From Candidatus Latescibacterota bacterium (GTDB lineage: Bacteria; Latescibacterota; UBA2968): a stretch of 64,000 nucleotides of DNA. The notes beneath the pieces were generated by a model that was not told the DNA's origin, searched no databases, and saw only the letters and a program-made list of their open reading frames with translations. Shown piece after piece: positions 1 to 64,000 of this stretch. How positions within the stretch are numbered: the first letter of the stretch is position 1; each line of letters starts with the position of its first letter. The translations under genes were made by a program, and so were the position numbers. Location of the stretch: positions 4,032,001 through 4,096,000 of the forward strand of contig OZ242311.1 of assembly GCA_965207885.1 (NCBI GenBank), given 5' to 3'.

Positions 1-131
1 CTTTATGCCAGTGAAAATATCCTTGCATAATCGTTTGAAGTTCAATAGTTTCAGGAGACATAGACCTGTGCCTTGTTAAGATGAGAAAGGTTTGTCTTGG
101 GACATTCAAACCTAACTCTTTTTAGCTTTTT

Positions 132-743
132 TCACAGGTCTTTTATTTTTTGTCGTGTACTATGAAGTCCAATACTATTTAAATGAGTTAAGGTACCAAA
201 ATTGACACCCTCTCTATTGTAAATTTCTCCCTTCTCATCGAAGATCAATGGGCCAAAGTCCCAGGCAAATCCGCATAACTTGGAGAATAATTCGGCTTCG
301 CTCTTGTCGAGATCAGACAAGAAATTGACCGTTCTCTTTGAGTACGTGCCCGGTCTATTCGCTTCGCCCGCCAGAACACACGACCACAGCATTTGCATCT
401 CATCGTCGGATACTATTCGCGCCTTATCAAAGAAATTGGTGACCCAGTCGTCTTCTATGGAATCGGGATCGCCGTCTTCGTTCAATTGGGGTATAGCCTT
501 GGACGTAATCTGTTCCATGTTATTTTGATATTGCGCTTCCTCTTCTATCCACCGACGGGCAGCTCTTTTATGCAAATCGGTAATTTGAATCTCCGATTCA
601 GCTTCTGTGAGTGCTGCGTCTGCTTTCGCCTTGGCTATCCTTCGAATTTGACGCGGTTCAAATAATATGCCTGTCGCATTTGAAATTTTTTTGATCAGGG
701 TATCGACCGGCTTCGATAGGTTGGACAGATCGATTATAGACAT
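132..743 (-). CDS. DUF2806 family protein, probably C-terminally truncated
   Basis: Family-like motifs DDWVTNFFDKARIVSDDEMQMLW..LAGEANRPGTYSKRT; the ORF stops abruptly shortly after HLNSIGL. Confidence 0.65.
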   Translation of the reverse strand: MSIIDLSNLSKPVDTLIKKISNATGILFEPRQIRRIAKAKADAALTEAESEIQITDLHKRAARRWIEEEAQYQNNMEQITSKAIPQLNEDGDPDSIEDDWVTNFFDKARIVSDDEMQMLWSCVLAGEANRPGTYSKRTVNFLSDLDKSEAELFSKLCGFAWDFGPLIFDEKGEIYNREGVNFGTLTHLNSIGLHSTRQKIKDL

Positions 744-757
744 TAAAATCCTCCGTG

Positions 758-1033
758 TTACCGTATTCCATCTACCTCAATGACTTGCCTTGTGAGTTCG
801 TCATTTTTCGAACGCATCGGCTCGCGCAGTGGTATATCCAGTTCTACACCACCTAAAGACGCGAATCGGTCCTGTATAGCGCGTGCGAGATTGGTGGGGG
901 GCGCGTGCTCGGTAAGGGCAACATGTAAAATAGCCCGCGCTTCCTCTTCCATCGAACGGCCGTGCTCTGCCGCCCGGATGCGCAGACGCTGCTTTATGTC
1001 ATCACTGAGGTTGCGTATCGTCATGCTGGCCAT
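758..1033 (-). CDS. FitA/StbC-like ribbon-helix-helix antitoxin (no PIN toxin adjacent)
   Basis: MASMTIRNLSDDIKQRLRIRAAEHGRSMEEEARAIL is the FitA RHH signature; start trimmed to the ATG at 1033. Confidence 0.8.
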   Translation of the reverse strand: MASMTIRNLSDDIKQRLRIRAAEHGRSMEEEARAILHVALTEHAPPTNLARAIQDRFASLGGVELDIPLREPMRSKNDELTRQVIEVDGIR

Positions 1034-1157
1034 CTTCTTTACCTTCAATTCGAAAAAATATGCGATGCTCAAAAAATAGGGGCAAGACATTTCAAGCCAT
1101 CACGCACCGCTGGGTGGTCGAATACAGATTCACAATGACATACGTGGACAATGCTCA

Positions 1158-3050
1158 TTACTCCTCGCCTTGTTCGCTTTGTTCGGCGTCATTGTGCAAA
1201 GCATTCCAAAAGTAAATGAATACGAGCTTCAAAGCAAACCACCAAGCATAAATTGCGCTGGAGGAGTAGCAGGCCGTGTCATCAAGCAGACCATGTGCAA
1301 GTTCATTCCGGAGATTTGGTCCAAACGAATCACAGAGAAGTGCTTTGATCTCAAAAGTCAGATCCTCGCCGAATATCTCTTCTGTCTGTGGAATATCCAT
1401 AAGCGCGCTAAGACTGATCTCATTCTCTATTCCGTTGATATCCAAATTTGTGGTTTGTACTCCTACTTGTTTCAAGTGGTAGCGTATCATGTGCTCAATC
1501 TGGGGTACCAAGATATGTAGAGCTGTAACAAAATCCTGGTCATAACCTGCGAACAGTGCTTTGCCGAAGAGCTGTTCCCGTCCTATAGGCACGATAGGAG
1601 ATTGCCTGGCAAGATTGATAAAATCAGCTTCTCGCAAGCGGTGTTCCAGAAGCAGAACCTCTTGTGCTGGCAAGATACAACCCCGAACGACAAGATCGAC
1701 ATGAATGCGGTAATTTTCGATCATCTTAGCGCGGATGGTCTCCTCGCCGTCGTCAGCCTCATCGTTATCAGAGAATGTGCTATGGGGAATCATTCCAAGC
1801 CGCCTTGCAATGACGCGACCATCACGACTCATTGCAGTTCCAGAAAACAAGAATTGCATCGGATAGTTACGAATTTGCTCGATCGTGCTTTCGCGCAGTT
1901 CTCTGGCATTCTCGCTACTAACCAGATTGACAAATGCCTCCAGTGCCTCATTTAACGCCTTACCTCTCACTGAATTACGGGCATCATCAACGATCTGCCT
2001 GATGTCCCCACCAGGAATACGGATGACACCCATTTCATCCAGCGATCTCACCCCGGATTCGTTGAGATGCTGCCGTAACTCTGCAATTCGATCATCCACT
2101 TGATGCGGCTCACGCCTGGACCCGGGAATGGTACGGTATTTCTGGATGGCATTCTCGTAGTAGGCTCTGGCGATAATGTGACTCGGTTGATCCGACGACA
2201 ATCTGGCGTCAGCCTCTTTAACCCAGCCTTCGGCCACCTCAACTATCATTGCAGTTGACTTCTCATTGTCTCCAGACACCTTAAACCAATCAGCCGATGC
2301 CTGGAAGTATTCGCGTGCTCTGTGGAAATCTCTTTCACCCTCGAAATTGCGAGCAAGAGACTCGAGTTTTGTTGCGATCTTGGTTGAGTGATCCCTTCCG
2401 AGAGCGTTAGACTTGAGCAGATCAGCTAACCAAAAGCCGAGAGAGCCATCCTGCCTCGTCGCCGACTTAAATGCTTCGATGATCGAGCCTTCAATTTCGG
2501 TAACACGCTCGCCAGCTCCTGATCTGAGCCTGCGAGCCAGATCTATTGCCCGCTGCCAGCACTGTTGCCCGTCACGCAACCATGTCTCCGTGTCCAACGG
2601 GATAGACCGGTAGCTATCAATAGCCTCTAAGGCGAACTTGACACCGCGGGAACTTTGTAAGAGCCAGACCAGATCAGCCAGACGTGCTTTTAGCAAATGT
2701 GCCTTTGGACACGGATCATCAATTTCATCAATGATTCTCGCGAAGAAATCGATATCGTTTTTCGATAAGTCGTCTGGAATGCTTGAGCGTTGACCATCTA
2801 ACACCATGAAGGGCTTGAAAGGCTCGTTGAAACTGTCGGGCGAGATCATCATTGAGCAGGCCTGAGCTAACAGCGATAGCACCTTGCCATGGGCCTGGTG
2901 GTCTTCGTTGACGGCTTGCCTCGCAGCATCAGAGAACGCAAAATATATCGAGGAATAATCTTTACGGTCTGCGCCAGCCAATACCTCCTTCCAGCCACAA
3001 CCGGCAAAGTCCTCAGAGGTTAAAATTAGGTCTTCTTGATAATTGGTCAT
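1158..3050 (-). CDS. DUF4209-domain protein with C-terminal HEPN-like RxxxxH motif
   Basis: C-terminal ALHILVPQIEH..GPNLRNELAHGLL; start overlaps the hsdS stop (ATGA). Confidence 0.75.
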   Translation of the reverse strand: MTNYQEDLILTSEDFAGCGWKEVLAGADRKDYSSIYFAFSDAARQAVNEDHQAHGKVLSLLAQACSMMISPDSFNEPFKPFMVLDGQRSSIPDDLSKNDIDFFARIIDEIDDPCPKAHLLKARLADLVWLLQSSRGVKFALEAIDSYRSIPLDTETWLRDGQQCWQRAIDLARRLRSGAGERVTEIEGSIIEAFKSATRQDGSLGFWLADLLKSNALGRDHSTKIATKLESLARNFEGERDFHRAREYFQASADWFKVSGDNEKSTAMIVEVAEGWVKEADARLSSDQPSHIIARAYYENAIQKYRTIPGSRREPHQVDDRIAELRQHLNESGVRSLDEMGVIRIPGGDIRQIVDDARNSVRGKALNEALEAFVNLVSSENARELRESTIEQIRNYPMQFLFSGTAMSRDGRVIARRLGMIPHSTFSDNDEADDGEETIRAKMIENYRIHVDLVVRGCILPAQEVLLLEHRLREADFINLARQSPIVPIGREQLFGKALFAGYDQDFVTALHILVPQIEHMIRYHLKQVGVQTTNLDINGIENEISLSALMDIPQTEEIFGEDLTFEIKALLCDSFGPNLRNELAHGLLDDTACYSSSAIYAWWFALKLVFIYFWNALHNDAEQSEQGEE

Positions 3051-4351
3051 TTGTTTCTCGTTTCGTTTATTAGCCGTATCCGGCCAGTAAGAAGTTGCTG
3101 CATCATGCCCTGCTTGATGGCACGGGTCTTATTCCTGCGTTGTTCCAGTGTAACGATCTCGTCATCTATGTCGGAGAGCACAGCGGCTATAGCTCGTTGT
3201 TCGGTGTGGGTGGGGACAGACAGTTCGATTGAGGCCACATCACGCTTACCGATTTCCAGAAAGGTTGATCCTATGGCCCGCTCTATCATTTGCGGTTTGA
3301 GTGTCAAAAGTAGGTAATACAGGAACTCATTGGATACATCGTCTTTACAGACAAGCGACTTGAAGCCTTGGTTTGTGCATACTGGCGATGTAGCAATCTT
3401 GATCTCTCCGATAGTTGCGCGGCTGCATAGGAGAAGGGTACCAACAGGAAGCAGGCTTGCCGCGCAACTGGCCAATCCTGCCCCAGTGACACTCCGCTCT
3501 GTCGCGAGGAGATACTTCCCCGGCGTGGCCGTAATGTCGGTCGGCGTACACCACGGAATCGGCCCGTTCCAGTAGGCACTAATTTGAGTACTTGGCGTTG
3601 CTCCATTCCTTATATCCGCGACTTCTCCCAGTGTTGTCGTCTCCCACTTCCCACTGAACCCCGGCAGTCGGATCTTCCCGGTGAGAAGTTGCTGCATAGC
3701 GGCCTGCTTGACGGCTCGCTTTTTGGCGATCAGTTTCTCCAACGCTGTGAACAATCCATCCACATCCGACAACGCCTCTGCGATGGCGTGTTGCTCAGCG
3801 TCAGGGGGAACAGGTAATGGCACTATTTCAAGTTTGTCTTTTGGTAGATGTGCGATGCTTGTTTGAGTGACGTAGTTTGATAGATAACCGTTCGATGTCC
3901 ACAGTTGTAGCAGGCACATCATTAGATATACGTTGTAAGTTTTTACTGGTCGGAGTCGATGAATTGCTTTTTGGTAATAGCACTCTGGAATGAGGTCGTT
4001 CCAGATGGCAGCACGTCCTATCTCGCCGCCTTCGCAAACGAGCAGATCCCCTCTTCGAAGACGAAATCGCTGCAAATCCGACATAGACATCGGAACCGTG
4101 GCGATGCTGTCTAAGTCAATCCGTCCCCATTGAACAGAACGATTGCCAATGTAGGGTTTGGGTACGCCAGTATTATTAGCTGCATCAAGCATCTTGCCGA
4201 GTTGAATTCTGAACTCTGCACCGATAGTCGATACACGCCAGTCCTGTGGAATCACGCCCACCTCTGTGCGCTTGTAACCCATTGGCACCTCTTCCGATAG
4301 CGTATGTTCAGTTTCAAGGGCCTTGCCTATTGTCCTTTGTATCTTACTCAC
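3047..4351 (-). CDS. hsdS: Type I restriction-modification specificity subunit
   Basis: GYKRTEVGVIPQDW; two TRDs each followed by conserved EQ.AIA..LSD.D..I..LE and KQ..MQQLLTG helices. Confidence 0.95.
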   Translation of the reverse strand: MSKIQRTIGKALETEHTLSEEVPMGYKRTEVGVIPQDWRVSTIGAEFRIQLGKMLDAANNTGVPKPYIGNRSVQWGRIDLDSIATVPMSMSDLQRFRLRRGDLLVCEGGEIGRAAIWNDLIPECYYQKAIHRLRPVKTYNVYLMMCLLQLWTSNGYLSNYVTQTSIAHLPKDKLEIVPLPVPPDAEQHAIAEALSDVDGLFTALEKLIAKKRAVKQAAMQQLLTGKIRLPGFSGKWETTTLGEVADIRNGATPSTQISAYWNGPIPWCTPTDITATPGKYLLATERSVTGAGLASCAASLLPVGTLLLCSRATIGEIKIATSPVCTNQGFKSLVCKDDVSNEFLYYLLLTLKPQMIERAIGSTFLEIGKRDVASIELSVPTHTEQRAIAAVLSDIDDEIVTLEQRRNKTRAIKQGMMQQLLTGRIRLINETRNK

Positions 4352-4456
4352 AACTTAGAACCGTTATGCTGGTAGGTGGTCGAAAAGGTTTCCGATGGAA
4401 ATATGGATGTGCCAAACCGAACCACGTTCATATTAGACTGTTTATAGCAAACCCAA

Positions 4457-5404
4457 TCAGCCAGGAGAAACTCCTATCTGCTGAATAAATTCAGTCCACA
4501 GACGCTCAACAGCGTTCCTTGGAGTGAGCTGTCCCTGGTCATCTCTAAAGCCTATAGTATTGACGAGATACTGTTCGTAACCGTCCGATTCAATGTAGAA
4601 GATACCATTTGCCATATTGGGTGCTGAGTTTTCCGAGAATGAGTAGGATATATCGCCCAACCCCATAAGGCCGTTCCTGCAATGTACAGTGATGTGCGCT
4701 GTATCATGGTTTCGCATGCGTGCTCTGTTGACGATTGTGCATCCGAACGAACTCGAGCCGTAGGACACAAAACGCCCGCGCAAATCGTCAATCGTATTGA
4801 TTGTGTCAATTTGCTTCTGGAAGTAGTCTCGAATGGTCGTAAATGCGGTCTCTCGGAACTCACTACGGTCTATTTCGTCGAAGTCTTTCTGTATTCGATA
4901 AGAAGGAGCCATAGGCGACGTGTCCAGAGTCCCTCCAGAGAAGGGAGTGTGTTCTGTACCAGACACAGTATCCTTACGAGTCTCAATAATTCGCCGAAGT
5001 TCCTTGACGACATCGAGATAGGCGCTGTTCTGGTTCGTCCACTCGCTTATGGGTTTGCCATCGCGTGGCAGTGCCTTGAACTTGCCCAGCGACGAAGTCC
5101 AATCGCAAGGCTCGACAATAATTGGTATAACAGGTGCTCCATCGTAGTCATGACGCTCAAGTGCTCGCTTCATTTCAATATTGACGCAATAGTCGGACGC
5201 CAAGAAATCCGGGCTGACCAGCATAAGGAAGACATCGCAGTACTCAAGTGCTTTGTCAATCTCGGCATCAATGTTTCCACCTGCGAGAATTTCACGATCA
5301 AACCAGGCATCAATAAGCCTTTCAGAACGAAGGGGAGCCAAATGGGTATGTAGTCGATCCAGAGCTACAGCATCTCTGTGTGAATATGAAATGAATGCCT
5401 TCAT
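4457..5404 (-). CDS. TIR-domain protein with uncharacterised C-terminal domain
   Basis: MKAFISYSHRD..WFDREILAG..LVSPDFLASDYC..EM (putative catalytic Glu present). Confidence 0.9.
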   Translation of the reverse strand: MKAFISYSHRDAVALDRLHTHLAPLRSERLIDAWFDREILAGGNIDAEIDKALEYCDVFLMLVSPDFLASDYCVNIEMKRALERHDYDGAPVIPIIVEPCDWTSSLGKFKALPRDGKPISEWTNQNSAYLDVVKELRRIIETRKDTVSGTEHTPFSGGTLDTSPMAPSYRIQKDFDEIDRSEFRETAFTTIRDYFQKQIDTINTIDDLRGRFVSYGSSSFGCTIVNRARMRNHDTAHITVHCRNGLMGLGDISYSFSENSAPNMANGIFYIESDGYEQYLVNTIGFRDDQGQLTPRNAVERLWTEFIQQIGVSPG

Positions 5405-5794
5405 TGGACTGGTCCTCGCTTCTATTTAGTGCTTTTTGCCGCGTAGCGTATAGTACTCTTTCGCAACGCTATACGCATATTTACGGATCGTTTTAATACG
5501 GACAAAAAAGGCTATGTGATTTTCTTTTTAAACTATGAAATATACCCAATCTCCACGTTTCTGGCAAAGCTGAAACCATAACAGGAGAGCTTCTATAATT
5601 CTAAAAGGGTGTTCTTGAAAGTTGTTGATGATCAGGAGGGCAAAACAGTGGGATTAACCCGAAGGGATATGGTGGAGCAATTCAGTGACCTGTGAGGTGG
5701 AAGGTAGTCCCATATCCTGGACAGAGAATATCCGGGACGCAACCTCGGAAATCTCAGAAGGAAGGAAATCTGACTTGATGTGTTGCTGGTTAGA

Positions 5795-6640
5795 CTATGT
5801 CTGACACAACTCAGCTATCATCGCCGCATTTTCACCGAGTTGGTCGTTGAATTTTTGATACATGCCCACCAGAAGAACATCATTGGGTTTTATATTTTTG
5901 AGAGTAAAAGCAAATTCTTCGCGAATCTGGTTTTTGGAGTTAATAGCGCGCCCAGCAGCGAGGACTTTGAAGGTAATGCACGGCTTGTCGGTACTGCGAA
6001 TAATACCACACATGCGATCGCGGTGTTCGCGGAGATAGATTTCACTCAAGGGTTGATGACCAAATTTTTGTTCAAATTCTTCGCGTGCGCCCTGCAAATA
6101 ATACAGCGCGGTCATATAGTAATCGATATCCCAGTCTTCTTCTTCGGCAATCTCAATAATCCGGGGATTGTGTACCGATAAACCAACCATAACCCCTGTG
6201 TCGCGGATGCCCTTGAGAATATCTCGAAGATAGTCCAGGCGATTTTCCTGAAAGCACCGCCCGGCAACACCACTTCCGTGAGGTGCCATGCCAATGGGAT
6301 TGTGTTTAGCTGCTTCGTCAATCAACAAGGGATCGTCATACCAGTGTCCACCTCTGCTGAGACAGAAATAATGAATCGTACCCCCCTCATCGCGGTATCG
6401 CTGAAGATCGGCAGCCGAGCGTTCGGTAAGCGTATTTTGCCAGGCATTAACACCCACTTCTTCTGCACGTCGCAAAGTCGCCATAACCTGATCGGATGTA
6501 TTGGCTTCTTGCTGGTGTTGCGAAAGCAACTGATTGAAATGTGCATATCCATAGATCGGATTGTCGCCCATAATGAGACGGCTGATTTGATACTGCCCAA
6601 ATTGAACCTTTGGTAGATTTATCGTATTTGAGACTGACAT
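5795..6640 (-). CDS. Hypothetical protein, aldo/keto-reductase-like TIM barrel
   Basis: LPKVQFG..ISRLIMGDNP and KPCITFKVLAAGR; RBS AAGGAG upstream. Confidence 0.55.
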   Translation of the reverse strand: MSVSNTINLPKVQFGQYQISRLIMGDNPIYGYAHFNQLLSQHQQEANTSDQVMATLRRAEEVGVNAWQNTLTERSAADLQRYRDEGGTIHYFCLSRGGHWYDDPLLIDEAAKHNPIGMAPHGSGVAGRCFQENRLDYLRDILKGIRDTGVMVGLSVHNPRIIEIAEEEDWDIDYYMTALYYLQGAREEFEQKFGHQPLSEIYLREHRDRMCGIIRSTDKPCITFKVLAAGRAINSKNQIREEFAFTLKNIKPNDVLLVGMYQKFNDQLGENAAMIAELCQT

Positions 6641-6661
6641 GTTATTGCTCCTTCGTTTTAC

Positions 6662-9097
6662 TTACAGCACGATCCCCATCTTCTTCAAATGTCCCTCGAC
6701 CTTCGCGCTGAAATCATCCACCTCCCGCTCCAACTCCGGAAGCGGACGGGCATAGCGATCTTCCAGTTCTTTTATTCGTACAGTGAGATGCTGAGTAAGC
6801 CGCTGCACCTCTTCCTGAATATCGGCCTGAATGCTTGCGAACCACTTGTCCTCGACCACCAGTGTCTTAATTTCGACCTCAGAGAGCATGGCGTATTGAG
6901 CCAGCACCTTTTGATCCAGCGCGGATTGTTTATCCCTCACGGCCTTGCTCGCACTGGACTCAGCCCCAATCAGAGACAGACAGTGCGTGAGAGCATCCTG
7001 TTCTTCGTCACTATCCGGTTCGTCCCGGATGATCTTAAGCCGTGTCGTCACCCCGGTTTTGGTGACCTTGCCTTTATCGTTGGTGGCGTCCTGTAGCAAA
7101 CCATCCTCGCCCGTGTGTTCTTCGACAAATTCCTCCAACTCACGCGCCGCAGTCTCTTGATCGGCTTGTAGAGCCTCAATCACAGCCTGATCTGTAGCGA
7201 AGTAGCGCGCGACAATCAATTCCGGAGGAATCAGATCCATTTTATACTTATTCCGCTTAATAGTCAAATCCGGAGTCTCTTTGATCTTCCTTTCCTTGTC
7301 TTCAATAATCCCACGCGGTTTGGCGGCTTCGGCCCAACCGTCGTCGGCAATGAGATACACATCGTCCTGCATAATCTCGTTCCAATAGTCCATCAGCCGC
7401 TGGTAAATATCGTAAGGATCGAGCAACGGCAAATCGGCAAATCGCGCGAGCAGATCTTCCGACAGGATGTGGATGATTTCTCTGGGATTGACACCTGTAT
7501 CAAGCTCCTTGAGGAGCGGATCGTGAGTCTCCCGCCAACCATCCAGCACAGCCGAGACTTGCGTCATATAGCACTTAAACTCGTCGTGGTCGAGAATCAC
7601 ATCCTTCACCATCTCAACTCGAGCCTCGCTGTAGCCCGCACGACCATTGCCGATGAATAATGCCTGACGCAACGAGGGAAAAACCTCCCAATAATCACCC
7701 AGCGCGTCCAGGTCTCGATCTGGGATACCGCCGTGCAAATGTGCATCGAGATCGTGCAAATCTTCAGGATCGCTGGAGTCAATATAACGCGGAATATTGA
7801 GATTGTAGTCATTAGCAGGACTGGCGATCTCGGCCATCGGCACCATGCGGGAATAGCGCGACAACTTAGTCTGCTTGTTGAACACATCAACAATCCGGTG
7901 AATATCCTGCGCGCGCAAGCGGTTCTTATTGCCGTCCTTGAGAAATCCCTTACTCGCATCAATCATAAAGATACCCGTGCGGGCATGGGCATTCTCCTTA
8001 TCGATGACCAGGATGCACGCGGGAATACCAGTGCCGTAGAACAGATTAGCAGGCAAGCCGATAATACCCTTAATGAGACCGCGCTGGATGAGATTTTTGC
8101 GAATATCCGCCTCCTTATTACCGCGAAACAATACGCCATGCGGCATAATGATCGCGCCCTTACCTTTGCTCTTGAGCGACGTAATGAGATGCAGGAGAAA
8201 GGCATAGTCGCCATTCTTCGCTGGAGGAATACCGTACTCAAAGCGCCCATACTCGTCATGCTCTGGATTGAGACCACTGGACCACGCCTTGGCGGAAAAA
8301 GGCGGATTGGCAACGGCAAAGTCAAAGGTTCTGAGATTATCATAAGGATTTTTGAAATACGGAGCAGCCAGCGTATTGCCGTTATACAACTCAGCAGTCG
8401 GATGGCCGTGCAGAATCATATTCATTCGCGCGAGCGACCATGTGGCATTGTCCATCTCCTGCCCGTATATCGTAATCCCATTCGGGGCCTCATCCGCGGC
8501 CTTGAGTAGCAGCGAGCCAGAGCCACAAGTCGGATCATAAATCGTCTCGTCCTGACGAGTGTGCGGGCCAATACCGACCACCTTCGCCATAATGCGCGAT
8601 ACCTCAGCCGGTGTATAAAACTGCCCCTTGCTCTTACCAGACTCAGTGGCAAAGTGCATCATCAGGTACTCGTATGCATCACCCAACAAGTCATCGCCCT
8701 CAGCCCTATTACCGCGAAGGTCGAGACCCTCGAAAATGGCGACCAACTTCGACAAACGATCCTGCATCTCCTTACCCGCACCCAGCTTGCTCTCATCGTT
8801 AAAGTCAGCCTGATCTATGACGCCCTGGAGATCATTGGCCTCGGCGAGTTTACTGATAATCTTATTAATCTTGTCGCCGATCTCCTTGTCGCCCTTCAGC
8901 TTCACCATATCGGCAAAACTGCCTCCAGCGGGCACTTCAATAAGCGCATCTACCTCGCCTGCGTACCTGTCCGAAATATATTTCATGAATAGCAGCGTCA
9001 GGACATAGTCCTTGTACTGCGAGGCGTCCATACCACCGCGCAACTCATCGCAACTTTGCCAGAGTGATGAATAGAGTTGGGATTTTTTTACAGCCAT
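6662..9097 (-). CDS. hsdM: Type I restriction-modification N6-adenine methyltransferase
   Basis: LWQSCDELRGGMDASQY, GQFYTP, YDPTCGSGSLL (motif I), ANPPF (motif IV), YNLNIPRY. Confidence 0.97.
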   Translation of the reverse strand: MAVKKSQLYSSLWQSCDELRGGMDASQYKDYVLTLLFMKYISDRYAGEVDALIEVPAGGSFADMVKLKGDKEIGDKINKIISKLAEANDLQGVIDQADFNDESKLGAGKEMQDRLSKLVAIFEGLDLRGNRAEGDDLLGDAYEYLMMHFATESGKSKGQFYTPAEVSRIMAKVVGIGPHTRQDETIYDPTCGSGSLLLKAADEAPNGITIYGQEMDNATWSLARMNMILHGHPTAELYNGNTLAAPYFKNPYDNLRTFDFAVANPPFSAKAWSSGLNPEHDEYGRFEYGIPPAKNGDYAFLLHLITSLKSKGKGAIIMPHGVLFRGNKEADIRKNLIQRGLIKGIIGLPANLFYGTGIPACILVIDKENAHARTGIFMIDASKGFLKDGNKNRLRAQDIHRIVDVFNKQTKLSRYSRMVPMAEIASPANDYNLNIPRYIDSSDPEDLHDLDAHLHGGIPDRDLDALGDYWEVFPSLRQALFIGNGRAGYSEARVEMVKDVILDHDEFKCYMTQVSAVLDGWRETHDPLLKELDTGVNPREIIHILSEDLLARFADLPLLDPYDIYQRLMDYWNEIMQDDVYLIADDGWAEAAKPRGIIEDKERKIKETPDLTIKRNKYKMDLIPPELIVARYFATDQAVIEALQADQETAARELEEFVEEHTGEDGLLQDATNDKGKVTKTGVTTRLKIIRDEPDSDEEQDALTHCLSLIGAESSASKAVRDKQSALDQKVLAQYAMLSEVEIKTLVVEDKWFASIQADIQEEVQRLTQHLTVRIKELEDRYARPLPELEREVDDFSAKVEGHLKKMGIVL

Positions 9098-9122
9098 TTT
9101 TCAGTCCTCTTACATCAAGCAC

Positions 9123-10190
9123 TCAATCAAACACGAGCACCGTGCGCGCAACTTTCCCCTGAACCATATCCTCGAACGCCTCATTGATCTCATCCAGCGG
9201 GCGGAAGCGCGATATCAACTCATCCAATTTAATCTTCCCCTGCCGATAGAGATCCAGAATCCACAAAAAATCAACACGGGCGCGGGCAGCGCCGTGCCAC
9301 GAACCCATAATGGCGCGATCGCGCAAAAGATCTGTACCATCGACAGATATATCCTCCCCAGTCGGCTGTACCCCCACCACAATAGCGGTTCCAGTCATCC
9401 GAACCGACGCAAACGCCTGCTTCACCAGCGCGGGAAACCCGACGACCTCAAAAGCATAATCCGCTCCACCACCCGTAATCTCCATAATTCTCTGAACCGG
9501 ATCTTCCCTATCCGCATTCACAAAATGCGTCGCCCCAAACTGCTCCGCCAACTCCAGCTTATACGGCACATTATCCACCGCGATAATCTTCCCGGCCGAA
9601 GCGAGAACACCCCCCTGAATAACATTGAGACCAACGCCCCCACATCCAAATACAGCCATTGTCGCACCCGCTTCCACCTTCGCGCGATTCACCACAGCGC
9701 CAATACCCGTGATCACCCCGCAACTAATCAAACACGCTATCCGAAGATCTGTATCATCAGGCACCTTTACACACGCATCTGCCAACACAACCGACTGCTC
9801 CGTATATGTGGGGCGCCCGTGGTGATAAATCGTCCCATTTTTTGAAATCCGACTCGGCAAACCCCCTTGATGAGTTTCACAAAGCGCCGGACTGCCCTCG
9901 CTGCAATTACGGCAATAGCCGCACATCGCATCGAGAGAGAGCACAATCTTGTCCCCAACCTGAACACTGGTCACACCGGGACCGACCTCTCTAATAACAC
10001 CTGCACCCTCGTGCCCCATAACCCAGGGCAGTGCGCGAGGCCTGACATGCCCATCCACATAGTGATAATCGCTGTGACAAACGCCCGCACCGACAATATC
10101 GAGAAGCACTTCTCCCTCATGGGGAGATTCGATATCCACATCTTCGACAGAAACGCGGGTATGCGGTTTGTGGAGAATAGCTGCTTTCAT
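9123..10190 (-). CDS. Zn-dependent alcohol dehydrogenase (MDR family)
   Basis: GVCHSD, GHEGAG, structural Zn motif CGYCRNC..C, Rossmann GCGGVG. Confidence 0.93.
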   Translation of the reverse strand: MKAAILHKPHTRVSVEDVDIESPHEGEVLLDIVGAGVCHSDYHYVDGHVRPRALPWVMGHEGAGVIREVGPGVTSVQVGDKIVLSLDAMCGYCRNCSEGSPALCETHQGGLPSRISKNGTIYHHGRPTYTEQSVVLADACVKVPDDTDLRIACLISCGVITGIGAVVNRAKVEAGATMAVFGCGGVGLNVIQGGVLASAGKIIAVDNVPYKLELAEQFGATHFVNADREDPVQRIMEITGGGADYAFEVVGFPALVKQAFASVRMTGTAIVVGVQPTGEDISVDGTDLLRDRAIMGSWHGAARARVDFLWILDLYRQGKIKLDELISRFRPLDEINEAFEDMVQGKVARTVLVFD

Positions 10191-10192
10191 TT

Positions 10193-11512
10193 TTAACTCC
10201 TATGGCTAAAATGCAAAAGATCTCGCTCCAAAAGTGCCGCCCAGGCGAGCAACTCCTCGTCCTGGTGAAACGGGGCGACAAACTGAATCCCCAGAGGCAT
10301 ACCCGAATCGGACGCGAGCCCCGCGGGCAAAGCGATCACCGGCATACCCGTATGCGTCCAGGGCAAATTCATACAGGGATCGCCCGTACTCGCCAGACCT
10401 TTCAAAGCCGCGCCCGTCGCCGCCGGACAGGCGAGAAGGCCAATCCCCTCTGCCTTCATCAAAGACTCAACCTCTTCGCGCAACTGTGTGCGCCCCATTC
10501 GACCCGCATCGATCTCGGATTGCGAAAGTGCGCGCCCCTCCTCGACCAGCGCGCGCGTACCAGCGTCATAAGTCGAGGCGTATTTATCAAACCACGGCGA
10601 ATGAACCTCTGCCATCTCCCCCTTCATCATATTCCGGTGTCGGTCATTGATATCGTCAATATCGTCGAGCATCCGCACCTCCACGACATTGTACCCTGCC
10701 GTTCTAAGAGCCTGTACCTGCGCGTCAAAATCCGCTCGCGCCCGTGGTTCTGTCTGATCCAAATAAGGACCCACGGGTATTCCCAACGTCGGCTTTTCCG
10801 ACCTTGCGACAGAAGCGCGCCATCCGCTACACAAAACCGCAGCCGCCATCTCCATACCCGCAACATCCTGCGTAAACATCCCAATCGTATCGACCGACGG
10901 AGAGCAATGAACAAATCCAGAAATATCAATACGCGCATAACTCGGCTTAAAGCCGACAATCCCACAAAACGCGGCAGGACGGATAACCGAACCAATAGTC
11001 TGCGAACCGAGCGAGAGAGGACAATACCCGGCCGCCACCGCCGCAGCCGAACCACTACTCGACCCACCGGGAGTAAAACTCAGATCCCGGGGATTGCGCG
11101 TAGGTCCCGGCTTAAAACACGCGAACTCCGTCGTAACCGATTTGCCGAGCACCAGAGCACCCGCCTCCCGTAGCGCCTTTAAGCACCCACCTTCAGGACC
11201 TGTGAGAACCTCTGGCGGCACGCCCGAGCCTGCCCGCGTCTCAAACCCCTCAACGTGAAAAATATCTTTGACCCCAACCAGAGTGCCGAACAACAGCGGA
11301 ATCTCACCACCGCTTGCAAGCCCAGCAACATCATCCAACAGACGTTGCAGGCGATTAGCCTCTGGCAACATCGCCCGGATATCCCCATCCCATTCATCAA
11401 TGCGTCTGCAGCATTCTGCAACGTAATCCTGTAAGTCCCGTTGCCCAGAACGCAACTCAGCAGCGATTTGAGACAGCGGATGCGCCGCTGTTTTTTCACT
11501 CTTCATTTGCAT
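10193..11512 (-). CDS. Amidase signature family protein
   Basis: VGVKD, PGGSSSGSAAAVAAG, GSQTIGSVIRPAAFCG. Confidence 0.93.
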   Translation of the reverse strand: MQMKSEKTAAHPLSQIAAELRSGQRDLQDYVAECCRRIDEWDGDIRAMLPEANRLQRLLDDVAGLASGGEIPLLFGTLVGVKDIFHVEGFETRAGSGVPPEVLTGPEGGCLKALREAGALVLGKSVTTEFACFKPGPTRNPRDLSFTPGGSSSGSAAAVAAGYCPLSLGSQTIGSVIRPAAFCGIVGFKPSYARIDISGFVHCSPSVDTIGMFTQDVAGMEMAAAVLCSGWRASVARSEKPTLGIPVGPYLDQTEPRARADFDAQVQALRTAGYNVVEVRMLDDIDDINDRHRNMMKGEMAEVHSPWFDKYASTYDAGTRALVEEGRALSQSEIDAGRMGRTQLREEVESLMKAEGIGLLACPAATGAALKGLASTGDPCMNLPWTHTGMPVIALPAGLASDSGMPLGIQFVAPFHQDEELLAWAALLERDLLHFSHRS

Positions 11513-11524
11513 AATCCCCCAAAA

Positions 11525-13456
11525 CTACCAACCGTTAATCTTATGACCCTGACCGGGAAACCAGATAAAATCCACAATTGCACCGCAGGCAATCGCCGCC
11601 AAAAAACCGACCACGAACCCCATAAAAAGCGGCGTATTGCGCCGGTAACTCTCAAGACCGCCAAAGCGCAAAATCAATGTCTTGCACACCCACACAATAA
11701 AAATCGACGAAATACCACTGCGCAAAACATCAGATGCCGAAATCGCAAAACCGATCGGATGCAGCGCAATCCCCGGAAAACGGTAGCGAAGCGCGTACAG
11801 CCCCAGCGTAAAAATCGCGCCAAACCCCAGCCAACCCAGACGCATCCAGTCCGTCTCTAACGCATTACTCCGAATGCGATTGGCAGTCAAAAGCCACACC
11901 CCAATCCCCCCGTCGCCCGAGCCATTAAAACTCACACTGCCAAAATTATAACTCCCCACCGTGTAATTGCCCTGATAAATGATAAACACAAAAACCGCCA
12001 GCGCGCCAGCGATAAACGCCATGCCCACAGCAGGCGGCACAAGCCTCCGGCGGCGGGGACCCATAGCCCCGCCAAGACGCGGAATATGCGCCAGCGTTGT
12101 CACGCCAATCGTCTTTGCATCGGCAAAAAACGTGTACGCCAGACCGAGCGCCATCGCATGCATCGGCCCAATACCCGTTATCCCCAAAACATGCCAGGTA
12201 AAAGCCTGTGCTGTAATCGGCGTTCTCAAATAAATCAGACCAGTCTCCACAATAATGCGCGCCAGACCGAGGTAAAGCACCAGCGTAGCGCTCCAAAAAG
12301 CCAGTGCTGCCCACCCCGAAAGCCCGAGTTCCCAGAAAAACAACACACTGAACAGAACACAACCCAGAAAGACAAACACCGCCGTGCGATACGAAAAAAG
12401 CTCACCCGAATCATCTACATCGCCCGCGCGCGAAGTAAACGCCTTCCGAAAAACCGCAGACAAATGATCTCGCGCAACCCAAAGCCCCCATAACACAAAT
12501 GCCAGCAAGCCACCAAAACTCTGCCAGCCCACGGCAGGATGATAGGAGCACCACGGATCGGGCGACCCCATCTCAAAACCCAAACGGTTCATCAGCCCTA
12601 CTTGCAACACCATAACCAGATGGAAAAACCAGATGCTAAACAGCACATTGGACTCTGTAAAATAGCCAAACGCAATCGTCAGGGGATTCGTCTTAAACCG
12701 CAGATAGGGAAATCCTTCGCCGATAAAAATTTGCCGATCAATATTGGCTTGAAGCGGCGGAATCAACTCGGTAAACCAGGAAGCGATATCCCATGAAAAA
12801 ATAAAAAAAGCCACAAAAAAACCGATCTTGAAACGCGGATTGCGCAGCAATTCCATCAGCGTGCCCCGTTGCCCGTGTTCACCCGTGAGTTCCAGAAGGC
12901 CAGCAGCCAGAGGAAAAGGCAAACGCTCGTAATCCATCCACTGCCGCCGAAACACCACCATAAGACACAAATTGGCGGCAAAAAACGCAAAAAAGAAACA
13001 CCCCCACCAGAAAATCGGCACGATCCAGCTACCCCAGGGAAAAGCCGCCCCTGCTGGCAACCCCTCGTAAAAAGCAACCGCGGCGTGGTGATCGGAAACC
13101 ACAGACCAGTTGGACAAACGCGTAAGCAGTGTATCGGCCCAGCCATTTTCGGGAGAGGCAAAATAGATTGGCGCTGTAATCACACCGAGAAAATATCCCG
13201 CGAGCCACTCGCCCTGCGTCAGAGCAGAAACCATTCCCATCGAAGCGATGAGAATAAGCTCAGAAGGCGTAAAACCCTTGCTTTTGCGAGAAAAATAGAG
13301 GTTGACCAACAGCAATAAGAGAAAAGGAAGGAGAATTGCAACGGAGAGATGCGCGTAATCTGCACGCGCAGATCGGAGCATATACGTGGTATAAGAAGGC
13401 CATAAACTGACGAGAACAGACATGAACAATCCGATGAGAAAGGCGCGTACCGTCAT
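11525..13456 (-). CDS. Multi-pass membrane protein (DUF6785/DUF6784-like, putative transporter)
   Basis: Many TM segments; RQW.DYERLPFPLA and C-terminal LHPIGF..K..ILRFGG..YRR..P.F.G motifs. Confidence 0.7.
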   Translation of the reverse strand: MTVRAFLIGLFMSVLVSLWPSYTTYMLRSARADYAHLSVAILLPFLLLLLVNLYFSRKSKGFTPSELILIASMGMVSALTQGEWLAGYFLGVITAPIYFASPENGWADTLLTRLSNWSVVSDHHAAVAFYEGLPAGAAFPWGSWIVPIFWWGCFFFAFFAANLCLMVVFRRQWMDYERLPFPLAAGLLELTGEHGQRGTLMELLRNPRFKIGFFVAFFIFSWDIASWFTELIPPLQANIDRQIFIGEGFPYLRFKTNPLTIAFGYFTESNVLFSIWFFHLVMVLQVGLMNRLGFEMGSPDPWCSYHPAVGWQSFGGLLAFVLWGLWVARDHLSAVFRKAFTSRAGDVDDSGELFSYRTAVFVFLGCVLFSVLFFWELGLSGWAALAFWSATLVLYLGLARIIVETGLIYLRTPITAQAFTWHVLGITGIGPMHAMALGLAYTFFADAKTIGVTTLAHIPRLGGAMGPRRRRLVPPAVGMAFIAGALAVFVFIIYQGNYTVGSYNFGSVSFNGSGDGGIGVWLLTANRIRSNALETDWMRLGWLGFGAIFTLGLYALRYRFPGIALHPIGFAISASDVLRSGISSIFIVWVCKTLILRFGGLESYRRNTPLFMGFVVGFLAAIACGAIVDFIWFPGQGHKINGW

Positions 13457-13465
13457 AAAGCCTCC

Positions 13466-16400
13466 TTACTCGCCAATAAAAAATATCACCGTCTTCTCAG
13501 CGGTTTGCTCGCCATTCAAATCGGTAATCGCTACTGCAATTTCATAACGCCCCGGTTTTGACTCGCCCGGGTCGATCTCCAGATAATTGTACTCATCAGA
13601 CCCTGTACCCGTCCGCTCATAAGAAATCGTAACAACGGCTTTTTCTTCGATACCGAGCAAACGCCCCAGTGCCCGCAGAACCTGCACACCACTGAGCTTG
13701 CCTTCTCGGGGCGTAATGCGGTAATCCACGCGATATTTCGTCTGCCCGAAATCGTCGATTTTCAAATCGTAAACTTCGTAATAAATAACAACCGGCTGCC
13801 CGATCTTATAGGTGCGCGACGGCAGAGAAATAACCTCAACCCCACCTTTATCAGTAGCCAAAGAATCCACCTGCACCCTTCCCGCAAGCTCTATATCGCT
13901 TATCTTGAGTCCAGCGACCGCATAATCCTCCACCACGAGTTCCTGCGTATATCCACCCCTGCGTCCGGATGCCGGATGATTGATCTGAAGCCCCAAATAA
14001 TATCGCCCGGGCAAAACCTGAAGTGCGAGCTCATCTATCGCCAGAGTACCGGCCTCAACACCGCCTACATCCACGCGCACCGGCATCGGCTCCAGTCTGC
14101 GATAAATCGGTGTCCAGCTACTGTCAAAAAGCGCGATACCGCGCTCAAAAACGACCTCTTCTCCCCCATCATCAATCGCATCTAAAACCGGCACCCCATA
14201 ATACACCTCCAGCCGAGATTTATCATCTGCCCCTCTGAAATCTGCCGAAGCAGAGTGAAAGTCCAGCACGCCCTTGCCAACGGGCACATAGCGATCGGGT
14301 TGTGCATTCACCGCTCGTGAAATAATAACCTCGGGCCGCGTATCTTCCCAAAATCTCTGGTTAAACCGCGCAATTTTACGCCCCTGAGAAACATCGGGAA
14401 AATCGAAATCGCCCTTCGGCGTCAACGCCGTAAAAACGACTTCAATACCCCCGCTCACATCCGGATAAATCCAGTATTCCCACGGCTCGCTTCCATTGAC
14501 CGGATAAAGCGGTATCCCCCGCATCGGACGCTCGCTCATACCTGGACGGTCCCGCCCGAAGAGTTCCTTGCCGCGGACATAAGTATTCACATCATCACTC
14601 TGCCTGGCAAAAAACACGCGATTGGGATTTATCTCAAAATCGATAGACTCAAAATCGCTGACCGCGACCACCTCTCCCAACTCAGTCTCGATTTCAACAT
14701 CGCGCGTCGATGTGCGCAATCGACCTATCCGCGCGATAATTTCCTGCTTGGCCTCTGGCGACAGCGCCGCGATCAACCGCTCCTTTACCCGCACGACCCT
14801 CGCATCTGTCTCAAACCGAATATCCGATCTTTTACTCACATGCGCGGGTTCGCCATAGCGGATATACACATCGCCGCGCCTGTCCCATTTTCGTCCATCT
14901 TTTGAAAAATTCTGCAACACATAAACAACGCGCCGATAGTGCTCGACCAACCGCTCATTGCCAGGCGTTGCCGGCGTGGGATCGCGTTTTTGCCAGAACG
15001 CCCGAACAAACTGCGCCTGCTCCTCGGGTTCCAGACGCTGGTACGCCGCCGCTTCCTCTTGACCCGCCACGAGTGAAATATCTTCCACGCGCGCTCTCGC
15101 CTCATCGCTGAGCGTGCGCAACTCCTCTGCAATCAGCGCATGCGCTTTGCCCGTTTCTCCAATATTGAGATACGCCTCCAGCAATGGATGCATGCATAAA
15201 CTGCGAAAATCGGGCCGCGCCTCCATCAAATCTCGCCAAATAACCGTAGCCGAATCAATACGCCCTTGTTTGAACAACACGCGCCCAAAGTCAAACCGCG
15301 CGCGCGCAAACAGGGGGTCCACTGCAATCTGTCGTCTATACGCAACCGCACTTTCGGCGAGTTCCCCCCTGCGTTCTAACACCCGTCCCATCATATAATG
15401 CAGAAAAGGATGGGTAGAATCTCGTCCAACAGCCGCTTTCAGATATTCCAAACCCTCGCCCTTCCCGGAAAGAAAACGCGCCAGCTCTGCATTTGTCCAA
15501 TACGCCGCCTCTTGAAATTTTTCAACAGCGCCATTCCAGTCGCCGCGCCCCATACCCACAATACCCAGTGCATTGCGCGCCTCGGGCAAATCGGGAGCAA
15601 TATCGAGCGCCTTTCGCACCCAACGCTCGCCTTCGACCAGCGCACCACTTTCAAGTGCGATCAATGCTCTGGCTGTCAACGCCCGTGGATCACGCGGATC
15701 TTCCTCCAGCACAAAATCGACCATATCGCGCGCCATTCGTACCGCAAGCATATCCGCCTCGGGCAAACGCTCGCCAAACGTCTTGTCAACGCGCTTCTTG
15801 AGCGTTTCCTCGAGACCTATCGCCCTCAACATCGTCATCCCCATCTCGCGATTACCCAATCCCGCGACCGGTGCGATATAAGCCTGGGCGAAAAGTGGCA
15901 CCCGCTCGGAATAATGCCCGTACATAAAAACAGCGCGTTCTCCCGCATCGACTTTCGCATATTCCTGCGCGGCTTCTGGCGTTGAAAAGCGTTCCAAAAT
16001 CTTCTCCATAAGAACCTGCTGCTGTGCCGTGAGAGACAATTCAACCGGCGAACCCGCTATGCGAAAATCGCGTTGCGTACGCGCAATCTGATCGCCTATA
16101 CGCGCTTCAACGCTCAGCGTATATGTCCCAGGTGACAACCCGCGCAACGGGATCCCCTCGACAAATTTTGCATCTCCGCGATATGTGGGAAATTCCCGCC
16201 GATGGTCAAAAACAACATAACCGAAACGGTCGCGGATCTGAAAACGCACACTATGGGCAAGCCGCCCGATCTCGTAAAGCTCGACATAAAAGCGCAGGGG
16301 CGCGCCACCTCCGACCTCGCGCTCAGGCGACGGCAAAAGAACATGACCTCCCTTGAGAAAAGACTCGGCTTCAAAATGCTGAGAAGATGGATCTATTTCA

Positions 16401-16888
16401 CTCACAAAAAACAGATCGCTAAACGCGAGCTGTCCCGTCTTGAACTCGGGCACCTCAATAGAAAACACCGCCCGTCCCTGGCGATCATTGCCCACGGCTT
16501 TGACCTCCAGAACCGCGTGATAATACCCCGCTGGAACCTGGAATCGCGCGATATCATAGACAAAGTGTTCTGGATCGTCGATCCGCTCTGCAGAAGAAAA
16601 TACGCGCTCGCCCTCTATCCTCTTGACCGAATTGCCATTCTCATCGAATAACTCGAGACGTGGAACATAGCGCGCTACAAAAAGGCTATCACCTCGTGTT
16701 TCAAACGCGAGCTGCGCCGCGGGAAAACGGATAACAACCTCTTCATAAGGACCATCGTCTCCGCGAAAACTACAGGCATCAACGCCGAGCGCGAGACTGC
16801 CCTCCAAAGACACCCGTCCCTCTTCAGCAGTCGCCTGCAATGGGAAAAACGCGAAAAATATGAAAAGAATTAGAGTACGCATAATCAA
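13466..16888 (-). CDS. Secreted GWxTD-domain/TPR protein
   Basis: Signal peptide, TPR-like helices, FWQKRDPTPATPGNERLVEHYRRV..WDRRGDVYIRYGEP. Confidence 0.85.
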   Translation of the reverse strand: MIMRTLILFIFFAFFPLQATAEEGRVSLEGSLALGVDACSFRGDDGPYEEVVIRFPAAQLAFETRGDSLFVARYVPRLELFDENGNSVKRIEGERVFSSAERIDDPEHFVYDIARFQVPAGYYHAVLEVKAVGNDRQGRAVFSIEVPEFKTGQLAFSDLFFVSEIDPSSQHFEAESFLKGGHVLLPSPEREVGGGAPLRFYVELYEIGRLAHSVRFQIRDRFGYVVFDHRREFPTYRGDAKFVEGIPLRGLSPGTYTLSVEARIGDQIARTQRDFRIAGSPVELSLTAQQQVLMEKILERFSTPEAAQEYAKVDAGERAVFMYGHYSERVPLFAQAYIAPVAGLGNREMGMTMLRAIGLEETLKKRVDKTFGERLPEADMLAVRMARDMVDFVLEEDPRDPRALTARALIALESGALVEGERWVRKALDIAPDLPEARNALGIVGMGRGDWNGAVEKFQEAAYWTNAELARFLSGKGEGLEYLKAAVGRDSTHPFLHYMMGRVLERRGELAESAVAYRRQIAVDPLFARARFDFGRVLFKQGRIDSATVIWRDLMEARPDFRSLCMHPLLEAYLNIGETGKAHALIAEELRTLSDEARARVEDISLVAGQEEAAAYQRLEPEEQAQFVRAFWQKRDPTPATPGNERLVEHYRRVVYVLQNFSKDGRKWDRRGDVYIRYGEPAHVSKRSDIRFETDARVVRVKERLIAALSPEAKQEIIARIGRLRTSTRDVEIETELGEVVAVSDFESIDFEINPNRVFFARQSDDVNTYVRGKELFGRDRPGMSERPMRGIPLYPVNGSEPWEYWIYPDVSGGIEVVFTALTPKGDFDFPDVSQGRKIARFNQRFWEDTRPEVIISRAVNAQPDRYVPVGKGVLDFHSASADFRGADDKSRLEVYYGVPVLDAIDDGGEEVVFERGIALFDSSWTPIYRRLEPMPVRVDVGGVEAGTLAIDELALQVLPGRYYLGLQINHPASGRRGGYTQELVVEDYAVAGLKISDIELAGRVQVDSLATDKGGVEVISLPSRTYKIGQPVVIYYEVYDLKIDDFGQTKYRVDYRITPREGKLSGVQVLRALGRLLGIEEKAVVTISYERTGTGSDEYNYLEIDPGESKPGRYEIAVAITDLNGEQTAEKTVIFFIGE

Positions 16889-18150
16889 AATCCATTCGCA
16901 ATCTCAAATAGGCGCTCGCGGTGGGCCGCCACCTTGGCAAATGCCTGTGCGGTCTGCTCCACCCACTCGGTAGCGGGCGCAACTGGCGTAGCGAGCCAAA
17001 AACTCATGTCCTGCAACCGCTCGCTCACCGGCAAATTGCACACAGGCCGCCTCCCCTCTGCGGGCAAATCCGCCCATGGCCCGCCCAAACCATCGAACGA
17101 AAAATCGTTAAAAAGCGGTTCCAAATGCATCGCGCTATACCCCCAGGCCGTCGTCTCTGAGACGTACGCCCCTTCCGCAACCAGTGCCTTTATGATAATC
17201 GGTAGCGGAGCACCAAACACATCGGGATCAACCATTCCCGCATAGAGCAACATGCCACCTCGCTTCGCCCTGGGATATGCTTTTTGCGGAGCCACACCCG
17301 GGACTTCATTGAGCAGTCTATCCATTCGCCGAAACCAGGCCATCCGCTTCTCATTCAGCCCCGGCAAGCGCTCCAACTGGGCGCGAGCCATCGCAATACC
17401 CAGAGGATTTGCGCGGTATTTGACGCCCAATCCCATATTGCGAAGCGCCTTAAAGCGATCCGTCTGCCACAGCGCGTCGCACCGTCCGCACTGCCCCAGA
17501 GCCAGCATGCGATCGTAGAGATCATCATCATTCGTAGTCGCAACACCCGCTTCTATTCCGGATACTGGCTTTTTCTCCTGAAGGCTAAAACACCCGATGT
17601 GCCCAATAGAACCGACCATCTTATCGCCCCACATCGCCCCAGGCGCATGGGAAGCATCTTCAATCAGCGTTATATCGGTCCCGTCTATAATATCTAAAAA
17701 CGCATCCATATCCGCCGGATTGCCGTAAAGATGCGTCACCACAATCGCGCATGTGTGGTGCGTAATCCGCTTCTTTACATCCTCGGGATCGGCACAAAAC
17801 GTTTCCGGATCTACCTCGCAGAACACGGGTGTGGCATTGCAGTGCAAAATCGGCGTAATCGTCGCGTGCCACGTCGCAGTGGGCACAATCACCTCTTTCC
17901 CAGCGCATGCACCTGCGGCAAAAATCGCCGAGTGCAAGGTCGCGGTACCATTGCACATACAAAGCGCGTGTTTGGTTCCCACAAAAGCCCGATACTCTTC
18001 TTCAAACTTATCGAGTTCCGCATAAGCGTCATCCTTATTATCCAGAACCTGGTTGACGTACTCCTTCTCCAAATCGCTTACATCCTGCCACGAATCATTC
18101 ATCAAAGCGGTAACAGCTCTGGGACCACCGTCAATTGCCAGATCAGACAT
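16885..18150 (-). CDS. DegT/DnrJ/EryC1/StrS family PLP aminotransferase
   Basis: MSDLAIDGGP start, NGTATLH, IEDASHAPG, FSLQEKK. Confidence 0.92.
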   Translation of the reverse strand: MSDLAIDGGPRAVTALMNDSWQDVSDLEKEYVNQVLDNKDDAYAELDKFEEEYRAFVGTKHALCMCNGTATLHSAIFAAGACAGKEVIVPTATWHATITPILHCNATPVFCEVDPETFCADPEDVKKRITHHTCAIVVTHLYGNPADMDAFLDIIDGTDITLIEDASHAPGAMWGDKMVGSIGHIGCFSLQEKKPVSGIEAGVATTNDDDLYDRMLALGQCGRCDALWQTDRFKALRNMGLGVKYRANPLGIAMARAQLERLPGLNEKRMAWFRRMDRLLNEVPGVAPQKAYPRAKRGGMLLYAGMVDPDVFGAPLPIIIKALVAEGAYVSETTAWGYSAMHLEPLFNDFSFDGLGGPWADLPAEGRRPVCNLPVSERLQDMSFWLATPVAPATEWVEQTAQAFAKVAAHRERLFEIANGF

Positions 18151-18253
18151 TTTTCCGCTCCTCTCAATGGGCGAGTTTACGCGATGTATCACAATATAGC
18201 GCAATTCAGTCTCATAAAGCAATCCATCTCGACATTCATTGAGTAAAAAATAC

Positions 18254-18290
18254 AAAAACCGATCGCTATAACTTCAGAGATCGGTTTTTT
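18254..18290. terminator. Intrinsic terminator (bidirectional-type) after the Rieske gene
   Basis: AAAAACCGATC-loop-GATCGGTTTTTT. Confidence 0.7.
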
Positions 18291-18313
18291 GCTTATTAGG
18301 CCACTCGCTCTTC

Positions 18314-18763
18314 TTAAAACAGAATTGTCAACGTCTGTGTCCCATTATCATAAGTACTCTCAAATCGCGGCAAAGGCGCAGAAGCTGGTCCTCGCAGAAC
18401 CGCTCCCGTTGTCCTGTCAAATCTCGCACCATGGCATGAACACCAGATTTGTGGATCGCGGTCCCCCGGCAAATCCACCTCGCACGCCTCGTGCGTACAC
18501 ACGGAACTCAAAACTGCAAAATCTTCTTCGGCACGGCGGAAAATGATCACGGGGGCACCGCCGTTTTGCCCTTCAAAAACTTGTTTCACAGACCCTCCCA
18601 CCTGTGCCAAGGCAGGCGCGCTACCCACATCAAATTGCACACTCACACCAGACGACTTCAACACATCATTCTCACATCCCGAAAACCATCCGGCGCACAT
18701 GCACCCCCCCACAAGCGCGAGGGCCTGTGTCAAAAACGCTCTTCTTTCCGTCTTCTCATCCAC
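18314..18763 (-). CDS. Tat-exported Rieske [2Fe-2S] protein
   Basis: RRAFL Tat-like motif, CTHEAC and CSCHGARF boxes; GTG start after AGGAGG. Confidence 0.88.
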   Translation of the reverse strand: MDEKTERRAFLTQALALVGGCMCAGWFSGCENDVLKSSGVSVQFDVGSAPALAQVGGSVKQVFEGQNGGAPVIIFRRAEEDFAVLSSVCTHEACEVDLPGDRDPQIWCSCHGARFDRTTGAVLRGPASAPLPRFESTYDNGTQTLTILF

Positions 18764-18777
18764 TGATATGCCTCCTA

Positions 18778-19371
18778 TTATGCCACAAGTGCCTTGTAGA
18801 ACGGCCTCAACAACTTGCGAAGTTGGGCACGCGCCCGAAACAGACGCGATTTTACAGTGCCCACTGAACACCCCTCAACACTGGCAATCTCCTGATATGA
18901 CAGCCCATTTAACTCGCGCAGCACCAGCACAGACCGAAAAATGGGCGGCATCTGCGCCATCGCATGTGCCAAAACATCGCGCAACTCGCTCTGCTCTACC
19001 CTGTAATCCGTTCGCTCTGGACCTGCAAACAGAGCTTCATCGTCTGCTTGTCTGCGCCACCACTCATCATCCATCTTGACGTCATATTTGCGCTGTTGCG
19101 ACTTAATCCAATCCAGGCAACAATTGATACTGATGCGATACAACCAGGTGGAAAACAGCGATTTTCCCTTAAATTTGTCAAGCGACTGAAACGCCTTGAC
19201 AAACGCAATCTGTGCCAAATCATCTGCATCTTCCCTGTTGCCCACCATGCCAAACGCCGTATGAAAAATTCGTACCTGGTGCCGCCGAACCAATTCGGAA
19301 AACGCCCTGGTCTGCCCCTTTTGGGCATACCCAACGAGCAATTTATCATCGCATGTTGACCAATCGAGCAC
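18778..19371 (-). CDS. ECF-family RNA polymerase sigma factor
   Basis: DADDLAQ.AF.KAF, FSTWLYRI, LSYQEIA..GTVKSRLFRAR. Confidence 0.95.
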   Translation of the reverse strand: MLDWSTCDDKLLVGYAQKGQTRAFSELVRRHQVRIFHTAFGMVGNREDADDLAQIAFVKAFQSLDKFKGKSLFSTWLYRISINCCLDWIKSQQRKYDVKMDDEWWRRQADDEALFAGPERTDYRVEQSELRDVLAHAMAQMPPIFRSVLVLRELNGLSYQEIASVEGCSVGTVKSRLFRARAQLRKLLRPFYKALVA

Positions 19372-19385
19372 AGAAAATCTCCCGC

Positions 19386-20459
19386 CTAAAATTCAACAGT
19401 CAAATCAAAAGATACACTTTGCCGCCTACCGTAGTGATAAAATTCATCATTTGAAAAATTCCGCGAAATGCCGTATCCAAATTCCGTTGTCACGCGCTGT
19501 GTTAAAGGCAGTTCCAAAAACGCGTCAAAAAACGAGTATTCATCCTGGCGCAACGCGCCCCCTTGCAAAATCGCGCCACTGACATCTCGTGCCAGATCGT
19601 CTTTATAAGACTGCTTTTCATACCCACCTTCCAGAATAATCCGAACCTGCAAGGGCAATTGCTGGGTCAGCCGCGCAGTTATTTGATCGCCGCTATAATC
19701 GTAGCGGTCCTTCAATATATCATCATCGCCGTAAATTAGTGCATTAAATCGCGTGGGAGCATCATTTGCAGCCCGCAAATTGATGCGCCGCTGGTAGCGC
19801 ACTCGCAAGCCCGTATTATCTGTCAGCGATTGCGCCACCTGCAAACCCAAAACCATCTGTCCTTCAGCCCCCTCGCGCAACTTATAGCCCAAACCGAGAT
19901 CGCCCCTCAATGTCGTGCGCGAGGGCAAAAAATGGTTGATCTGAAAAAATGCGTAGTGATCGACATAACGCGACACATTCAAATTGGAATACGACCGCCA
20001 GTTGAGCTGATACCCCACCCGCTTCATCGTATTCTCGTCGCTATACCATTTGCCCTGCACGTATCCCGCCAACCCGGTATAATCATACACATCGTAAATA
20101 GAGCGGTTTGCACGCGCAGCCAGCGAAAAACCCGCAAATATCCTATCGCGTTCACCACTGTTCAGATCGCGCGCAAAATCAACGCCCAATCGATTGGTCG
20201 CAAATGTCCGATCCCCATTGTGACCAAACAAAAAGCCATCGCCCCAAAAAAAGAACCGCAAATATGAAGCATCCATCTCCACGGGTCGCATCACAGAAGC
20301 GGAAAGTTGCGTCACAAAAGCACTCGACCCTCCATAAACGCCATCCACATTGGTATCGTAAATCGTTCCCACAGTCACATCTGTAAGCACATCAGCATCT
20401 GCTGTTCCCAGCCCCAAAAGCAACACACAGACAAAAGTTGATAGTCGTCTCATACTCAT
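19386..20459 (-). CDS. Putative outer-membrane beta-barrel protein
   Basis: Signal peptide, amphipathic beta-strand pattern, terminal Phe (FDLTVEF). Confidence 0.6.
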   Translation of the reverse strand: MSMRRLSTFVCVLLLGLGTADADVLTDVTVGTIYDTNVDGVYGGSSAFVTQLSASVMRPVEMDASYLRFFFWGDGFLFGHNGDRTFATNRLGVDFARDLNSGERDRIFAGFSLAARANRSIYDVYDYTGLAGYVQGKWYSDENTMKRVGYQLNWRSYSNLNVSRYVDHYAFFQINHFLPSRTTLRGDLGLGYKLREGAEGQMVLGLQVAQSLTDNTGLRVRYQRRINLRAANDAPTRFNALIYGDDDILKDRYDYSGDQITARLTQQLPLQVRIILEGGYEKQSYKDDLARDVSGAILQGGALRQDEYSFFDAFLELPLTQRVTTEFGYGISRNFSNDEFYHYGRRQSVSFDLTVEF

Positions 20460-20526
20460 TCCCTTTTATAGCAACGGGTTTATCATAAGGGGAAGGGCAA
20501 ATATCCTTCCCCCATGAACCGATGAA

Positions 20527-21237
20527 TTATCCCGAGGTTGTGGATGGCGGCTTATGGCCTCTACCGCGGTGCCCTCCGCGCCGACCCTGCCCGCGCTTCC
20601 CCCCTCGCGAACGCTCGGAGCGTTCAATCCCCCATTCCTCCAATTTCTCATCCACCGCCGCACGAATGATTCGCCTGGATATATCCAACTCCCTCAACCC
20701 TTCAATCAACGTCTTGAGCTCGGCTTCTTGCTCATCGGTCAACAGGGCCTCCAGACCGCGCTCGGGACGTTCAACACCCCATTCCTCCAACTTCGCATCC
20801 ACCGCCGCACGAATATCTTCTCTCGACGTATCCGACGCTCTTAAACCTTCGATCAACGTCTTGAGCTCGGCTTCCTGCTCATCGGTAAGCAACTTCGCCA
20901 GACCAGACGAAATGGCAGAACGTTCGGGAAATTCAACACCCCATTCTTCCAATTTGGCCTTCACTGCTGCGCGAATATCTTCCTTAGACGTATCCGATTC
21001 TTTCAAGCCATCAACCAGAGTTTTCAATTCTGCGCGTTGCTCTTTGGTCAGTTGCGAAGATGTGCCGCGTTGTCCCAAAACACCTTTGCGCCCGCGATGA
21101 TACGATATTCGCACATTATCATCAATACCATCGGCATTTTCATCCACAAATACAGGTCCTGCCGCCTGCGCGTCCTGACCGCCCCACAGGGCACATGTCA
21201 GTGCCAACGCAATACTATAGATCATCCACTTTTTCAT
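20527..21237 (-). CDS. Secreted helical-repeat protein (three ~43-49 aa repeats)
   Basis: Signal peptide; LT.EQ.AELKTL..GL...D.S...IRAAV..KLEEWG.E.PE occurs three times; RG-rich tail. Confidence 0.75.
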   Translation of the reverse strand: MKKWMIYSIALALTCALWGGQDAQAAGPVFVDENADGIDDNVRISYHRGRKGVLGQRGTSSQLTKEQRAELKTLVDGLKESDTSKEDIRAAVKAKLEEWGVEFPERSAISSGLAKLLTDEQEAELKTLIEGLRASDTSREDIRAAVDAKLEEWGVERPERGLEALLTDEQEAELKTLIEGLRELDISRRIIRAAVDEKLEEWGIERSERSRGGKRGQGRRGGHRGRGHKPPSTTSG

Positions 21238-21360
21238 GGCCTTGCTCCTCACTGTTGAACTTCTATGAACCGCTCTCAAGCACCGATCTCATTTTGTCCG
21301 GCCGGAACCAAAATCCGATCAGCACTATCAACCTGCCGCACTTTGCGGCTACAGTATTTT

Positions 21361-21387
21361 AAACAATCAGCAGGTTACTTCGTTCCC
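21361..21387 (-). promoter_or_regulatory. Candidate ECF sigma promoter
   Basis: Minus strand GGAAC-N17-GTTT upstream of the operon that encodes the ECF sigma. Confidence 0.5.
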
Positions 21388-21697
21388 ATGAAAATTGTAA
21401 TAAATTGTTAAAATTGTTATAGTTTGTACACATAAAAAAGACCGACAACTCGCTCCGCTACGCCCTGGAATGTGGCTACATCTGTACAGCGATACCCCAC
21501 ATCTATTCAGAAACGATCCCCGGTCTTGTATTCTTAGATCAGAAAATGGCCTCGCGCGTTCCATACAGGAAAAAAAAACTGACCTATTATTGGTTGGCTC
21601 ATATCAATTGATCCCTTTTCCACTTGCGATAGTGGGAGTATGGCATTAGGTTAAGCACCGATATTTCGAGAACAACACTGGAATAGGAAAGGAGCAG

Positions 21698-22519
21698 ATG
21701 ATGATTCGGTTGGGAACGATGACGAGTGTGTGTCCAGATTGGTCTATCGAGCAGATTATCGATGGGATGCAGCGCCATGGCTTCGAAGGATTGGAGCCTC
21801 GCGCGGGATGGGGACACGCCTCGGGTTTTGAACTGGACATGCCTGCGGCTGCGCGAGATGCAGCGCGGGCGAAAATGGAAGATGCCGGACTAAAAATATC
21901 CTGTGTAGCTACCGGGGCAAAATTTGCGGCTGAAGATCCCGCTGTTCTGGACCAGTCCATCGCCGAGGCCAACGCAGCAATAGATCTCGCGGCTGATCTG
22001 GGGGCCGGATTGATTCGCACATTTGGCGGCGCACGCGGTAAGGGCGAAGTATTCTGGATGGTGAACCGCACGGCTGAGGCATATAAGCGCGTAATGGATC
22101 ACGCGGCCGAACGCGGCGTCATAGTAATGATGGAAACGCACGACGAGTGGTGTGTCTCGACGCAAGTACGCGCAGTGGTTGAAAAGGTAAATCACCCCAA
22201 TCTGGGTATCTTGTGGGACCTGATGCACCCACAGCGCCACATGGAACGCCCCGAAGAAACCATGCAGACGATTGGTGCGATGACCAAACACCTGCACGCA
22301 CACGACGGGCGTTATGACACCGAAAATGGAAAAATTACAACAGTTGCTCTGGGCGAAGGCGACCTGGACTATGTCACGCCCCTAAAATTATTGCACGATG
22401 CCGAATTTGATGGCTTCTTTTCCGTGGAAGTAATCCACAAGTCCGGCAGCGATCACGATGCAGATGCAACCTTAAAAGCGTATGGCGATGGATTCAGAAA
22501 AATTGTCGCAAATTTTTAA
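21698..22519 (+). CDS. Sugar phosphate isomerase/epimerase (xylose isomerase-like TIM barrel)
   Basis: METHD, LWD.MH, HLHAHD, FSVE metal ligands. Confidence 0.85.
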   Translation: MMIRLGTMTSVCPDWSIEQIIDGMQRHGFEGLEPRAGWGHASGFELDMPAAARDAARAKMEDAGLKISCVATGAKFAAEDPAVLDQSIAEANAAIDLAADLGAGLIRTFGGARGKGEVFWMVNRTAEAYKRVMDHAAERGVIVMMETHDEWCVSTQVRAVVEKVNHPNLGILWDLMHPQRHMERPEETMQTIGAMTKHLHAHDGRYDTENGKITTVALGEGDLDYVTPLKLLHDAEFDGFFSVEVIHKSGSDHDADATLKAYGDGFRKIVANF

Positions 22520-22531
22520 TTGGAGAATAGC

Positions 22532-23953
22532 ATGGCAAAACAAAATGTAATCTTATTTGGAATCGACAGTTTGTGGTCCGATCACATGAGTTGTTATGGC
22601 TATAATCGGCTCACAACACCGCATATCGACAAATTTGCCACACAGGGCGTCTTATTCGAAAACACATTTAGCGCGCATATTCCCACCACACCGGCCTATG
22701 CGTCAATGCTCACGGGCATGGATTGTTTTTCGACCGATGTCGTGGCACTGCGCCACCGCGGCGGATTGACAGAAGATGTCACTACCTTGCCCGAAATTTT
22801 GAGTGGAGAAGGCTATGAAACCGTATGTGTGGGCTTTACGGGAAATCCGAGTTCTCGCGGGTTTGATGAATATGTGAACTTCAGAGCGTGGGGAAGTTGG
22901 GACGAGCGCCCCCTGCGCAAAGCCGAATTGCTCAACGAAGTGACATTGCCCGAACTGGAACGCCTGGCCGCGGGTGACAAACCGTTTTTCCTATTTTTGC
23001 GACACATGGATCCGCACGCACCCTATTTGCCGCCGCCACCGTACGATTCGATGTTCTACAGCAAAGACCCGTGCGACCCGTCCAAAACCACCATGGAACC
23101 GGTAAAAGCATTTAAACCGTTTCGAGATTTCCATTTGAGCTGGATGCCGCCGGGTATTACCGACGCCGATTTTGTGGTGGCGCAATACGACGGTGAAATC
23201 GCCTATATGGATGCGTGTATCCAGCGCCTGCTCACCCGTGTTGACGAACTGGGCCTGAGAGATAATACCCTGGTCGTAATCAACGGCGACCACGGCGAGA
23301 CCCTCGACGAGCACGATTGCTATTTTGATCACCATGGGATGTATGAGTGCACCTTGAAAGTACCCCTCGCAATGCGTCTGCCCGGACAGTTGCCCGAAGG
23401 CGTGCGCGTAAAGGGCTACAATCAGCACAAAGACCTGACACCGACGATCCTGGAACTCCTGAATGTAGAGACAGACATCGCGTTTGACGGACGCAGCTTG
23501 ATTCCGATGGTTGAGGGAAAACGCCACACGCACGAATCGGAGTTTTATATTACCGAGTGTACCTGGATGCGAAAACACGGCTGGCGCACCCCTGAATGGA
23601 AATTGATCATAGCATTGGAACCCGACTTCCATTTTAAGCCGGAAGTAGAGCTTTACAATCTAATTCAAGATCCGGGCGAGACCACGAATCTCGCGGACCA
23701 GGAACCCGAAATGGTCGCCCTGTTGCGCGGGCGAATGGAAGCCTATATTGCCAAACGCGAAAAAGAAGTGGGCCATACCAATCCCATGTACACAAACCTG
23801 AACTGGCACGGCCGCAAGAATTACGACGGACCTTTCAAATCCTCAGAAGATGCATATAACTACATGCACATCGGTTCTGCCAGCCAGGCCGCGCGGTTGC
23901 AGGCGGGGAATAAGAAGGTGGAAGGGACTGTTGAAGAGAAAAGTAAGAAGTGA
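22532..23953 (+). CDS. Sulfatase-like hydrolase (alkaline phosphatase superfamily, Thr at the nucleophile site)
   Basis: IDSL, TPHIDKFA, PTTPAYASMLTG, DPHAPY, GDHGE, ELYNL..DPGE. Confidence 0.85.
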   Translation: MAKQNVILFGIDSLWSDHMSCYGYNRLTTPHIDKFATQGVLFENTFSAHIPTTPAYASMLTGMDCFSTDVVALRHRGGLTEDVTTLPEILSGEGYETVCVGFTGNPSSRGFDEYVNFRAWGSWDERPLRKAELLNEVTLPELERLAAGDKPFFLFLRHMDPHAPYLPPPPYDSMFYSKDPCDPSKTTMEPVKAFKPFRDFHLSWMPPGITDADFVVAQYDGEIAYMDACIQRLLTRVDELGLRDNTLVVINGDHGETLDEHDCYFDHHGMYECTLKVPLAMRLPGQLPEGVRVKGYNQHKDLTPTILELLNVETDIAFDGRSLIPMVEGKRHTHESEFYITECTWMRKHGWRTPEWKLIIALEPDFHFKPEVELYNLIQDPGETTNLADQEPEMVALLRGRMEAYIAKREKEVGHTNPMYTNLNWHGRKNYDGPFKSSEDAYNYMHIGSASQAARLQAGNKKVEGTVEEKSKK

Positions 23954-23965
23954 GAGGAATATAAC

Positions 23966-25099
23966 ATGGCCATTGATACCATCACATCCGAAGCTATTGA
24001 AGTAATCAATCCAACTGGAAGGCGCGTATTACAACTGACGACAAATACGCGGCGATCGGTGCATGGGTATTACGATCTACCCCCGTGGTCGCCTGTGGAT
24101 GGGCGCATCGCATTTAGCCGCATGGATGCACCGGATTCAAAAACAGGCGATATTTGCGTCATGGATGCCGATGGGGACAACTTGCACAAAGTGGCCGAAT
24201 CCCGTGCGATGTCCTCCAATGGCGGCGCGCTGGCGCAATGGGCGTCGGATGGATCGCGAGTGTACTTCAAGGACCGAGACCGCGAAACCCGTCTGATCGG
24301 ATGGGTCGATCCGGACACCGGTATATCGGGCACGCATCCCGGAGACCTGCGGATGATTTCACCCGCTGGACACCTGCATGCCTATCACACGATGCACGGA
24401 GATTACGCCGAGGACGACGTGCCCAAAATGAAAGACGTACACGGTGTCTTCGCACAGGATTTAGAAACAAGGGAATCCAAACAACTCGCAACCCTCTCCG
24501 ATTGCCTGACACTCCATCCCCGTCGGGATGAAATTGCCGACTGGCATTTGTTTGTCAAGCACACCAAATGGTCGCCCGATGGATCGCGGATGATGTTTGT
24601 ATTCACCAACGAAATCCATTTTGATCGGAAATACGGCGAACTCCCCAGAGTAAAAGATGTGTACGTCATCAATGCCGATGGCTCCAACCTCAAGCGCATA
24701 GGCGAATTTGGCAACCACCCCCTGTGGCATCCCAATGGTCGAGAAATACTGACCAACAGCCCGTTTGAAGGCTCACCGGGTAATAAACTGGTACTGACCG
24801 ATGTGGAAACGGGTGAAGAGCGTCTGGCTGTGACCTGTGCAAAAGGATCGGGACATCCCTCCTTTTCACCAGACGGCAAATACATTGTCATAGATGTCGT
24901 AAACCACACAACAAAAGAAGCCAAATTCCTGCTCGTCGATGTCGAAACCGATACCGCTGAAACGCTATTGGAACTCCCTGTCTTCGATCACTCTCATGCC
25001 GGAACCCATCTACACCCGGTATGGCGGCAAGATAGCTCGCAGATTTTATACGCCAGCGATGCGTCCGAAATTTGCCAGTTATGTGTGTGTGACGTGTAA
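23966..25099 (+). CDS. TolB-like/oligogalacturonate-lyase-like beta-propeller protein
   Basis: PD40-like repeats WSPVDG, WSPDG, HPSFSPDG, HLHP. Confidence 0.7.
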   Translation: MAIDTITSEAIEVINPTGRRVLQLTTNTRRSVHGYYDLPPWSPVDGRIAFSRMDAPDSKTGDICVMDADGDNLHKVAESRAMSSNGGALAQWASDGSRVYFKDRDRETRLIGWVDPDTGISGTHPGDLRMISPAGHLHAYHTMHGDYAEDDVPKMKDVHGVFAQDLETRESKQLATLSDCLTLHPRRDEIADWHLFVKHTKWSPDGSRMMFVFTNEIHFDRKYGELPRVKDVYVINADGSNLKRIGEFGNHPLWHPNGREILTNSPFEGSPGNKLVLTDVETGEERLAVTCAKGSGHPSFSPDGKYIVIDVVNHTTKEAKFLLVDVETDTAETLLELPVFDHSHAGTHLHPVWRQDSSQILYASDASEICQLCVCDV

Positions 25100-25110
25100 A
25101 GGAGAACCCC

Positions 25111-25944
25111 ATGCCCGTGAAATCCGTTTACATGATGACCGATTTGGAAGGCTCGGCTGGAGTAGATGATTGGGACCCGAGACACCGGGATGATGCAACA
25201 ACCGCAAAAGGCGTGTACGACCGCGCCGAGATGCAGCGATTATTGACCGGAGAAGTCAACGCCGCAGCCGAAGGATTATTTGCAGCAGGCGTAGAAGAGA
25301 TAATCATCAACGACGCACATGGAGCGGGGCGCACGATTTTGTCAGAAGAATTGATCTCAGGTGTAAAACTCGTACAGGGCGTCAACCGCCCCTGCTGGCT
25401 GCCGGGATTATCCCCCAGATTTGATGCATTGATCCAATTGGGCATGCATGCGATGACCAACACGCCCAACGGATGTCTCGCACATTCGATGAGCCGCAGA
25501 ATGGTCTATCGCGTCAATGGTGCCGAAGTCGGCGAGATGGAAATGGCGGCTTATTTGTGTGGCCATCTGGGTATTCCCTGGGTCTTTACATCGGGCGATC
25601 TGCACGCATGTACCGAATCCCAACGCTGGGTCAATGACATTGTCACAGCACCTGTAAAAGAAGGCCTGGGTGAATTATGTGCGCTCCACCTGGCGCCAGT
25701 AGATGCCCGCACCCTCATCAAGAAGCGCGTTCAAGAAGCCATGGAGATCGTCGAAAATATCGAACCGCTCGTTGCAAAAAGCCCTGTGGTCATGGAAGTC
25801 ACGCGCCCCGAACCCGGTCGTCTTTCCGTGCCAGAAGGGGTTGAGCGTGTAGATGACTTTACAATTCGGTGTACAGGCGAATCCTTCTGGCAGGTGTTTC
25901 ACAACGTGGTTTATGGCAAACCCGATTTCCCAGTTCCCGCGTAA
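25111..25944 (+). CDS. M55 family D-aminopeptidase (DppA-like)
   Basis: DLEG..GV, EVNAA..G, NDAHG, GMHA, LAHS. Confidence 0.88.
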   Translation: MPVKSVYMMTDLEGSAGVDDWDPRHRDDATTAKGVYDRAEMQRLLTGEVNAAAEGLFAAGVEEIIINDAHGAGRTILSEELISGVKLVQGVNRPCWLPGLSPRFDALIQLGMHAMTNTPNGCLAHSMSRRMVYRVNGAEVGEMEMAAYLCGHLGIPWVFTSGDLHACTESQRWVNDIVTAPVKEGLGELCALHLAPVDARTLIKKRVQEAMEIVENIEPLVAKSPVVMEVTRPEPGRLSVPEGVERVDDFTIRCTGESFWQVFHNVVYGKPDFPVPA

Positions 25945-25968
25945 TTTCTTCGCATTATAGGAGGATAT

Positions 25969-26676
25969 ATGAAAGTCAAAATAGAGAATCAATTTCGAGC
26001 GCCTTATGGCGTACCAAATGGTTTGCAACTCACAGATGATGGTTTGTGGATTGTAGATCAGATGACTGACCGGGTAGCGTTGATGAGTATGAAAGATGAG
26101 GACAAAGACGATTATTACGGCAATCGCCGCCTGTTGAGAGACATCCCATCAGAATCCTCCAACACCAGTGGCATGGCCGCAGGTGATGGATCATTGTGGT
26201 TGGCGGCCAATGGACCGGGACAACGCTGGCGGCTGCCGCGCAAGACCGATGCGCCCCAGGGTGAAGTTCTGCGCGTAGATCCCTGTAACGGTGAAACACA
26301 GGGACGCTGGGCACTGCCCACGGGCGGCGGCACGCACGGCGTAGAATACGACGCAATTGAACCGGGTACATTGTGGCTGACCACGTTAAAAGAACAGACC
26401 ATTACGCAGATGCGCATTAAAGACTGGTCCGTCATCCGCACATTAAAACTGCCCTTGCATCGCGCACACGGCGTCGTGCGAATGGAAGAAGATTCGATCT
26501 GGGTCGTTCATACAGGTGATCGAGTCATTGTAAATCTGGACCTGGCGACAAATGCAGAACTCGATCGCATAGAAGTGCCCGAACCCCATCCCGAACCACA
26601 CGGATTATCCATCTGCAACGGTGGATTTTTGTATTGCGATGCCACATCGGGGTGGGTTGCCAAAATTTCGTGGTGA
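25969..26676 (+). CDS. Hypothetical beta-propeller protein
   Basis: Repeated PNGL/THGV/AHGV/PHGL..LW motifs; RBS AGGAGG. Confidence 0.6.
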   Translation: MKVKIENQFRAPYGVPNGLQLTDDGLWIVDQMTDRVALMSMKDEDKDDYYGNRRLLRDIPSESSNTSGMAAGDGSLWLAANGPGQRWRLPRKTDAPQGEVLRVDPCNGETQGRWALPTGGGTHGVEYDAIEPGTLWLTTLKEQTITQMRIKDWSVIRTLKLPLHRAHGVVRMEEDSIWVVHTGDRVIVNLDLATNAELDRIEVPEPHPEPHGLSICNGGFLYCDATSGWVAKISW

Positions 26677-26702
26677 CGGGACACGCCTATTATCTTCCAA
26701 TT

Positions 26703-26730
26703 AGCCCCGGTCCTCCGGGGCTTTTCTTTC
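26703..26730 (+). terminator. Intrinsic terminator/attenuator hairpin
   Basis: AGCCCCGG-tcct-CCGGGGCT followed by a T-rich tract. Confidence 0.6.
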
Positions 26731-26745
26731 TCACAACTGAGGTAC

Positions 26746-28335
26746 GTGATGCGTGATCGAGCAGTAATCGGAGTCGATGTGGGCACAGGCAGCGTGCGGG
26801 CAGGCGTATTTGACTTAGACGGCACCATGTTGGGCACAGCATCGTCACCCATCCTGGAATTTAATCCCAAACCCGATTTTTACGAACAATCCTCGGAGAA
26901 TATCTGGGCAGAAACCGGAAAAGTCGTTCGCCAGGCCATCGCTCAATCTGGCCTCTCGCCCGATGCAATAATCGGCATGAGTTTTGACGCAACCTGTTCT
27001 CTCGTCGTCCTGGATGCTGCTGGACAGCCCCTGACCGTATCTGAAACGGGCGAAACCGAGCGCAACATCATCGTGTGGCGCGATCATCGCGCAATAAACC
27101 AGGTAAATCGCATCAATGCGGGTGGATATGATGTGTTGCAATACGTCGGGGGCACGATGTCGCCCGAGCAAGAACCGCCAAAACTATTGTGGATCAAAGA
27201 AAACCTGCCCGAAACATGGCAAAAAGCGGGCAAATTTTTTGACCTGGCGGATTTTATGGTCTATAAAGCAACGGGAGCCGACCGCCGCAGTTTGTGTACC
27301 AACGTGTGCAAATGGACCTATCTGGGCCATGAATCGCGCTGGGATCGCAACTTCTTTGACGCCATTGGTCTGGGCGATTTATTCGACGGCGGAAAAGTGA
27401 CAGAAGATGTCGCACCCATGGGCGAAAACTCGGGCACACTGAGTGCAGAAGCCGCCGATTTGATGGGATTGACAAGGCAAACCGCCGTAGGGGTAGGCAT
27501 TATCGATGCACATGCAGGGGGCATTGGCGTTGGGGTCAGCGAACCGATTTTGGCATTGATCGGCGGCACCTCGTCGTGCCACATGGCAGTATCAAAAGAC
27601 GCGCGATTTATCCCCGGCGTGTGGGGACCTTACTTCGGAGCGATGCTACCGGGTTTGTGGCTCAGCGAAGGCGGACAGAGTGCAACGGGCGCGTTATTGG
27701 ACCACACCATCGAGCGATTTGGCATGGTCAAAGAAGAAGATCACTACTGGCATGTACTCACCGGAAAAGAAATCAATGCCGTGTACGCAGAACTCAACGC
27801 GTACATCGCCGCAAAAGGCGTGCGCTCTGATTGGACAGAACGGCTGCATATTTTGCCCGACCACCACGGCAACCGCTCTCCCAAAGCCGACCCCAACGCA
27901 CGGGGAATGATGGATGGCTTGACCCTGGATATGTCCTACAATACACTGGCGCAAATTTATCACGCAACCATCCAGGCAGTAGCTTATGGCACGCGCAATA
28001 TCATCGACGAAATGGAAAAACAAGGCTACGCAATCGAGCAGATCAATGCGTGTGGGGGCGGCACAAAAAACGAACTGTGGATACGCGAACACGCCGACGC
28101 CACACAGCGTCCCATTCATCTACCCAAAGAACCCGAAGCCGTACTGTTGGGATCAGCAATCCTCGGTGCCGTCGCCGCAGGTGCCTATGCATCAATTCAG
28201 GAAGCGATGGGCGCAATGTGTCACGCGGGCGAAGTCATCGAACCCAATCGAGACACCGCAGATTATCACGCCTGGAAATACGAACAACAATTGACCATGT
28301 ACGACCAGCATGTGAACCGACGCAACATCGACTAA
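26746..28335 (+). CDS. FGGY-family carbohydrate (pentulose/ribulo-) kinase
   Basis: GVDVGTGSVRAG, FDATCSL, IDAHAGG, GTSSCHM, GNRSP. Confidence 0.92.
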   Translation: MMRDRAVIGVDVGTGSVRAGVFDLDGTMLGTASSPILEFNPKPDFYEQSSENIWAETGKVVRQAIAQSGLSPDAIIGMSFDATCSLVVLDAAGQPLTVSETGETERNIIVWRDHRAINQVNRINAGGYDVLQYVGGTMSPEQEPPKLLWIKENLPETWQKAGKFFDLADFMVYKATGADRRSLCTNVCKWTYLGHESRWDRNFFDAIGLGDLFDGGKVTEDVAPMGENSGTLSAEAADLMGLTRQTAVGVGIIDAHAGGIGVGVSEPILALIGGTSSCHMAVSKDARFIPGVWGPYFGAMLPGLWLSEGGQSATGALLDHTIERFGMVKEEDHYWHVLTGKEINAVYAELNAYIAAKGVRSDWTERLHILPDHHGNRSPKADPNARGMMDGLTLDMSYNTLAQIYHATIQAVAYGTRNIIDEMEKQGYAIEQINACGGGTKNELWIREHADATQRPIHLPKEPEAVLLGSAILGAVAAGAYASIQEAMGAMCHAGEVIEPNRDTADYHAWKYEQQLTMYDQHVNRRNID

Positions 28336-28410
28336 TCAGAAATTCGGTTGTGTTTCGCGCGATATCACATTAGCATGGAATTGTTAATTATCAACTGAAG
28401 GAGATAAACC

Positions 28411-29244
28411 GTGAAAATCGGATACGGCACTTATGCAATGCAAACGGAAAATATCTTCGACGCGCTTCCTCGCCTGCGCGACATAGGTTACGAAGCCCTC
28501 GAAATCAACACAGGTGACGACTGGCCCACTGCCCCGCACAAACTCGACACCGCTACCCGCGAAACACTCGCCAAAACCATCCAGGACCTCGGCTTTGAAT
28601 CCCCCGTCACCATGGCCTTGATGCCCATCTGCACACAGGGTGATAGCCGTCCCGCCATCCTCGAAAAATTTGACGACGCCTGTATCCTCGCCAGTGACCT
28701 CGCCTTCGGTGATAGCCCCGGCATCATCGTCAGCACACTCGGCGGACTGCACGGCACATGGGACGAAGTCAAACACACCTATTGCGATCAACTCATCGAA
28801 TTGGGCGACCGCGCCGCCAAACACAACGTCATCCTCGCAACCGAACCCCATGCGGGCCACCCACTCGACACACCCCAAAAAGTCGATTGGCTCATGCGCC
28901 AAACCAATCACGACAACGTCAAAGTCAATTTCGACATGAGCCACTTTTACGTTGACGGTATCGACCTCCAGCCGAGCGTTGACCTGTGCGCCCCCTATAC
29001 CGTCTCCACCCACATCAAAGACGGTCATCGCGTCAACGGACAGGTGCGCTATCTCCTACCCGGCGAAGGCGACTTCGACCTCGTCGCCTACTTTAAAGCC
29101 GTCGCAGCCGCAGGCATCACCGTCCCAATCACCGTCGAAGTCACCGCGCAAATCTGGAGACAACCCGAATACGACCCCTGGCCCATCGCCGAACAATGCT
29201 TCAGTGCACTCGACAACGCGCGCACAGAAGCAGGTGTTACATAG
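28411..29244 (+). CDS. Sugar phosphate isomerase/epimerase
   Basis: EPH, NFDMSH, THIKD, PGEGDFD, ITVE. Confidence 0.85.
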   Translation: MKIGYGTYAMQTENIFDALPRLRDIGYEALEINTGDDWPTAPHKLDTATRETLAKTIQDLGFESPVTMALMPICTQGDSRPAILEKFDDACILASDLAFGDSPGIIVSTLGGLHGTWDEVKHTYCDQLIELGDRAAKHNVILATEPHAGHPLDTPQKVDWLMRQTNHDNVKVNFDMSHFYVDGIDLQPSVDLCAPYTVSTHIKDGHRVNGQVRYLLPGEGDFDLVAYFKAVAAAGITVPITVEVTAQIWRQPEYDPWPIAEQCFSALDNARTEAGVT

Positions 29245-29263
29245 ATAAATCAAAAATTCAATC

Positions 29264-30685
29264 ATGCCCTACAACATCCTCCTCATCCTGACCGATCAAC
29301 AGCGCTGGGACTCACTCGGTTGTTGCGGTGTAAGCGGCGTACACACCCCCAACCTCGACCGCCTTGCCCGTGAAGGCACGCGCTACGACCAGTGCTATGT
29401 CAACAACCCGATATGCACGCCCAGTCGCGCCAGTCTCTGGACCGGTAAACACCTCCCCGGTCACGGCGTCTATCGCCTGCACGATGTTCTACCCCAGGAT
29501 GAAATCCTCTTTCCCCATCACCTGCGCGAAGCCGGATACGACACCGCGCTCTTTGGCAAACTCCACGTTGCCGGTCACATGTGGGAAATGCAATACCGCC
29601 ACCGTTTCGACGGCTTCAACACCTATGAATGGGCACCCGATCCCAATGGGTATCGGGGATGCGACACCGCGTACTTCCGCTGGCTTGCAGTACACCATCC
29701 CGACATTCTCCAGCGCTGGAAACGCGACGGCAACAGCATTGGCCATGTACGCGCCGAAGCCCACTTCACCACCTGGGCAACCGACCGCACCATCGACTAT
29801 CTCCATCGCATGCAGGGCACACACCAGCCCTTCTTCTGTTGCATGAGCGTCTTTGATCCGCACAGTCCCTATACGAATTATCCCAAAGAATACGCCGACT
29901 ACCTCGACATCGATGCCCTGCCCGAACCCTTTGCCGTAGATGAATCCTTTGACCATCGTCCAATTGCACACAGGCGAGAGCACAACGGGCGATCTTTCCC
30001 CTCAACGGACACCCTGCGCGAAAGCCGCATCGGCTACCACGCGGCCATCACCCTCATCGACGAACAAATCGGGCGCGTCTTACAAACACTCAACGATACA
30101 AATTTTGCGGACAACACCATCGTCATCTTTGCCAGCGACCACGGCGACATGCTCGGCGACCACGGCCTCACCGTCAAAGGCGCATACATGTACGACGCCT
30201 GCACCCGGGTGCCCATGATCATCCGCGCACCAAACACATCCGGCGGTCAAGTCATCGACTCGCCCTGCCAACTCCACGACATTGCCGCAACCGCACTCGC
30301 CGTCGCCGGATGCGAACAAACCGACCTCATGCCCGATGCGTGCGACCTCCTGGACACCAACGCCTTGCAACAACGCGGCCATGCCGTCTGCATACACCGC
30401 AACTCGAGCACCACGCGCGGGGGTTATCACAACCCGGAATTGCACATCACCATGTGGCGAGAAAACCGCTACAAACTCAGCATCTACCACGCGCCACAAC
30501 CCGGACCCGACGATTGCCCCGGCGAACTCTTTGACATGGAAACAGACCCCGACGAAATGAACAACCTCTGGTTCGACGCCGACATGTCCGACACGCGCGA
30601 CCAACTCATCCACAAACTCACGACTTTTCTCGTGCAACAAGATGCACAGGGACGCGCGAGAGGTAGCGAAGCCCTGCCACCGTGA
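29264..30685 (+). CDS. Type I (formylglycine) sulfatase
   Basis: DQQR, CTPSRAS, GKLH, SDHGDMLG. Confidence 0.92.
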   Translation: MPYNILLILTDQQRWDSLGCCGVSGVHTPNLDRLAREGTRYDQCYVNNPICTPSRASLWTGKHLPGHGVYRLHDVLPQDEILFPHHLREAGYDTALFGKLHVAGHMWEMQYRHRFDGFNTYEWAPDPNGYRGCDTAYFRWLAVHHPDILQRWKRDGNSIGHVRAEAHFTTWATDRTIDYLHRMQGTHQPFFCCMSVFDPHSPYTNYPKEYADYLDIDALPEPFAVDESFDHRPIAHRREHNGRSFPSTDTLRESRIGYHAAITLIDEQIGRVLQTLNDTNFADNTIVIFASDHGDMLGDHGLTVKGAYMYDACTRVPMIIRAPNTSGGQVIDSPCQLHDIAATALAVAGCEQTDLMPDACDLLDTNALQQRGHAVCIHRNSSTTRGGYHNPELHITMWRENRYKLSIYHAPQPGPDDCPGELFDMETDPDEMNNLWFDADMSDTRDQLIHKLTTFLVQQDAQGRARGSEALPP

Positions 30686-30702
30686 TTTTGGAAAGATAGA
30701 TC

Positions 30703-31869
30703 ATGACAAAAACCATTATCATGCCCAAATACGGGCTTCAGCAAGACAATGGCACCGTCGTTGAATGGCGCGTCAAAGAAGGCGACCATGTCAACAAGGG
30801 CGACATCCTCCTCGACCTGGAAACAGACAAAGCCCTCTTTGAATACGAATCGCCCGAAAGCGGTTACGTCCGCAAACTCATCGCCCAAAACGGCGAAGAA
30901 GTGCCAGTGCTCTCTGTCATTGCCATCATCACCGACGAAGCCGACGAAACCATTGAAAATTTAACACCTGCCATCACTGACTCCCCCACAGAGGAACCGC
31001 GCCAGATAACGGACGACACCGCAGAGCGAGAACCCGCTCTGGAAGCCTCTACCCAGCGCATCAAAAGATCTCCTGCCGCCCATCGCCGCGCCCGCGAACT
31101 CAACATTGACCTCGCCAACATCGCAGGCACGGGTCCCGGTGGTCGCATCGTACTCGCCGATGTCGAACTCGCAGCATCTGCGGCACCATCCTCCACCACA
31201 CTATCGCGCATGCGCCAGGCCATTGGCAGAACCATGGCCTATAGCAAAAGCACCATTCCGCACTTCTACGTTGCCACTGAAATAGACATGACCGACGCGG
31301 AAACCTGGCGCAAAAACCTCGCAGAAACCGACGCCATCAAGCTCTCTGTCACCGACCTCTTTGTCAAGGCCGCCGCCGATGCCCTCACCCAATACCCGGC
31401 GCTCAACGCCAGCCTTGACGGAGATACCGCCGTTATCGTACACGACACAGTCGATATCGGCCTTGCCGTTGGCACCGACGACGGCCTCGTCGTCCCGGTC
31501 ATCCCAAATGCCGATCGGGCATTCCTGACCGACCTCGCCGACGAACGCGGCCAGCGCGTCGAAGAAGCCAGGCAGGGCAGATTGCGCGGCGATGCCAGTG
31601 CCACCTTCACCATCTCAAATCTGGGAATGTATGGCATCACATCCTTCACTGCCATTGTCAATCCCCCCGAAGCCGCCATCTTAGCTGTCGGCGCAGCCAT
31701 CGCGCGCGTTGTCCCCATCGGCGATACCATGACCATCGCCGTTCGCCAAATCGCAGAAGTCACACTCTCCGCCGACCACCGCCTCGTCGATGGCGTGGTC
31801 GCGGCTCAATTTTTACAGGCACTAAAACAAAACCTGGAAGACACGAACAAATTGGAAAGCTGGTTGTGA
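30703..31869 (+). CDS. 2-oxoacid/acetoin dehydrogenase E2 (dihydrolipoamide acyltransferase)
   Basis: Lipoyl ETDKA, E3-binding GTGPGGRI, catalytic DHRLVDG. Confidence 0.93.
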   Translation: MTKTIIMPKYGLQQDNGTVVEWRVKEGDHVNKGDILLDLETDKALFEYESPESGYVRKLIAQNGEEVPVLSVIAIITDEADETIENLTPAITDSPTEEPRQITDDTAEREPALEASTQRIKRSPAAHRRARELNIDLANIAGTGPGGRIVLADVELAASAAPSSTTLSRMRQAIGRTMAYSKSTIPHFYVATEIDMTDAETWRKNLAETDAIKLSVTDLFVKAAADALTQYPALNASLDGDTAVIVHDTVDIGLAVGTDDGLVVPVIPNADRAFLTDLADERGQRVEEARQGRLRGDASATFTISNLGMYGITSFTAIVNPPEAAILAVGAAIARVVPIGDTMTIAVRQIAEVTLSADHRLVDGVVAAQFLQALKQNLEDTNKLESWL

Positions 31870-31881
31870 AAAGGAGCCTTT

Positions 31882-32844
31882 ATGTCCCTACCCTCTGAAA
31901 TCCTGATCAAAATGTACCGCGCCATGCTCCGCATCCGCCGTTTTGAAGAACAAATCTGGGAAGTCTATACCGGCGGACTCATGCACGGACTGGCGCACCT
32001 CTACATCGGCGAAGAAGCCGTTGCCGTGGGCGTTTGCGCTGCACTGCGCGACGACGACTTCATCACCAGCACCCACCGCGGGCACGGGCACTGCGTTGCC
32101 AAAGGCGGGAACCTCGAAGCCATGATGGCCGAAGTGATGGGCCGCGTCACGGGCCACTGCCGCGGCAAAGGCGGCTCCATGCACATCGCCGACATGTCCG
32201 TTGGCATCCTCGGCGCAAATGGCATTGTCGGCGGCGGATTTGGCATCGCCACAGGCGCAGCACTCTCAGCCCAAAAACGCGGCACCGACCAGGTTGCCGT
32301 CTGCTTCTTTGGCGACGGTGCCTCCAATCAGGGCATCTTCTTCGAAGTCATGAACTTCGCCGCAATATGGAAACTCCCGGTCATCTACGTCTGCGAAAAC
32401 AACCACTACGGCGAATACACCCCCACCGGAAACGTCACCGCAGGTAAAAGCATCGCCGATCGCTCCCTCCCCTTCGGCATTCCCAGCACAACCGTAGATG
32501 GCAGCGACGCCATTGCCGTGTACGAAGCCACTGCCCAGGCCGTTGAACGCGCGAGAAAGGGCGATGGCGCCACACTCATCGAATGCGACACATACCGCTA
32601 TCGCGGGCACCACGTTGGCGACCCCGGGGAAGGCTATCGCTCAAAAGAAGAAATTGAATCATGGATGGCCAAAGATCCCATCCAGCAGCTTCGCACAAAA
32701 ATCTTAGACGACAACATCGCCTCCGGAGCCGAACTCGATGCGGAAGAGCGCGAAGTTAAAAAAGAAATGGAAAACGCGCTCGAAGCTGCCAAAGCCGCGC
32801 CTTATCCCGATGTTGAGGAGGTCAATCAACATGTCTATGCGTGA
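31882..32844 (+). CDS. TPP-dependent dehydrogenase E1 alpha (AcoA-like)
   Basis: HLYIGEEA, STHRGHGH, GKGGSMH, GDGA..ENN, YRYRGH. Confidence 0.93.
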   Translation: MSLPSEILIKMYRAMLRIRRFEEQIWEVYTGGLMHGLAHLYIGEEAVAVGVCAALRDDDFITSTHRGHGHCVAKGGNLEAMMAEVMGRVTGHCRGKGGSMHIADMSVGILGANGIVGGGFGIATGAALSAQKRGTDQVAVCFFGDGASNQGIFFEVMNFAAIWKLPVIYVCENNHYGEYTPTGNVTAGKSIADRSLPFGIPSTTVDGSDAIAVYEATAQAVERARKGDGATLIECDTYRYRGHHVGDPGEGYRSKEEIESWMAKDPIQQLRTKILDDNIASGAELDAEEREVKKEMENALEAAKAAPYPDVEEVNQHVYA

Positions 32845-33835
32845 AATGACTTATGGCGAAGCCGTCAAAGAAGCCATGGCCGAAGAAATGCGCCGCGATC
32901 CCACGGTCTTTCTCATGGGCGAAGATGTCGGCAAAGCAGGCACGGTCTTCAAAGTACTCCTCGGTTTGCACGACGAATTTGGCGACAACCGCGTCATCGA
33001 CACGCCCATTGCAGAAGCGGGTCTCGTCGGCCTTGGCGTTGGTGCTGCACTTACCGGCTCGCGCCCCATTGTCGATATCATGTTTGGCGACTTCATCACC
33101 CTGGCAATGGACCAGATCGTAAACCAGGCCGCCAAACTGCGCTACATGTCCGGTGGTCAGGCCATCGTGCCCATCACCATCCGCTCCACAATGGGCGCAG
33201 GGCGCTCCTCTGCCGCGCAGCATTCGCAAAGCTTGCACGCCTGGCTCGCGCACATCCCCGGCCTCAAAGTCGCCATTCCCTCCACACCCGCCGACGCCAA
33301 GGGCCTCTTCAAAACCGCCGTTAGAGACGACAACCCCGTCGTCATTTACGAAGACAAAATGATGTACGCCCTCAAAGGCATGGTGCCCACAGAAGAAGAC
33401 TACACCATACCCTTTGGACAGGCCGACATCAAACGCGAAGGCGACGACATCACCCTCATCGCCACATCGAGCATGGTTCACGTCGCCCTCGAAGCTGCCG
33501 ATGCACTTGCCGAACAGGGCATCAGTGCCGAAGTCGTTGACCCGCGCACCCTCGTTCCGCTCGACAGAGAAACCCTCATCGAATCCGTGGTCAAAACCAC
33601 CCGTGCCGTCATCATCGACGAAGGCTATAAAAATTTTGGTATCACAGGGGAAATCGCCTCCATCGTCTATAACGGCGCCTTTGACTACATCGACGCACCC
33701 ATCGTTCGCCTCGGCGCAATGGACGTACCCGTTCCATTTAGCAAACCCCTCGAAGACGCCACAATCCCCACGCCCGGAGATGTGATCAAAGCCGTGCAGG
33801 ACATGAAAATCATCCGCAGAAAAAAACGCGAATGA
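32831..33835 (+). CDS. TPP-dependent dehydrogenase E1 beta (AcoB-like)
   Basis: GEDVG, DTPIAE, AQHSQ, EVVDPRTL.PLD. Confidence 0.93.
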   Translation: MSMREMTYGEAVKEAMAEEMRRDPTVFLMGEDVGKAGTVFKVLLGLHDEFGDNRVIDTPIAEAGLVGLGVGAALTGSRPIVDIMFGDFITLAMDQIVNQAAKLRYMSGGQAIVPITIRSTMGAGRSSAAQHSQSLHAWLAHIPGLKVAIPSTPADAKGLFKTAVRDDNPVVIYEDKMMYALKGMVPTEEDYTIPFGQADIKREGDDITLIATSSMVHVALEAADALAEQGISAEVVDPRTLVPLDRETLIESVVKTTRAVIIDEGYKNFGITGEIASIVYNGAFDYIDAPIVRLGAMDVPVPFSKPLEDATIPTPGDVIKAVQDMKIIRRKKRE

Positions 33836-33844
33836 GCGGTGTAC

Positions 33845-33868
33845 AACTGGCCGACTCTCAGGCCAGTT
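33845..33868. terminator. Hairpin after the dehydrogenase operon
   Basis: AACTGGCC-gactctca-GGCCAGTT. Confidence 0.5.
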
Positions 33869-33869
33869 C

Positions 33870-33902
33870 ATTTGAGCGTTTTACGCAGATGGACGCAGAT
33901 AA
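33870..33902 (+). repeat. Dispersed small repeat element (CAGAT-repeat type), copy 1
   Basis: 27/33 identical to the reverse complement of 63641-63673; flanked by the 11-bp direct repeat AGGCCAGTTCA (33860, 33948). Confidence 0.6.
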
Positions 33903-33988
33903 GATCAAGATCACAGCAGGCAATGTAGTGGTGTGTGTACGTTCCCAAGGCCAGTTCAAAAAAGTCACTCCAACAGGATGCGAACAGT

Positions 33989-35812
33989 ATGATCGACGCA
34001 AAGATAATGATTGTTGAAGACAATGCCTCCGATGCCGCACACCTCGAAAAATGCCTGAAGAATTTGGGATACACAGTGTACGCCGCGGTTTCGTGCAGGC
34101 GTCAAGCCATTGAAAAAGCCGCAGACCTGTGTCCCGACCTGGCCCTGATCAATCTCAAGCTCAAAGGGGAGATCACCGGCCCTGAAGTAGCTGATCAGAT
34201 CGGCAACCGGTTCGATGTCCCTGTGTTATATCTGACTGACGAAGCTGAGGGAGACCCGTTGCTACAGACACAGGCGACCAACCCCTTTCGGCTTGTGATG
34301 AGGCCGTTCGAGGAGCGGCAACTGCACCTGAACATCCAAACCGCCCTTGCGATGCACGAGAGGGAAAACAGGCACAAAGAGACAGAGGTCAGGTTGAAAC
34401 AAACAATCAACAAATTGGAAGATGTCACCCACCTCATGGAAGCGGTATTCAACAGCATGGATGAGGGTGTGGTTGCGGTTGATGAAAACGGGACATTCAT
34501 GTTTTACAATTCAAGCGCGAGGCGGATCGCCGGTGACCATCCGGAGCCAGTAGAAGCAGATATCTACAAATGGGCTGAAATGTACGGTATTTTCAAGCCC
34601 AATGGAGAACTGTTTGGTTCGTTGGATGATGATAGTCCGCTTGGCATTGCCTTGAAAGGCGGAACAGCGGACGAGGTCGAAGTATTCTTACGCAACGAAT
34701 TTAAGCCGGAAGGCGTTCACATCAGGGGTAGCAGCAGACCTCTTTTGAGAGAAACAGGTGTTTTGAAGGGGGCCGTGCTCGTCTTCCGCGACATCACCAG
34801 AGAGATAGAGGCCGAGCAGATGAAGGCCGAGTTGCTGCGCTTGCGCTCCGAGTTGGAGACGGCCAGTTTATTTCCCAGCCTGATCGGCACCAGTTCCGTA
34901 ATGCAGGATATATACAAGCTAATTCAGCAGGCCGCCGAAAGCGATATCACGGTGTTGATTAGCGGTGAGAGCGGCACAGGCAAGGAATTGGTAGCCAACT
35001 CATTGCACGCCTACAGCCTGCGCAAGGATGAGCCGTTCGTGGCCCTCGATTGCGCCGCCATTCCTGAAACGCTCATCGAAAGCGAGTTATTCGGACATGA
35101 ACAAGGGGCTTTCACGGGAGCGACGGCGCAGAGAATCGGAGCCTTCGAGCGCGCCAATGGCGGCACGCTGTTTCTCGACGAGATCGGCGACATGCCGTAT
35201 GTCCTGCAAGGCAAGCTATTGCGCGTTTTGCAGGAGCGGGAAATCCCGCGGATCGGAGGAACATCTCCCATTCCCATCGACATCCGCGTGATAACAGCGA
35301 CCAACAAGGACCTGGAGCGCGCAGTAAATGCAGGCACGTTCCGCCAGGATCTGTTCTATCGCATCGCGGCCTTCCCCATCACGATTCCGCCTCTGAGAGA
35401 GCGGCATGAAGATATTCCCCTGCTGGCCAAGCATTTTCTCGAAAAATACACTGTCCAGGCTGGCAAATCCATAAGCGACATTTCTACCCTTGCCCTGCGC
35501 CTGTTGCTTCAGTACAATTGGCCGGGCAATGTGCGCGAACTGGAGAACGCCATAGCGCGCGCCGTACTGTTGGAGACGACCGGGGTGCTGCAAGCAGATA
35601 ACCTGCCGTCTCAGCTATCGCCGGCCGTTGCTTTGGGAAGAGACCTCTCTGCACCACTGGCGATCCTGCCGCTGGCCGAGATCGAGCGACAGGCCCTGAT
35701 CCACGCACTCGAGGCCACGGACAACAACATTACTCAGGCCGCCCAAGCACTGGGTATTAATCGGGTGACCCTGTACCGGAAGTTAAAGAAATACAACATT
35801 GTCAGGGATTGA
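33989..35812 (+). CDS. Sigma54-dependent activator (REC-PAS-AAA+-Fis HTH)
   Basis: [23 protein letters not shown]-terminal Fis HTH; the receiver phosphoacceptor position appears to be Asn (LALINLKL). Confidence 0.93.
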
Positions 35813-35972
35813 ACCGAACAAGTGATCTGGCCTGAGCACCGTCGAATTTCCTGCTTTTGCCATCCCAACTGCAAGTCGGTCTTTGTCTTCAGTACGCGAT
35901 ATTCCACCTTCTCCTGTTAGACCGGCCTCTGGGATGAGTTCGCATTGAGTATGTATTTCAAAATGTATCACT

Positions 35973-36107
35973 TGTTTTAAATTGCAACAAATCCTCTATT
36001 TCCCACCTTCAATTTTCCCATAAATCATTTATAAACAGATATTTATCGTATATCTAACTCAGTGGATATGCGTTTCCAGGCAGTTTGAAGTGTCGCATTC
36101 TGCAACA
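35973..36107. promoter_or_regulatory. Candidate enhancer (UAS) sites for the sigma54 activator
   Basis: Two TGT-N11-ACA boxes ending TGCAACA (35973-35989, 36091-36107) upstream of the -24/-12 promoter. Confidence 0.5.
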
Positions 36108-36183
36108 CTTCAAAAATCTGCGAATCATCTCCCACCTGCTCTAACTCCTTCATATTCAAAGAATTAGCTCGTTTGTTACAAAC

Positions 36184-36199
36184 TGGCACGATTTTTGCA
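36184..36199 (+). promoter_or_regulatory. Sigma54 -24/-12 promoter
   Basis: TGGCACG-ATTT-TTGCA, an exact consensus match. Confidence 0.85.
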
Positions 36200-36419
36200 T
36201 ATATTGGATTGGATAAGCAAAAAATCGGTTCGACACTATTCTACATAATTCCCTTCGCGAAAGAAGGTTTTGGCGTCTAAAAATAGGGAAGATTTACGCT
36301 GAGAATGGATTAGCAAAGATGCCGGAAAGCGTATCATTTTTTGCTATCATCAGTAGATAAGACAGGTACGCGGTAAGATGTGTCAGCTTGGCCAAAAAAT
36401 GATACGCAAAGGAGATGTC

Positions 36420-37430
36420 ATGACCGCTGAAACAAAAGGTACACTTCGCCAGATCGCTTTTTTTTATGCCCTGTGCGCTGTTGTCGGCGTGTTGCTATCC
36501 CTTATCGACTTTCAGGGCATTCGCGATGCGCTGGAACTCAGCACTGGCAGCTACTCAGAAAATATGAAGAAAGAATGGACATTTTCCAAAGAGGACGACA
36601 CGAATAAGGGGATTGGTACTGGCGGCTATATCGACAATTTAAAGTTTGGCGCAGTTTTTTTTGCCCTGTTCTTTATTCTTTTTGAATACGTCATCCTCAA
36701 ATTGCAACGCCGCGCCGACTCTTATGACTGGAAGGACTCCGGTGCGTCATTCGCTATTTATCTCTTTAACGGCCTTCTTGCCCCACTGACCTTGATCTTT
36801 CAGTTTGGCCTACTCAAATGGGTAGAACCCTACGCCCTATTTCAAATCAACGATGGTCTGATTCCCTTTTTGCTCACCTTTTTACTCGCTGAGGGCGCGT
36901 ACTACTGGTACCATCGTCTGAGTCACGAAGTGCCCGTTTTGTGGGCGATACACCACACCCATCACTCCGCCCAAACATTGAATCTGTCCGTTGCGTATAG
37001 ACTGAACACGCTGGGCAGAATCGTTTCTCCCGTGACCTACGTCCCCATGATCATTTTTGGCTTCAAGCCCGAGTACATTCTCGGCGCGCTGGCCCTATCG
37101 CTGGTCTATCAGTTCTTTATCCACACGCAAACAATCGGCAAACTCTGCGTGTTCGAGAGCTCGGGTTTTAATACCCCGAGTTTGCACCGCGTTCACCACG
37201 GTCGCAATGACTGGTGTATCGACAAAAATTACGCCGGTGTGCTAATTTTATGGGATTATATTTTTGGTACTTTTCAGCGCGAAATTGGTCCCATTGACTA
37301 CGGTGTGACTACGGGACATTATAGCTATAATCCCATTAAGCTGATGCTCGGACCCCTGAACGAGTGGGCGAGGGGCCGTTTCTTCCGAGAACGCGAGAAC
37401 GCCGATCGGGCGTCTCAAGAGAAATCGTAG
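36420..37430 (+). CDS. Sterol desaturase/fatty acid hydroxylase family (alkylglycerol monooxygenase-like)
   Basis: His boxes HRLSH, HHTHH, HT, HRVHH; DKNYAG..IWD..FGTF; RBS AAGGAG. Confidence 0.9.
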   Translation: MTAETKGTLRQIAFFYALCAVVGVLLSLIDFQGIRDALELSTGSYSENMKKEWTFSKEDDTNKGIGTGGYIDNLKFGAVFFALFFILFEYVILKLQRRADSYDWKDSGASFAIYLFNGLLAPLTLIFQFGLLKWVEPYALFQINDGLIPFLLTFLLAEGAYYWYHRLSHEVPVLWAIHHTHHSAQTLNLSVAYRLNTLGRIVSPVTYVPMIIFGFKPEYILGALALSLVYQFFIHTQTIGKLCVFESSGFNTPSLHRVHHGRNDWCIDKNYAGVLILWDYIFGTFQREIGPIDYGVTTGHYSYNPIKLMLGPLNEWARGRFFRERENADRASQEKS

Positions 37431-37446
37431 TGAAAGGAGAATATCA

Positions 37447-37836
37447 ATGAAGCAAACAGTGTTTCTCGCTATCCTGTTTTTTGCATCCACCGCCTGGGCA
37501 GATGAACCGGATGTATCACAGCTCGAAGCGCGCCTGCAAGAAACCAAATCGAGGCTCGGTCTCACTGAGGAACAGATGGCGCAGTTGAAACCGATTTTTG
37601 CGGATCATTTTGACGCGCAGATGGCGATTCTGGACAAATACGGCCTTAACGCCGAAAATCGCGACAACCGACCCGATGCGCAGACGCTACGTGCCCTGCG
37701 CCAGGAACTCGACGAAAACAAGACCAACACCTCAAAGCGTTTGTCGGGCATTCTTTCCAAAACGCAACTGGCCGAGTTTGAAAAAATTCAGAAAGAGTAT
37801 AGAGATTTGATACGAAAAAAATTGCGATCAAGGTAG
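37447..37836 (+). CDS. Secreted helical protein (Spy/CpxP-like)
   Basis: Signal peptide; LGLTEEQ..ILS..Q motifs. Confidence 0.55.
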   Translation: MKQTVFLAILFFASTAWADEPDVSQLEARLQETKSRLGLTEEQMAQLKPIFADHFDAQMAILDKYGLNAENRDNRPDAQTLRALRQELDENKTNTSKRLSGILSKTQLAEFEKIQKEYRDLIRKKLRSR

Positions 37837-37858
37837 CTCTATATGATCGAAATAAGGA

Positions 37859-38470
37859 GTGATAAATATGGTAAAACGTTTACTTGCAATCTTGTTACTT
37901 GTGATTATTTCAAGTGTGTGTATAACTGCTGAAGAATATAAACGCATAGGATGGGTCAAAAAGGGAGATGCGGAAGTATTTTTGAAGTATGAAAAAACGG
38001 AATCAAAAGATTATGAAGACTTTTATCAGTTGACCTTGAAGTGTGGTGAGGACGGTAAATTAGAGACAATGATTACAATAGGACGTTCTCCTAAGGAGTG
38101 GATCACTAAGAATGCAAGACAAGGAGAAGTGAGGGTGGAATACCAATTTAATCGAAATTCGGTTTTGGAAGATGTGTGGAGGTATTTAGAAGAATCCAGA
38201 AATAAGGCGACAATCACTGTTGCCAGTCACCCAAATTTCTGGACGTTCTACCCTCCTAATCCAAGAGATTTTGCTCATAAGTTGCTGCGGGTTATGGAAG
38301 GTGAAAAAACGCAATTCCGATTCCGAGAAACTCACAAGTTGTTGATTAATATGGAAGGTAAACCGTTATACCAAGAAACAGGACAGGATACGTTGCATTT
38401 TGATTTACGGGGGGATGCGGATGCGCGTGCTGTGCGGGATGTGTTGAGCAAATGTAAGGCATTACCCTGA
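37859..38470 (+). CDS. Secreted hypothetical protein (AT-rich)
   Basis: Signal peptide, RBS AAGGAG, no recognised domain. Confidence 0.6.
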   Translation: MINMVKRLLAILLLVIISSVCITAEEYKRIGWVKKGDAEVFLKYEKTESKDYEDFYQLTLKCGEDGKLETMITIGRSPKEWITKNARQGEVRVEYQFNRNSVLEDVWRYLEESRNKATITVASHPNFWTFYPPNPRDFAHKLLRVMEGEKTQFRFRETHKLLINMEGKPLYQETGQDTLHFDLRGDADARAVRDVLSKCKALP

Positions 38471-38485
38471 AACGAAAGGGCAAAG

Positions 38486-40807
38486 ATGAATACCCACAGG
38501 CTTTATCACAAAAGGAGAAGTACTGTAATGAACAAGATATTATTTGCTTGTGCCCTGTTTATACTAACTCTGGCGCAACCATTCTCAAGCGCATTTTGTC
38601 AAGTAACAGTAGATCCTATCGTCACTCTTGGAGACGGAGGGCATACGAATGGGGTCATTTCTGTATCATTTTCTCCGGATGGTAAGACACTGGCTTCAGG
38701 GTCTGCGGATGATACGGTCAAGTTATGGGACGTAGCGACAAGGCAAAATATCGCCACGCTCTCAGGGCATAGGGGAAATGTCACTTCTGTCTCATTTTCC
38801 CCGGATGGCAAGACACTGGCTTCAGGGTCTGCGGATGATACGATCAGGCTGTGGGACGTAGCGACAGGGCAAAATATCGCCACGCTCTCAGGGCATAGGG
38901 ACTGGGTCAATTCTGTGTCATTTTCTCCGGATGGCAAGATACTGGCTTCTGGGTCTTCGGATGATACAGTCATACTGTGGGATGTGGGATTAGGCGCACC
39001 TATCATTACCCTTGTAGGACATGATCATTGGGTCATTGATGTATCATTTTCTCCGGATGGTAAGACACTGGCTTCTGGGTCAAGGGATGGTACTGTCAAG
39101 CTGTGGGACGTTGTAACAAGGCGACATATCGCCACGCTCTCAGGGCATAGGGATCGTGTCCATTCTGTGTCATTTTCCCCAGATGGCAAGATACTGGCTT
39201 CTGGGTCTTCAGATGATACAGTCATACTGTGGGATGTGGGATTAGGCGCACCTATCATTACCCTTGTAGGACATAGGGGAAATGTCTTTTCTGTATCATT
39301 TTCCCCGGATGGTCAGATACTGGCTTCTGGGTCTTCAGATGATACGATCAGGATGTGGGACGTTGTAACAAGGCGACATATCGCCACGCTCTCAGGGCAT
39401 AGGGAAAATGTCACTTCTGTATCATTTTCCCCAGATGGCAAGACACTGGCTTCTGGGTCTTGGGATGAAACAGTCATACTGTGGGACGTAGCGATAAGGG
39501 AAAAGATTGCTACCTTTGGGGGAGCCATGCATAGGGATCGTGTCCGTTCTGTATCATTTTCCCCAGATGGTCAGATACTGGCTTCTGGGTCTTTGGATGG
39601 TACGGTCATACTGTGGGATGTTGTAACAAGGCAAAGTATCGCCACGCTCTCACATTGGGAATATGTCCGTTCTGTATCATTTTCCCCAGATGGCAAGACA
39701 CTGGCTTCAAGGATTTGGCCGAAGACGGTCAAGTTGTGGGACATCGCCACGCTTTCAGGACGTACGTATCATCAGGTCATTTCTGTGAAATTTTCCCCGG
39801 ATGGCAAGACACTGGTTGTGTTAAGGAAAAGTGATGATACAGCCGAACTGTGGGATGTGGGATTAGGCGCACCTATCGTTACCCTTGGACCGATCTATTC
39901 TGTATCATTTTCCCCGGATGGCAAGACACTGGCTTCATGGTTATGGAATTCGGATGCAGTCAAGTTGTGGGACGTAGCGACAGGACAAAATATCGCCACG
40001 CTCTCAGACGGGTATCTGGTCTATTCTGCGTCATTTTCCCCAGATGGCAAGACACTGGTTGAACACGGTTATACAGTCAAGTTGTGGGATGTAGCGACAG
40101 GACAAAATATCGCCAGGCTCTCAGGACATACGCATCGTGTCAATTCTGTATCACTTTCCCCGGATGGTCAGATACTGGCTTCTGGGTCTTCGGATAATAC
40201 GATCATGCTGTGGGACGTAGCGACAGGGCAAAATATCGCCACGCTCTCAGGACATACGAATCCGGTCATTGATGTATCATTTTCTCCAGATGGCAAGACA
40301 CTGGCTTCAGAGTCTTCGGAGGATAATACGATCATGCTGTGGGATGTAGCGACAAGGCGACATATCGCCACGATTACATTCGACCGTACCTTTTTTATAT
40401 CATTTTCCCCGGATGGCCAGACACTGGCTTCATGGTATCCGGATAATACGGTCAAACTGTGGGACGTAGCGACAGGGCAAAATATCGCCACGCTCTCAGG
40501 ACATAGGGGAGATGTCAATTCTGTATCATTTTCCCCGGATGGTCAGATACTGGCTTCTGGGTCTTATGATAATACAGTCAAGCTGTGGGATGTATCAGAG
40601 TGGAATACATTGGTGGAGAAAGCCCCCACGCCCGACTTTGATGGGAATGGGCAGGTTGAGTTTGCAGATTTTTTGGCATTTGTAGAGAAGTTCGGGACAA
40701 GTCGAGGCGATTCGGGTTACGACGCAAAATACGACCTGGATGGCGATGGCGCGATTGGGTTCGGGGATTTTCTGATTTTTGCTAACAGTTTTGGCTCTGC
40801 GGGGTAA
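38486..40807 (+). CDS. Secreted WD40-repeat protein (16 repeats) with C-terminal EF-hand/dockerin-like module
   Basis: 16 units of GH..V.SVSFSPDG..LASGS.D.TV.LWD; DFDGNGQVEFADF..DLDGDGAIGFGDF; true start probably 38528. Confidence 0.92.
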   Translation: MNTHRLYHKRRSTVMNKILFACALFILTLAQPFSSAFCQVTVDPIVTLGDGGHTNGVISVSFSPDGKTLASGSADDTVKLWDVATRQNIATLSGHRGNVTSVSFSPDGKTLASGSADDTIRLWDVATGQNIATLSGHRDWVNSVSFSPDGKILASGSSDDTVILWDVGLGAPIITLVGHDHWVIDVSFSPDGKTLASGSRDGTVKLWDVVTRRHIATLSGHRDRVHSVSFSPDGKILASGSSDDTVILWDVGLGAPIITLVGHRGNVFSVSFSPDGQILASGSSDDTIRMWDVVTRRHIATLSGHRENVTSVSFSPDGKTLASGSWDETVILWDVAIREKIATFGGAMHRDRVRSVSFSPDGQILASGSLDGTVILWDVVTRQSIATLSHWEYVRSVSFSPDGKTLASRIWPKTVKLWDIATLSGRTYHQVISVKFSPDGKTLVVLRKSDDTAELWDVGLGAPIVTLGPIYSVSFSPDGKTLASWLWNSDAVKLWDVATGQNIATLSDGYLVYSASFSPDGKTLVEHGYTVKLWDVATGQNIARLSGHTHRVNSVSLSPDGQILASGSSDNTIMLWDVATGQNIATLSGHTNPVIDVSFSPDGKTLASESSEDNTIMLWDVATRRHIATITFDRTFFISFSPDGQTLASWYPDNTVKLWDVATGQNIATLSGHRGDVNSVSFSPDGQILASGSYDNTVKLWDVSEWNTLVEKAPTPDFDGNGQVEFADFLAFVEKFGTSRGDSGYDAKYDLDGDGAIGFGDFLIFANSFGSAG

Positions 40808-40966
40808 AATAGAGGATGATAGAGGTTGAACAAACGCGCGCCCTGGAGGAAAGTTTATCACTTATGTGGAGTAATTCATTTTCTGGAGAATCTCAAAAAA
40901 GGAGATGGCTAAAAGACCATCCCCTTAACTTATTTCGGTGCTTCGGCACTATTGTATATCATTCCC

Positions 40967-41022
40967 AAAAAAAGCAATCTGGCGAAGCGTACCTTTTGTT
41001 TGGGCGTTCATGACATCTCCTT
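40967..41022 (-). pseudogene. Inverted 5' stub (RBS plus ~15 codons) of the desaturase gene
   Basis: Reverse complement matches 36409-36464 at 51/56; reads MNAQTKGTLRQIAFF versus MTAETKGTLRQIAFF, then stops. Confidence 0.75.
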
Positions 41023-41027
41023 GGAGT

Positions 41028-41064
41028 GAGACGCCGGAAGCGTTTCTCGGTGTTCCGGCGTCTC
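41028..41064. other. 12-bp perfect hairpin
   Basis: GAGACGCCGGAA-N13-TTCCGGCGTCTC. Confidence 0.6.
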
Positions 41065-41406
41065 GGTAAAACCTCGCTGTCAGAGAGTACCCCATTCTCC
41101 GACGCCCATAAATTTAGGGTATTCGCCCAGGATACGCAATCCACTTGTCCCCAGACGACATATACGTTTCAACAGCTGCGCGAGTGATATGCAAAATCGA
41201 GCTTGATAAATTCGATTCTCAATATATCTTCATTGTCTCTACTATCCCATGAATACTGAGGACACTTCAATGTCTGGCAAACAGAATCATGGAGAAAGCT
41301 TGGGATGCGGATTCAATGATCAGGAACGCGAAGGCGTTGCAGCGTGTAGTGAAGGAATTGAAAAAGAACAGGTCCGAACCATTGCTATATTAAAATCGGA
41401 GGAAGG

Positions 41407-43644
41407 ATGTCTCACCGTATATTTGCACACAGGCGTTCGTCAAAATATCGCCTGTTGTTGATTGCGATCCTTGCATTACTCGTATATGTGAGCCAGATTT
41501 CTGTACAGGGCATGTCGCCCGGGGAGGTCACACCTGATCAGGATGAACTTACCCAATCATCCGCCCTGGAGAGCACGGGTGGAGTACAAAATCTGGATGT
41601 GTCCAATGCGGTGCTCTCCTTTACGCAACAAGCGACCACTTGCCCCGGTGATTTTGACGGCAATGGGATGGTCAACATCGCTGATTTTCTGCTCTTTACC
41701 GGCGTGTTTGGCACCTCTTCAGGCGATGCCAATTACAACGCGCTTATGGATATGGACGGCAATGGTGAGATCGGCATCGCTGATTTTCTACTCTTTACCG
41801 GCGTGTTTGGCACCACCTGCGAGGTATCGTCACAGCAGTACGATGAGTTCACGAGTTCCCAAGGCCGCACGATCCGATACCGCTTGTATTTTGATGATGC
41901 GTGGAACCCCCGCGAGCCACGCGGCCTTTTGATTTTTTTTCACGGTACCAACAATGGTACGGAGCAACAGATGCTTGAGTGGTTCAGAGGGTTCGCGCAG
42001 TTGGCTCAGGACGAAGGTCTCGCGTACGCGGTTGTTGCTTCGCCGGCATCGGAGGGGGAGGGGCATCCATTCCGTCTGCTCGGTTCCTTGTTGAATGGAG
42101 GCGGTCGGAGGTATTGGGTTCCGAGGGATTATCGGCTGGTCCATGAATTGCTGCAGAGTGGTTTCAACGGGTCAATGGTCATCGACTACGATTCCATAGT
42201 GTTCTACGGTGGCTCGCAGGGGACGATCTTTCTTATTGATTTCGTTGAGCGATATGCGGGCGTGTATGGTGGAGGACTCTGGGCTTCGTGCGGCGGTGTA
42301 GGGGACGACGGTGTGACGTTTATGCGCGATTACGGTTTGTCGGAATGGGAACCTCTTTTCTCCTGGACTCCGTCGTCGTCCGCCTTTGTCAGAGAGCGTT
42401 TTCGCGTTTTCGTAGAAGCCACCACTGGCGATTTTTTGCACACGAGGGCGGTTTTGACCGCCCATTACTACTCAGAAATCCTTGGATTGGATGTGGAGGC
42501 GGAATTAGAGGCTCCCGGCGGCCACTGCGCAGACGGGCTTGTCAAATGGACAAGACGGCAAGTCGTTCCGTGGTTAGCGGATGGCGGTCGCCAAATGCGG
42601 ACACAAATACCACGCGATGGCGATGCCGATGGCGACGGGATCGAAGACGAACGGGACAGCGATGCCGATGGCGACGGATCACTCAATTTCATTGACGCGC
42701 TTCCGCTGGATGCCCGCGACTGGCTGGATACCGACGCTGATGGTATTGGCAACTTCATGGATCGCGATGCAGACGGAGATGGTGTGGATAACGCTGCTGA
42801 CCCGTTCCCGCTAGATCCTGGCGAAAGCCGGGATACGGATGGCGACGGCGTGGGCGACAACCTTGATGACGACGACTCCGCAGGGCTTGCGTTGAAGAGG
42901 GTGATGTCCAGTTATGCTAAGTTTCCATCTGGTATTCGATCAAGCAAAGTCCATGCGCGGAAGCCCCCCGGGATTCGTTATCCGCCGCCAGAAGGGAATC
43001 GACAAGTTTACCTGTATCTGGAACTTGGGAATGGAGAAGTCATAAATATCATGGTTGACAGATTCGACCGGGACGAGCACTGCGAGACAACCCTGATTGA
43101 GGGACTGTGCGGCGACAACGACACCAAATATGCCGGTTACTGGGACGAGTATATCGACAAGATCTGGGTCGATCGGAACAACAACAGCATTCTGACAGAC
43201 GATGGTCCCCCACTCGTGCTTGGACCACTACATGTGAGGGTCGGTTGGAGGCCAGCTGTTACTACCGATGTTAAAGTTTCGTACGCTTCGGGCAAGAAAC
43301 TTCCCTACTGGCTCCAACTCTCGGTGCATTCTGATCTGGCCAGAGGTGTGCGTTATTTCGGAGGCAGCATCTGGACGGGTTCTGTAGAGACGCCTGCCGG
43401 AGAGCGGATTCTGGTAGCGACAGCTGACCTGAATGCGGATGGCCTGTTTGATTCGGAAGACAAGGACATCGTTTGTATTGATCTTGACCGAAACGGCGCA
43501 TTCAATGAGTGCCTTCTGGGCGAAGATAGGAGAACAAGGCCAGGCGCTTTTAGGCCCGGCGAATACTTCATCCTTGACGGACACGAACTCCAGGTTATCG
43601 TATCGCCATCAGGGCAGGATGTCGAAATCATCGCTGCGCGCTGA
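41407..43644 (+). CDS. Secreted protein: EF-hand/dockerin-like module, alpha/beta-hydrolase-like domain, thrombospondin type-3-like Ca-binding repeats
   Basis: DFDGNGMVNIADF/DMDGNGEIGIADF; FHG, GGSQG, GGH; DADGDG..D.FPLD repeats. Confidence 0.75.
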   Translation: MSHRIFAHRRSSKYRLLLIAILALLVYVSQISVQGMSPGEVTPDQDELTQSSALESTGGVQNLDVSNAVLSFTQQATTCPGDFDGNGMVNIADFLLFTGVFGTSSGDANYNALMDMDGNGEIGIADFLLFTGVFGTTCEVSSQQYDEFTSSQGRTIRYRLYFDDAWNPREPRGLLIFFHGTNNGTEQQMLEWFRGFAQLAQDEGLAYAVVASPASEGEGHPFRLLGSLLNGGGRRYWVPRDYRLVHELLQSGFNGSMVIDYDSIVFYGGSQGTIFLIDFVERYAGVYGGGLWASCGGVGDDGVTFMRDYGLSEWEPLFSWTPSSSAFVRERFRVFVEATTGDFLHTRAVLTAHYYSEILGLDVEAELEAPGGHCADGLVKWTRRQVVPWLADGGRQMRTQIPRDGDADGDGIEDERDSDADGDGSLNFIDALPLDARDWLDTDADGIGNFMDRDADGDGVDNAADPFPLDPGESRDTDGDGVGDNLDDDDSAGLALKRVMSSYAKFPSGIRSSKVHARKPPGIRYPPPEGNRQVYLYLELGNGEVINIMVDRFDRDEHCETTLIEGLCGDNDTKYAGYWDEYIDKIWVDRNNNSILTDDGPPLVLGPLHVRVGWRPAVTTDVKVSYASGKKLPYWLQLSVHSDLARGVRYFGGSIWTGSVETPAGERILVATADLNADGLFDSEDKDIVCIDLDRNGAFNECLLGEDRRTRPGAFRPGEYFILDGHELQVIVSPSGQDVEIIAAR

Positions 43645-43774
43645 CGGCGTGGTCGAGTCGGTAACGGAAGCGGATGCGCTTGAGCAACCTGTACCTATCG
43701 ATGTTGTAAAATTTCGGCCTGGAAATCGATCACTTCGGCCAGAGTACCGGCACGTTAAAAGGATTTGAATAAAA

Positions 43775-46240
43775 ATGAAAAAAAGCGTTCTATTCCTCCT
43801 GATTGGCATTTTTCTCTTAGCGACTGCCTGGGCAGAAGGGGATGCGACATACAAAAACACCGTGCGGACGTTTCTGGCGCAGCGATGTTATAAATGCCAC
43901 GGCGCAGAGCTTCAAAAAGCAGACCTGCGGTTTGACACCCTCACATTGGATTTTCACAATGAAGATGTCTTGCTCACATGGCAAAACATCGCCGACATGT
44001 TAAATCTCGGCTTAATGCCGCCCTATGAAGAGCCGCAGCCCGAACTGGCTGAGATGAAACCCGTAATCGACTGGATCACCGCCTCGCTAAAAGCGCATCA
44101 CGAAGCCGAAGAAAGCACGGGCGGACAAACGGTCTTGCGCCGATTAAATCGGAACGAATACCGCAACACCATTCGGGACCTGTTGCATCTGGACATGACC
44201 ATGTTCGACCCTACAAATGCATTTCCCCAGGACGATGAAGAACACGGATTTGACAACATCGGCAAAACACTCGTCATGTCGGATTTCCTGCTCGAAAAAT
44301 ACCTCGACGCCGCCGATCAAATTGTGGAACTCGCCGTATTGCCCGGCCCACAGCCGAAAGCGAAGACCTATGCGTTTGGGTCTCCTCTCATGCGCGGGGG
44401 CGGTGGCTTTTTGGCGTCGGCGGGCCGCCGCTTGAAGCAGGGATACGACGAACTATTCCGCCGTCCCGACGACCGCTGGGGATACATGTCCATCGACAGA
44501 TTCCGAAAAGGCGTACCGCATTCGGGAATGTACCGCGTACGCGTTCGCGCATCTGCACACAACCAGCAACATCCCTACGATAGAATACTCCGAACAGATG
44601 AAAATGAACCCATACGCATGGGAATCGTGACGACGTCGGGACGTTATGGCGATTTGAGACGGGGCAATGCATCGGATGTGCCGTTGATCGAATTTGAAAT
44701 GATCGCAGACGGCAAACCGCGCGATTATGAATTTGAACGCTATCTGGATAAGTCTTATCTGCCGCGCGTCACCTATCCAAACGGACCGATCAGTTTTTTT
44801 TGGAGAAATCTTCTAAGGCACTATCATTTCCAACTCCTCAACAGGACGGATCGGCGCAAGCTGACGCGAGAAGAGAGTCAAAAGATCGTAAATCAGCAAA
44901 CAGAGATCCTGGTGCAGAATTATCAGGGACCGAGCATTCGCGTGTATGAAATCGAGATCGAAGGTCCGTTTTACGACCAGTGGCCTCCGCCTTCGCACAC
45001 GAGCATCTTTGGCAAACGCGATCCCGACAAAGTCAAACCGCGCGATATCCTGACCCGCTTTGCAACGCGCGCGTATCGCCGCTCGGTCAAACACAGTGAA
45101 ATCGCGCACATCCTGCAACTGGTCGAGCAGGAAGAAAAAGCCGGCGCCTCGCGCGTTCAGGCCATCACAATGGGCTTAAAAGCCATCCTGTGTTCTCCCA
45201 ACTTCCTCTATCTCTACGAAAACGAAGGCCGATTAGACGACTACGCACTCGCGTCCAAGCTGTCGTATTTTCTCTGGTCATCCATGCCCGACGAAGAATT
45301 ATTTGAGCAGGCCAGGAAAAAGCGATTGCACAAACCCGAAGTTCTGCGTGCGCAAATTGATCGCATGTTAAAAGACGAAAAAGCGCAGGCATTTGTAGAG
45401 AACTTCACAGAGCGCTGGTTGGCCCTGTACAAAATCGGCGAAATGCCGCCCGACCCGCGCAATTTCCGACTGTACTATCAGGCGCATCTCGAAGACGCGA
45501 TCAAAAAAGAAACCCACGCCTATTTTCAGCACATCCTGGACAAAAACATGAGCATCGCGCATTTCATCGACTCGGACTTCACCTTCGTCAATCGCGACCT
45601 GAGCTTGTTATACCGCATAGAAGGCATAGAAAGCCGGGAATTTCGCAAAGTAAAACTCAACGACCCCAACCGCGGTGGCCTGCTGGGACACGCCAGCGTA
45701 TTGACGGCAACCTCCAACGGAATCGAAACCTCGCCCGTAGTGCGCGGCGTATGGGTATTGGAGAATATATTGGGCATCACACCCCCACCACCCCTGCCCG
45801 ATATCGAACCGATCGAACCCGACATACGAGGATCGACGACCATACGCCAGCAACTGGCAAGCCACCGCAATATCGCCACCTGCAACGAATGCCATCGCCA
45901 CATCGATCCATTGGGCTTTGCACTGGAAAATTTCAATCCCATAGGCGCGTGGCGATCTGGTTACGGTCCCAAGAAACCAAAAATAGATGCGTCAGACGTC
46001 CTGTCTGACGGCAGCAAATTCGACGACCTTGTGGGCTTTAAGAAAATATTGATGCAAAAGAAAGATCAATTTGCCCGCTGCCTGACCGAAAAAATGCTCA
46101 CCTACGCGACCGGACGCACGCTGGAAGCCACTGATCGCCCCGAAGTGGATCGCATCGTACACAACTTAAAAACACAGGGCTATGGCTTGAAAGACCTGGT
46201 CCTGCTCATCGCGACGAGCGAACCGTTCTTGACCAAATAA
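43775..46240 (+). CDS. DUF1592/DUF1588-family planctomycete-type cytochrome c protein
   Basis: CYKCH, LRRLNRNEY.NT, LSYFLWSSMPD, RGGLLG, TSPVVRGVWV, CNECH..IDPLGFALENF. Confidence 0.9.
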   Translation: MKKSVLFLLIGIFLLATAWAEGDATYKNTVRTFLAQRCYKCHGAELQKADLRFDTLTLDFHNEDVLLTWQNIADMLNLGLMPPYEEPQPELAEMKPVIDWITASLKAHHEAEESTGGQTVLRRLNRNEYRNTIRDLLHLDMTMFDPTNAFPQDDEEHGFDNIGKTLVMSDFLLEKYLDAADQIVELAVLPGPQPKAKTYAFGSPLMRGGGGFLASAGRRLKQGYDELFRRPDDRWGYMSIDRFRKGVPHSGMYRVRVRASAHNQQHPYDRILRTDENEPIRMGIVTTSGRYGDLRRGNASDVPLIEFEMIADGKPRDYEFERYLDKSYLPRVTYPNGPISFFWRNLLRHYHFQLLNRTDRRKLTREESQKIVNQQTEILVQNYQGPSIRVYEIEIEGPFYDQWPPPSHTSIFGKRDPDKVKPRDILTRFATRAYRRSVKHSEIAHILQLVEQEEKAGASRVQAITMGLKAILCSPNFLYLYENEGRLDDYALASKLSYFLWSSMPDEELFEQARKKRLHKPEVLRAQIDRMLKDEKAQAFVENFTERWLALYKIGEMPPDPRNFRLYYQAHLEDAIKKETHAYFQHILDKNMSIAHFIDSDFTFVNRDLSLLYRIEGIESREFRKVKLNDPNRGGLLGHASVLTATSNGIETSPVVRGVWVLENILGITPPPPLPDIEPIEPDIRGSTTIRQQLASHRNIATCNECHRHIDPLGFALENFNPIGAWRSGYGPKKPKIDASDVLSDGSKFDDLVGFKKILMQKKDQFARCLTEKMLTYATGRTLEATDRPEVDRIVHNLKTQGYGLKDLVLLIATSEPFLTK

Positions 46241-46336
46241 AAACAAACTGGATTATTGGCGTCAATGACACCTGTTGCTCGTCACGCCCCTGCTTAGAGC
46301 ATATAAAGGACTTCTTGAACAGCCTGGAAGAGAACC

Positions 46337-46504
46337 ATGAAACGCGATCCTATTGTTGAAGAAATTCACCAGACGAGACAGAAACTCCTACAAGAGTGTG
46401 GTGGCGATATCAACCAGTTAATGGACCGCTTAAAAGCCGCTGAAATACAAGACCGATATCGCGTGGTCAGCACCATCTCTGTCCGCAAGACCTCATTCTC
46501 ATAA
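46337..46504 (+). CDS. Small protein (MKRDPIVEEIHQTR...), antitoxin-like
   Basis: 55-aa ORF translated by hand; DPIVEEI..R start resembles small PIN-toxin partner proteins. Confidence 0.45.
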   Translation: MKRDPIVEEIHQTRQKLLQECGGDINQLMDRLKAAEIQDRYRVVSTISVRKTSFS

Positions 46505-46588
46505 TCAGGGTTATAGGAATAACAAATATCAATCACAGGCTTGAACACAAGCCTTAAATACTCCACCAAAAGGGGGAATGCCAAGCCT

Positions 46589-47527
46589 ATGATAGATGAA
46601 CTGAGTAAAATTCGCCATGCGCGTTTTCGTATGGAGATGGTGGCGGTTGACCGCTTAAAATTGCCGTCCTATAAAGGATCGACCTTTCGAGGAGCTTTTG
46701 GGCATGCGTTCAAAAGGCTGGTGTGTGTCAAGCGGGATATGGACTGTTCGACGTGTCTGATCTGCGCCCAGTGCGTTTATTATTATATTTTTGAGACACC
46801 GTTTAGCGGTGGGGAAGATAGCCGAGGTTACGCTTTTGCGCCACATCCGTTTGTGATTGAACCGCCCGGTGAGACGCGCCAGATTTACGAGATGGGCGAT
46901 GATCTACCCGTCGGCCTTGTTCTGGTGGGGCGGGCACTGGATTCTCTGCCGTATTTTATTTATGCCTTTGAAGAAATGGGACATCGGGGCTTGGGTACAG
47001 GGCGCGGCAAAGTTGCGCTGAAGCGGGTTGTTGCGCTGAGTGCGGCGGGCGAACAATGCATTTATGAGGCGGATACGGGCATATTGGATCTGGATTACCC
47101 GGTTTCCACGGGGTTGTCCAGTGGAGAAGAGATCGGGCCACTATTGCATCTGCGGTTGCAGACCCCGCTCCGTCTCAAAACACGGGGGCGCTATGCTTCT
47201 CGACTCGATTTTTCCTTGCTGGTGCGTGCGCTACTGCGGCGCATTTCAGATTTGACGCGCTTTCATTGCGGTGCGGAACTGGAGCTAAATTACGATCAGT
47301 GGATTGCGCGGGCAGAAAAAGTGCAGACTGCGGCGGTGAATACGCGCTGGTACGATTGGGAGCGGTATTCATTGCGCCAGGACCAAAAGATGAAATTGGG
47401 CGGTCTGGTGGGCGATGTGGTTTTTACCGGGGATATAGAGCCGTTCATGCCGCTTTTGCGCCTGGGCGCAGACTTGCATGTGGGCAAGGGCACGGGCTTT
47501 GGCCTGGGGCGTTATGAGATTTTGTGA
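46589..47527 (+). CDS. cas6: CRISPR pre-crRNA processing endoribonuclease Cas6
   Basis: GSTFRGAFG, Cys cluster, PHPFVIEPP, C-terminal HVGKGTGFGLGRY G-rich loop. Confidence 0.93.
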   Translation: MIDELSKIRHARFRMEMVAVDRLKLPSYKGSTFRGAFGHAFKRLVCVKRDMDCSTCLICAQCVYYYIFETPFSGGEDSRGYAFAPHPFVIEPPGETRQIYEMGDDLPVGLVLVGRALDSLPYFIYAFEEMGHRGLGTGRGKVALKRVVALSAAGEQCIYEADTGILDLDYPVSTGLSSGEEIGPLLHLRLQTPLRLKTRGRYASRLDFSLLVRALLRRISDLTRFHCGAELELNYDQWIARAEKVQTAAVNTRWYDWERYSLRQDQKMKLGGLVGDVVFTGDIEPFMPLLRLGADLHVGKGTGFGLGRYEIL

Positions 47528-47534
47528 GGGATAG

Positions 47535-49436
47535 ATGGCGGACATACAGGACATGTTGCATCAGGCGCGACAGCATATCGAGGCAGAGGAATTTGATCGC
47601 GCCGAGAGTTTGTGCGCCGATGTACTGGTGACCGATCCGGTTAGCGTGCTGGCGCACCAGTTGATGGCGCGGGTGTGGCTGGGGCGGAACGAACCAGATA
47701 AGGTGCGCGACCGCATCGCGTATCGCGACCAGTTGCCCTGCGATGAACACTATGTCGAATGGGGTCTGATCGCCGAGGAGGTGGAGGCGTTGGAAACCGC
47801 GGTTCAGATCTATGAAGACCTGCTAAAACGGGCACCGGAAAATGGCGTGGTGCTCTACCGATTGGGCCTGATCTGTCTGGAACGCGGCGAGCGGGACAGG
47901 GCCGTGGGCCTGTTGCAGCGCGTCCTGCGGGTGAGTCCAGATCACGCTGCGGCTGCTTTTGAACTGGCGCAATGCTATGTCGAAGACGAGTTGTGGGGGC
48001 TGGCCGCAGATGCCTATGAGCGGGGCCTGGCGAGCGATCCGGATAATGAGGAGGCGCAGACCGCACTTCAGGTGGTGATGGCGCGGATGCGAGAGTTGGC
48101 GCAATTGCCCAGCAGCGAGGTGCCGTCTGGAGAGGGGGCCGCGCGGCGGATGCGGATCTTATTTGCCGGACGGGAAGGGATGCATGCGCGGCAGTGGATA
48201 GATGAGGATGGTCGGGTCGGGTACAGTCCGGTGCAGGAGCCGCTTGCCGATCATCTGCTCTCTCTGCATCTGCAAGGCTCGGCGACTTTGGGCGTGTACC
48301 CGGTGCGGGCAGATCAAACAGTGCTTTTTGGCGTTATTGATATCGATATCCGCAAAAGTGCCCTGAAAGCGGGCGAGGCAGGGCAGTCCGTATCTGATCG
48401 GCTTCAAGAGTTGGTGCTGGCCGACGCCCGGCGACTATCACGGCGGTTCGATGAATTACACCTGCCGGTCTATGTGGAAGACAGTGGATACAAGGGGGTG
48501 CATCTGTGGCTTTTTTTTGCGGAGCCGGTGCCCGCGGCAGTGGTGAAGCGTTTTTTAGAGGCGGTTGTCCAGCGGGTCGGTCCGCCTGGGCCAGAGCTTC
48601 AGTGGGAAGTTTTTCCCAAGCAAGAGCAAGTCGCTGAAGATCAACTGGGCAATTTGATCAAGTTGCCGCTGGGGATTCATCTGAAGACCGGGCGAAGGTG
48701 TTTGTTCACGGATTTGGAAGGGCAAGAATACAGCGACCAGGAAGGTTTCCTCCAGCGCATCCAGCAGGTCGAGCGACAGGCTTTTGAACAGGCGGTGTCC
48801 CGATTGGTGGCGCCACCTGAACAAGGTGGTGTTGCCGGGTCAGTGGAAACACTACGAGAAGCTTTTCCCGAGTACGAAGCCCTTTTCAAGGGGTGTCCGG
48901 TGCTGGTCGCTCTGATGGAAAAAGCCGTGATTACGCATCATCTCACGCACGATGAACGCCTGGTGCTCAAGTGCGTTTTGGGACATTTGGACGATGGTGG
49001 GCACCGGCTGATCCACGGTATTATAGGGCATTGTCTCGATTACTCCGAGAAGATTACGCAGCAGCAGATTGAGCGCACGCCGCCCTATCCCATCAGTTGT
49101 CCCAAGATTCGCCAGCGTCTCCCCGAGGTTACTTCGACGGTCAACTGCGCGTGTGTGTTCGATTTGCCCGAAGGGGGGTATCCTTCTCCGCTGTTGCATC
49201 TCGATGCAACTTTTACCAGAGGTCGGTCACAAAGTGCAGACCGCCACGGGCCTCTGGTGGATAAATACGTGACTTTGCAGCGGGATTACCAGCGGTTGAA
49301 ACGCGAGTTGGCGCAACTCGAAGACGATTTGTACTATGCCATTACCTCGGCAGATCAGGATGAATTGCGGGCCGGTGGATGGATTTTGCGCCGGGATGGA
49401 GACGGGCGTTTCCAGGTGGAGGTTGACCTGGGGTGA
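47535..49436 (+). CDS. CRISPR-associated primase-polymerase (TPR + AEP + Cys-rich C-terminal domain)
   Basis: N-terminal TPRs; AEP motifs VIDID, SGYKGVHLW, GNLIKLPLG; C-terminal GCP..HCLDY..PISC..CAC; GTGA overlap with cas1. Confidence 0.88.
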   Translation: MADIQDMLHQARQHIEAEEFDRAESLCADVLVTDPVSVLAHQLMARVWLGRNEPDKVRDRIAYRDQLPCDEHYVEWGLIAEEVEALETAVQIYEDLLKRAPENGVVLYRLGLICLERGERDRAVGLLQRVLRVSPDHAAAAFELAQCYVEDELWGLAADAYERGLASDPDNEEAQTALQVVMARMRELAQLPSSEVPSGEGAARRMRILFAGREGMHARQWIDEDGRVGYSPVQEPLADHLLSLHLQGSATLGVYPVRADQTVLFGVIDIDIRKSALKAGEAGQSVSDRLQELVLADARRLSRRFDELHLPVYVEDSGYKGVHLWLFFAEPVPAAVVKRFLEAVVQRVGPPGPELQWEVFPKQEQVAEDQLGNLIKLPLGIHLKTGRRCLFTDLEGQEYSDQEGFLQRIQQVERQAFEQAVSRLVAPPEQGGVAGSVETLREAFPEYEALFKGCPVLVALMEKAVITHHLTHDERLVLKCVLGHLDDGGHRLIHGIIGHCLDYSEKITQQQIERTPPYPISCPKIRQRLPEVTSTVNCACVFDLPEGGYPSPLLHLDATFTRGRSQSADRHGPLVDKYVTLQRDYQRLKRELAQLEDDLYYAITSADQDELRAGGWILRRDGDGRFQVEVDLG

Positions 49437-50431
49437 TTCTCTATGTGACAGATCAGGGTACGGGGGTTTATCGCCGCGGAGAGCGGTTGCAAGTTCGGCG
49501 GCACAAGCAAGTGCTGACCGAGGTGCATTTGCACGATCTGGAACAGGTGGTGCTTATGGGGCAAATCGCGCTTTCTTCTCAGGCGATGAGCACGTTGCTC
49601 GAAAAAGGGGTGGATACGGTTTTTCTGAGTACCAATGGACGGTATCGGGGGCGGCTGGTTGGCCCAGCGCGGCGCAATGTGGTGTTGCGACAAAAGCAGT
49701 TTAAGTGCTATGAGGATGAGCAGTTTCGTCTGCGTGTGGCGCGGGGTGTGGTGGAGGGTAAACTCCGCAATATGCGGACGCTGCTCATGCGTCTGGCGCG
49801 GCGGCGCAAGGTGGATGTGGGCACGGTGGCGCATAGATTGCGCCGGTCAATTCAGCAGGTGGGACAGGCGACCAGTGCCGAGTCTCTGCGCGGGATTGAG
49901 GGGGCGGGCACCGCGGCTTATTTTGGTGTGCTTGGGGCTTTTTTCCCCGAAGGATTCGCGTTTCAGGGGCGCAACCGCCGTCCGCCGAGAGACCCGGCCA
50001 ACGCGCTGCTCAGTTTTGGGTATGCCCTGCTGGGCAATAGCATAGAAGGCGCGATTTATCTGGTTGGTCTCGATCCGTATCTGGGTTTTCTGCATGTGGT
50101 TGATTATGGGCGTCCTTCTCTATCACTGGACTTGATGGAGGAGTTTCGGCCCGTGCTGGTGGATGCGCTGGTGCTGGATTTGATCAACCACAATCGGGTG
50201 CAGAGCGCGGATTTTGAAGCGCGGGATGGGGGCGTATTTTTGCAGGGCGAGGGCCGCAAGCGGTTGATTGAGGGGTACCAGCGACGTCTTGAAGACCGGG
50301 TAACTTATCCCGTGGGGGGCGAGCGGGTGGAGCGGATTTCTTACCGGCGTTGCCTCGAATATCAGGTGCGTCGATTGGCGCGGGTGATTATGGGCGAGGA
50401 GGCTCAGTACAGGGCTTTTCTGGTGCGTTGA
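49433..50431 (+). CDS. cas1: CRISPR-associated integrase Cas1
   Basis: LRGIEG..A..YF, RNRRPPRDPANALLSFGY, GFLH, DLMEEFRP. Confidence 0.97.
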   Translation: MILYVTDQGTGVYRRGERLQVRRHKQVLTEVHLHDLEQVVLMGQIALSSQAMSTLLEKGVDTVFLSTNGRYRGRLVGPARRNVVLRQKQFKCYEDEQFRLRVARGVVEGKLRNMRTLLMRLARRRKVDVGTVAHRLRRSIQQVGQATSAESLRGIEGAGTAAYFGVLGAFFPEGFAFQGRNRRPPRDPANALLSFGYALLGNSIEGAIYLVGLDPYLGFLHVVDYGRPSLSLDLMEEFRPVLVDALVLDLINHNRVQSADFEARDGGVFLQGEGRKRLIEGYQRRLEDRVTYPVGGERVERISYRRCLEYQVRRLARVIMGEEAQYRAFLVR

Positions 50432-50474
50432 GATGTTTGTAACGATCCGCAGGCATGTCCCTGCGGGTGTAAGC

Positions 50475-50522
50475 AGGGATGGACACAGAGAAAAAATGAG
50501 GGATGGACACAGAGAAAAAATG
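50475..50522 (+). repeat. Perfect 24-bp tandem duplication at the cas2 start
   Basis: AGGGATGGACACAGAGAAAAAATG occurs twice in tandem. Confidence 0.9.
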
Positions 50523-50795
50523 TTTGTGACGATTTGTTTTGATATCAGTTCTGACCGCACGCGCCGGCAGGCGACCCGGGTGCTGGAGGCTTATGCAACG
50601 CGGGTGCAAAAGAGTGTGTTCGAATGTCGCATTGCCGAACGGCAATTTGTCGAGTTGCGGCAGCGCATGAGTCAAATTGGTCTGGCTGAAGGCGATCTGG
50701 TGCGCTATTATACGCTGTGTCGCGCATGCGAGCGTAAGATCGAGTTTACCGGCGGTTCTCCCCCGCAGGATGAAAAAGATCATCTGATTGTTTGA
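50520..50795 (+). CDS. cas2: CRISPR-associated protein Cas2 (alternative in-frame start at 50433)
   Basis: ICFDISSDR, RVQKSVFEC, D.VRYYTLC..C. Confidence 0.95.
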   Translation: MFVTICFDISSDRTRRQATRVLEAYATRVQKSVFECRIAERQFVELRQRMSQIGLAEGDLVRYYTLCRACERKIEFTGGSPPQDEKDHLIV

Positions 50796-51054
50796 TAGCT
50801 GGTCTTTGCGACCCGGATTAGAAAGGGTTTGTCAATATGGCGCATTGAATTTCTACTGCTTTTAATCGGTGGGAATTAGCTACGTCACTTAACCCTATTC
50901 TGGGTCGCGAATTTGTAATTTCTTGTCCTACAATAGATTAACAGAAAGGGACTTCTATGATTGAAGAAAAATGGATGGATAAACGCCTGTCAATATGGCC
51001 TGAGTCGCAAAAGCACCTCAAACAGACTGTGACTCAACAAGTTAGAAAGGAGGG
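50796..51054 (+). promoter_or_regulatory. CRISPR leader
   Basis: AT-rich non-coding region between cas2 and repeat 1; inverted motifs TTTGCGACCC / GGGTCGCGAA / GAGTCGCAAA and direct repeat TGTCAATATGGC (50830, 50988). Confidence 0.75.
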
Positions 51055-51248
51055 ATTGGAAGGAATTGACCCGCTCATAGAGGATTGAAACTTAATATAC
51101 CTGTTGGCAGGTTATCGGAGTGGTCATTTGACGAATTGGAAGGAATTGACCCGCTCATAGAGGATTGAAACTTAATATACGTTTCATGGATCTTCCGGTC
51201 GCCGGCGTAGATTGGAAGGAATTGACCCGCTCATAGGGGATTGAAAAC
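51055..51248 (+). CRISPR. Mini CRISPR array: 3 repeats (37 nt), 2 spacers (43 and 39 nt)
   Basis: ATTGGAAGGAATTGACCCGCTCATAGAGGATTGAAAC at 51055 and 51135, degenerate trailer copy at 51211; ends in the ATTGAAAC handle. Confidence 0.92.
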
Positions 51249-51269
51249 TTCGTCATCAAGGGATATGTC

Positions 51270-52991
51270 GTGCAGATCGCGGAACCCGTATTGAAAGCCA
51301 TCCAGGACAGAGGCAGACGAGGATTGCCCCTTGAGAATATTTATCGACACCTCTACAACCCGGACCTCTTTTTACGCGCTTATGGACGGCTGTATCGAAA
51401 AGCTGGCGCGACCACACAGGGCATTACAAAAGAGACCACAGATGGCATGTCTATGGCGAAGATCAATGCCCTCATCGAGGCATTCCGCTGCGAGCGGTAT
51501 CAATGGACGCCTGTTAAGCGCATCTATATTCCCAAAAAAAATGGGGGGCGGCGTCCGCTCGGCATACCGGTTTGGTCTGATAAACTGGTGCAAGAAGTTA
51601 TGCGATCTTTGTTGGGCGTCTATTATGAACCCCAATTTAGTGACCTGTCCCACGGCTTTCGGCCTCAACGGGGCTGCCATTCTGCACTTGCGGAAATTTT
51701 GAGATGGAAAGACATAGACTATTTTATCGAAGGCGATATCAAAGCCTGTTTTGACAGTATTGATCACGAATGTCTGCTGTCTATTTTGAAGGAGAAAGTC
51801 CGCGATGATCGGTTTATCGACTTAATTGGGGATTTGCTCAAGGCCGGATGCGTCGCGTACGGGCGTTACGAATCTACTCCGAGTGGTACGCCACAAGGCG
51901 GTCCCATTAGTCCACTTCTCGCAAACGTTTATCTCGACAGGTTGGATGAGTTCGTCGAAAATACGCTTGTGCCTCTTTACACAACGGGCGAGAAACGCAT
52001 AGAGGCGAGTTGGAAGACGCCAGAGGAGTTGCAGAGGGTTCTGAAGATATTGGATACGCAGGGTCCCGATTTTAGACGTATTCGCTATATCCGATACGCC
52101 GATGATTTTTTGATCGGTTTTACCGGGCGAAAGGCAGAGGCTAAAGAGATCAAACAATGTCTCAAAGAATTTTTGCAAGAGACGCTGAAATTGGAACTGT
52201 CAGAGGACAAAACCTCAATTACCCACAGCCGCAAAGAGACAGCACACTTTCTCGGATACGAGATCAAGAATCTGAATGGGTCAACGCAAAATACACTGAG
52301 CCTGAGTGTGCCGAAAAAAGCCGTGAAAGAGAAGTGTAGCTTGTATCAAAAACGCGGGCGTGTCACATACTGTGCCGAACTGCTGCATGACAGCGATTGG
52401 GAAATCATAAGTCTTTTTCAGAGTCGATATATCGGATATGTGCAATACTATATTTTCGCACACAATGTCCATATCTTAAACGTATTGCGCTGGGTGATGA
52501 GTGCGTCTTTGCTCAAGACGCTTGCGAAAAAGCATAAGACACATGTGAATCAACTTATGAAGCAGTATAAAGCGACTATCCAGACGCCTTATGGCCCGCT
52601 GACGTGTTTGGAGATGCCTGTTTTGTGTGAAGGTGGGCAATTGAGGACGGCGCGTTTTGGTGGCTTCTCTCTCAGGCCGAGGGAAGGCATACCCCTTGCA
52701 GACCGCGACCCAAACAGGGAGATGCGGTGCAAGGGGATAGAACTGATCCAGCGCTTGCTGTCAAACCAGTGCGAATGCTGCGGCGCAACAGGCCAGGTGG
52801 AAGTGCATCATGTCCGAAAACTTGTCCATAGAGAAGGGCAAGTATCAGAGCACACATGGATGCGAGACATGGTTACACGAAAGCGAAAAACCCTTATCGT
52901 GTGCAAAACATGCCACCAGGCAATCCATTCTGTGACAAAAACAAGGAAGAAAAACAGGTATCGGGGAATGCACGCAACACAACGCCAGTAA
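51270..52991 (+). CDS. Group II intron-type reverse transcriptase/maturase with HNH domain; no flanking intron RNA recognised
   Basis: YIPKKNG..RPLGIP..DKLVQ, SHGFRP.R, EGDIK.CFD.IDH, GTPQGG.ISPLLAN, RYADDF, maturase domain, C..C..EVHH..C..CH..IH. Confidence 0.92.
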   Translation: MQIAEPVLKAIQDRGRRGLPLENIYRHLYNPDLFLRAYGRLYRKAGATTQGITKETTDGMSMAKINALIEAFRCERYQWTPVKRIYIPKKNGGRRPLGIPVWSDKLVQEVMRSLLGVYYEPQFSDLSHGFRPQRGCHSALAEILRWKDIDYFIEGDIKACFDSIDHECLLSILKEKVRDDRFIDLIGDLLKAGCVAYGRYESTPSGTPQGGPISPLLANVYLDRLDEFVENTLVPLYTTGEKRIEASWKTPEELQRVLKILDTQGPDFRRIRYIRYADDFLIGFTGRKAEAKEIKQCLKEFLQETLKLELSEDKTSITHSRKETAHFLGYEIKNLNGSTQNTLSLSVPKKAVKEKCSLYQKRGRVTYCAELLHDSDWEIISLFQSRYIGYVQYYIFAHNVHILNVLRWVMSASLLKTLAKKHKTHVNQLMKQYKATIQTPYGPLTCLEMPVLCEGGQLRTARFGGFSLRPREGIPLADRDPNREMRCKGIELIQRLLSNQCECCGATGQVEVHHVRKLVHREGQVSEHTWMRDMVTRKRKTLIVCKTCHQAIHSVTKTRKKNRYRGMHATQRQ

Positions 52992-52996
52992 TCCAT

Positions 52997-53020
52997 GTAG
53001 GGGCGAGGCATGCCTCGCCC
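52997..53020. repeat. REP-like palindrome
   Basis: GTAG followed by the perfect 20-bp palindrome GGGCGAGGCATGCCTCGCCC. Confidence 0.7.
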
Positions 53021-53081
53021 GTGCCCTTCATTGCGGTGTGGTATTGCGTTGCACCACCCAGGCTGAACATAAGGAGAATTC

Positions 53082-53228
53082 ATGGTCAAACAGATATTAT
53101 TATGTACCGTCGGAGGCTCTCATCAACCGATTCTCGAAGCAATTAAATCATCGTCACCGTGCCATGTCTGTTTTTTTGCACGGACCGCCTCCTTCACATC
53201 CCATAACCAGCGAAGGAACAATCCATGA
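53082..53228 (+). pseudogene. N-terminal stub of a second TIGR02710-type CARF gene
   Basis: AAGGAG RBS; MVKQILLCTVGGSHQPILEAIKSSSPCHVCFF matches the next gene's MSETILLCTVGGSHQPILAAIETNSPKLVCFF; frameshift in a T7 run. Confidence 0.8.
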
Positions 53229-54487
53229 GCGAAACCATCCTTCTTTGCACCGTTGGCGGCAGCCACCAGCCTATCTTGGCGGCCATTGAAACAAACAGTC
53301 CGAAACTCGTTTGCTTCTTCTGTACCGAAGGACAGGCTGGTTCCGAGGTTCAAGTAATCGGCGAGGGCAAAGTTATCAAGGACAAACTGCAAGACAGCAA
53401 AGCAACATTGCCCAATATCCCCACCCAAGCGCGAGCGCAGGGTTGGAATGGTACCTATAAGATAAAGATCGTCCCTCCAGACGATTTGGATGGGGCCTTC
53501 TTTGTTATCCGAAATACGATCCTAAAATTGGCCCATAAGTATCCCAATGCCGAATTGGTGGCTGACTACACCGGTGGCACAAAGACGATGACGGCGGCCT
53601 TGGTCAGTGCTGTGTTGGATACTGAGCGCGTCGAGCTCCAACTCGTTGCTGGCGAACGCAGAGATCTCATACAAGTGATTCCGGATACCGAATTGTCGGT
53701 CGTCGCCAGCGTGACCCGATTGCTGATTGATCGTGACATCAAGCAATTTCTGGCCGCTTGGCGTCATTTCGGCTACCACGAAGCAGCAGAAGGGCTGAAG
53801 AAAGTGCGTATCGCGGCTGATTCGCCCGACTTTGAGCGTTTGCACCAAGCATATATGTTGAGTCAGGGCTTAGCATTGTGGGATAGATTCGATCACGCTG
53901 GCGCACTTGAAAAGATTCAACCGCTGGAGCAAATTAAAGCTGCCTATCCGTATATGATGCCGACGCTGGGACAGCTTAAGGCAGACCGAGAACAAGCTCT
54001 CTTATTCGACCTCTGGTTAAATGCCGAGCGGCGTGCGGCCCAGGGTCGCTTTGACGATGCGATTGCGCGGTGGTATCGCATGATGGAGTGGACAGCCCAA
54101 TGGCAACTCCGAACGAAACTCAACGCCGATACCGGGGACTTTTCAGGCGATTTGCTGCCGAAGCAGGTTCAGGCGGCCCCGGATTCAGATGGTAAAATTA
54201 AAATTGGGCTTTGGAAGGCATGGCAAGTCGTAAAATACCGTTGCGAACTATCGGGTCCTGCTCAGGACTTCATCAAAAAGCACGGATCAAAGCTCCTCGA
54301 TTTACTCGAGATTCGCAACAATTCGATACTGGCTCACGGTTTTTGTCCTGTGAGTTCTTCGAACTGGCAAGAGGTGCATAATTGGACACAAGATAAATTC
54401 CTGCCCGTTCTGCGTACCCTGGCCGAAGAAGTGGGCTTGAAAAGCGAGCCGAAACAACTCCCGACCGAATTTCCAGAGAGCATCTGA
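53225..54487 (+). CDS. TIGR02710-family CARF-HEPN type III effector
   Basis: LCTVGGS, DYTGGTKTM (CARF), WDRFDH..A, RNNSILAHG (HEPN). Confidence 0.9.
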   Translation: MSETILLCTVGGSHQPILAAIETNSPKLVCFFCTEGQAGSEVQVIGEGKVIKDKLQDSKATLPNIPTQARAQGWNGTYKIKIVPPDDLDGAFFVIRNTILKLAHKYPNAELVADYTGGTKTMTAALVSAVLDTERVELQLVAGERRDLIQVIPDTELSVVASVTRLLIDRDIKQFLAAWRHFGYHEAAEGLKKVRIAADSPDFERLHQAYMLSQGLALWDRFDHAGALEKIQPLEQIKAAYPYMMPTLGQLKADREQALLFDLWLNAERRAAQGRFDDAIARWYRMMEWTAQWQLRTKLNADTGDFSGDLLPKQVQAAPDSDGKIKIGLWKAWQVVKYRCELSGPAQDFIKKHGSKLLDLLEIRNNSILAHGFCPVSSSNWQEVHNWTQDKFLPVLRTLAEEVGLKSEPKQLPTEFPESI

Positions 54488-54641
54488 ATTGTGTCCGACA
54501 ATCACAGCCTTGCTGATACGTTTGTACGAGGCGGATTGTCACTGATGAGACACAGAATGGTGTGAATGGTAGAGATATATTGTCAGGGCACAAGTAGCCG
54601 TGCTGGCAGATTTATTTTGACAAAAATGAGAGGGTAATCAG

Positions 54642-56246
54642 ATGGCAACAGGCAAAATCATGAATTGGAAAGGAAAATACGGATTTATTGAAAATGATGC
54701 TGGAGGGCAAAATGTTTTCTTACACATCAATGAAGTTGATCAAGACGATAGAGGATTCTTGACTAAGGGCACAAGAGTTGATTTCGATATACAAGAAGTG
54801 CCTCAAGGATTGGCAGCAAATAATGTTCGTTTCTTGAAATTTCACAATCCATATACCTTTGTCCCTACCCCTCCGCGTCAGGATGCAATAAAAGCGGGTG
54901 GGTTTGCTGGCGATTTTGATCCCTTGGAGTGTGGTCTCAGCCATGCATGTCTTGATCCGGATCTATGGACAGGACATCTGCCAATCAAGCTGACCACGGT
55001 CACACCCCTGGTATTGCCGAAAACTGATGGTGAAGAACGTTTGTCAACTGAGCACCAAACTTATGATGTCCTCAACTATTTGCCGGAATCGTCCCTGCGC
55101 GGCATGTTGCGAAGTGCCTACGAAGTGGTGACGAACTCGCGCTATAGTTGTTTTAGCAACGATGACCGATTGAAGTTTCGTTTAGGTCGAGAAAAGAGAA
55201 CATATGAAAAGAGTCCCAAAGACCTTCTCGACTTCTCACTAAGATCAGCGGATAAGATGAGTAAGCTGTCTCCCGCGGATCGTTTGTTCGGGTGGGTACC
55301 TCAGCAATCCGGTAGCGACCAGGGGTACAAGGGCCGCATACGGGTCGTTTGTGAAGATGATGCACGATCTGAGATTATCCAACACTTTGATGGTAAAGAC
55401 TTGCCATTGACGATCCTCGGAGAGCCAAAACCCGCACAAGGCCGTTTTTATGTTGCTAAAGATAAAAAAGGTACGCCGCAAGAAGATGGCATTAGCAAGG
55501 AGCAAGCTGGCTACAGTGGAGGTAAGGGCTTACGAGGTCGGAAGCAATACTGGCACCATAAAGGGCTGGAAGCGGGTCAGGCACGAGACTATTGGAAATC
55601 GTCAGTAGATGACCGAACGCAGCAACAAAACAATGGTCGGTATCAAGAATATCGCCGTCCCAATAAAAATGGAGAGCCACAAAAAGATGCTCAAAACCGC
55701 AGCATTACCGGATGGATTAAGCCAGGTACGGTTTTTAAGGCATCCCTATATGTACAAAATCTGCAAACTGAAGAAATTGGTGCATTGCTTTGGCTGCTAT
55801 CGCTTCCCTCAGACCATTACTTCCGGCTGGGATATGGCAAGCCATTGGGTTTTGGCAGCGTGAGGATAGAGGTTGATGAGGAGCGATGTGTAAATGGATG
55901 TCTGCCACTCGGCACTGGCAAAGATTGGAAAAGCTACTATGCAACCTTTTATACTTCCCCACCGGCAACACTAAATGAGGACCAACGAAAGGGCTGTATT
56001 CAAAAATTTAAGGCCAGTATGGTAGCTGCGTACGATTCAAAACATTTTAATAATCTACCTTTTATCAGCGGATTTCTGAAAGTTCTAAAGGGTCCAAAAA
56101 AAGATGCACCCATTCACTATCCACGGCTGGAATACAAACCCAATCCCAAAGGCGAGAATTTTCGATGGTTCGTCGCAAATGAAAAAGGTAAAAGACTTGC
56201 GCTTCCAGCGGTTACAGCGAAGAAGGGGCTACCTTATCAACCCTGA
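54642..56246 (+). CDS. cas7: TIGR03986-type Cas7 (RAMP) with N-terminal cold-shock domain
   Basis: CSD KYGFI..VFLH..GLAANNV; FHNPYTFVP, SSLRGMLRSAYE.VTNS, LSPADRLFGWV, LRGRKQYWH, LGYGKPLGFGSV. Confidence 0.87.
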   Translation: MATGKIMNWKGKYGFIENDAGGQNVFLHINEVDQDDRGFLTKGTRVDFDIQEVPQGLAANNVRFLKFHNPYTFVPTPPRQDAIKAGGFAGDFDPLECGLSHACLDPDLWTGHLPIKLTTVTPLVLPKTDGEERLSTEHQTYDVLNYLPESSLRGMLRSAYEVVTNSRYSCFSNDDRLKFRLGREKRTYEKSPKDLLDFSLRSADKMSKLSPADRLFGWVPQQSGSDQGYKGRIRVVCEDDARSEIIQHFDGKDLPLTILGEPKPAQGRFYVAKDKKGTPQEDGISKEQAGYSGGKGLRGRKQYWHHKGLEAGQARDYWKSSVDDRTQQQNNGRYQEYRRPNKNGEPQKDAQNRSITGWIKPGTVFKASLYVQNLQTEEIGALLWLLSLPSDHYFRLGYGKPLGFGSVRIEVDEERCVNGCLPLGTGKDWKSYYATFYTSPPATLNEDQRKGCIQKFKASMVAAYDSKHFNNLPFISGFLKVLKGPKKDAPIHYPRLEYKPNPKGENFRWFVANEKGKRLALPAVTAKKGLPYQP

Positions 56247-56290
56247 AGCAATGCCGTTCGCAATTCCCAGACAAAGAGGAGACAATAAAT

Positions 56291-57382
56291 ATGGGAACAC
56301 AACTTATTTTTACTGTTGGAACCAATCCACTACCGATATGGGTGGCGTGGCATCATTTGAAAGACAAACTATCAGAGCCTGTTCAGGTTCGACTTGTGCA
56401 TACAGCGGACACAGAAGATGAAAAAGATCGGCTAAAAAAGTATTGTCACGGTGCGGCCTTTCTTGATCCGATTCAAACGTCCGACGGCGACCCTCGTACT
56501 GTACGTGAGGATATCAGGACTATCGCTGATGGCCTCTCAGACGAGACCAACCTTCTGCACATTCACTACACTGGCGGTACCAAGGTGATGGCCGTTGAAA
56601 CTGTCGCCGCCCTTGAAGCCACTTTACCGAAAAATATCCACTTGGATACCTCCTATCTGGACCCACGCGCCACATCAGGTCCCGCTATCGTGAATCGGGC
56701 TGGGAAAACTTGGGTCCGAGATACTCGTAAGAATATTACTGCTGATCTTGCTCGTATCGCTCTCCTCAACGGTTTTACTCTCGGGCCGTTTAAACACAAA
56801 TATTGGGATAAAGAGGCCAACTGCTATGAAACGGACGACTGTCCGGCTCCTGGAATACCCACTCAAAATCAATTGGACAAGGGCAGAAAGGCTATTACAG
56901 GCGGTGGGCGTATCACATGTTACAAACTCTTAGAACACGGTGCCTATGCCGCATTTAAGGATGCATTGGAGGAGGTTTCTACGAGCAATTCAAATCGTAA
57001 TAACTATAAACTTTTCCACAATGTGTATGTCCGACGTATAAGAGCATCACAGAGTGCAAAGCCCTTCGAGCTTGATGTAGTAGCAGTACTGGGGTATCAG
57101 ATTGTCGTTGTTTCATGTACTCTTGATGGGAGTCATGACAAGATAAAACAAAAAGGTATGGAGGCCATTTTGCGAGCAAGGCAACTCGGTGGTGATGAAG
57201 CGCGGGCCATTGTTTTGTGTAGTGCTCACCAGAATGATGCTAAACTCATTGAAGATGAGTTAAGGGATGAAATGGGTAGTGCGAGCGAGCCTTTACAAGT
57301 TTGGGAAAGGAATAGGTGGCCTATGCCTATGTTGTCAGATGCGTTTTATCAATATCTGCGTAATGACCTGCATTGGAAGTGA
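56291..57382 (+). CDS. Can2/Card1-like CARF + PD-(D/E)xK-type nuclease (DUF1887-like)
   Basis: VGTNPLP, HYTGGTKVM, FELDVV...VSCT, RARQLGGDEAR. Confidence 0.85.
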   Translation: MGTQLIFTVGTNPLPIWVAWHHLKDKLSEPVQVRLVHTADTEDEKDRLKKYCHGAAFLDPIQTSDGDPRTVREDIRTIADGLSDETNLLHIHYTGGTKVMAVETVAALEATLPKNIHLDTSYLDPRATSGPAIVNRAGKTWVRDTRKNITADLARIALLNGFTLGPFKHKYWDKEANCYETDDCPAPGIPTQNQLDKGRKAITGGGRITCYKLLEHGAYAAFKDALEEVSTSNSNRNNYKLFHNVYVRRIRASQSAKPFELDVVAVLGYQIVVVSCTLDGSHDKIKQKGMEAILRARQLGGDEARAIVLCSAHQNDAKLIEDELRDEMGSASEPLQVWERNRWPMPMLSDAFYQYLRNDLHWK

Positions 57383-57396
57383 GTGGGGATATACTT

Positions 57397-59031
57397 ATGT
57401 CAAATTCTCTTTATATGGGTCAATGTGTTGCAGTCTTCGGTACTGCGAGTCTTCAGCGATACATCTTTCAGAGCAATCGACTGAAAGAGAATATCGGTGC
57501 GTCCTATCTCGTAAAATACTGGCTTGACGAGGGCTTGGTTGAGGCCATAAAGCAGTCTGGCTGTACGGTTGATACGACTGTGTGGGATGAGTACAAAACA
57601 AATCCCTCAATGTCTCGGCCTGCAAAGCCAGTGGACATATCGAAAGATGTCAATTTCATCTATGTCGGTGGGGGTAATGCTGCGTTGCTGTGCAAAAGCC
57701 AGGAGACTGCTAAAGATGTTGTCAAAATATGGAGCCACAAGCTACTCGAACATGCACCTGGACTCCGGGTGGCCGTTGGGTATGCGGATGTTGAGAACTC
57801 ATTGGCTGAGGCATATCGTTCCGCGTTAGAAAACCTGTCACAATGCGAGGAAGCATTGCCGTTTGGGGACACCTTGTACAGCTTACCCGTTGTTCGCACT
57901 TGCACGACTACTGGGCTTCCTGCGAGCGTACCCAGCAAAGAAGAGAACAATGAGGAGGAGTGGATATCGCAGTCTGCGTCGAGCAAGCGAAATCAAGTCG
58001 GCTCTGAACGCAAGTCAGGTGCTGCCCAAAGGGATATTAGACGCGAATTCAAATCGGTTCTGCAAAGAGGTCAAAACTTTGCCATTGAACTCGACAAACT
58101 GGGTGGGCGTAAAGGAGAATCGCATATTGCTGTCGTGCATGCTGACGGCAATGGAATGGGCAAGCATCTTATAGATGTGGTGAACAGTGCAGAAGATGAT
58201 GAGGAATTTCTCCATCACATCCGAGCATTTTCGGCCTCTGTGTCGCGTCTGTCCCAGAGTGCCCTACAGGAGACATTGCAATATCTACAGGAAGAGTTGC
58301 CGAACCTGAAAGGGGATTTGTCGCTGGGAGAAGAAAAAATTTTTCCTTTGCGTCCTATCGTGTACGGAGGCGATGATTTGACATTTGTATGCGATGGTCG
58401 CGTGGGTCTCGATCTGGCGGCCTTCTATTTGAAGGCGTTTTCCAAAGGCAAGATCAAAGTCCGTGGTAAGGATGAACCCGTTGATGCCTGTGCGGGGGTA
58501 GCCATTGTGCCTACAAAATTTCCCTTTGCCCGCGCGTATCATTTTGCTGAAGAACTCTGCGGATTGACCAAGTCATACCTTCGTGAGAGAGATTTAACTG
58601 GCAGTTGGCTGGATTTTCAGATTATCCAGGAAGGTATCACCCGATCCATTTCGGCACTGAGAGCCGCACAGTATCGTAGCTTTGAGGGACAAACACTGCA
58701 TCAGCGTCCTTATCAGGTACCGGAAAAATGGGACGTTTTTGTTGAAATTTTGAAGGAATTTCAAGCGTCGTGGCCCCGCAACCGTGCCAAAGGGCTTTTG
58801 CAGGCTCTAACGCAGGGACCTGCGGCAACGCAACGCTTCGTTGAGGGCGCACGGTGGCGTGATGTGAAGTTACCATCGTCTTCGGTAAGTGGTACAGGTT
58901 GGACGGGTGGAGATCCTCCTGATCGCACCACGCCGTATTTCGATCCGCTCGAAACACTTGATTTCTATCTGGAAGTGAAGAAACCAGCAAAAAATGGCGA
59001 GAAAGCAGGTAAGGAGATCAAGAATGACTGA
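57397..59031 (+). CDS. cas10: Type III-D Cas10 (palm domains, GGDD intact, no HD domain)
   Basis: QRYIFQSNRLKENIGAS, YVGGGNA, HADGNGMG, YGGDDL. Confidence 0.92.
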   Translation: MSNSLYMGQCVAVFGTASLQRYIFQSNRLKENIGASYLVKYWLDEGLVEAIKQSGCTVDTTVWDEYKTNPSMSRPAKPVDISKDVNFIYVGGGNAALLCKSQETAKDVVKIWSHKLLEHAPGLRVAVGYADVENSLAEAYRSALENLSQCEEALPFGDTLYSLPVVRTCTTTGLPASVPSKEENNEEEWISQSASSKRNQVGSERKSGAAQRDIRREFKSVLQRGQNFAIELDKLGGRKGESHIAVVHADGNGMGKHLIDVVNSAEDDEEFLHHIRAFSASVSRLSQSALQETLQYLQEELPNLKGDLSLGEEKIFPLRPIVYGGDDLTFVCDGRVGLDLAAFYLKAFSKGKIKVRGKDEPVDACAGVAIVPTKFPFARAYHFAEELCGLTKSYLRERDLTGSWLDFQIIQEGITRSISALRAAQYRSFEGQTLHQRPYQVPEKWDVFVEILKEFQASWPRNRAKGLLQALTQGPAATQRFVEGARWRDVKLPSSSVSGTGWTGGDPPDRTTPYFDPLETLDFYLEVKKPAKNGEKAGKEIKND

Positions 59032-61396
59032 GTATTTTTTGCAAATCACGCTGCAATCGCCGCTGACCTCTGCCGCAGGTGAGGGACGTGTGGGCGTGGT
59101 TGACCGTGACATAGCTTTTGATGACCTCGGGCTACCTATTCTCCCCGGCAGGCGACTCAAAGGGCTGTGGCGCGAAGCCTATCGCGATGTCGCCGATGCG
59201 TGGGCTTTATACGGTGAATCTTCAATACCGGTAGAGCATATTTTCGGCGAGTCAGGACAGGGAGATGCTTGCATGTTTGTTGCCAATGCTGAATTGCAAG
59301 AGGCGTCTTCTTTAAGAGAATGGTTGAGATATTTACAACATGATAAAAAATTTCACCTTGACGATGTTGTGGAGCACTTTGCCTCTGTGCGTGCCCAGAC
59401 CGCGATTGACCGCAGGACTGGCGCAGCACTTGATAATACGCTCCGTCTCACCCGTACCTTGAAAGCAGATCTGGTATTTCGAGCGCGTGTGCGCTTCTTT
59501 GAGGCTCCAGATGATGAGTTGCTCAGTGCCCTATCTCTGGGATCCGCGGCTTTGCAACACATGGGAACAGCGCGGACCCGCGGTCTCGGCAAGGTCCGTT
59601 GTCGTTTGCTTGTACGCGATGCGAGTGGGCAATGCCGGGACTTGACAGACGAAGTCCTGAGCAAAAATGCGCTTCCTTCAATTACCCAAACGGCCTCCAA
59701 TCAACCAGCCCAAACCTCAAAGGCTCATGTGACTTCCTCATCTCGTTCAACTTGTACGGTCCCCACCCACATATTGCGCTATCGGATTGTGTTGACAGCA
59801 CCAGCAGTTATCCCAACAGTAGATGGCGACCCGAATACTGTTGTGACCCGGAGAGATATTCCCGGAAGCAATATCTGGGGGGCTGCTGCCTATCGTTACC
59901 TGAGCCAAGCGAATCATACGCCTGAAGATGGTGCGTTTCGCCACGCCTTTCTCGATGGGGGCTTGCGATTCTTGGCGGCTTACCCAGAAGCAGATGATCC
60001 CGAAGTGTACAATGGAATGCCTCAACGCCTGATTCCCATTCCCCACTCAATACGCAAATTTAAGGAAGGCGAAGAACTGATAGATTTTGTGGAATCATCA
60101 CCAGGGGAGGATCCAATAAAGCGTCTTGATCGTCGATACGCTATCATTAGTGGAGTCAGTTTGAAAACACAAGCTGTCAAGACGGAATTGAATTACCATC
60201 ACGCCCGCGCCAGAGATCGTCGCATAGGTCGTGCTCTTGGTGCAATGGTTCCAGATGGCGGTGCCTTCTTCACGTATGAGGCCATCGAGGCTGGACAGTC
60301 GTTTCAAGGGGCTATCCTGGGTTCCAAGGATGATCTAAAAGCTCTGCAATCCTATTTAAAAGGGGGGCAGATAAGAATAGGACGGTCGCGTAGCGCACAG
60401 TACGGTGAGGCGGAATTTGAATGGATTGATGGTGCCCCAAAGGAATTGAGCAGGTTTGTTGAGTGGGATGGATTCGTTGAACAGCAGCCCGCCAGTGTCC
60501 CAAATTCTGGTGCGTGTCTTATCATCACCACCTTATCGCCCTTGTTGACCGTCAACGATTATGGGCATCCGGAGGCGCGCTTTCCCGAGCGTGAGTTGGC
60601 TAACGCTCTGGGGCTGGAGACTTCGGATCTCAGACTATCGCGCAGTTATACCCGCACAGATTTGATTGGTGGATATAATTCCCACCTGCGCCTCCCGCGT
60701 CAGCAATGGCCCGCTATCGCCTCTGGTAGTGTTTTTGTGTTTAAGGCTGAAAAAACACTTGATCAGGAACGTCTCTTGCAATTAGAACACAATGGCCTGG
60801 GGTTACGGAAAGGAGAAGGGTATGGTCGCATTGCTGTCAATCGACAGGGTAGCCTCGGTTTGTCAGGCTGCGAAGAAACCCAACTCGACAATCTCGATAG
60901 GCTACCCGATTCGCCAAACTCAGCGATGCCACAGAGTGTCCATGATCTGATATATGGCGTCGTGAGATCGCGTTGCCTAACTGAGATGCAGCAGCGTGCT
61001 ATAACTATCGCCAGGTCGAACGATAATATCCCAAAAAATGCCCTTCTTGGACGGATGCGTTTGTTTCTTCAACAGAACTCACGCGACGAAAGTTTGAGAC
61101 AACTACGTGATCCTGCAAAGGACCAACTAACGAAATATCAGATTGACATGAGTGGTTTCGGTATAACGGATGATTGGTCGCCGCAAATGACGATGTATGA
61201 ATTGTTCAAGAAGGCCTGGACAGAACCGGAGTCTCTAACGCGACAAATGATTGAAAGTCATGTCCATGAGGATATTGTCGAAGATGCCGACATGCGCCAG
61301 ACTCTAATTAACAAACTGGTTGCAGACGATAGCGCGGAGATGTGTACAGTGTTTCTCGATCACCTGCTTACAGCACTGCGCCGTAAATCAAAATAG
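59024..61396 (+). CDS. Cas7-Cas5(Csx10)-Cas11 fusion
   Basis: N-terminal RAMP LPGRRLKGL..GTARTRGLG; Csx10 IPGS.IWG, IGRSRSAQYG, GLGLRKGEGYG; helical C-terminal domain (Cas11 call is inference). Confidence 0.85.
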   Translation: MTEYFLQITLQSPLTSAAGEGRVGVVDRDIAFDDLGLPILPGRRLKGLWREAYRDVADAWALYGESSIPVEHIFGESGQGDACMFVANAELQEASSLREWLRYLQHDKKFHLDDVVEHFASVRAQTAIDRRTGAALDNTLRLTRTLKADLVFRARVRFFEAPDDELLSALSLGSAALQHMGTARTRGLGKVRCRLLVRDASGQCRDLTDEVLSKNALPSITQTASNQPAQTSKAHVTSSSRSTCTVPTHILRYRIVLTAPAVIPTVDGDPNTVVTRRDIPGSNIWGAAAYRYLSQANHTPEDGAFRHAFLDGGLRFLAAYPEADDPEVYNGMPQRLIPIPHSIRKFKEGEELIDFVESSPGEDPIKRLDRRYAIISGVSLKTQAVKTELNYHHARARDRRIGRALGAMVPDGGAFFTYEAIEAGQSFQGAILGSKDDLKALQSYLKGGQIRIGRSRSAQYGEAEFEWIDGAPKELSRFVEWDGFVEQQPASVPNSGACLIITTLSPLLTVNDYGHPEARFPERELANALGLETSDLRLSRSYTRTDLIGGYNSHLRLPRQQWPAIASGSVFVFKAEKTLDQERLLQLEHNGLGLRKGEGYGRIAVNRQGSLGLSGCEETQLDNLDRLPDSPNSAMPQSVHDLIYGVVRSRCLTEMQQRAITIARSNDNIPKNALLGRMRLFLQQNSRDESLRQLRDPAKDQLTKYQIDMSGFGITDDWSPQMTMYELFKKAWTEPESLTRQMIESHVHEDIVEDADMRQTLINKLVADDSAEMCTVFLDHLLTALRRKSK

Positions 61397-61415
61397 CAAA
61401 ATAAGGACGAATAGC

Positions 61416-62870
61416 ATGGCGAATACTAAGACCTCCAAGATTAAAGACACCATTGTGCGTCGTTTATATGCGCGAGGGAAGTGGAAGCTGGACAGTGTGG
61501 CGCACTTTGGTGGAGATGAAACAGGTATAGCAGATATGTGTCTCCTGCGGGATGCGGAAGGAAAACCCTTTATTCCAGCCGCATCTATCGCTGGCGTAGC
61601 GCGGAGTTTTCTGGCCCGGGTGAGTAAGCCCTGGACGAAATACCAAAAGGGGGATGAGGGCAAAATACTCAAACAGCTTTTTGGCGGAGCGGGCGAAAAG
61701 GATACTATGAGTGCCTTAATTGTTGCCGATGCTGCTTGCAAAAATTCCCAAACGTCAATCCGCGATGGCGTGCGCGTGGATACTCAATCGGGTTCTGCCG
61801 CTGAGGGGACAAAGTTCGATGTGGAAGTTGTCGAGCGCGGGGCTGAGTTTGAGTTGCGTCTGGAGTGCGTTATCCGTGATGGAGACGATAGCCAAGGATT
61901 GGAGAAGTTATTTTTAGCCCTCTTACATGGATTCAAAGCAGGTGAGATCCGATTGGGCGCACGTACCCGTCGGGGCTATGGACGCGGCAAGGTAGCGTCC
62001 TGGAAAATACGCGATTTGAAGATGAACGATCCAGAGGATGTTATGGCCTGGCTACGCGATAAGGTCTGTTCTCGTCCCGCGAGTGATTTGACACCATGTC
62101 CTTTGCCATCTGATCAACGACAATACTTCCGCCTTGAAGCAGATTTTATTCTGCGGACGTCTCTGTTAATCCGCAGTTCACCTTCTGATCCAAAATCTCC
62201 AGACATGGTTCATCTGCACTCTGCTGGAGAGCCTGTTGTTCCCGGTACATCCTTTGCCGGTGCATTTCGACATCGCGCATCCCTGATCGCAAGTACCATT
62301 GGCTGGCCTGAGGATTCGGTGAGTGAAATATTCGGCCCTGTGCATGAACAAGATGTCAAAGACCCACAAAAAGATTTGTGGGCAAGTCGGGTATGGATTG
62401 AGGAAAAGCTGGTGAAGAATGTGGAATCGCGGTGGCAGGATCGCGTTGCTATTGATCGGTTTACCGGAGGTAGTTTGCAGAGTGCCTTGTTTAACGAAAA
62501 ACCCATTTTCCCACAGAAATCTACGCCACATCTCAAGTTAAAACTGACGTTAGAAGAACCGGATGATGCGGAAATCGGCTTGTTGTTCTTAACTTTGCGC
62601 GACTTCTGGAATGGACATGCCGCTCTGGGCGGAGAAACGAGCAATGGTCGCGGTACTCTCCAGGGTTTTAAAGCTGAGTTGCAATTGAAGCGGCGCAAAT
62701 CGTCAAAGGCTGAGTGGGAGTTTTCGCAGTATAATAGCGGTATGACTCTTGTTGGGTGTAGTGGTGATGCTTCATTCTTCGAATGTTGCGTACAAAAAGC
62801 CCAATCGCCTTCTAAACATCCCGATGGATCACGGCGGCCTAAAAAAGAAAAGGTGACCACCGATGACTAA
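61416..62870 (+). CDS. cas7: Double-RAMP Cas7-Cas7 fusion
   Basis: IPAASIAG..LGARTRRGYG and VPGTSFAGAFR..AIDRFTGG..LGGETSNGRG. Confidence 0.88.
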   Translation: MANTKTSKIKDTIVRRLYARGKWKLDSVAHFGGDETGIADMCLLRDAEGKPFIPAASIAGVARSFLARVSKPWTKYQKGDEGKILKQLFGGAGEKDTMSALIVADAACKNSQTSIRDGVRVDTQSGSAAEGTKFDVEVVERGAEFELRLECVIRDGDDSQGLEKLFLALLHGFKAGEIRLGARTRRGYGRGKVASWKIRDLKMNDPEDVMAWLRDKVCSRPASDLTPCPLPSDQRQYFRLEADFILRTSLLIRSSPSDPKSPDMVHLHSAGEPVVPGTSFAGAFRHRASLIASTIGWPEDSVSEIFGPVHEQDVKDPQKDLWASRVWIEEKLVKNVESRWQDRVAIDRFTGGSLQSALFNEKPIFPQKSTPHLKLKLTLEEPDDAEIGLLFLTLRDFWNGHAALGGETSNGRGTLQGFKAELQLKRRKSSKAEWEFSQYNSGMTLVGCSGDASFFECCVQKAQSPSKHPDGSRRPKKEKVTTDD

Positions 62871-63414
62871 AGAAACACACAAAAAACTCGATGAAAAATT
62901 GGTTTGTTCAAATCTGTCTAATGTAACAGAGAAGGACACGGCGTGGGTCTTATTGCAGGAGCCGGGGTTTATCGGCTTTGGCGTGGTGCAGTCGGACAAA
63001 ATCTGCTGGCCTCCAGATGTGCAACCGGATTGGACTCGGGTTAGCGATCTCCGCCTATTTGGTGAAAAAGGTGAATGGCATGTATGGTCTCACTGGAACG
63101 AAGGTTGGCAAAGCCGTTGGCTGAAAGCGGAGGACATAGACGATGCCCTGACAGAGTGTCACGCACTCTGGGGAACAGATTTTCAATCCGGTACACCCCC
63201 TTGGGTAAAGTTGATGGAAGATCGCGGAATAGAGATATGGCTACCATTAGTAAATTTGGAATGTCGTCATCTACCGCTACGCCTAAAACTTAAACAGGTG
63301 ATTGGCTATGATGATAAAAGCGGCCTTGCAGGTATTACCGATGCTGCTCTTGTGGCACTGGTTAGCAAAGATGGTAAAACAGTGTGGGATCCACCTGATT
63401 TTCCGCTGGACTGA
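62863..63414 (+). CDS. csx19: Csx19-like type III-D subunit
   Basis: LRLFGEKGEWHVW, LWGT, EDRG..I.LP; position after cas7x2 with an 8-nt overlap. Confidence 0.8.
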   Translation: MTKETHKKLDEKLVCSNLSNVTEKDTAWVLLQEPGFIGFGVVQSDKICWPPDVQPDWTRVSDLRLFGEKGEWHVWSHWNEGWQSRWLKAEDIDDALTECHALWGTDFQSGTPPWVKLMEDRGIEIWLPLVNLECRHLPLRLKLKQVIGYDDKSGLAGITDAALVALVSKDGKTVWDPPDFPLD

Positions 63415-63476
63415 GAACCTGTTAGAAAGGACTGCATAACTATGCCCCAAAACCACGAAACAATATTCAGTCTCAT

Positions 63477-63499
63477 ACCTGCCGCTGGGCAGGTTTTTT
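63477..63499 (+). terminator. Intrinsic terminator ending the cas operon
   Basis: ACCTGCC-gctg-GGCAGGT followed by TTTTT. Confidence 0.7.
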
Positions 63500-63640
63500 G
63501 TATCCAATTGGAATCTTCCTATAAGCTGTTTTAGAACTCATTCTGATCTCTTACGAAAGCGATCTGGACTCCTACGTTCGCAGGAGATTCCTTAGTTTAC
63601 CCTTTAAATTGATGCGGATGGGGGGGATAAAGGGTGCCTT

Positions 63641-63673
63641 TTATCTGTGTTTATCGGTGTGAAACGCTCAAAT
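63641..63673 (-). repeat. Dispersed small repeat element, copy 2
   Basis: Reverse complement is 27/33 identical to 33870-33902. Confidence 0.55.
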
Positions 63674-63803
63674 TACTCGCGTTTCTTCTGTGGTTGCTTT
63701 GGGTTTTAAAACGCGTTCTTATGCGGATGCTTTTCGGGCTTTTCAGGTAAGGCGTAGTATGAAGATTGCGGGTATGCCGTATAATTTTTAACAGGAGGTT
63801 CGG

Positions 63804-63980
63804 ATGCTGGAAATACCAGGCGTGTCGGAAAGCGTAAATTCAATTGTCTCGGTTATTGTCATCGTAGTGTTGGCTTTTTTGGTTTTAAAATTTTTGGGCA
63901 AGGTAGGCAAGTTTCTTGTGATCGTATTTTTTATCCTTGTAGCCTTGTACTTTTTATTTCCTGCTCTGACCGCTCAATAA
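63804..63980 (+). CDS. Small two-TM membrane protein (58 aa)
   Basis: AGGAGG RBS; MLEIPGVSESVNSIVSVIVIVVLAFLVLKFLGKVGKFLVIVFFILVALYFLFPALTAQ. Confidence 0.6.
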   Translation: MLEIPGVSESVNSIVSVIVIVVLAFLVLKFLGKVGKFLVIVFFILVALYFLFPALTAQ

Positions 63981-64000
63981 AAACGTCGGAAAATACTGAG

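Follow-up and report, generated by a model that had tools for sequence, protein, structure and literature searches.

The main finding of this analysis is that a type III-D CRISPR locus of Candidatus Latescibacterota encodes a domesticated group II intron protein, which has kept its reverse transcriptase (RT), maturase-thumb, DNA-binding and HNH parts and has lost its intron RNA. Its gene is a fixed, single-copy gene at the array trailer end of a TPR-type CRISPR-associated primase-polymerase (CAPP) module in one Latescibacterota lineage. On balance, and with some reservation, we favour a role for this protein within the CAPP adaptation module, where it would supply RNA-templated DNA synthesis for spacer capture.

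In the window (the whole stretch of 64,000 nucleotides analysed), the locus runs on the + strand from cas6 through a TPR-type CAPP, cas1, cas2, a leader, a 3-repeat array and the RT-maturase-HNH gene to the effectors, of which two are of CARF type and the rest form the type III-D set (Table 1). All elements listed in an earlier sequence-only reading are present among the window ORFs in the orientation it gave, and its span of 46589-63414 agrees with ours to within a few dozen bases. Assignment to type III-D follows from the presence of Cas10d, Csx10/Cas5, several Cas7 proteins and Csx19, as called by PADLOC and by TIGR03984 and TIGR03986 above their cut-offs; the Csx10 profile TIGR02674 also matches the Cas7-Cas5 fusion, with a score under its cut-off. 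The CARF-PD-DExK protein had no match in the Pfam or NCBIfam profile searches. The product of 54642-56246, a fusion of a cold-shock domain to Cas7, is a RAMP protein and not a CARF protein.

Table 1 Features of the CRISPR locus, in window coordinates.
Feature	Position	Strand	Evidence
cas6, crRNA-processing endoribonuclease	46541..47527	+	Pfam CRISPR_Cas6 9.8e-20; PADLOC Cas6 3e-105
TPR-AEP CRISPR-associated primase-polymerase (CAPP, type A1)	47535..49436	+	NF040561 365 bits; Pfam AEP-TOTE, TPR
cas1 integrase	49433..50431	+	Pfam Cas_Cas1 4.1e-101
cas2	50433..50795	+	Pfam CRISPR_Cas2 4.1e-18, residues 30-102
Leader	50796..51053	+	Sequence; ends in TTAGAAAGGAGG just ahead of repeat 1
Mini CRISPR array, 3 repeats and 2 spacers	51054..51247	+	Repeat matches vs. 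shuffles
Stand-alone RT-maturase(X)-D-HNH, 573 aa, GTG start	51270..52991	+	Pfam RVT_1, Intron_maturas2, AI2M HNH
CARF-HEPN ancillary RNase (Csm6/Csx1-like)	53225..54487	+	TIGR02710 174 bits (cut-off 84); PADLOC CARF1--CARF_HEPN 1.1e-123
Cold-shock domain fused to type III-D Cas7 (RAMP)	54642..56246	+	Pfam CSD and RAMPs; TIGR03986 253 bits (cut-off 161)
CARF-PD-DExK ancillary nuclease	56291..57382	+	PADLOC Csx1 3.1e-50, CARF4--CARF_PDDEXK 1.1e-42
Cas10d with GGDD cyclase motif	57373..59031	+	PADLOC Cas10d 5.9e-124; GGDD at residue 332
Cas7-Cas5 (Csx10) fusion, type III-D	58994..61396	+	PADLOC Cas5_IIId 2.3e-104, Cas7_IIId 4.9e-41
Cas7 (type III-D, Csx7-like)	61320..62870	+	PADLOC Cas7_IIId 6.4e-116; TIGR02581 115 bits (cut-off 108)
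Csx19, type III-D signature protein	62863..63414	+	TIGR03984 67.5 bits (cut-off 35); PADLOC Csx19 1.9e-19

The array consists of 38-nt repeats at 51054-51091, 51134-51171 and 51210-51247 (three matches at up to 3 mismatches vs. none in 100 shuffles); no further copy occurs in the 6.23-Mb genome. Repeat 3 is degenerate, and the leader-end motif TTAGAAAGGAGG also precedes the first listed repeat in three other loci (L008, L062 and L063), which orients the array with its leader towards cas2 and its trailer towards the RT. The true start of cas2 is probably the second 'MFVTI' at 50520: the sequence upstream is a partial duplication that includes a 24-nt tandem repeat (50475-50522), and the Cas2 proteins of relatives align to that of the window only from residue 29-30. 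Another array of this genome has a full intron of a related family inserted in one of its spacers, so this related family does enter arrays.

The window RT has the make-up of an intron-encoded protein, i.e. RT and maturase X domains plus the optional D/HNH part, with Pfam matches to RVT_1 (2.8e-32), Intron_maturas2 (5.9e-11) and an AI2M-like HNH (4.1e-12); its TIGR04416 score of 277 bits is slightly below the cut-off of 300. YADD at 276, HH at 513 and the CxxC pairs at 501 and 545 are retained in all six CRISPR-RT loci, and D278 and D279 are invariant in 49 aligned sequences. In a PDB search the best match is LtrA, with 313 bits compared to 52 bits for Cas6-RT-Cas1 and 40 bits for CaCART.

The RNA part of a group II intron, on the other hand, could not be detected. 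Rfam in E-value mode (E<=1) gave no matches over 44000-64000 of the window, and RF00029 was not found in any of the six CRISPR-RT loci, whereas it lies directly 3' of the ORF in six of six tested neighbours with 49-56% identity (L002, L003, L009, L010, L014 and L035). A further ribozyme search by blastn and nhmmer took as queries the non-coding sequences flanking the intron of the source genome; these match the control introns L009 and L014, but in the six CRISPR-RT loci nhmmer found nothing and blastn only one chance-level 14-nt match (E 0.12, L037). The window RT thus lacks detectable group II catalytic RNA, with domains I-III before and V-VI after the ORF, and both its description as stand-alone and as an HNH-retaining, group II intron-type protein in the sequence-only reading hold. 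The RT start codon is only 22 nt downstream of the last repeat, and in L007 just 21 nt follow the RT gene, leaving no space in which a dedicated template RNA could lie. No flanking repeats were found around the CRISPR-RT genes, and each genome has one clade member; the two other RT copies in the source genome belong to a different intron (53% identical). The window RT therefore shows neither the several copies nor other signs expected of a mobile element.

Five further Latescibacterota loci retain the order CAPP-cas1-cas2-array-RT, likewise with undetectable ribozyme. The order is on one strand in the window, L007, L008, L037 and L038, and in genome G122 it is divided between two contigs (L066 with CAPP-cas1-cas2-array, L039 with array-RT). 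The arrays contain 3 repeats in the window, 31 in L007, 18 in L008, 32 in L037, 55 in L038 and at least 28 in G122, and the RT follows the array in all six loci where the context of a clade member is readable. In the fetched sequence, an upstream cas6 was observed only for the window, L007 and L008 (88-90% identity of the window protein to the other two). The gene directly after the RT is always a CARF gene, encoding CARF-HEPN in the window, L037 and L039, CARF-HEPN-CARF in L007 and a CARF-PD-DExK-like protein in L038. Between the window and L007/L008 the identities are 87-88% for RT, 92-93% for CAPP and 93-95% for cas1, but only 26-28% for Cas10; the effector genes were swapped while the RT stayed; across nine sister loci, window cas1 is 80-95% identical. 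A separate fragment, L029, consists of two repeats and RT residues 1-68 only, and a search with the window proteins found no cas genes there.

Not all sister CAPP loci have the RT. The sequence-only reading had counted absence of the RT from such loci against a functional link, and the outcome is divided, with the RT present in 6/10 loci and absent from 4/10. As the four RT-less loci have arrays of 28 to ~245 repeats, the RT is optional and is not required for adaptation. On a tree of CAPP and Cas1, RT presence requires at least two changes.

Together with 19 database proteins (P0001-P0019), the six RTs form a single clade (SH-aLRT 100, stem length 0.48), and all 10 ribozyme-bearing proteins fall outside it, with at most 56% identity. 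Nor do the closest homologues all lie in intact introns at unrelated loci, an outcome that the sequence-only reading, which had called for this phylogeny, had set out as contrary to its proposal. Among 5.8 billion proteins, 19 full-length clusters have 60-90% identity and the rest at most 57% (no more than 54% in the search listing, up to 57% when aligned). The window's type of RT was found here only in Latescibacterota. Clade members are mostly on long contigs, whereas the intron proteins are mostly on contigs of 2-5 kb. At dS up to >1, dN/dS is 0.11-0.19 for RT, 0.09-0.16 for CAPP and 0.08-0.15 for cas1. Divided by domain, the RT values are 0.09-0.15 (RT), 0.08-0.21 (X) and 0.11-0.23 (D+HNH), which indicates purifying selection on the RT and constraint on its HNH part as well. 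The constant slot, the single clade and the selection together bear out the claim that the RT belongs to the CRISPR locus, as opposed to being a random intron hit. The missing ribozyme, the conserved gene order, the single clade, the low dN/dS and the effector swap identify the window RT as a CRISPR-associated RT, probably domesticated independently, in which the intron-protein architecture is complete.

The second polymerase, the CAPP, scores 365 bits on NF040561 ('CRISPR-associated primase-polymerase type A1', cut-off 200), with Pfam matches to AEP-TOTE (5.2e-42) and TPR families. It has the make-up of a class A TPR-type CAPP: N-terminal TPRs, an AEP catalytic core with the metal-binding DxD and the His blocks, and a C-terminal domain, encoded next to cas1-cas2. 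Its best PDB matches are 7nqd (8.9e-33) and 7nqf/7p9j (1.1e-32), and the blocks DIDI 269, HLW 323 and PLG 378 align with 7nqd, which we take to be the Prim-Pol domain of MpCAPP. Judging from these blocks, the window CAPP looks active. 

How does this locus relate to known systems? That the combination is an undescribed module, as first suggested, is only partly right. CRISPR adaptation modules with an RT gene beside, or fused to, an AEP primase domain are on record (PMC8632793, excerpt, citing Toro 2019a), CART-CAPP fusions have been described (PMC10415136, excerpt), and a published model has an intron invade a CRISPR locus and lose its RNA, after which the RT co-evolves with Cas1 (PMC6013744). 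The window RT fits this route of invasion, RNA loss and RT retention (PMC6013744; excerpts of PMC5513706 and PMC10415136). Like the stand-alone CARTs (Toro clades 1, 9 and 13 of the 15 published, e.g. the intron-derived Methanosarcina lineage), it is group II-derived, without intron RNA and not fused to Cas1, has an intact polymerase active site (YADD) and is kept with cas1, cas2 and array of a type III locus across genomes. It differs in its probably separate origin, being far nearer to LtrA than to the two solved CRISPR RTs, in retaining maturase, D and HNH under selection, and in its position after the array and not beside cas1. CART-CAPP fusions and clade-12 RTs likewise combine an RT with an AEP primase-polymerase in one type III Cas1-Cas2 module (PMC10415136 and PMC8632793, excerpts), but here CAPP and RT are encoded by two ORFs, between which lie cas1, cas2 and the array, the CAPP is TPR-type with intact catalytic blocks, and the RT has the full length of an intron protein. 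The CAPP-Cas1-Cas2 operon of Marinitoga piezophila shares the TPR, AEP and C-terminal architecture and the position of the CAPP directly upstream of cas1-cas2 and array; the excerpted text of that source (PMC8211822) describes no RT, which in our set follows the array in six of ten loci. Finally, mobile LtrA-like (mitochondrial-like) group II introns encode proteins of the same architecture with 46-56% identity, but these introns carry domains V-VI (RF00029) and occur in repeated copies within genomes, in contrast to the ribozyme-less, single-copy window RT, in which 17-35 residues ahead of the YADD block are also deleted.

RT-Cas1 systems acquire spacers from RNA (PMC8632793, excerpt). RNA-to-DNA spacer capture by the RT together with the CAPP is plausible. 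TPR-CAPPs favour DNA templates and bind Cas1 and Cas2 (PMC8211822, excerpt), and the former property makes a pathway from RT via CAPP to Cas1-Cas2 reasonable. The RT would copy foreign or abundant RNA into cDNA, the CAPP would prime or fill the second strand or repeat gaps, and Cas1-Cas2 would integrate the product at the leader end. As sister modules work without it, the RT would broaden the input of the module and not be essential. The HNH domain may nick DNA and so supply the 3' OH from which reverse transcription is primed, as in the target-primed mechanism, or it may trim prespacers. Since 22 nt separate the array from the RT start codon, Cas6 probably liberates the RT message as the 3' tail of the pre-crRNA, in which case RT supply would follow array transcription. 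The complete scheme, in which an HNH nick leads to target-primed cDNA on RNA prespacers at or near the array that is passed to CAPP and Cas1-Cas2, with the RT translated from the Cas6-released tail, is put forward only as a doubtful, tentative extension. The CRISPR RTs known to us lack an HNH domain, and we know of no established role for HNH in adaptation.

An alternative is that the RT was domesticated and selected for another job, be it as a cyclic-oligoadenylate/CARF-side effector, in DNA break repair, or in an action on crRNA or the array, e.g. cDNA-based array maintenance. With the array between RT and cas1-cas2 and a CARF gene always next, the RT could belong with the ancillary side; long arrays without it show that it is dispensable, the selected HNH nuclease fits an effector or repair role, and a domesticated intron-like RT, G2L4, acts in double-strand break repair (PMC12337344, excerpt). 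However, the family of the downstream CARF gene varies by locus while the upstream array and adaptation genes are constant, exchange of the effector set did not remove the RT, and all six readable contexts are array trailers beside CAPP-cas1-cas2. We therefore regard this alternative as unlikely, though deserving serious attention.

An improbable explanation is that the RT-HNH gene is still selfish and persists at array trailers by unrecognised mobility or homing. Among the second-genus loci, RT dS is 2-4x the value for CAPP and cas1 from the same locus pairs, and the RT may thus have a history different from that of the adaptation genes; this, the patchy RT presence on the CAPP+Cas1 tree and the related full intron within a spacer of an own-genome array would all fit a selfish element. 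Single copies, the lack of detectable ribozyme or flanking repeats and the invariable strand and slot argue against it, as does the equal dS of RT, CAPP and cas1 (0.22-0.23) between L007 and L008. Decaying relics of introns that once landed beside an array do occur, as illustrated by L029 and by reports of pseudogenised intron-type RTs close to type III loci (PMC5513706, excerpt), but that the RT itself is such a neutral relic is very hard to credit: the six ORFs are intact, every catalytic motif is retained, and the clade has a long stem and 19 more full-length members. Judged by dN/dS, overall and per domain and across dS >1, this reading appears close to refuted.

To our knowledge, cells have no natural means of recording RNA sequences in DNA other than CRISPR-associated RTs, which serve as RNA recorders. 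Those characterised consist of a trimmed RT domain, in most cases fused to Cas1, and their intron origin is inferred from trees. The present lineage shows the inferred early stage itself, a whole intron protein with its nuclease, the ribozyme gone, selected at a fixed slot in an adaptation module alongside an active-type primase-polymerase; the 'before' state is represented in the same genome by the live related-family intron. If the two-polymerase scheme were true, this would be an independent re-invention of RNA spacer capture, seen at an 'unfused' stage. The lineage offers a natural setting in which to test the contribution of an HNH nuclease and of a separate CAPP to RNA spacer capture, and its RT-plus and RT-minus sister modules make a matched comparison set. 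It also offers recording tools a new RT that is LtrA-like and hence probably processive.

Self-derived spacers carry no RT-specific signal: one of the two window spacers is self-derived (spacer 1, with a 33-nt identity to an own-genome gene), as are 1/54 in G133 and, in the RT-less array of the same genome, one full and two partial of 29. One of the ribozyme-bearing neighbours, L014 from Herpetosiphon, is an LtrA-like intron adjoining type III genes. An ML-class intron of Herpetosiphon in a CRISPR locus has been noted before (PMC6013744), and L014 is probably the Herpetosiphon aurantiacus element of that study.

All genes from 46541 to 63414 lie on the + strand of a genome assembled as a single 6.23-Mb contig, and the nearest public relatives of the window are MAGs labelled Candidatus Latescibacterota. 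The sequence-only reading described a type III-D CRISPR locus with a CRISPR-associated primase-polymerase (CAPP) and a stand-alone reverse transcriptase (RT). This description is correct: the gene calls agree with it, as does the repeat, which occurs three times vs. not at all in 100 shuffles and has no further copy elsewhere in the 6.23-Mb genome. The CARF effectors that it listed together are both present, although a RAMP fusion stands between them; RAMP genes related to this fusion are found at the far end of L007 and L008, the two loci with the closest RTs. cas2 carries a partial duplication of its 5' end, and the alignment of the Cas2 proteins of relatives to that of the window begins only at residue 29–30.

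Features of the window and of loci compared with it (L065, second CAPP locus of the same genome, G000; L029, locus with an RT fragment)
Feature	Position	Strand	Size	Remarks
Protein upstream of cas6	43775-46240		821 aa	planctomycete-type PSD/PSCyt set DUF1592/1588/1585/1587/1595; unrelated to the CRISPR locus
cas6		+		first gene of the run
CAPP (TPR + AEP)		+	633 aa	NCBI model 'CRISPR-associated primase-polymerase type A1', 365 bits vs. cut-off 200
cas1, cas2		+		after CAPP
Duplication in cas2	50433-50540	+		'MFVTI' starts at 50433 and 50520
Perfect tandem repeat	50475-50522		24 nt	between the two 'MFVTI' starts
Leader		+	258 nt	
Array		+		three 38-nt repeats, two spacers
Spacer 1	51092-51133			self match over 51101-51133
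Spacer 2	51172-51209			
RT	51270-52991	+	573 aa	after the array
CARF-HEPN protein		+		after RT
Cold-shock-domain (CSD)-Cas7 fusion	54642-56246	+		CSD on N-terminus of type III-D Cas7, family TIGR03986
CARF-PD-DExK protein		+		after CSD-Cas7 fusion
Cas10d		+		GGDD; after CARF-PD-DExK protein
Cas7-Csx10 fusion, Cas7, Csx19		+		in this order, end of locus
L065	G000:C1:5760000-5779900			CAPP 43% identical
Array of L065	L065 2634 to ~8000			~39 repeats
Self-matching spacer of L065	L065 2989-3028			
Intron L003	L065 ~4500-6930		2.4 kb	inside a spacer
Remnant on L029	L029 9336-10204			two array-like repeats, RT fragment

In its domains (RVT_1, maturase and AI2M-type HNH) the RT is built like a complete group II intron-encoded protein; YADD is present, as are an HH pair and two pairs of CxxC, and among solved structures it matches LtrA best (313 bits), with 52 bits for Cas6-RT-Cas1 and 40 bits for CaCART-CAPP's RT domain (CART, CRISPR-associated RT). 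Such a protein could belong to an intron with a hidden ribozyme, a reading that finds no support from Rfam, blastn or nhmmer, all in a setting where control introns are detected. Rfam in E-value mode gave no match at 44000-64000 of the window, and there is no space for domains I–III upstream because the start codon lies just 22 nt past the last repeat. Elsewhere the same genome contains two near-identical 2.4-kb introns (99.75% over 2426 nt), whose protein is 53% identical to the window RT and is directly followed by RF00029 (domains V–VI, 68 bits); a ribozyme at the window RT would therefore have been detected. The non-coding flanks of these introns match the ribozymes of the control introns L009 and L014 by both blastn and nhmmer. 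Against the six loci with a CRISPR-context RT they gave no nhmmer match and a single 14-nt blastn match at chance level, in L037. Nor do folds give good support for a retained DIVa-like hairpin around the RT start codon: single-sequence folds there loosely resemble intron folds, but the consensus fold of the six loci reaches just -2.7 kcal/mol with 9 pairs. Promoter and terminator counts between array and RT are at shuffle level, with no + strand site in the gap. In the window the RT would hardly own a promoter, and it is probably transcribed by read-through from the array.

The position of the RT is conserved in all six loci with a readable context. When one genome per species was scanned, the matches were two loci with RTs at 87–88% identity (L007 and L008), a fragment (L029) and 20 further matches at 46–52%. 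Both L007 and L008 have the order cas6-CAPP-cas1-cas2, array (31 and 18 repeats) and RT, and RF00029 is absent from them at Rfam gathering thresholds, which were used for all relatives. Among the 168 genomes of the phylum surveyed, seven, including the window's own, have RT matches at E<=1e-100, four of them in a second genus at 56–69% identity. Genome G118 (locus L035, 56% identity) has a true intron with RF00029. Genomes G140, G133 and G122, whose arrays count 32, 55 and at least 28 repeats, have CAPP-cas1-cas2-array-RT, although the G122 locus is spread over two contigs; RF00029 is absent from all three loci. In six of six loci the RT lies past the trailer end, on the same strand as the array and 22 to ~770 nt from the last repeat. 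In L029, which comes from another MAG labelled Latescibacteria, only residues 1–68 of the RT remain (90% identity), and a search with the window's proteins found no cas genes on it; this locus is what is left of a decayed module.

Conservation, selection and clade structure lead us to reject the alternative that the RT is a chance intron remnant. Searching 5.8 billion proteins yielded 8000 scored candidates, 7079 of which pass E<=1e-50; among the best 120 of these 7079, eight full-length clusters are 81–90% identical to the RT, 11 full-length clusters are 60–68% identical, two are partial and the rest are at most 54% identical (up to 57% in an alignment). A maximum-likelihood tree of 74 rows, which omits L015 (incomplete ORF), unites the six CRISPR-context RTs and these 19 full-length database proteins in a single clade (SH-aLRT 100, stem 0.48) with four deep subclades, and all ten ribozyme-followed proteins fall outside it. 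Relative to the intron protein, clade members lack 17–35 residues before the YADD block, and a second deletion, of 11 residues, marks one subclade. Clade members occur once per genome and mostly on long contigs, as fits a single-copy gene; intron proteins are mostly on contigs of 2–5 kb. Pairwise dN/dS is 0.11–0.19 for the RT, 0.09–0.16 for CAPP and 0.08–0.15 for cas1. Within the RT protein it is 0.09–0.15 for the RT domain, 0.08–0.21 for X and 0.11–0.23 for D plus HNH, so the nuclease part is maintained too. We are highly confident that the RT is selected, ribozyme-less and CRISPR-linked. It is a domesticated component of the CRISPR locus, and the locus finding is more than chance. In JGI metagenomes, 80 loci kept from 120 relatives include no clade member; of the best eight by local identity, four have intron RNA models, and array-like repeats are absent from all eight. 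Some intron proteins on JGI contigs (L140, L141 and L143; 55–60% local identity) are interrupted. These contigs carry intron RNA models, with RF02003 between the two RT segments of L140, and the interrupted proteins look like introns nested within introns.

With which part of the locus does the RT travel? Between the window and L007/L008, CAPP and cas1 are 92–93% and 93–95% identical and the RT 87–88%, but Cas10 identity is only 26–28% and the RT is followed by a gene of another CARF family. Thus, the effector side has been replaced, and the RT has stayed with the array and adaptation genes. However, some CARF gene always comes after the RT, the dS of the RT is 2–4 times that of CAPP and cas1 among second-genus loci, and the RT is absent from four of the ten CAPP loci at >=78% identity to the window CAPP. 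The arrays of these RT-less loci (G081, G087, G091 and G135) have 60, 28, 62 and ~245 repeats, and the CAPP+Cas1 tree needs at least two changes for RT presence. The RT is therefore an old and optional add-on, with loss or shuffling on more than one occasion. The G135 locus (L064 + L147, G135:C1:123000-160000) combines a sister CAPP-cas1-cas2 with its very long array, and in the 12 kb that follow this array no gene of the window turned up.

CRISPR RTs have arisen from introns several times, through invasion, RNA loss and co-evolution with Cas1 (PMC6013744). Other studies describe a recent intron-to-CRISPR case in a Methanosarcina lineage (PMC5513706), clade 12 RTs that neighbour AEP domains or are fused to them (PMC8632793), and both stand-alone CARTs and CART-CAPP fusions whose Prim-Pol part is inactive (PMC10415136). 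In contrast to these fusions, the window CAPP has intact catalytic blocks and is a separate gene from the RT. In the literature outside supplementary tables, where earlier listings of this lineage are possible, we found no CRISPR RT with maturase and HNH under selection, no RT that stands as a gene of its own alongside an active-type TPR-CAPP, no trailer position of a CRISPR RT and no such system in Latescibacterota. The comparisons show a ribozyme-less, selected RT-X-D-HNH protein, catalytically intact as judged from its motifs, at the trailer end of a type III array and beside this CAPP. We propose that the RT would add synthesis on RNA templates to a module that has its own, DNA-preferring polymerase; TPR-CAPP is described as preferring DNA templates and binding Cas1-Cas2 (PMC8211822). 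The outcome would be RNA-derived prespacers, as reported for RT-Cas1 fusions (PMC8632793; 10.1101/2023.09.01.555893), and the HNH may provide a primer by nicking DNA, or it may trim prespacers. There is no space for a dedicated template RNA beside the RT gene, either upstream in the window or downstream in L007, which speaks against a retron-like or DRT-like mode. A putative part of the RT in capturing spacers from RNA is likely; that its job would be to acquire spacers with CAPP and Cas1-Cas2 is a proposition we consider evenly balanced.

Spacer origin gives no sign of RNA capture, as there is no contrast between arrays with and without an RT (the window, the second array of its genome, and G133). 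Spacer 1 of the window is identical over 33 of its 42 nt to the sense strand of a gene for a repetitive 373-aa protein in its own genome (G000:C1:5004469-5004501). A spacer of the RT-less second array matches a dnaA-like gene over 40/40 nt, also in sense, and one of the 54 spacers of the G133 array has a self match. Since both self-derived spacers of the own genome are sense-oriented, their crRNA would not pair with mRNA. The two window spacers share their first 9 nt, TTAATATAC, which in spacer 1 lies outside the matching protospacer; no shared spacer prefix occurs in the relatives' arrays. The second array belongs to another CAPP-cas1-cas2 locus, and one of its spacers is split by a complete group II intron with RF00029, antisense to the repeats. 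This spacer resembles the 5' exon at the other intron copy (L002) at 22 of 28 nt, and homing into a spacer that bore its target site seems to have brought the intron there.

Follow-up and report, generated by a model that had tools for sequence, protein, structure and literature searches.

Organization of the CRISPR locus

The window, i.e., the whole stretch of 64,000 nucleotides analyzed here, holds a type III-D CRISPR locus, the features of which are listed in Table 1. The genes for Cas6, a CRISPR-associated primase-polymerase (CAPP), Cas1 and Cas2 precede a leader and a short array, and the array is followed by an RT gene, a CARF/Csm6-like gene, cas10 and csx10, as well as RAMP genes. The CAPP gene scored above the cut-off of its NCBIfam model and directly adjoins cas1. 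The leader is kept up to the repeat junction in two sister species of the same genus (G014 and G020), with which it shares 86-88% nucleotide identity.

Table 1. Features of the CRISPR locus; positions are those of the window.
Feature	Position	Strand	Remarks
cas6	46541..47527	+	Pfam CRISPR_Cas6, 9.8e-20
CAPP gene	47535..49436	+	N-terminal TPR repeats; NCBIfam NF040561 4.8e-109, 365 bits (cut-off 200); Pfam AEP-TOTE
cas1	49433..50431	+	Pfam Cas_Cas1, 4.1e-101
cas2	50433..50795	+	Pfam CRISPR_Cas2, residues 30-102
Leader	50796..51054	+	259 nt; ends in ...AGAAAGGAGGG, followed by ATTGG of the repeat
Repeat R1	51055-51091	+	37 nt, ATTGGAAGGAATTGACCCGCTCATAGAGGATTGAAAC; A at position 27 (51081)
Spacer S1	51092-51134		43 nt, starts with TTAATATAC
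9-mer TTAATATAC, copy 1	51092-51100	+	Identical to 51172-51180
Remainder of S1 after the 9-mer	51101-51134	+	34 nt, matches own chromosome
Repeat R2	51135-51171	+	37 nt, ATTGGAAGGAATTGACCCGCTCATAGAGGATTGAAAC, identical to R1; A at position 27 (51161)
Spacer S2	51172-51210	+	39 nt, starts with TTAATATAC; older spacer
Terminal repeat R3	51211-51248	+	38 nt; G at position 27 (51237)
RT/maturase/HNH gene, group II intron-type	51270..52991	+	Pfam RVT_1, Intron_maturas2, AI2M-like_HNH
CARF/Csm6-like gene	53225-54487		Downstream of array
cas10	57373-59031		Downstream of array
csx10	58994-61396		Downstream of array

The conserved part of cas2 starts near position 50520, and the relatives align from residue 29-30, while the first ~29 codons of the open reading frame lie in an insertion of a dispersed repeat. 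This 89-nt insertion (50431-50519) between cas1 and cas2 comprises the ~45-nt dispersed repeat and a 24-nt tandem duplication (50475-50522), separates cas1 from the native start of cas2, and is absent from a related strain (run X7). The dispersed repeat occurs in many copies in the same genome and across the genus, and was found at very high depth in metagenome contigs.

The RT gene scored 277 bits against TIGR04416, which is under the cut-off of 300, and no Rfam match was found at E<=1 in positions 46000-56000, i.e., there is no group II intron RNA (domains V/VI) around the gene. Two true group II introns are located elsewhere in the genome (RF00029, 68 bits), and the RT identity to them is about 50-53%. 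The RT gene is syntenic in G014 and G020 with 87-88% amino acid identity, and its dN/dS (0.11-0.14) indicates the same purifying selection as that on cas6, CAPP, cas1 and cas2 (0.09-0.13). Judged from its sequence, the RT looks like a domesticated, CRISPR-linked intron protein with its endonuclease domain kept.

The array is far shorter than those of the sister species. Only 21 nt (51249-51269) separate R3 from the start codon of the RT gene, compared to 69 nt in G020 and ~200 nt in G014, and there are 2 spacers here as opposed to 17 and 30, respectively. These differences point to a large deletion that would have ended at or in a repeat and removed nearly all the spacers and the trailer that the sisters retain.

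Several other elements were noticed in and around the locus. Just upstream of the CARF/Csm6-like gene, positions 53082-53177 carry a fragment of 32 codons that shares 72% identity with the N-terminus of that gene, a remnant of a duplication or rearrangement. At 38486-40807, there is an open reading frame of 773 codons made up of about a dozen tandem 126-nt repeats, with dockerin-like repeats nearby at 40634-41814. Outside the window, a second array of the same genome (G000:C1:5762642-5767575, partly in L006) has a leader similar to that of the present one and 33 repeats, which read ATCAGGAAGAATTACCCGCTTATTGGGGTATTGAAAC. An intact group II intron of 2426 nt (5764501-5766926, minus strand) resides inside one spacer of this second array, and the part of the interrupted spacer on the 5' side of the intron resembles the 5' exon of the other copy of the intron (L005), which suggests that the intron homed into a spacer mimicking its target.

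Two spacers that begin with the same nine bases

The regular spacing of its three repeats (80 and 76 nt), the unrelated spacers and the adjoining cas1-cas2 genes identify the element as a CRISPR array. R1 and R2 are 37-mers that end with ATTGAAAC, and R3 differs from them by a G instead of an A at position 27 and by one additional A ahead of the final C. An earlier note on this DNA had pointed out that both spacers, 43 and 39 nt in length, open with an identical 9-mer, and the present analysis confirms this observation. The unit common to the first two copies thus extends beyond the repeat to 46 nt, with 51055-51100 and 51135-51180 agreeing at 46/46 positions, and R3 stands apart. The sequence following R3 is TTCGTCATC, which agrees with the 9-mer at only 4/9 positions. 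The affected unit is the leader-proximal and thereby the newest one, as S1 adjoins the conserved leader and degenerate repeats are found at the far end, both here and in relatives; R1 would be the new copy left by the last integration. By the geometry of the array, the 9-mer is predicted to adjoin the 8-nt handle in the crRNA.

The chance probability of ~4e-6 per pair given in the earlier note for a common prefix of 9 nt holds, as the base composition is near uniform. Among the 2045 within-array spacer pairs of seven related arrays (see below), the longest common prefix was 6 nt. The note had also raised an assembly collapse, and the read-derived data do not support one. In run X1, which may be the source sample of the genome and is then not independent of it, a 46-nt contig spans exactly 51055-51100 with a depth of 110, i.e., about twice the depths of its flanks (59.3 and 66.1) and of the two contigs bridging S1 (60 and 57.8), a pattern that fits a 46-mer present twice and spacers present once. 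Run X5, which belongs to another study, has a 151-nt record that spans 51072-51222 without any difference at a depth of 3. The read-derived cover of the array itself comes from X1 and X5, the contigs of X6 and X7 having no cover there, and only one genome lineage carries the array.

We noticed, post hoc, that GTTTCA at 51181-51186 (positions 10-15 of S2) forms an inverted repeat with the TGAAAC that ends R2 (51166-51171), so that the 9-mer is the exact loop between the two. R2 plus S2 folds no better than shuffled sequences (z 0.17). This inverted repeat may be a coincidence, and we derive no mechanism from it.

Origins of the two spacers

In a BLAST search against the 6.2-Mb genome of the organism, positions 10-43 of S1 matched G000:C1:5004468-5004501 on the minus strand at 34/34 positions with an E-value of 6.6e-13, and a separate DNA search recovered the same match. 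In the orientation of the spacer, the genomic flanks of the protospacer are ctggtgtca on the 5' side and tgtatcata on the 3' side. Since the match begins right after the 9-mer and the preceding nine bases in the genome are unrelated to it, the 9-mer did not come from the target of S1. The acquired fragment is bounded by the 9-mer on one side and by R2 on the other, and, on the sequence evidence, the truly acquired spacer is 34 nt of the organism's own chromosome. This insert is one base under the shortest of the 169 spacers used for comparison.

The protospacer lies inside a minus-strand open reading frame of 373 codons, which has weak homologues in the genus and for which no Pfam or PHROGs family was found; as neither collection gave a hit, there is no sign of a prophage at this position. 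Exact 23-mers of S1 had no match in viral contigs. S1 has the sense of the open reading frame, and therefore transcription from the leader side would yield a crRNA unable to pair with the mRNA of this frame. Such a lack of pairing would account for the tolerance of a spacer taken from the own chromosome.

S2, with its 39 nt, is of typical size: no other length is as frequent among the spacers of the congeneric relatives (32/120), and 38 nt comes next (30/120). Its protospacer was not found in the own genome, in 52 genomes of the order, in viral, phage and plasmid collections or in metagenome contigs. Specifically, exact 23-mers of S2 had no match in viral contigs and an exact 22-mer none in metagenome contigs, these exact-word scans, like that with S1, being blind to targets with even one mismatch. 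The 30 nt after the 9-mer had no match with up to three mismatches in the 52 other genomes of the order, and BLAST against phages and plasmids yielded only chance matches with E-values of 0.1 or more.

Spacers and repeats of related arrays

We compared the array with seven related ones comprising 169 spacers. G014 and G020 share the arrangement of cas6, CAPP, cas1, cas2, leader, array and RT with the present locus at 87-95% amino acid identity. Three additional congeneric genomes, G001, G016 and G018, possess CAPP-cas1 at 80-83% identity and arrays of 26, 25 and 22 spacers, respectively. The sixth array is the second one of the own genome (31 spacers), which belongs to a type III locus near 5.75-5.78 Mb with its own cas6, CARF, CAPP, cas1 and cas2 genes (39-56% identity). 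The last, with 18 spacers, is found in an archaeal MAG; its repeat agrees with the present one in the 3' 22 nt, and CAPP-cas1-cas2 lie in its vicinity. The unit after the last recognized repeat of each array and the intron-interrupted unit of the second array were left out of these counts, and the count for G001 takes in one 50-nt unit between two degenerate trailer repeats.

The repeats are 37 nt in all seven arrays. None of the 169 spacers starts with TTAATATAC and none is shorter than 35 nt; furthermore, the 9-mer was found nowhere within the 120 spacers of the five congeneric genomes. Neither the 9-mer nor any constant prefix was found in the 47 spacers of G014 and G020, two species whose RT and CAPP correspond to those of the present locus (87-93% amino acid identity). 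Because relatives with a near-identical RT and CAPP lack both, these two proteins do not appear to tag spacers. In the own genome, the 9-mer is not enriched, with 11 forward and 4 reverse copies as against ~21 expected per strand.

A search for the 23-nt core of the repeat with up to three mismatches found only this array in the own genome, and in 200 relatives it gave four isolated single matches with three mismatches, none of which is an array. A scan of genome contigs for an exact 22-mer of the repeat returned the one archaeal MAG, and no match was obtained with an exact 24-mer in metagenome contigs.

Further observations were made on the related arrays. In the archaeal array (L011, minus strand, 3555-4900), 15 of the 18 spacers open with A, so that either the effective repeat is 38 nt or one flanking base is taken along with each spacer. 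Across the congeneric species, the 5' half of the repeat diverges far more than the leader or cas1, e.g., ATTGGAAGGAATTGACCC versus AGCAGAACACTTGACCC at a cas1 nucleotide identity of 91-92%. G014 carries two repeat variants in contiguous blocks. At the end of the G001 array (L026, 9132-9300), the last two units, each a degenerate repeat with the same following sequence, are exactly duplicated, i.e., a duplication at the trailer end.

A probable overshoot of the second integration site and the alternatives

From the 46-nt identity, the exact 34-nt match to the own chromosome, the unrelated flank of that match and the prefix-free 37-nt repeats of the relatives, we infer that the second cut of a single integration fell 9 bp inside the older spacer and that the repeat was duplicated together with these 9 bp. 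We assign this reading a probability of about 0.8. The ancestral array would have consisted of the leader, one repeat, the older 39-nt spacer starting with TTAATATAC and the terminal repeat. A later acquisition would then have put the 34-nt fragment of the own chromosome at the leader-proximal repeat. [quoted passage not shown] Gap filling would have duplicated 46 bp, the repeat plus 9 bp, instead of 37 bp, giving the order leader, repeat, 9-mer, new spacer, repeat, 9-mer and the rest of the older spacer.

A single duplication of the leader-proximal unit would leave R1 and R2 perfectly identical up to and including the nine bases after each, and R3 different, as is observed. The nine surplus bases ahead of the new spacer (51092-51100) are the very bases that follow the original repeat (51172-51180). 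The only C in the 9-mer is its last base, and the proposed cut would thus have been made at the first G on the bottom strand beyond the canonical one. Several points speak against the overshoot: no protospacer of S2 was found in the collections searched, the new insert is one base shorter than any spacer of the comparison, 9 bp exceeds the shifts of 1-3 bp described for Haloarcula hispanica (PMC4872114), there is no alternative G-rich anchor ~10 bp upstream of the new terminus, and the array is confined to one genome lineage. The earlier note had listed a shifted integration boundary, with a repeat grown to 46 nt, as one of four explanations. This is the one that the data favor, given that the match of S1 starts exactly past the 9-mer and that the genomic flank is different.

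The pattern of identity would be the same if the unit had already been 46 nt long before S1 was acquired, owing to an earlier shifted event that has since been deleted, in which case S1 would have come in by an accurate 46-bp duplication and S2 would be a spacer of 30 nt. That the array has clearly lost material, as seen from the 17-30 spacers of the sisters and their 69-200 nt of trailer before the RT gene, leaves room for such a history. However, a 30-nt spacer would be unprecedented among the related arrays, and the 9-mer does not follow R3; we regard this history as improbable. Alternatively, the 9-mer may have been copied beside R1 by recombination within the array, gene conversion or replication slippage, and not by the integrase. 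Arrays do rearrange, as exemplified by the duplicated trailer unit of G001 and the deletion in the present array, and to this extent the recombination put forward in the earlier note has a basis. On the other hand, exchange between repeats copies or deletes whole units, not nine bases before an unrelated 34-nt insert that abuts the next repeat, and the limit of the self-match to exactly 34 nt would go unexplained. We consider this route to be quite improbable.

The remaining explanations of the earlier note place the origin of the 9-mer before the integration. A fixed 9-nt tag, primer or template-switch product put on each prespacer by the RT or CAPP would suit a locus that encodes both proteins and a protospacer of S1 from which the 9-mer is absent, and an RT-Cas1 enzyme has been reported to add short 3' DNA tails to RNA protospacers (10.1101/2023.09.01.555893). 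A tag of this kind is contradicted by the spacers of the two sister species and by the 169 spacers overall, in which no common prefix exceeds 6 nt. In addition, S2 read as a tag plus 30 nt would lack any parallel among the related spacers, and the 9-mer shows no enrichment in the genome. We thus hold the tag to be very unlikely. Nothing beyond the shared prefix itself favors the view that both protospacers natively hold the 9-mer through motif-biased acquisition, or that the match is due to chance or to an assembly artefact. Motif bias is refuted for S1 by the flank ctggtgtca of its protospacer. The probability per pair and the shorter prefixes of all the 2045 related pairs speak against chance, and the doubled depth of the 46-nt contig, the single-copy bridges over S1 and the identical record from X5 speak against an artefact. 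We find these three hardly credible, even taken together.

Repeat position 27 as a candidate cause

At positions 26-29, R1 and R2 read GAGG, where R3, the archaeal repeat and the repeats of every relative read GGGG. The GGGG faces a GACCC or ACCC motif, and ~10 nt separate it from the repeat end. Because R1 and R2 both carry the A, the change from G to A would have been present in the template repeat before the duplication, and, as R3 lacks the A, it probably arose after the acquisition of the older spacer. The aberrant event may hence be the first integration after the mutation. The calculated folding energy is -1.4 kcal/mol for R1, compared to -4.6 kcal/mol for R3 and -5.5 kcal/mol for the G014 repeat, a small CCC/GGG stem being lost in R1.

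We tentatively suggest that the change from G to A might have loosened the ruler of the integrase and caused the shift, although we infer this causality from a single event and lean slightly against it. It is unlikely that the change permanently reset the ruler, in which case each further acquisition by the array would duplicate 46 bp. If such a reset proved true, this wild genome would record the first step in the evolution of repeat length, with a self-derived spacer as the first product, the crRNA of which would carry nine target-foreign bases beside the handle.

Comparison with characterized integration systems

The closest precedent is the type I-B system of Haloarcula hispanica, in which mutation of the mid-repeat GTGGG led to the co-duplication of the base after the repeat, so that this base came to separate the new repeat from the new spacer (Wang et al. 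2016, PMC4872114). In that system, the terminus of the repeat lies ~10 bp from the center of the GTGGG motif (PMC4872114). [quoted passage not shown] Likewise, there is a mid-repeat pair of C-rich and G-rich motifs, with the G-rich one ~10 bp from the end, here GACCC and GGGG, and it is the G-rich motif that is mutated (PMC4872114). Unlike the H. hispanica constructs, the array is natural and not engineered, the overshoot is 9 bp and not 1-3 bp, the locus is of type III-D with CAPP and an RT, and the mutated motif is a candidate cause (PMC4872114).

When the repeat of the Streptococcus thermophilus type II-A system was mutated, a prominent aberrant second-site attack hit a guanine located 8 bases inside the spacer, in vitro as well as in vivo (Kim et al. 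2019, PMC6895254). The attack proposed here, 9 bases past the border, would also have occurred at the first guanine of the bottom strand (PMC6895254). The two cases differ in the type of Cas1-Cas2 and in the repeat, and the present one is known from its end product alone, as fixed in a genome (PMC6895254). For the type I-E repeat of Escherichia coli, two molecular rulers have been described (Goren et al. 2016, PMC5039180), and the concept that the size of the repeat is measured from internal motifs is common to that system and our interpretation (PMC5039180).

A CAPP-Cas1-Cas2 adaptation module is known from the type III-B system of Marinitoga piezophila (Zabrady et al. 2021, PMC8211822). Both loci have a CAPP gene beside cas1-cas2 in a type III context (PMC8211822), while the present one also encodes an RT of the group II type and effectors of type III-D (PMC8211822). 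The passages of that study on the module report no constant spacer prefix (PMC8211822).

Among the literature matches listed in our search, none reported that spacer bases had been co-duplicated in a natural array. We do not claim that such a report is absent from print, and the supplementary lists of duplicated sequences for H. hispanica (PMC4872114) may hold larger overshoots. Altogether, the array most likely records, in nature, a type of integration error that has so far been known mainly from laboratory mutants.

Implications

The rulers that set the length of a repeat have so far been defined with engineered repeats of types I-B, I-E and II-A. A wild type III-D array served by CAPP-Cas1-Cas2 now appears to record one error of such a ruler, and the match of the new spacer to the host chromosome allows the boundaries of the overshoot to be located exactly. 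In annotation, arrays in which spacers share a prefix should be read as cases of repeat overshoot; the true spacer here is 34 nt. The result also counts against the tagging of products by the RT or the primase-polymerase. With its candidate cause inside the repeat itself, the array offers a ready test substrate for the choice of the second site in the little-studied CAPP module.

Follow-up and report, generated by a model that had tools for sequence, protein, structure and literature searches.

A reverse transcriptase of group II intron origin, without a ribozyme, in a type III-D-like CRISPR locus of Latescibacterota

What is a protein of the group II intron kind doing directly past the last repeat of a CRISPR array, with no intron RNA around it? 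The question is raised by a locus in the window, that is, the whole 64,000-nucleotide stretch of DNA analysed here, from the genome of a Candidatus Latescibacterota bacterium (assembly GCA_965207885.1, contig OZ242311.1). An earlier note, made from the letters of the DNA, had described this gene as a domesticated reverse transcriptase (RT) attached to the trailer repeat, and had proposed that its expression is coupled to the processing of crRNA. The gene (51270..52991, plus strand), identified as a ribozyme-less RT derived from a group II intron protein by Pfam, tree, dN/dS and alignment, encodes 573 amino acids, with a GTG start at 51270 and the stop at 52991. Pfam recognizes RVT_1 (residues 87-332), Intron_maturas2 (356-433) and an AI2M-like HNH domain (501-549), and the protein can be divided approximately into the RT (1-340), X/thumb (341-440), D (441-495) and HNH endonuclease (496-560) domains, so that it has the RT and X domains that define the proteins of mobile introns and, in addition, the D and En domains that some classes of them carry. 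The uninterrupted frame with YADD, PQG and HNH motifs that had been read from the DNA is borne out by Pfam and by an alignment of 58 relatives, in which PQG (208-210), YADD (276-279) and the cysteines and histidines of the HNH domain are invariant (D156, Y276, D278, D279, C501, E502, C504, H513, H514, C545, C548 and H549). LtrA matches the protein at 2.1e-92, and TIGR04416 at 277 bits, slightly below its cut-off of 300; weak matches in NCBIfam, to models of retron, Drt and Abi RTs, are explained by the RT fold that is common to all of these. The two shortened loops suspected before YADD and before the maturase domain are both real in the alignment: a deletion of ~17-28 amino acids before YADD, located between RT blocks 4 and 5 at LtrA residues ~250-285, is common to the whole clade of this RT, and a second one, of ~8-11 amino acids before domain X, is found in the window's subgroup. 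The insertions of LtrA are named 4a and so on.

The intron RNA that accompanies such proteins is missing on both sides of the gene. Domains I-III normally take up ~500-600 nt 5' of the open reading frame, and the window offers 22 nt between repeat 3, which ends at 51247, and the GTG at 51270, the distance that the earlier note had given. A lineage-specific 5'-ribozyme profile (nhmmer), built from 15 live introns and able to find the held-out controls L009 (1.6e-86) and L030 (3.5e-45), detected nothing at E<=10 in six orthologous loci, in agreement with the reported absence of intron domains upstream; across the window's genome (G000), it matched two live introns only. The Rfam search around the gene that had been suggested as a check likewise gave no group II ribozyme match in 49500-54500 at E<=10, none in the whole window at gathering score, and none in any of the six orthologous loci (L012-L016 at gathering score; L004-L008 at E<=5). 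The controls worked: domain V/VI of the two introns in the window's own genome scored 68 bits, and domain V/VI was found directly after the open reading frame in all 20 ordinary relatives tested (43-67 bits), these being 20 of the 80 loci from a scan of metagenome contigs that served as intron controls, and also in L009 and L107. The absence of domains V and VI after the stop codon is thus confirmed, and there is little space for them: 91 nt separate the RT stop from the next gene relic in the window, with a dispersed palindrome inside, and in L012-L015 the next gene begins ~12-50 nt past the stop, a distance into which domains V/VI do not fit. The palindrome directly past the stop (52991..53036, no strand assigned), which had been called REP-like, is indeed a low-copy dispersed element, with loose ends on both sides in the reads of several runs and 16 blastn-short rows in the genome that correspond to ~8 loci, including its own, because a palindrome matches in reverse too. 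Hence this is a group II-like RT lacking a ribozyme, and the intron RNA of its ancestor was lost long ago.

A protein of this kind could act in trans, as a maturase or RT for group II introns elsewhere in the genome that lack an open reading frame, and domain X is indeed its best-conserved part (dN/dS 0.06-0.13). When 150 of the 300-400 first-look candidates were scored per genome, however, no domain V was found in three of the five RT-carrying genomes (G075, G140 and G133), and the three matches in the other two (G000 and G083) each come with a protein of their own; moreover, the 5' ribozyme profile matches only two complete introns in G000. A trans-acting maturase therefore seems to us very improbable.

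The surroundings of the gene are those of a CRISPR locus. On the plus strand, Cas6 (46541..47527; Pfam CRISPR_Cas6 9.8e-20; syntenic in L012 and L013) is followed by a CRISPR-associated primase-polymerase of the TPR type, CAPP-TPR (47535..49436; NCBIfam NF040561, Pfam AEP-TOTE and TPR), which scores 365 bits against the NF040561 cut-off of 200 and has orthologues of 83-93% identity in L012, L013, L014 and L016, and then by Cas1 (49433..50431; Pfam Cas_Cas1 4e-101). A gene with TPR and AEP in an operon with cas1 and cas2 is what defines a CAPP-TPR adaptation module, and this is the arrangement found here, the genes overlapping or abutting. Between cas1 and cas2, an insertion (50445..50522, no strand assigned) consists of a dispersed palindromic element and, behind it, a tandem duplication of 24 nt; the element is multi-copy in reads and genome, the duplication takes in the cas2 start codon as a direct repeat, and in the relatives cas1 and cas2 abut without such an insertion. 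Cas2 (50520..50795, plus strand) probably starts at the ATG at 50520 and not at the listed start of the frame at 50433, judging from the sequence: the match to Pfam CRISPR_Cas2 does not set in before residue 30, and the relatives align from residue 29-30 of the listed frame. Past the RT and its palindrome lie, again on the plus strand, what is left of an older CARF gene, namely, its first ~32 codons (53083..53180; tblastn 72% over residues 1-32), which resemble the N-terminal part of the CARF genes located after the RT in L014 and L015, a CARF/Csm6-type HEPN protein (53225..54487; TIGR02710, Pfam and NCBIfam) and type III-D-like effector genes (54642..63414; Pfam, NCBIfam). The latter comprise a cold-shock-domain/RAMP fusion (TIGR03986), an unknown 363-aa protein, a short Cas10, a Csx10-like protein, a Csx7-like fusion and Csx19; among the type III-D models, Csx19 scores 67.5 against a cut-off of 35 and Csx7 115 against 108, Csx10 reaches 91 against 177, and of Cas10 only palm2 is matched, at 3.4e-08 and below cut-off.

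Orthologues of the RT, with 61-88% identity, were found in five other genomes from two families of Latescibacterota, in the conserved order Cas6, TPR-PrimPol (CAPP), Cas1, Cas2, leader, array, RT, type III effector genes. The full series from Cas6 to the RT is present in L012 and L013, and the series from CAPP to the RT in L014 and L016; L015 shows array and RT only, its contig beginning within the array. Thus, CAPP-Cas1-Cas2 occurs in the window and in all four relatives' loci that reach far enough upstream, the arrays of the relatives (15-56 repeats) all point towards the RT, array and RT are co-oriented in all six loci, and the RT is always located at the trailer end of an array that follows Cas6, CAPP, Cas1 and Cas2; these counts refer to the six genome loci, besides which the clade includes the ENA-derived proteins P0002-P0020. 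The genes downstream of the RT vary between loci, which indicates that it travels with the adaptation side. The RT is neither fused nor adjacent to cas2, the two being separated by an array of 0.5-4.7 kb. This placement, with a whole array between RT and cas1, differs from the described fused or adjacent forms and speaks against a role in adaptation. At E<=1e-150, a single match was found in each of the five relatives' genomes, and three in G000, namely, the RT and the proteins of its two live introns, so that the RT of this clade is present in one copy per genome at the same syntenic place; several copies at varying sites, the mark of mobility, are not seen. A longer, fused form of this clade was not found, and the scan of metagenome contigs contained no clade member, the best full-length match being 53%. 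The distribution is patchy: the RT occurs in 2 of 20 other genomes of the window's genus, and a clade member in 3 of 31 of the other genus.

The placement of the RT bears on the possibility that it is an independent defence or repair enzyme in a defence island, comparable to G2L4 in DNA repair or to Abi/DRT, and untied to CRISPR adaptation. The array that separates it from cas1-cas2 and the weak matches to retron, Drt and Abi models, which stem from the shared fold, could be taken in this sense, as could a second CAPP-Cas1-Cas2 locus in the window's genome, whose array of 31 repeats is not accompanied by an RT of this clade and from which it follows that such modules do not require the RT. Against this, the gene occupies the same place between array and effector genes in six of six loci, belonging to two families, although its neighbours on the far side differ; one further genome retains no more than a 68-codon stub of the RT, in a place that has lost its cas genes; and the active site is YADD, not YIDD or DN. 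We regard an independent defence RT as unlikely, albeit worth keeping in mind.

Is the direct contact between array and RT part of the system? The leader (50796..51054, plus strand), between cas2 and repeat 1, is ~260 nt long, as in L013, L014 and L016, and leads into a mini-array of three 37-nt repeats (51055..51247, plus strand; 51055-51091, 51135-51171 and 51211-51247) that end ATTGAAAC, the last, degenerate one, with two changes, ending ATTGAAAA and preserving its small stem via a G-U pair. The same 9 nt, TTAATATAC, trail each of repeats 1 and 2; the spacers measure 34 nt (51101-51134) and, including its 9 nt, 39 nt (51172-51210), and the 46-nt unit is found at about double depth in Logan contigs. 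The 22-nt linker that follows (51248..51269, plus strand) retains a conserved ribosome-binding stretch (ending TCAAGGGATATGTC) ahead of the GTG. Upstream of the RT start, conservation among the six loci is limited to the last ~19 nt, and folding and aligning of positions -70 to +45 revealed no common hairpin at the start, only the ribosome-binding stretch. A misassembly at this junction was considered and rejected: a 14,383-nt Logan contig, from two runs of one sample that may be the source sample of the genome, covers 51151-53400 with zero differences and so bridges repeat 3 and the RT.

The attachment of the RT to the trailer repeat is, accordingly, real in the window, but it is peculiar to this genome: in the five relatives, the gap between array and RT amounts to 69, 175, 276, 422 and 771 nt, in some cases with inserted open reading frames, a hairpin or degenerate repeats. 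The contact is secondary and results from the collapse of the array to one old spacer, followed by the gain of one host-derived spacer. The coupling proposed in the earlier note, in which the RT mRNA would be the 3' tail of the pre-crRNA and Cas6 would cut repeat 3, so that the mRNA would begin with a 5' handle like that of a crRNA, is compatible with the common orientation of array and RT in all six loci, with the 22-nt gap in which there is no promoter-like or terminator-like site, and with the preserved stem of repeat 3. The gaps of 69-771 nt in the five relatives, with their insertions, and the restriction of upstream conservation to the ribosome-binding region of ~19 nt argue otherwise, and Cas6-coupled expression, given that the 22-nt contact is not conserved, is not a conserved design; we consider it unlikely, and any coupling of the RT to repeat cleavage would be a local accident of array collapse, not a property of the system. 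No terminator-like or promoter-like site was found between array and RT in the window, sites in the scan being no more numerous than in shuffled sequences, and together with the conserved shared orientation this makes read-through from the array into the RT plausible. A search of sequencing runs found no RNA run that contains the locus.

Phylogenetic analysis showed that the RT orthologues comprise one clade (25 rows and the fragment P0036; SH-aLRT 100, stem 0.51), which branches from within the proteins of introns with a domain V; hence the clade is of single origin among live intron proteins. Identity is 60-90% inside the clade and at most 54% to all other proteins, including the 53-54% shared with a protein that a live intron of the window's own genome encodes. 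For three unsaturated pairs, dN/dS of the RT is 0.120, 0.148 and 0.124, compared with 0.08-0.11 for Cas1 in all ten orthologue pairs; by domain, it is 0.09-0.13 (RT), 0.06-0.13 (X), 0.10-0.15 (D) and 0.19-0.31 (En), so that all four domains are under purifying selection, with the endonuclease more weakly constrained than the others. Between the window and L012, dS is larger for the RT (0.53) than for Cas1 (0.29), and the two may therefore not always have travelled together.

These data bear on the possibility that the gene has no function and is what remains, in decay, of an intron inserted at some time into the array or next to it. Such landings do happen: a live intron of a related lineage lies within a spacer of the second array of the window's genome, and in Herpetosiphon aurantiacus a related live intron (L107, 48% identity, domain V at 67 bits), listed as a true intron by Toro et al. 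2017, adjoins type III genes. A neutral dN/dS would have meant a remnant, but the values of 0.12-0.15 indicate purifying selection, with dS up to saturation, and the frame is intact in six of six loci, the catalytic residues are invariant, and start codon and ribosome-binding site are conserved; the chance that the gene is a mere remnant is close to negligible. Conversely, the proposal that the RT is domesticated is well supported, by the absence of the ribozyme from all six loci, synteny in two families, monophyly and purifying selection, and the best reading is that it was domesticated separately and fairly recently, in association with CRISPR.

The explanation that we favour, as reasonably probable, is that the intron-derived, ribozyme-less RT has become a single-copy host gene of a type III-D-like locus that works with the adaptation module, as we infer by analogy with the known CRISPR-associated RTs, and by the same analogy it probably serves spacer uptake from RNA. 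In this reading, the RT would copy RNA, whether invader or host transcripts, into DNA, which Cas1-Cas2 would integrate at the leader, and the PrimPol would provide the priming, make the second strand or fill gaps; the endonuclease, since it has been retained, may serve to nick or trim DNA during uptake. No role for an endonuclease domain follows from the known CRISPR RTs. A bolder version, which appears improbable, holds that the clade is a living intermediate between intron and CRISPR RT, with its intron-type machinery still in use, in which the HNH domain would nick DNA at or near the array, the RT would copy RNA from that 3' end and CAPP would finish the second strand; if true, target-primed reverse transcription would here serve the uptake of spacers or the upkeep of the array, in a way mechanistically unlike the RT-Cas1 pathway.

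Self-matching spacers in general are roughly 1 in 250. Among ~165 spacers examined here, five match the host chromosome perfectly (2 of 33 in G000, 3 of 31 in G140, and none of 30, 17 and 53 in G075, G083 and G133, respectively), including the 34-nt spacer of the mini-array, with 34 of 34 positions; one spacer of G133 matches its host at 92%. Among the targets are dnaA and a subunit of a transketolase, and all four perfect self-matches that overlap an open reading frame are in the mRNA sense. A sense-only bias, here from four perfect matches and one near match, is also expected from selection against type III autoimmunity, whatever the source of spacers. As support for uptake from RNA, the self-derived spacers are weak and indirect.

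To our knowledge, the CRISPR RTs described so far are already far from intron proteins. The clade described here looks like an early stage of the takeover of intron RTs by CRISPR systems, with the live intron inside a spacer of the second array as the presumed first step caught in the act. In the published model (PMC8632793), an intron landed beside cas1, lost mobility, co-evolved with Cas1 and was then fused to it; the clade would represent an early stage of that path, i.e., a full-length intron protein, including the endonuclease, without a ribozyme and fixed in a CRISPR locus, and it supports the view that CRISPR-associated RTs have multiple origins. As a tractable protein, it also lends itself to two questions: which changes turn an intron RT into an enzyme of CRISPR adaptation, and what use that process has for an HNH nuclease.

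How, then, does this RT compare with the known systems? In type III loci, spacers are acquired from RNA by group II-like RTs that lack an intron RNA and are either fused to Cas1 or encoded beside it (PMC8632793; PMC5541045), and unfused, stand-alone forms are represented by clades 1 and 9 and by G2L2, with cas1 31-501 bp downstream (PMC5541045; PMC2602772); these known systems comprise the RT-CRISPR clades that Toro et al. 2017/2018 defined, G2L1/G2L2 of Simon and Zimmerly 2008, and the RT-Cas1 and Cas6-RT-Cas1 fusions. The window's RT resembles these as a group II-related RT without intron RNA in a type III locus with its own Cas1-Cas2. It is, however, far closer to live intron proteins (314 bits to LtrA, 5g2x, versus 52 bits to Cas6-RT-Cas1, 7kft, the one solved representative compared by sequence, and a distant one), retains the maturase-type X, D and HNH endonuclease domains, and is located past the array, not beside cas1. 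An endonuclease-bearing, ribozyme-less RT in a CRISPR locus was not found in the literature, although the supplementary tables on CRISPR RTs may already list relatives; the term 'HNH' has no occurrence in PMC6013744, PMC5541045 and PMC5513706, and in the passages of PMC2602772 drawn upon here it is solely for the RTs of group II introns that an endonuclease is named as an extension. The free-standing RTs of the group II-like kind (G2L4 and relatives) are similarly domesticated and ribozyme-less, with domain X kept, but they have no link to CRISPR, and G2L4 contains YIDD (10.1101/2022.03.14.484287). The endonuclease-bearing mobile introns of the LtrA type share the protein architecture and the catalytic residues, and the window's RT nests among them; unlike these, it is devoid of DI-DIII and DV/DVI, single-copy and syntenic, and marked by the clade-wide deletion. 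RT-PrimPol fusions beside Cas1-Cas2 are known (PMC8211822), and the CAPP-RT fusion (Zabrady et al. 2021, PMC8211822) likewise combines RT and PrimPol activities with Cas1-Cas2 in one adaptation unit, whereas the window has a TPR-type PrimPol, and its RT, encoded by a gene of its own across the array, is a full intron-type protein with an endonuclease. A separate RT is thus paired with a CRISPR primase-polymerase, two enzymes whose combination is otherwise known in fused form, and what is new about this RT is the retained endonuclease, the position at the trailer and the pairing with CAPP.

The 573-aa reverse transcriptase (RT; 51270-52991, GTG start), which comprises the RVT_1, Intron_maturas2 and AI2M-like HNH domains and has the Lactococcus intron protein LtrA as its best solved relative (2.1e-92), is encoded in a CRISPR locus that lies entirely on the forward strand. 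The genes for Cas6 (46541-47527), a TPR-type CRISPR-associated primase-polymerase (CAPP; 47535-49436; NF040561, 365 bits), Cas1 (49433-50431) and Cas2 (ending at 50795) are followed by a 259-nt leader, three 37-nt repeats ending in ATTGAAAC (51055-51247), the RT, a CARF/HEPN protein and type III-D-like effector genes, namely, a short Cas10, Csx10-like, Csx7-like, Csx19 and a cold-shock-domain/RAMP fusion. In the latter (54642-56246), the cold-shock domain is fused N-terminally to a type III RAMP protein of the TIGR03986 family. Between cas1 and cas2, which abut in the relatives, the window contains a dispersed palindromic element and a 24-nt tandem duplication with the cas2 start codon (50445-50522), so the listed cas2 ORF is 29 codons too long.

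The earlier note, which gave the coordinates and motifs of the RT correctly, described it as a protein of the group II intron type lacking a ribozyme, and this description holds. No Rfam group II family matched at E<=10 with permissive filters in the region 49500-54500, and there was no match at the gathering score across the whole window. As a positive control, domain V/VI was detected at 68 bits directly after the ORF in both of two identical 2.4-kb introns of the host genome (G000), the protein of which is 53-54% identical to the RT, and at 43-67 bits in all 20 metagenome relatives tested, that is, those with a complete ORF and 3' flank among 80 (mostly 40-53% identity). A profile of the 5' ribozyme (DI-DIII), built from 15 live introns, recovered two held-out live introns, L009 (1.6e-86) and L030 (3.5e-45), but gave no match at E<=10 to the window or to the orthologous loci of five related genomes (L012-L016); across the whole host genome, it matched only the two live introns. 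None of these five loci had a group II match at the gathering score, nor one at E<=5 within 1.5 kb of the RT, and in four of the five the next gene begins about 12-50 nt past the RT stop. It is unlikely that the RT serves ORF-less introns elsewhere in the genome because no domain V was found in three of the five carrier genomes (150 of 300-400 first-look candidates scored per genome) and the remaining domain V matches each have their own proteins. The palindrome that follows the RT stop was fairly labelled REP-like since it is found at about eight genomic loci, its own included, and in reads of other organisms.

Examination of the protein database revealed a distinct set of about 19 proteins, mostly 556-584 aa long (range 541-639) and mostly on long contigs, that are 60-90% identical to the RT; the next sequences, at 54% identity or less, are ordinary intron proteins with lengths of about 595-605 aa, many of which come from contigs of 2-3 kb. 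A search of proteins 1004-2865 aa long revealed no extended, fused form. Of 168 genomes examined from the phylum, five besides that of the window encode a member of this clade, two in the same genus (88% and 87% identity) and three (67%, 63% and 61%) in a genus that belongs to a different family within the same class; two of the five are named as Candidatus Latescibacterota MAGs. The gene order is Cas6-CAPP-Cas1-Cas2-array-RT in L012 and L013 and CAPP-Cas1-Cas2-array-RT in L014 and L016, whereas L015, where the contig starts within the array, retains array-RT. The arrays of these relatives consist of 15 to 56 repeats, each oriented towards the RT, and the start codon together with about 19 nt of ribosome-binding region is conserved in all six loci. 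By contrast, the gene downstream of the RT varies, being a CARF gene in the window, L014 and L015 and other genes in L012, L013 and L016, and 32 codons left as a relic from an older CARF gene (53083-53180), resembling the CARF N-termini of L014 and L015, are found just upstream of the present, different CARF/HEPN gene. Thus, the effector side of the window locus has been exchanged, and the RT belongs with the adaptation side. Where the module is lost, the RT is lost too: in another Latescibacteria genome, all that is left (L122, 9300-10204) is a pair of degenerate repeats and codons 1-68 of the RT (91% identity), with no cas gene within 10 kb. The host genome also has a second type III locus (G000:C1:5750333-5776929), with Cas6, CARF, a 31-repeat array and its own CAPP-Cas1-Cas2 (43-56% identical), which lacks the domesticated RT.

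In a maximum-likelihood tree of 54 proteins, all 25 clade sequences and one clade fragment formed a single branch (SH-aLRT 100; stem length, 0.51 changes per site) nested within proteins encoded by introns whose domain V was verified. The shortened loops noticed before proved to be a deletion present throughout the clade, which removes about 17-28 residues between RT blocks 4 and 5 (approximately LtrA residues 250-285), and a second, shorter one before domain X in the subgroup of the window. Few other changes are fixed in the clade, for example, YRQ to YRH; the catalytic aspartates, YADD, and the HNH cysteines and histidines are unchanged. The notion that the RT is a decaying remnant is excluded by the selection data: dN/dS is far from neutral (0.120, 0.148 and 0.124; Nei-Gojobori, three pairs with dS below saturation), with values of 0.09-0.13 for the RT domain, 0.06-0.13 for X, 0.10-0.15 for D and 0.19-0.31 for En, next to 0.08-0.11 for Cas1 of the same loci (all ten pairs). 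With the ribozyme absent, the position conserved, a single clade and purifying dN/dS, domestication of the RT is well supported. Between the window and L012, dS of the RT is about twice that of Cas1 (0.53 versus 0.29), compared with agreement between L012 and L013 (0.22 and 0.23), and the L013 repeat is of the type of the other family; these are hints of recombination between modules.

Repeat 3 differs at two positions, and the GTG of the RT follows 22 nt further on. A 14.4-kb Logan contig (two runs of one sample, possibly the genome's own source) spans repeat 3 and the RT start with zero differences, and the 46-nt unit repeated in 51055-51180, which consists of the 37-nt repeat and TTAATATAC, is present in Logan contigs at about twice the neighbouring depth; therefore, neither the junction, for which misassembly had been considered, nor the tiny array is an assembly slip. 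Both spacers start with the same 9 nt, and the remaining 34 nt of the leader-proximal one (51101-51134) match the host chromosome at 34/34 positions. This is best accounted for if, upon insertion of the newest spacer, the second cut was made 9 nt within the older one, which would have duplicated 46 nt rather than 37 nt. In the relatives, the last recognisable repeat is separated from the RT start by 69, 175, 276, 422 and 771 nt that contain degenerate repeats, a hairpin, a small ORF and a gene fragment, whereas the 22 nt kept in the window correspond approximately to the conserved ribosome-binding stretch; therefore, the direct attachment is peculiar to this genome and derived, a product of array collapse. 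The earlier note had further proposed that Cas6 cutting of repeat 3 couples RT expression to crRNA processing. The array and the RT share orientation with no terminator-like site between them in the window, so read-through from the leader is plausible in this genome, and the short stem of repeat 3 is retained via a G-U pair. Nevertheless, the 22-nt arrangement is not conserved in the relatives, and we consider such coupling improbable here and unsupported as a general feature.

By analogy, given its placement, conservation and precedent, the RT probably acts in RNA-derived spacer uptake; an unrelated role in defence or repair seems rather unlikely. Group II-like RTs that lack intron RNA are known from type III loci, where they allow spacers to be acquired from RNA, and Cas1-Cas2-associated primase-polymerases also occur as RT fusions (PMC5541045, PMC8632793, PMC8211822, PMC2602772). 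The arrays examined contain about 165 spacers, five of which are perfect matches to the host's own chromosome (2/33 in the host of the window, 3/31 in G140, and 0/30, 0/17 and 0/53 in the carrier genomes G075, G083 and G133, the last with one near match at 92%). The self-matching spacers are located in the window (51101-51134), the second array of the host (G000:C1:5762650-5767320) and the L014 and L016 arrays. The sources are ordinary genes, including one for a secreted protein: an unknown 373-aa ORF, dnaA (40/40), a transketolase subunit and a CHU_C-domain protein; one perfect match lies 257 nt downstream of a same-strand TIM-barrel gene. The near match reads in the mRNA sense, as does each of the four perfect matches overlapping an ORF. 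This pattern would be expected from sampling of host transcripts, and it would also be expected if spacers that direct a transcription-dependent type III system against the host itself were selected against; the self-derived spacers are a weak, indirect hint of RNA-derived uptake.

One of the two live introns of the host (L003, G000:C1:5763099-5767883; L002, G000:C1:3114806-3119590) interrupts a spacer in the second array, in antisense orientation relative to the crRNA. About 22/32 positions of this spacer agree with the 5' exon of the other copy (manual count of the flanks), which suggests homing of the intron to a target-like spacer; this insertion would represent, within the same genome, the presumed first step of CRISPR recruitment. 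A related live intron adjoins type III genes in Herpetosiphon aurantiacus, a case flagged as a true intron by Toro et al. 2017.

The RT described here is of a known kind, the CRISPR-associated, ribozyme-less group II-like RT, of which the clade is a distinct variant. It is much closer to live intron proteins than to the solved Cas6-RT-Cas1 (7kft), with 314 bits to LtrA (5g2x) versus 52 bits; compared with known CRISPR-associated RTs, it retains the X, D and HNH domains, is accompanied by a TPR-type CAPP and is found at the array's trailer end instead of adjoining cas1 or being fused to it. Our literature search, which covered neither Toro et al. 2019 nor the supplementary tables of the published clades, turned up no account of an RT of this type. 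In the scheme outlined in PMC8632793, an intron lands by cas1, loses mobility and then co-evolves with the locus; the clade fits this scheme and would be its earliest preserved stage.
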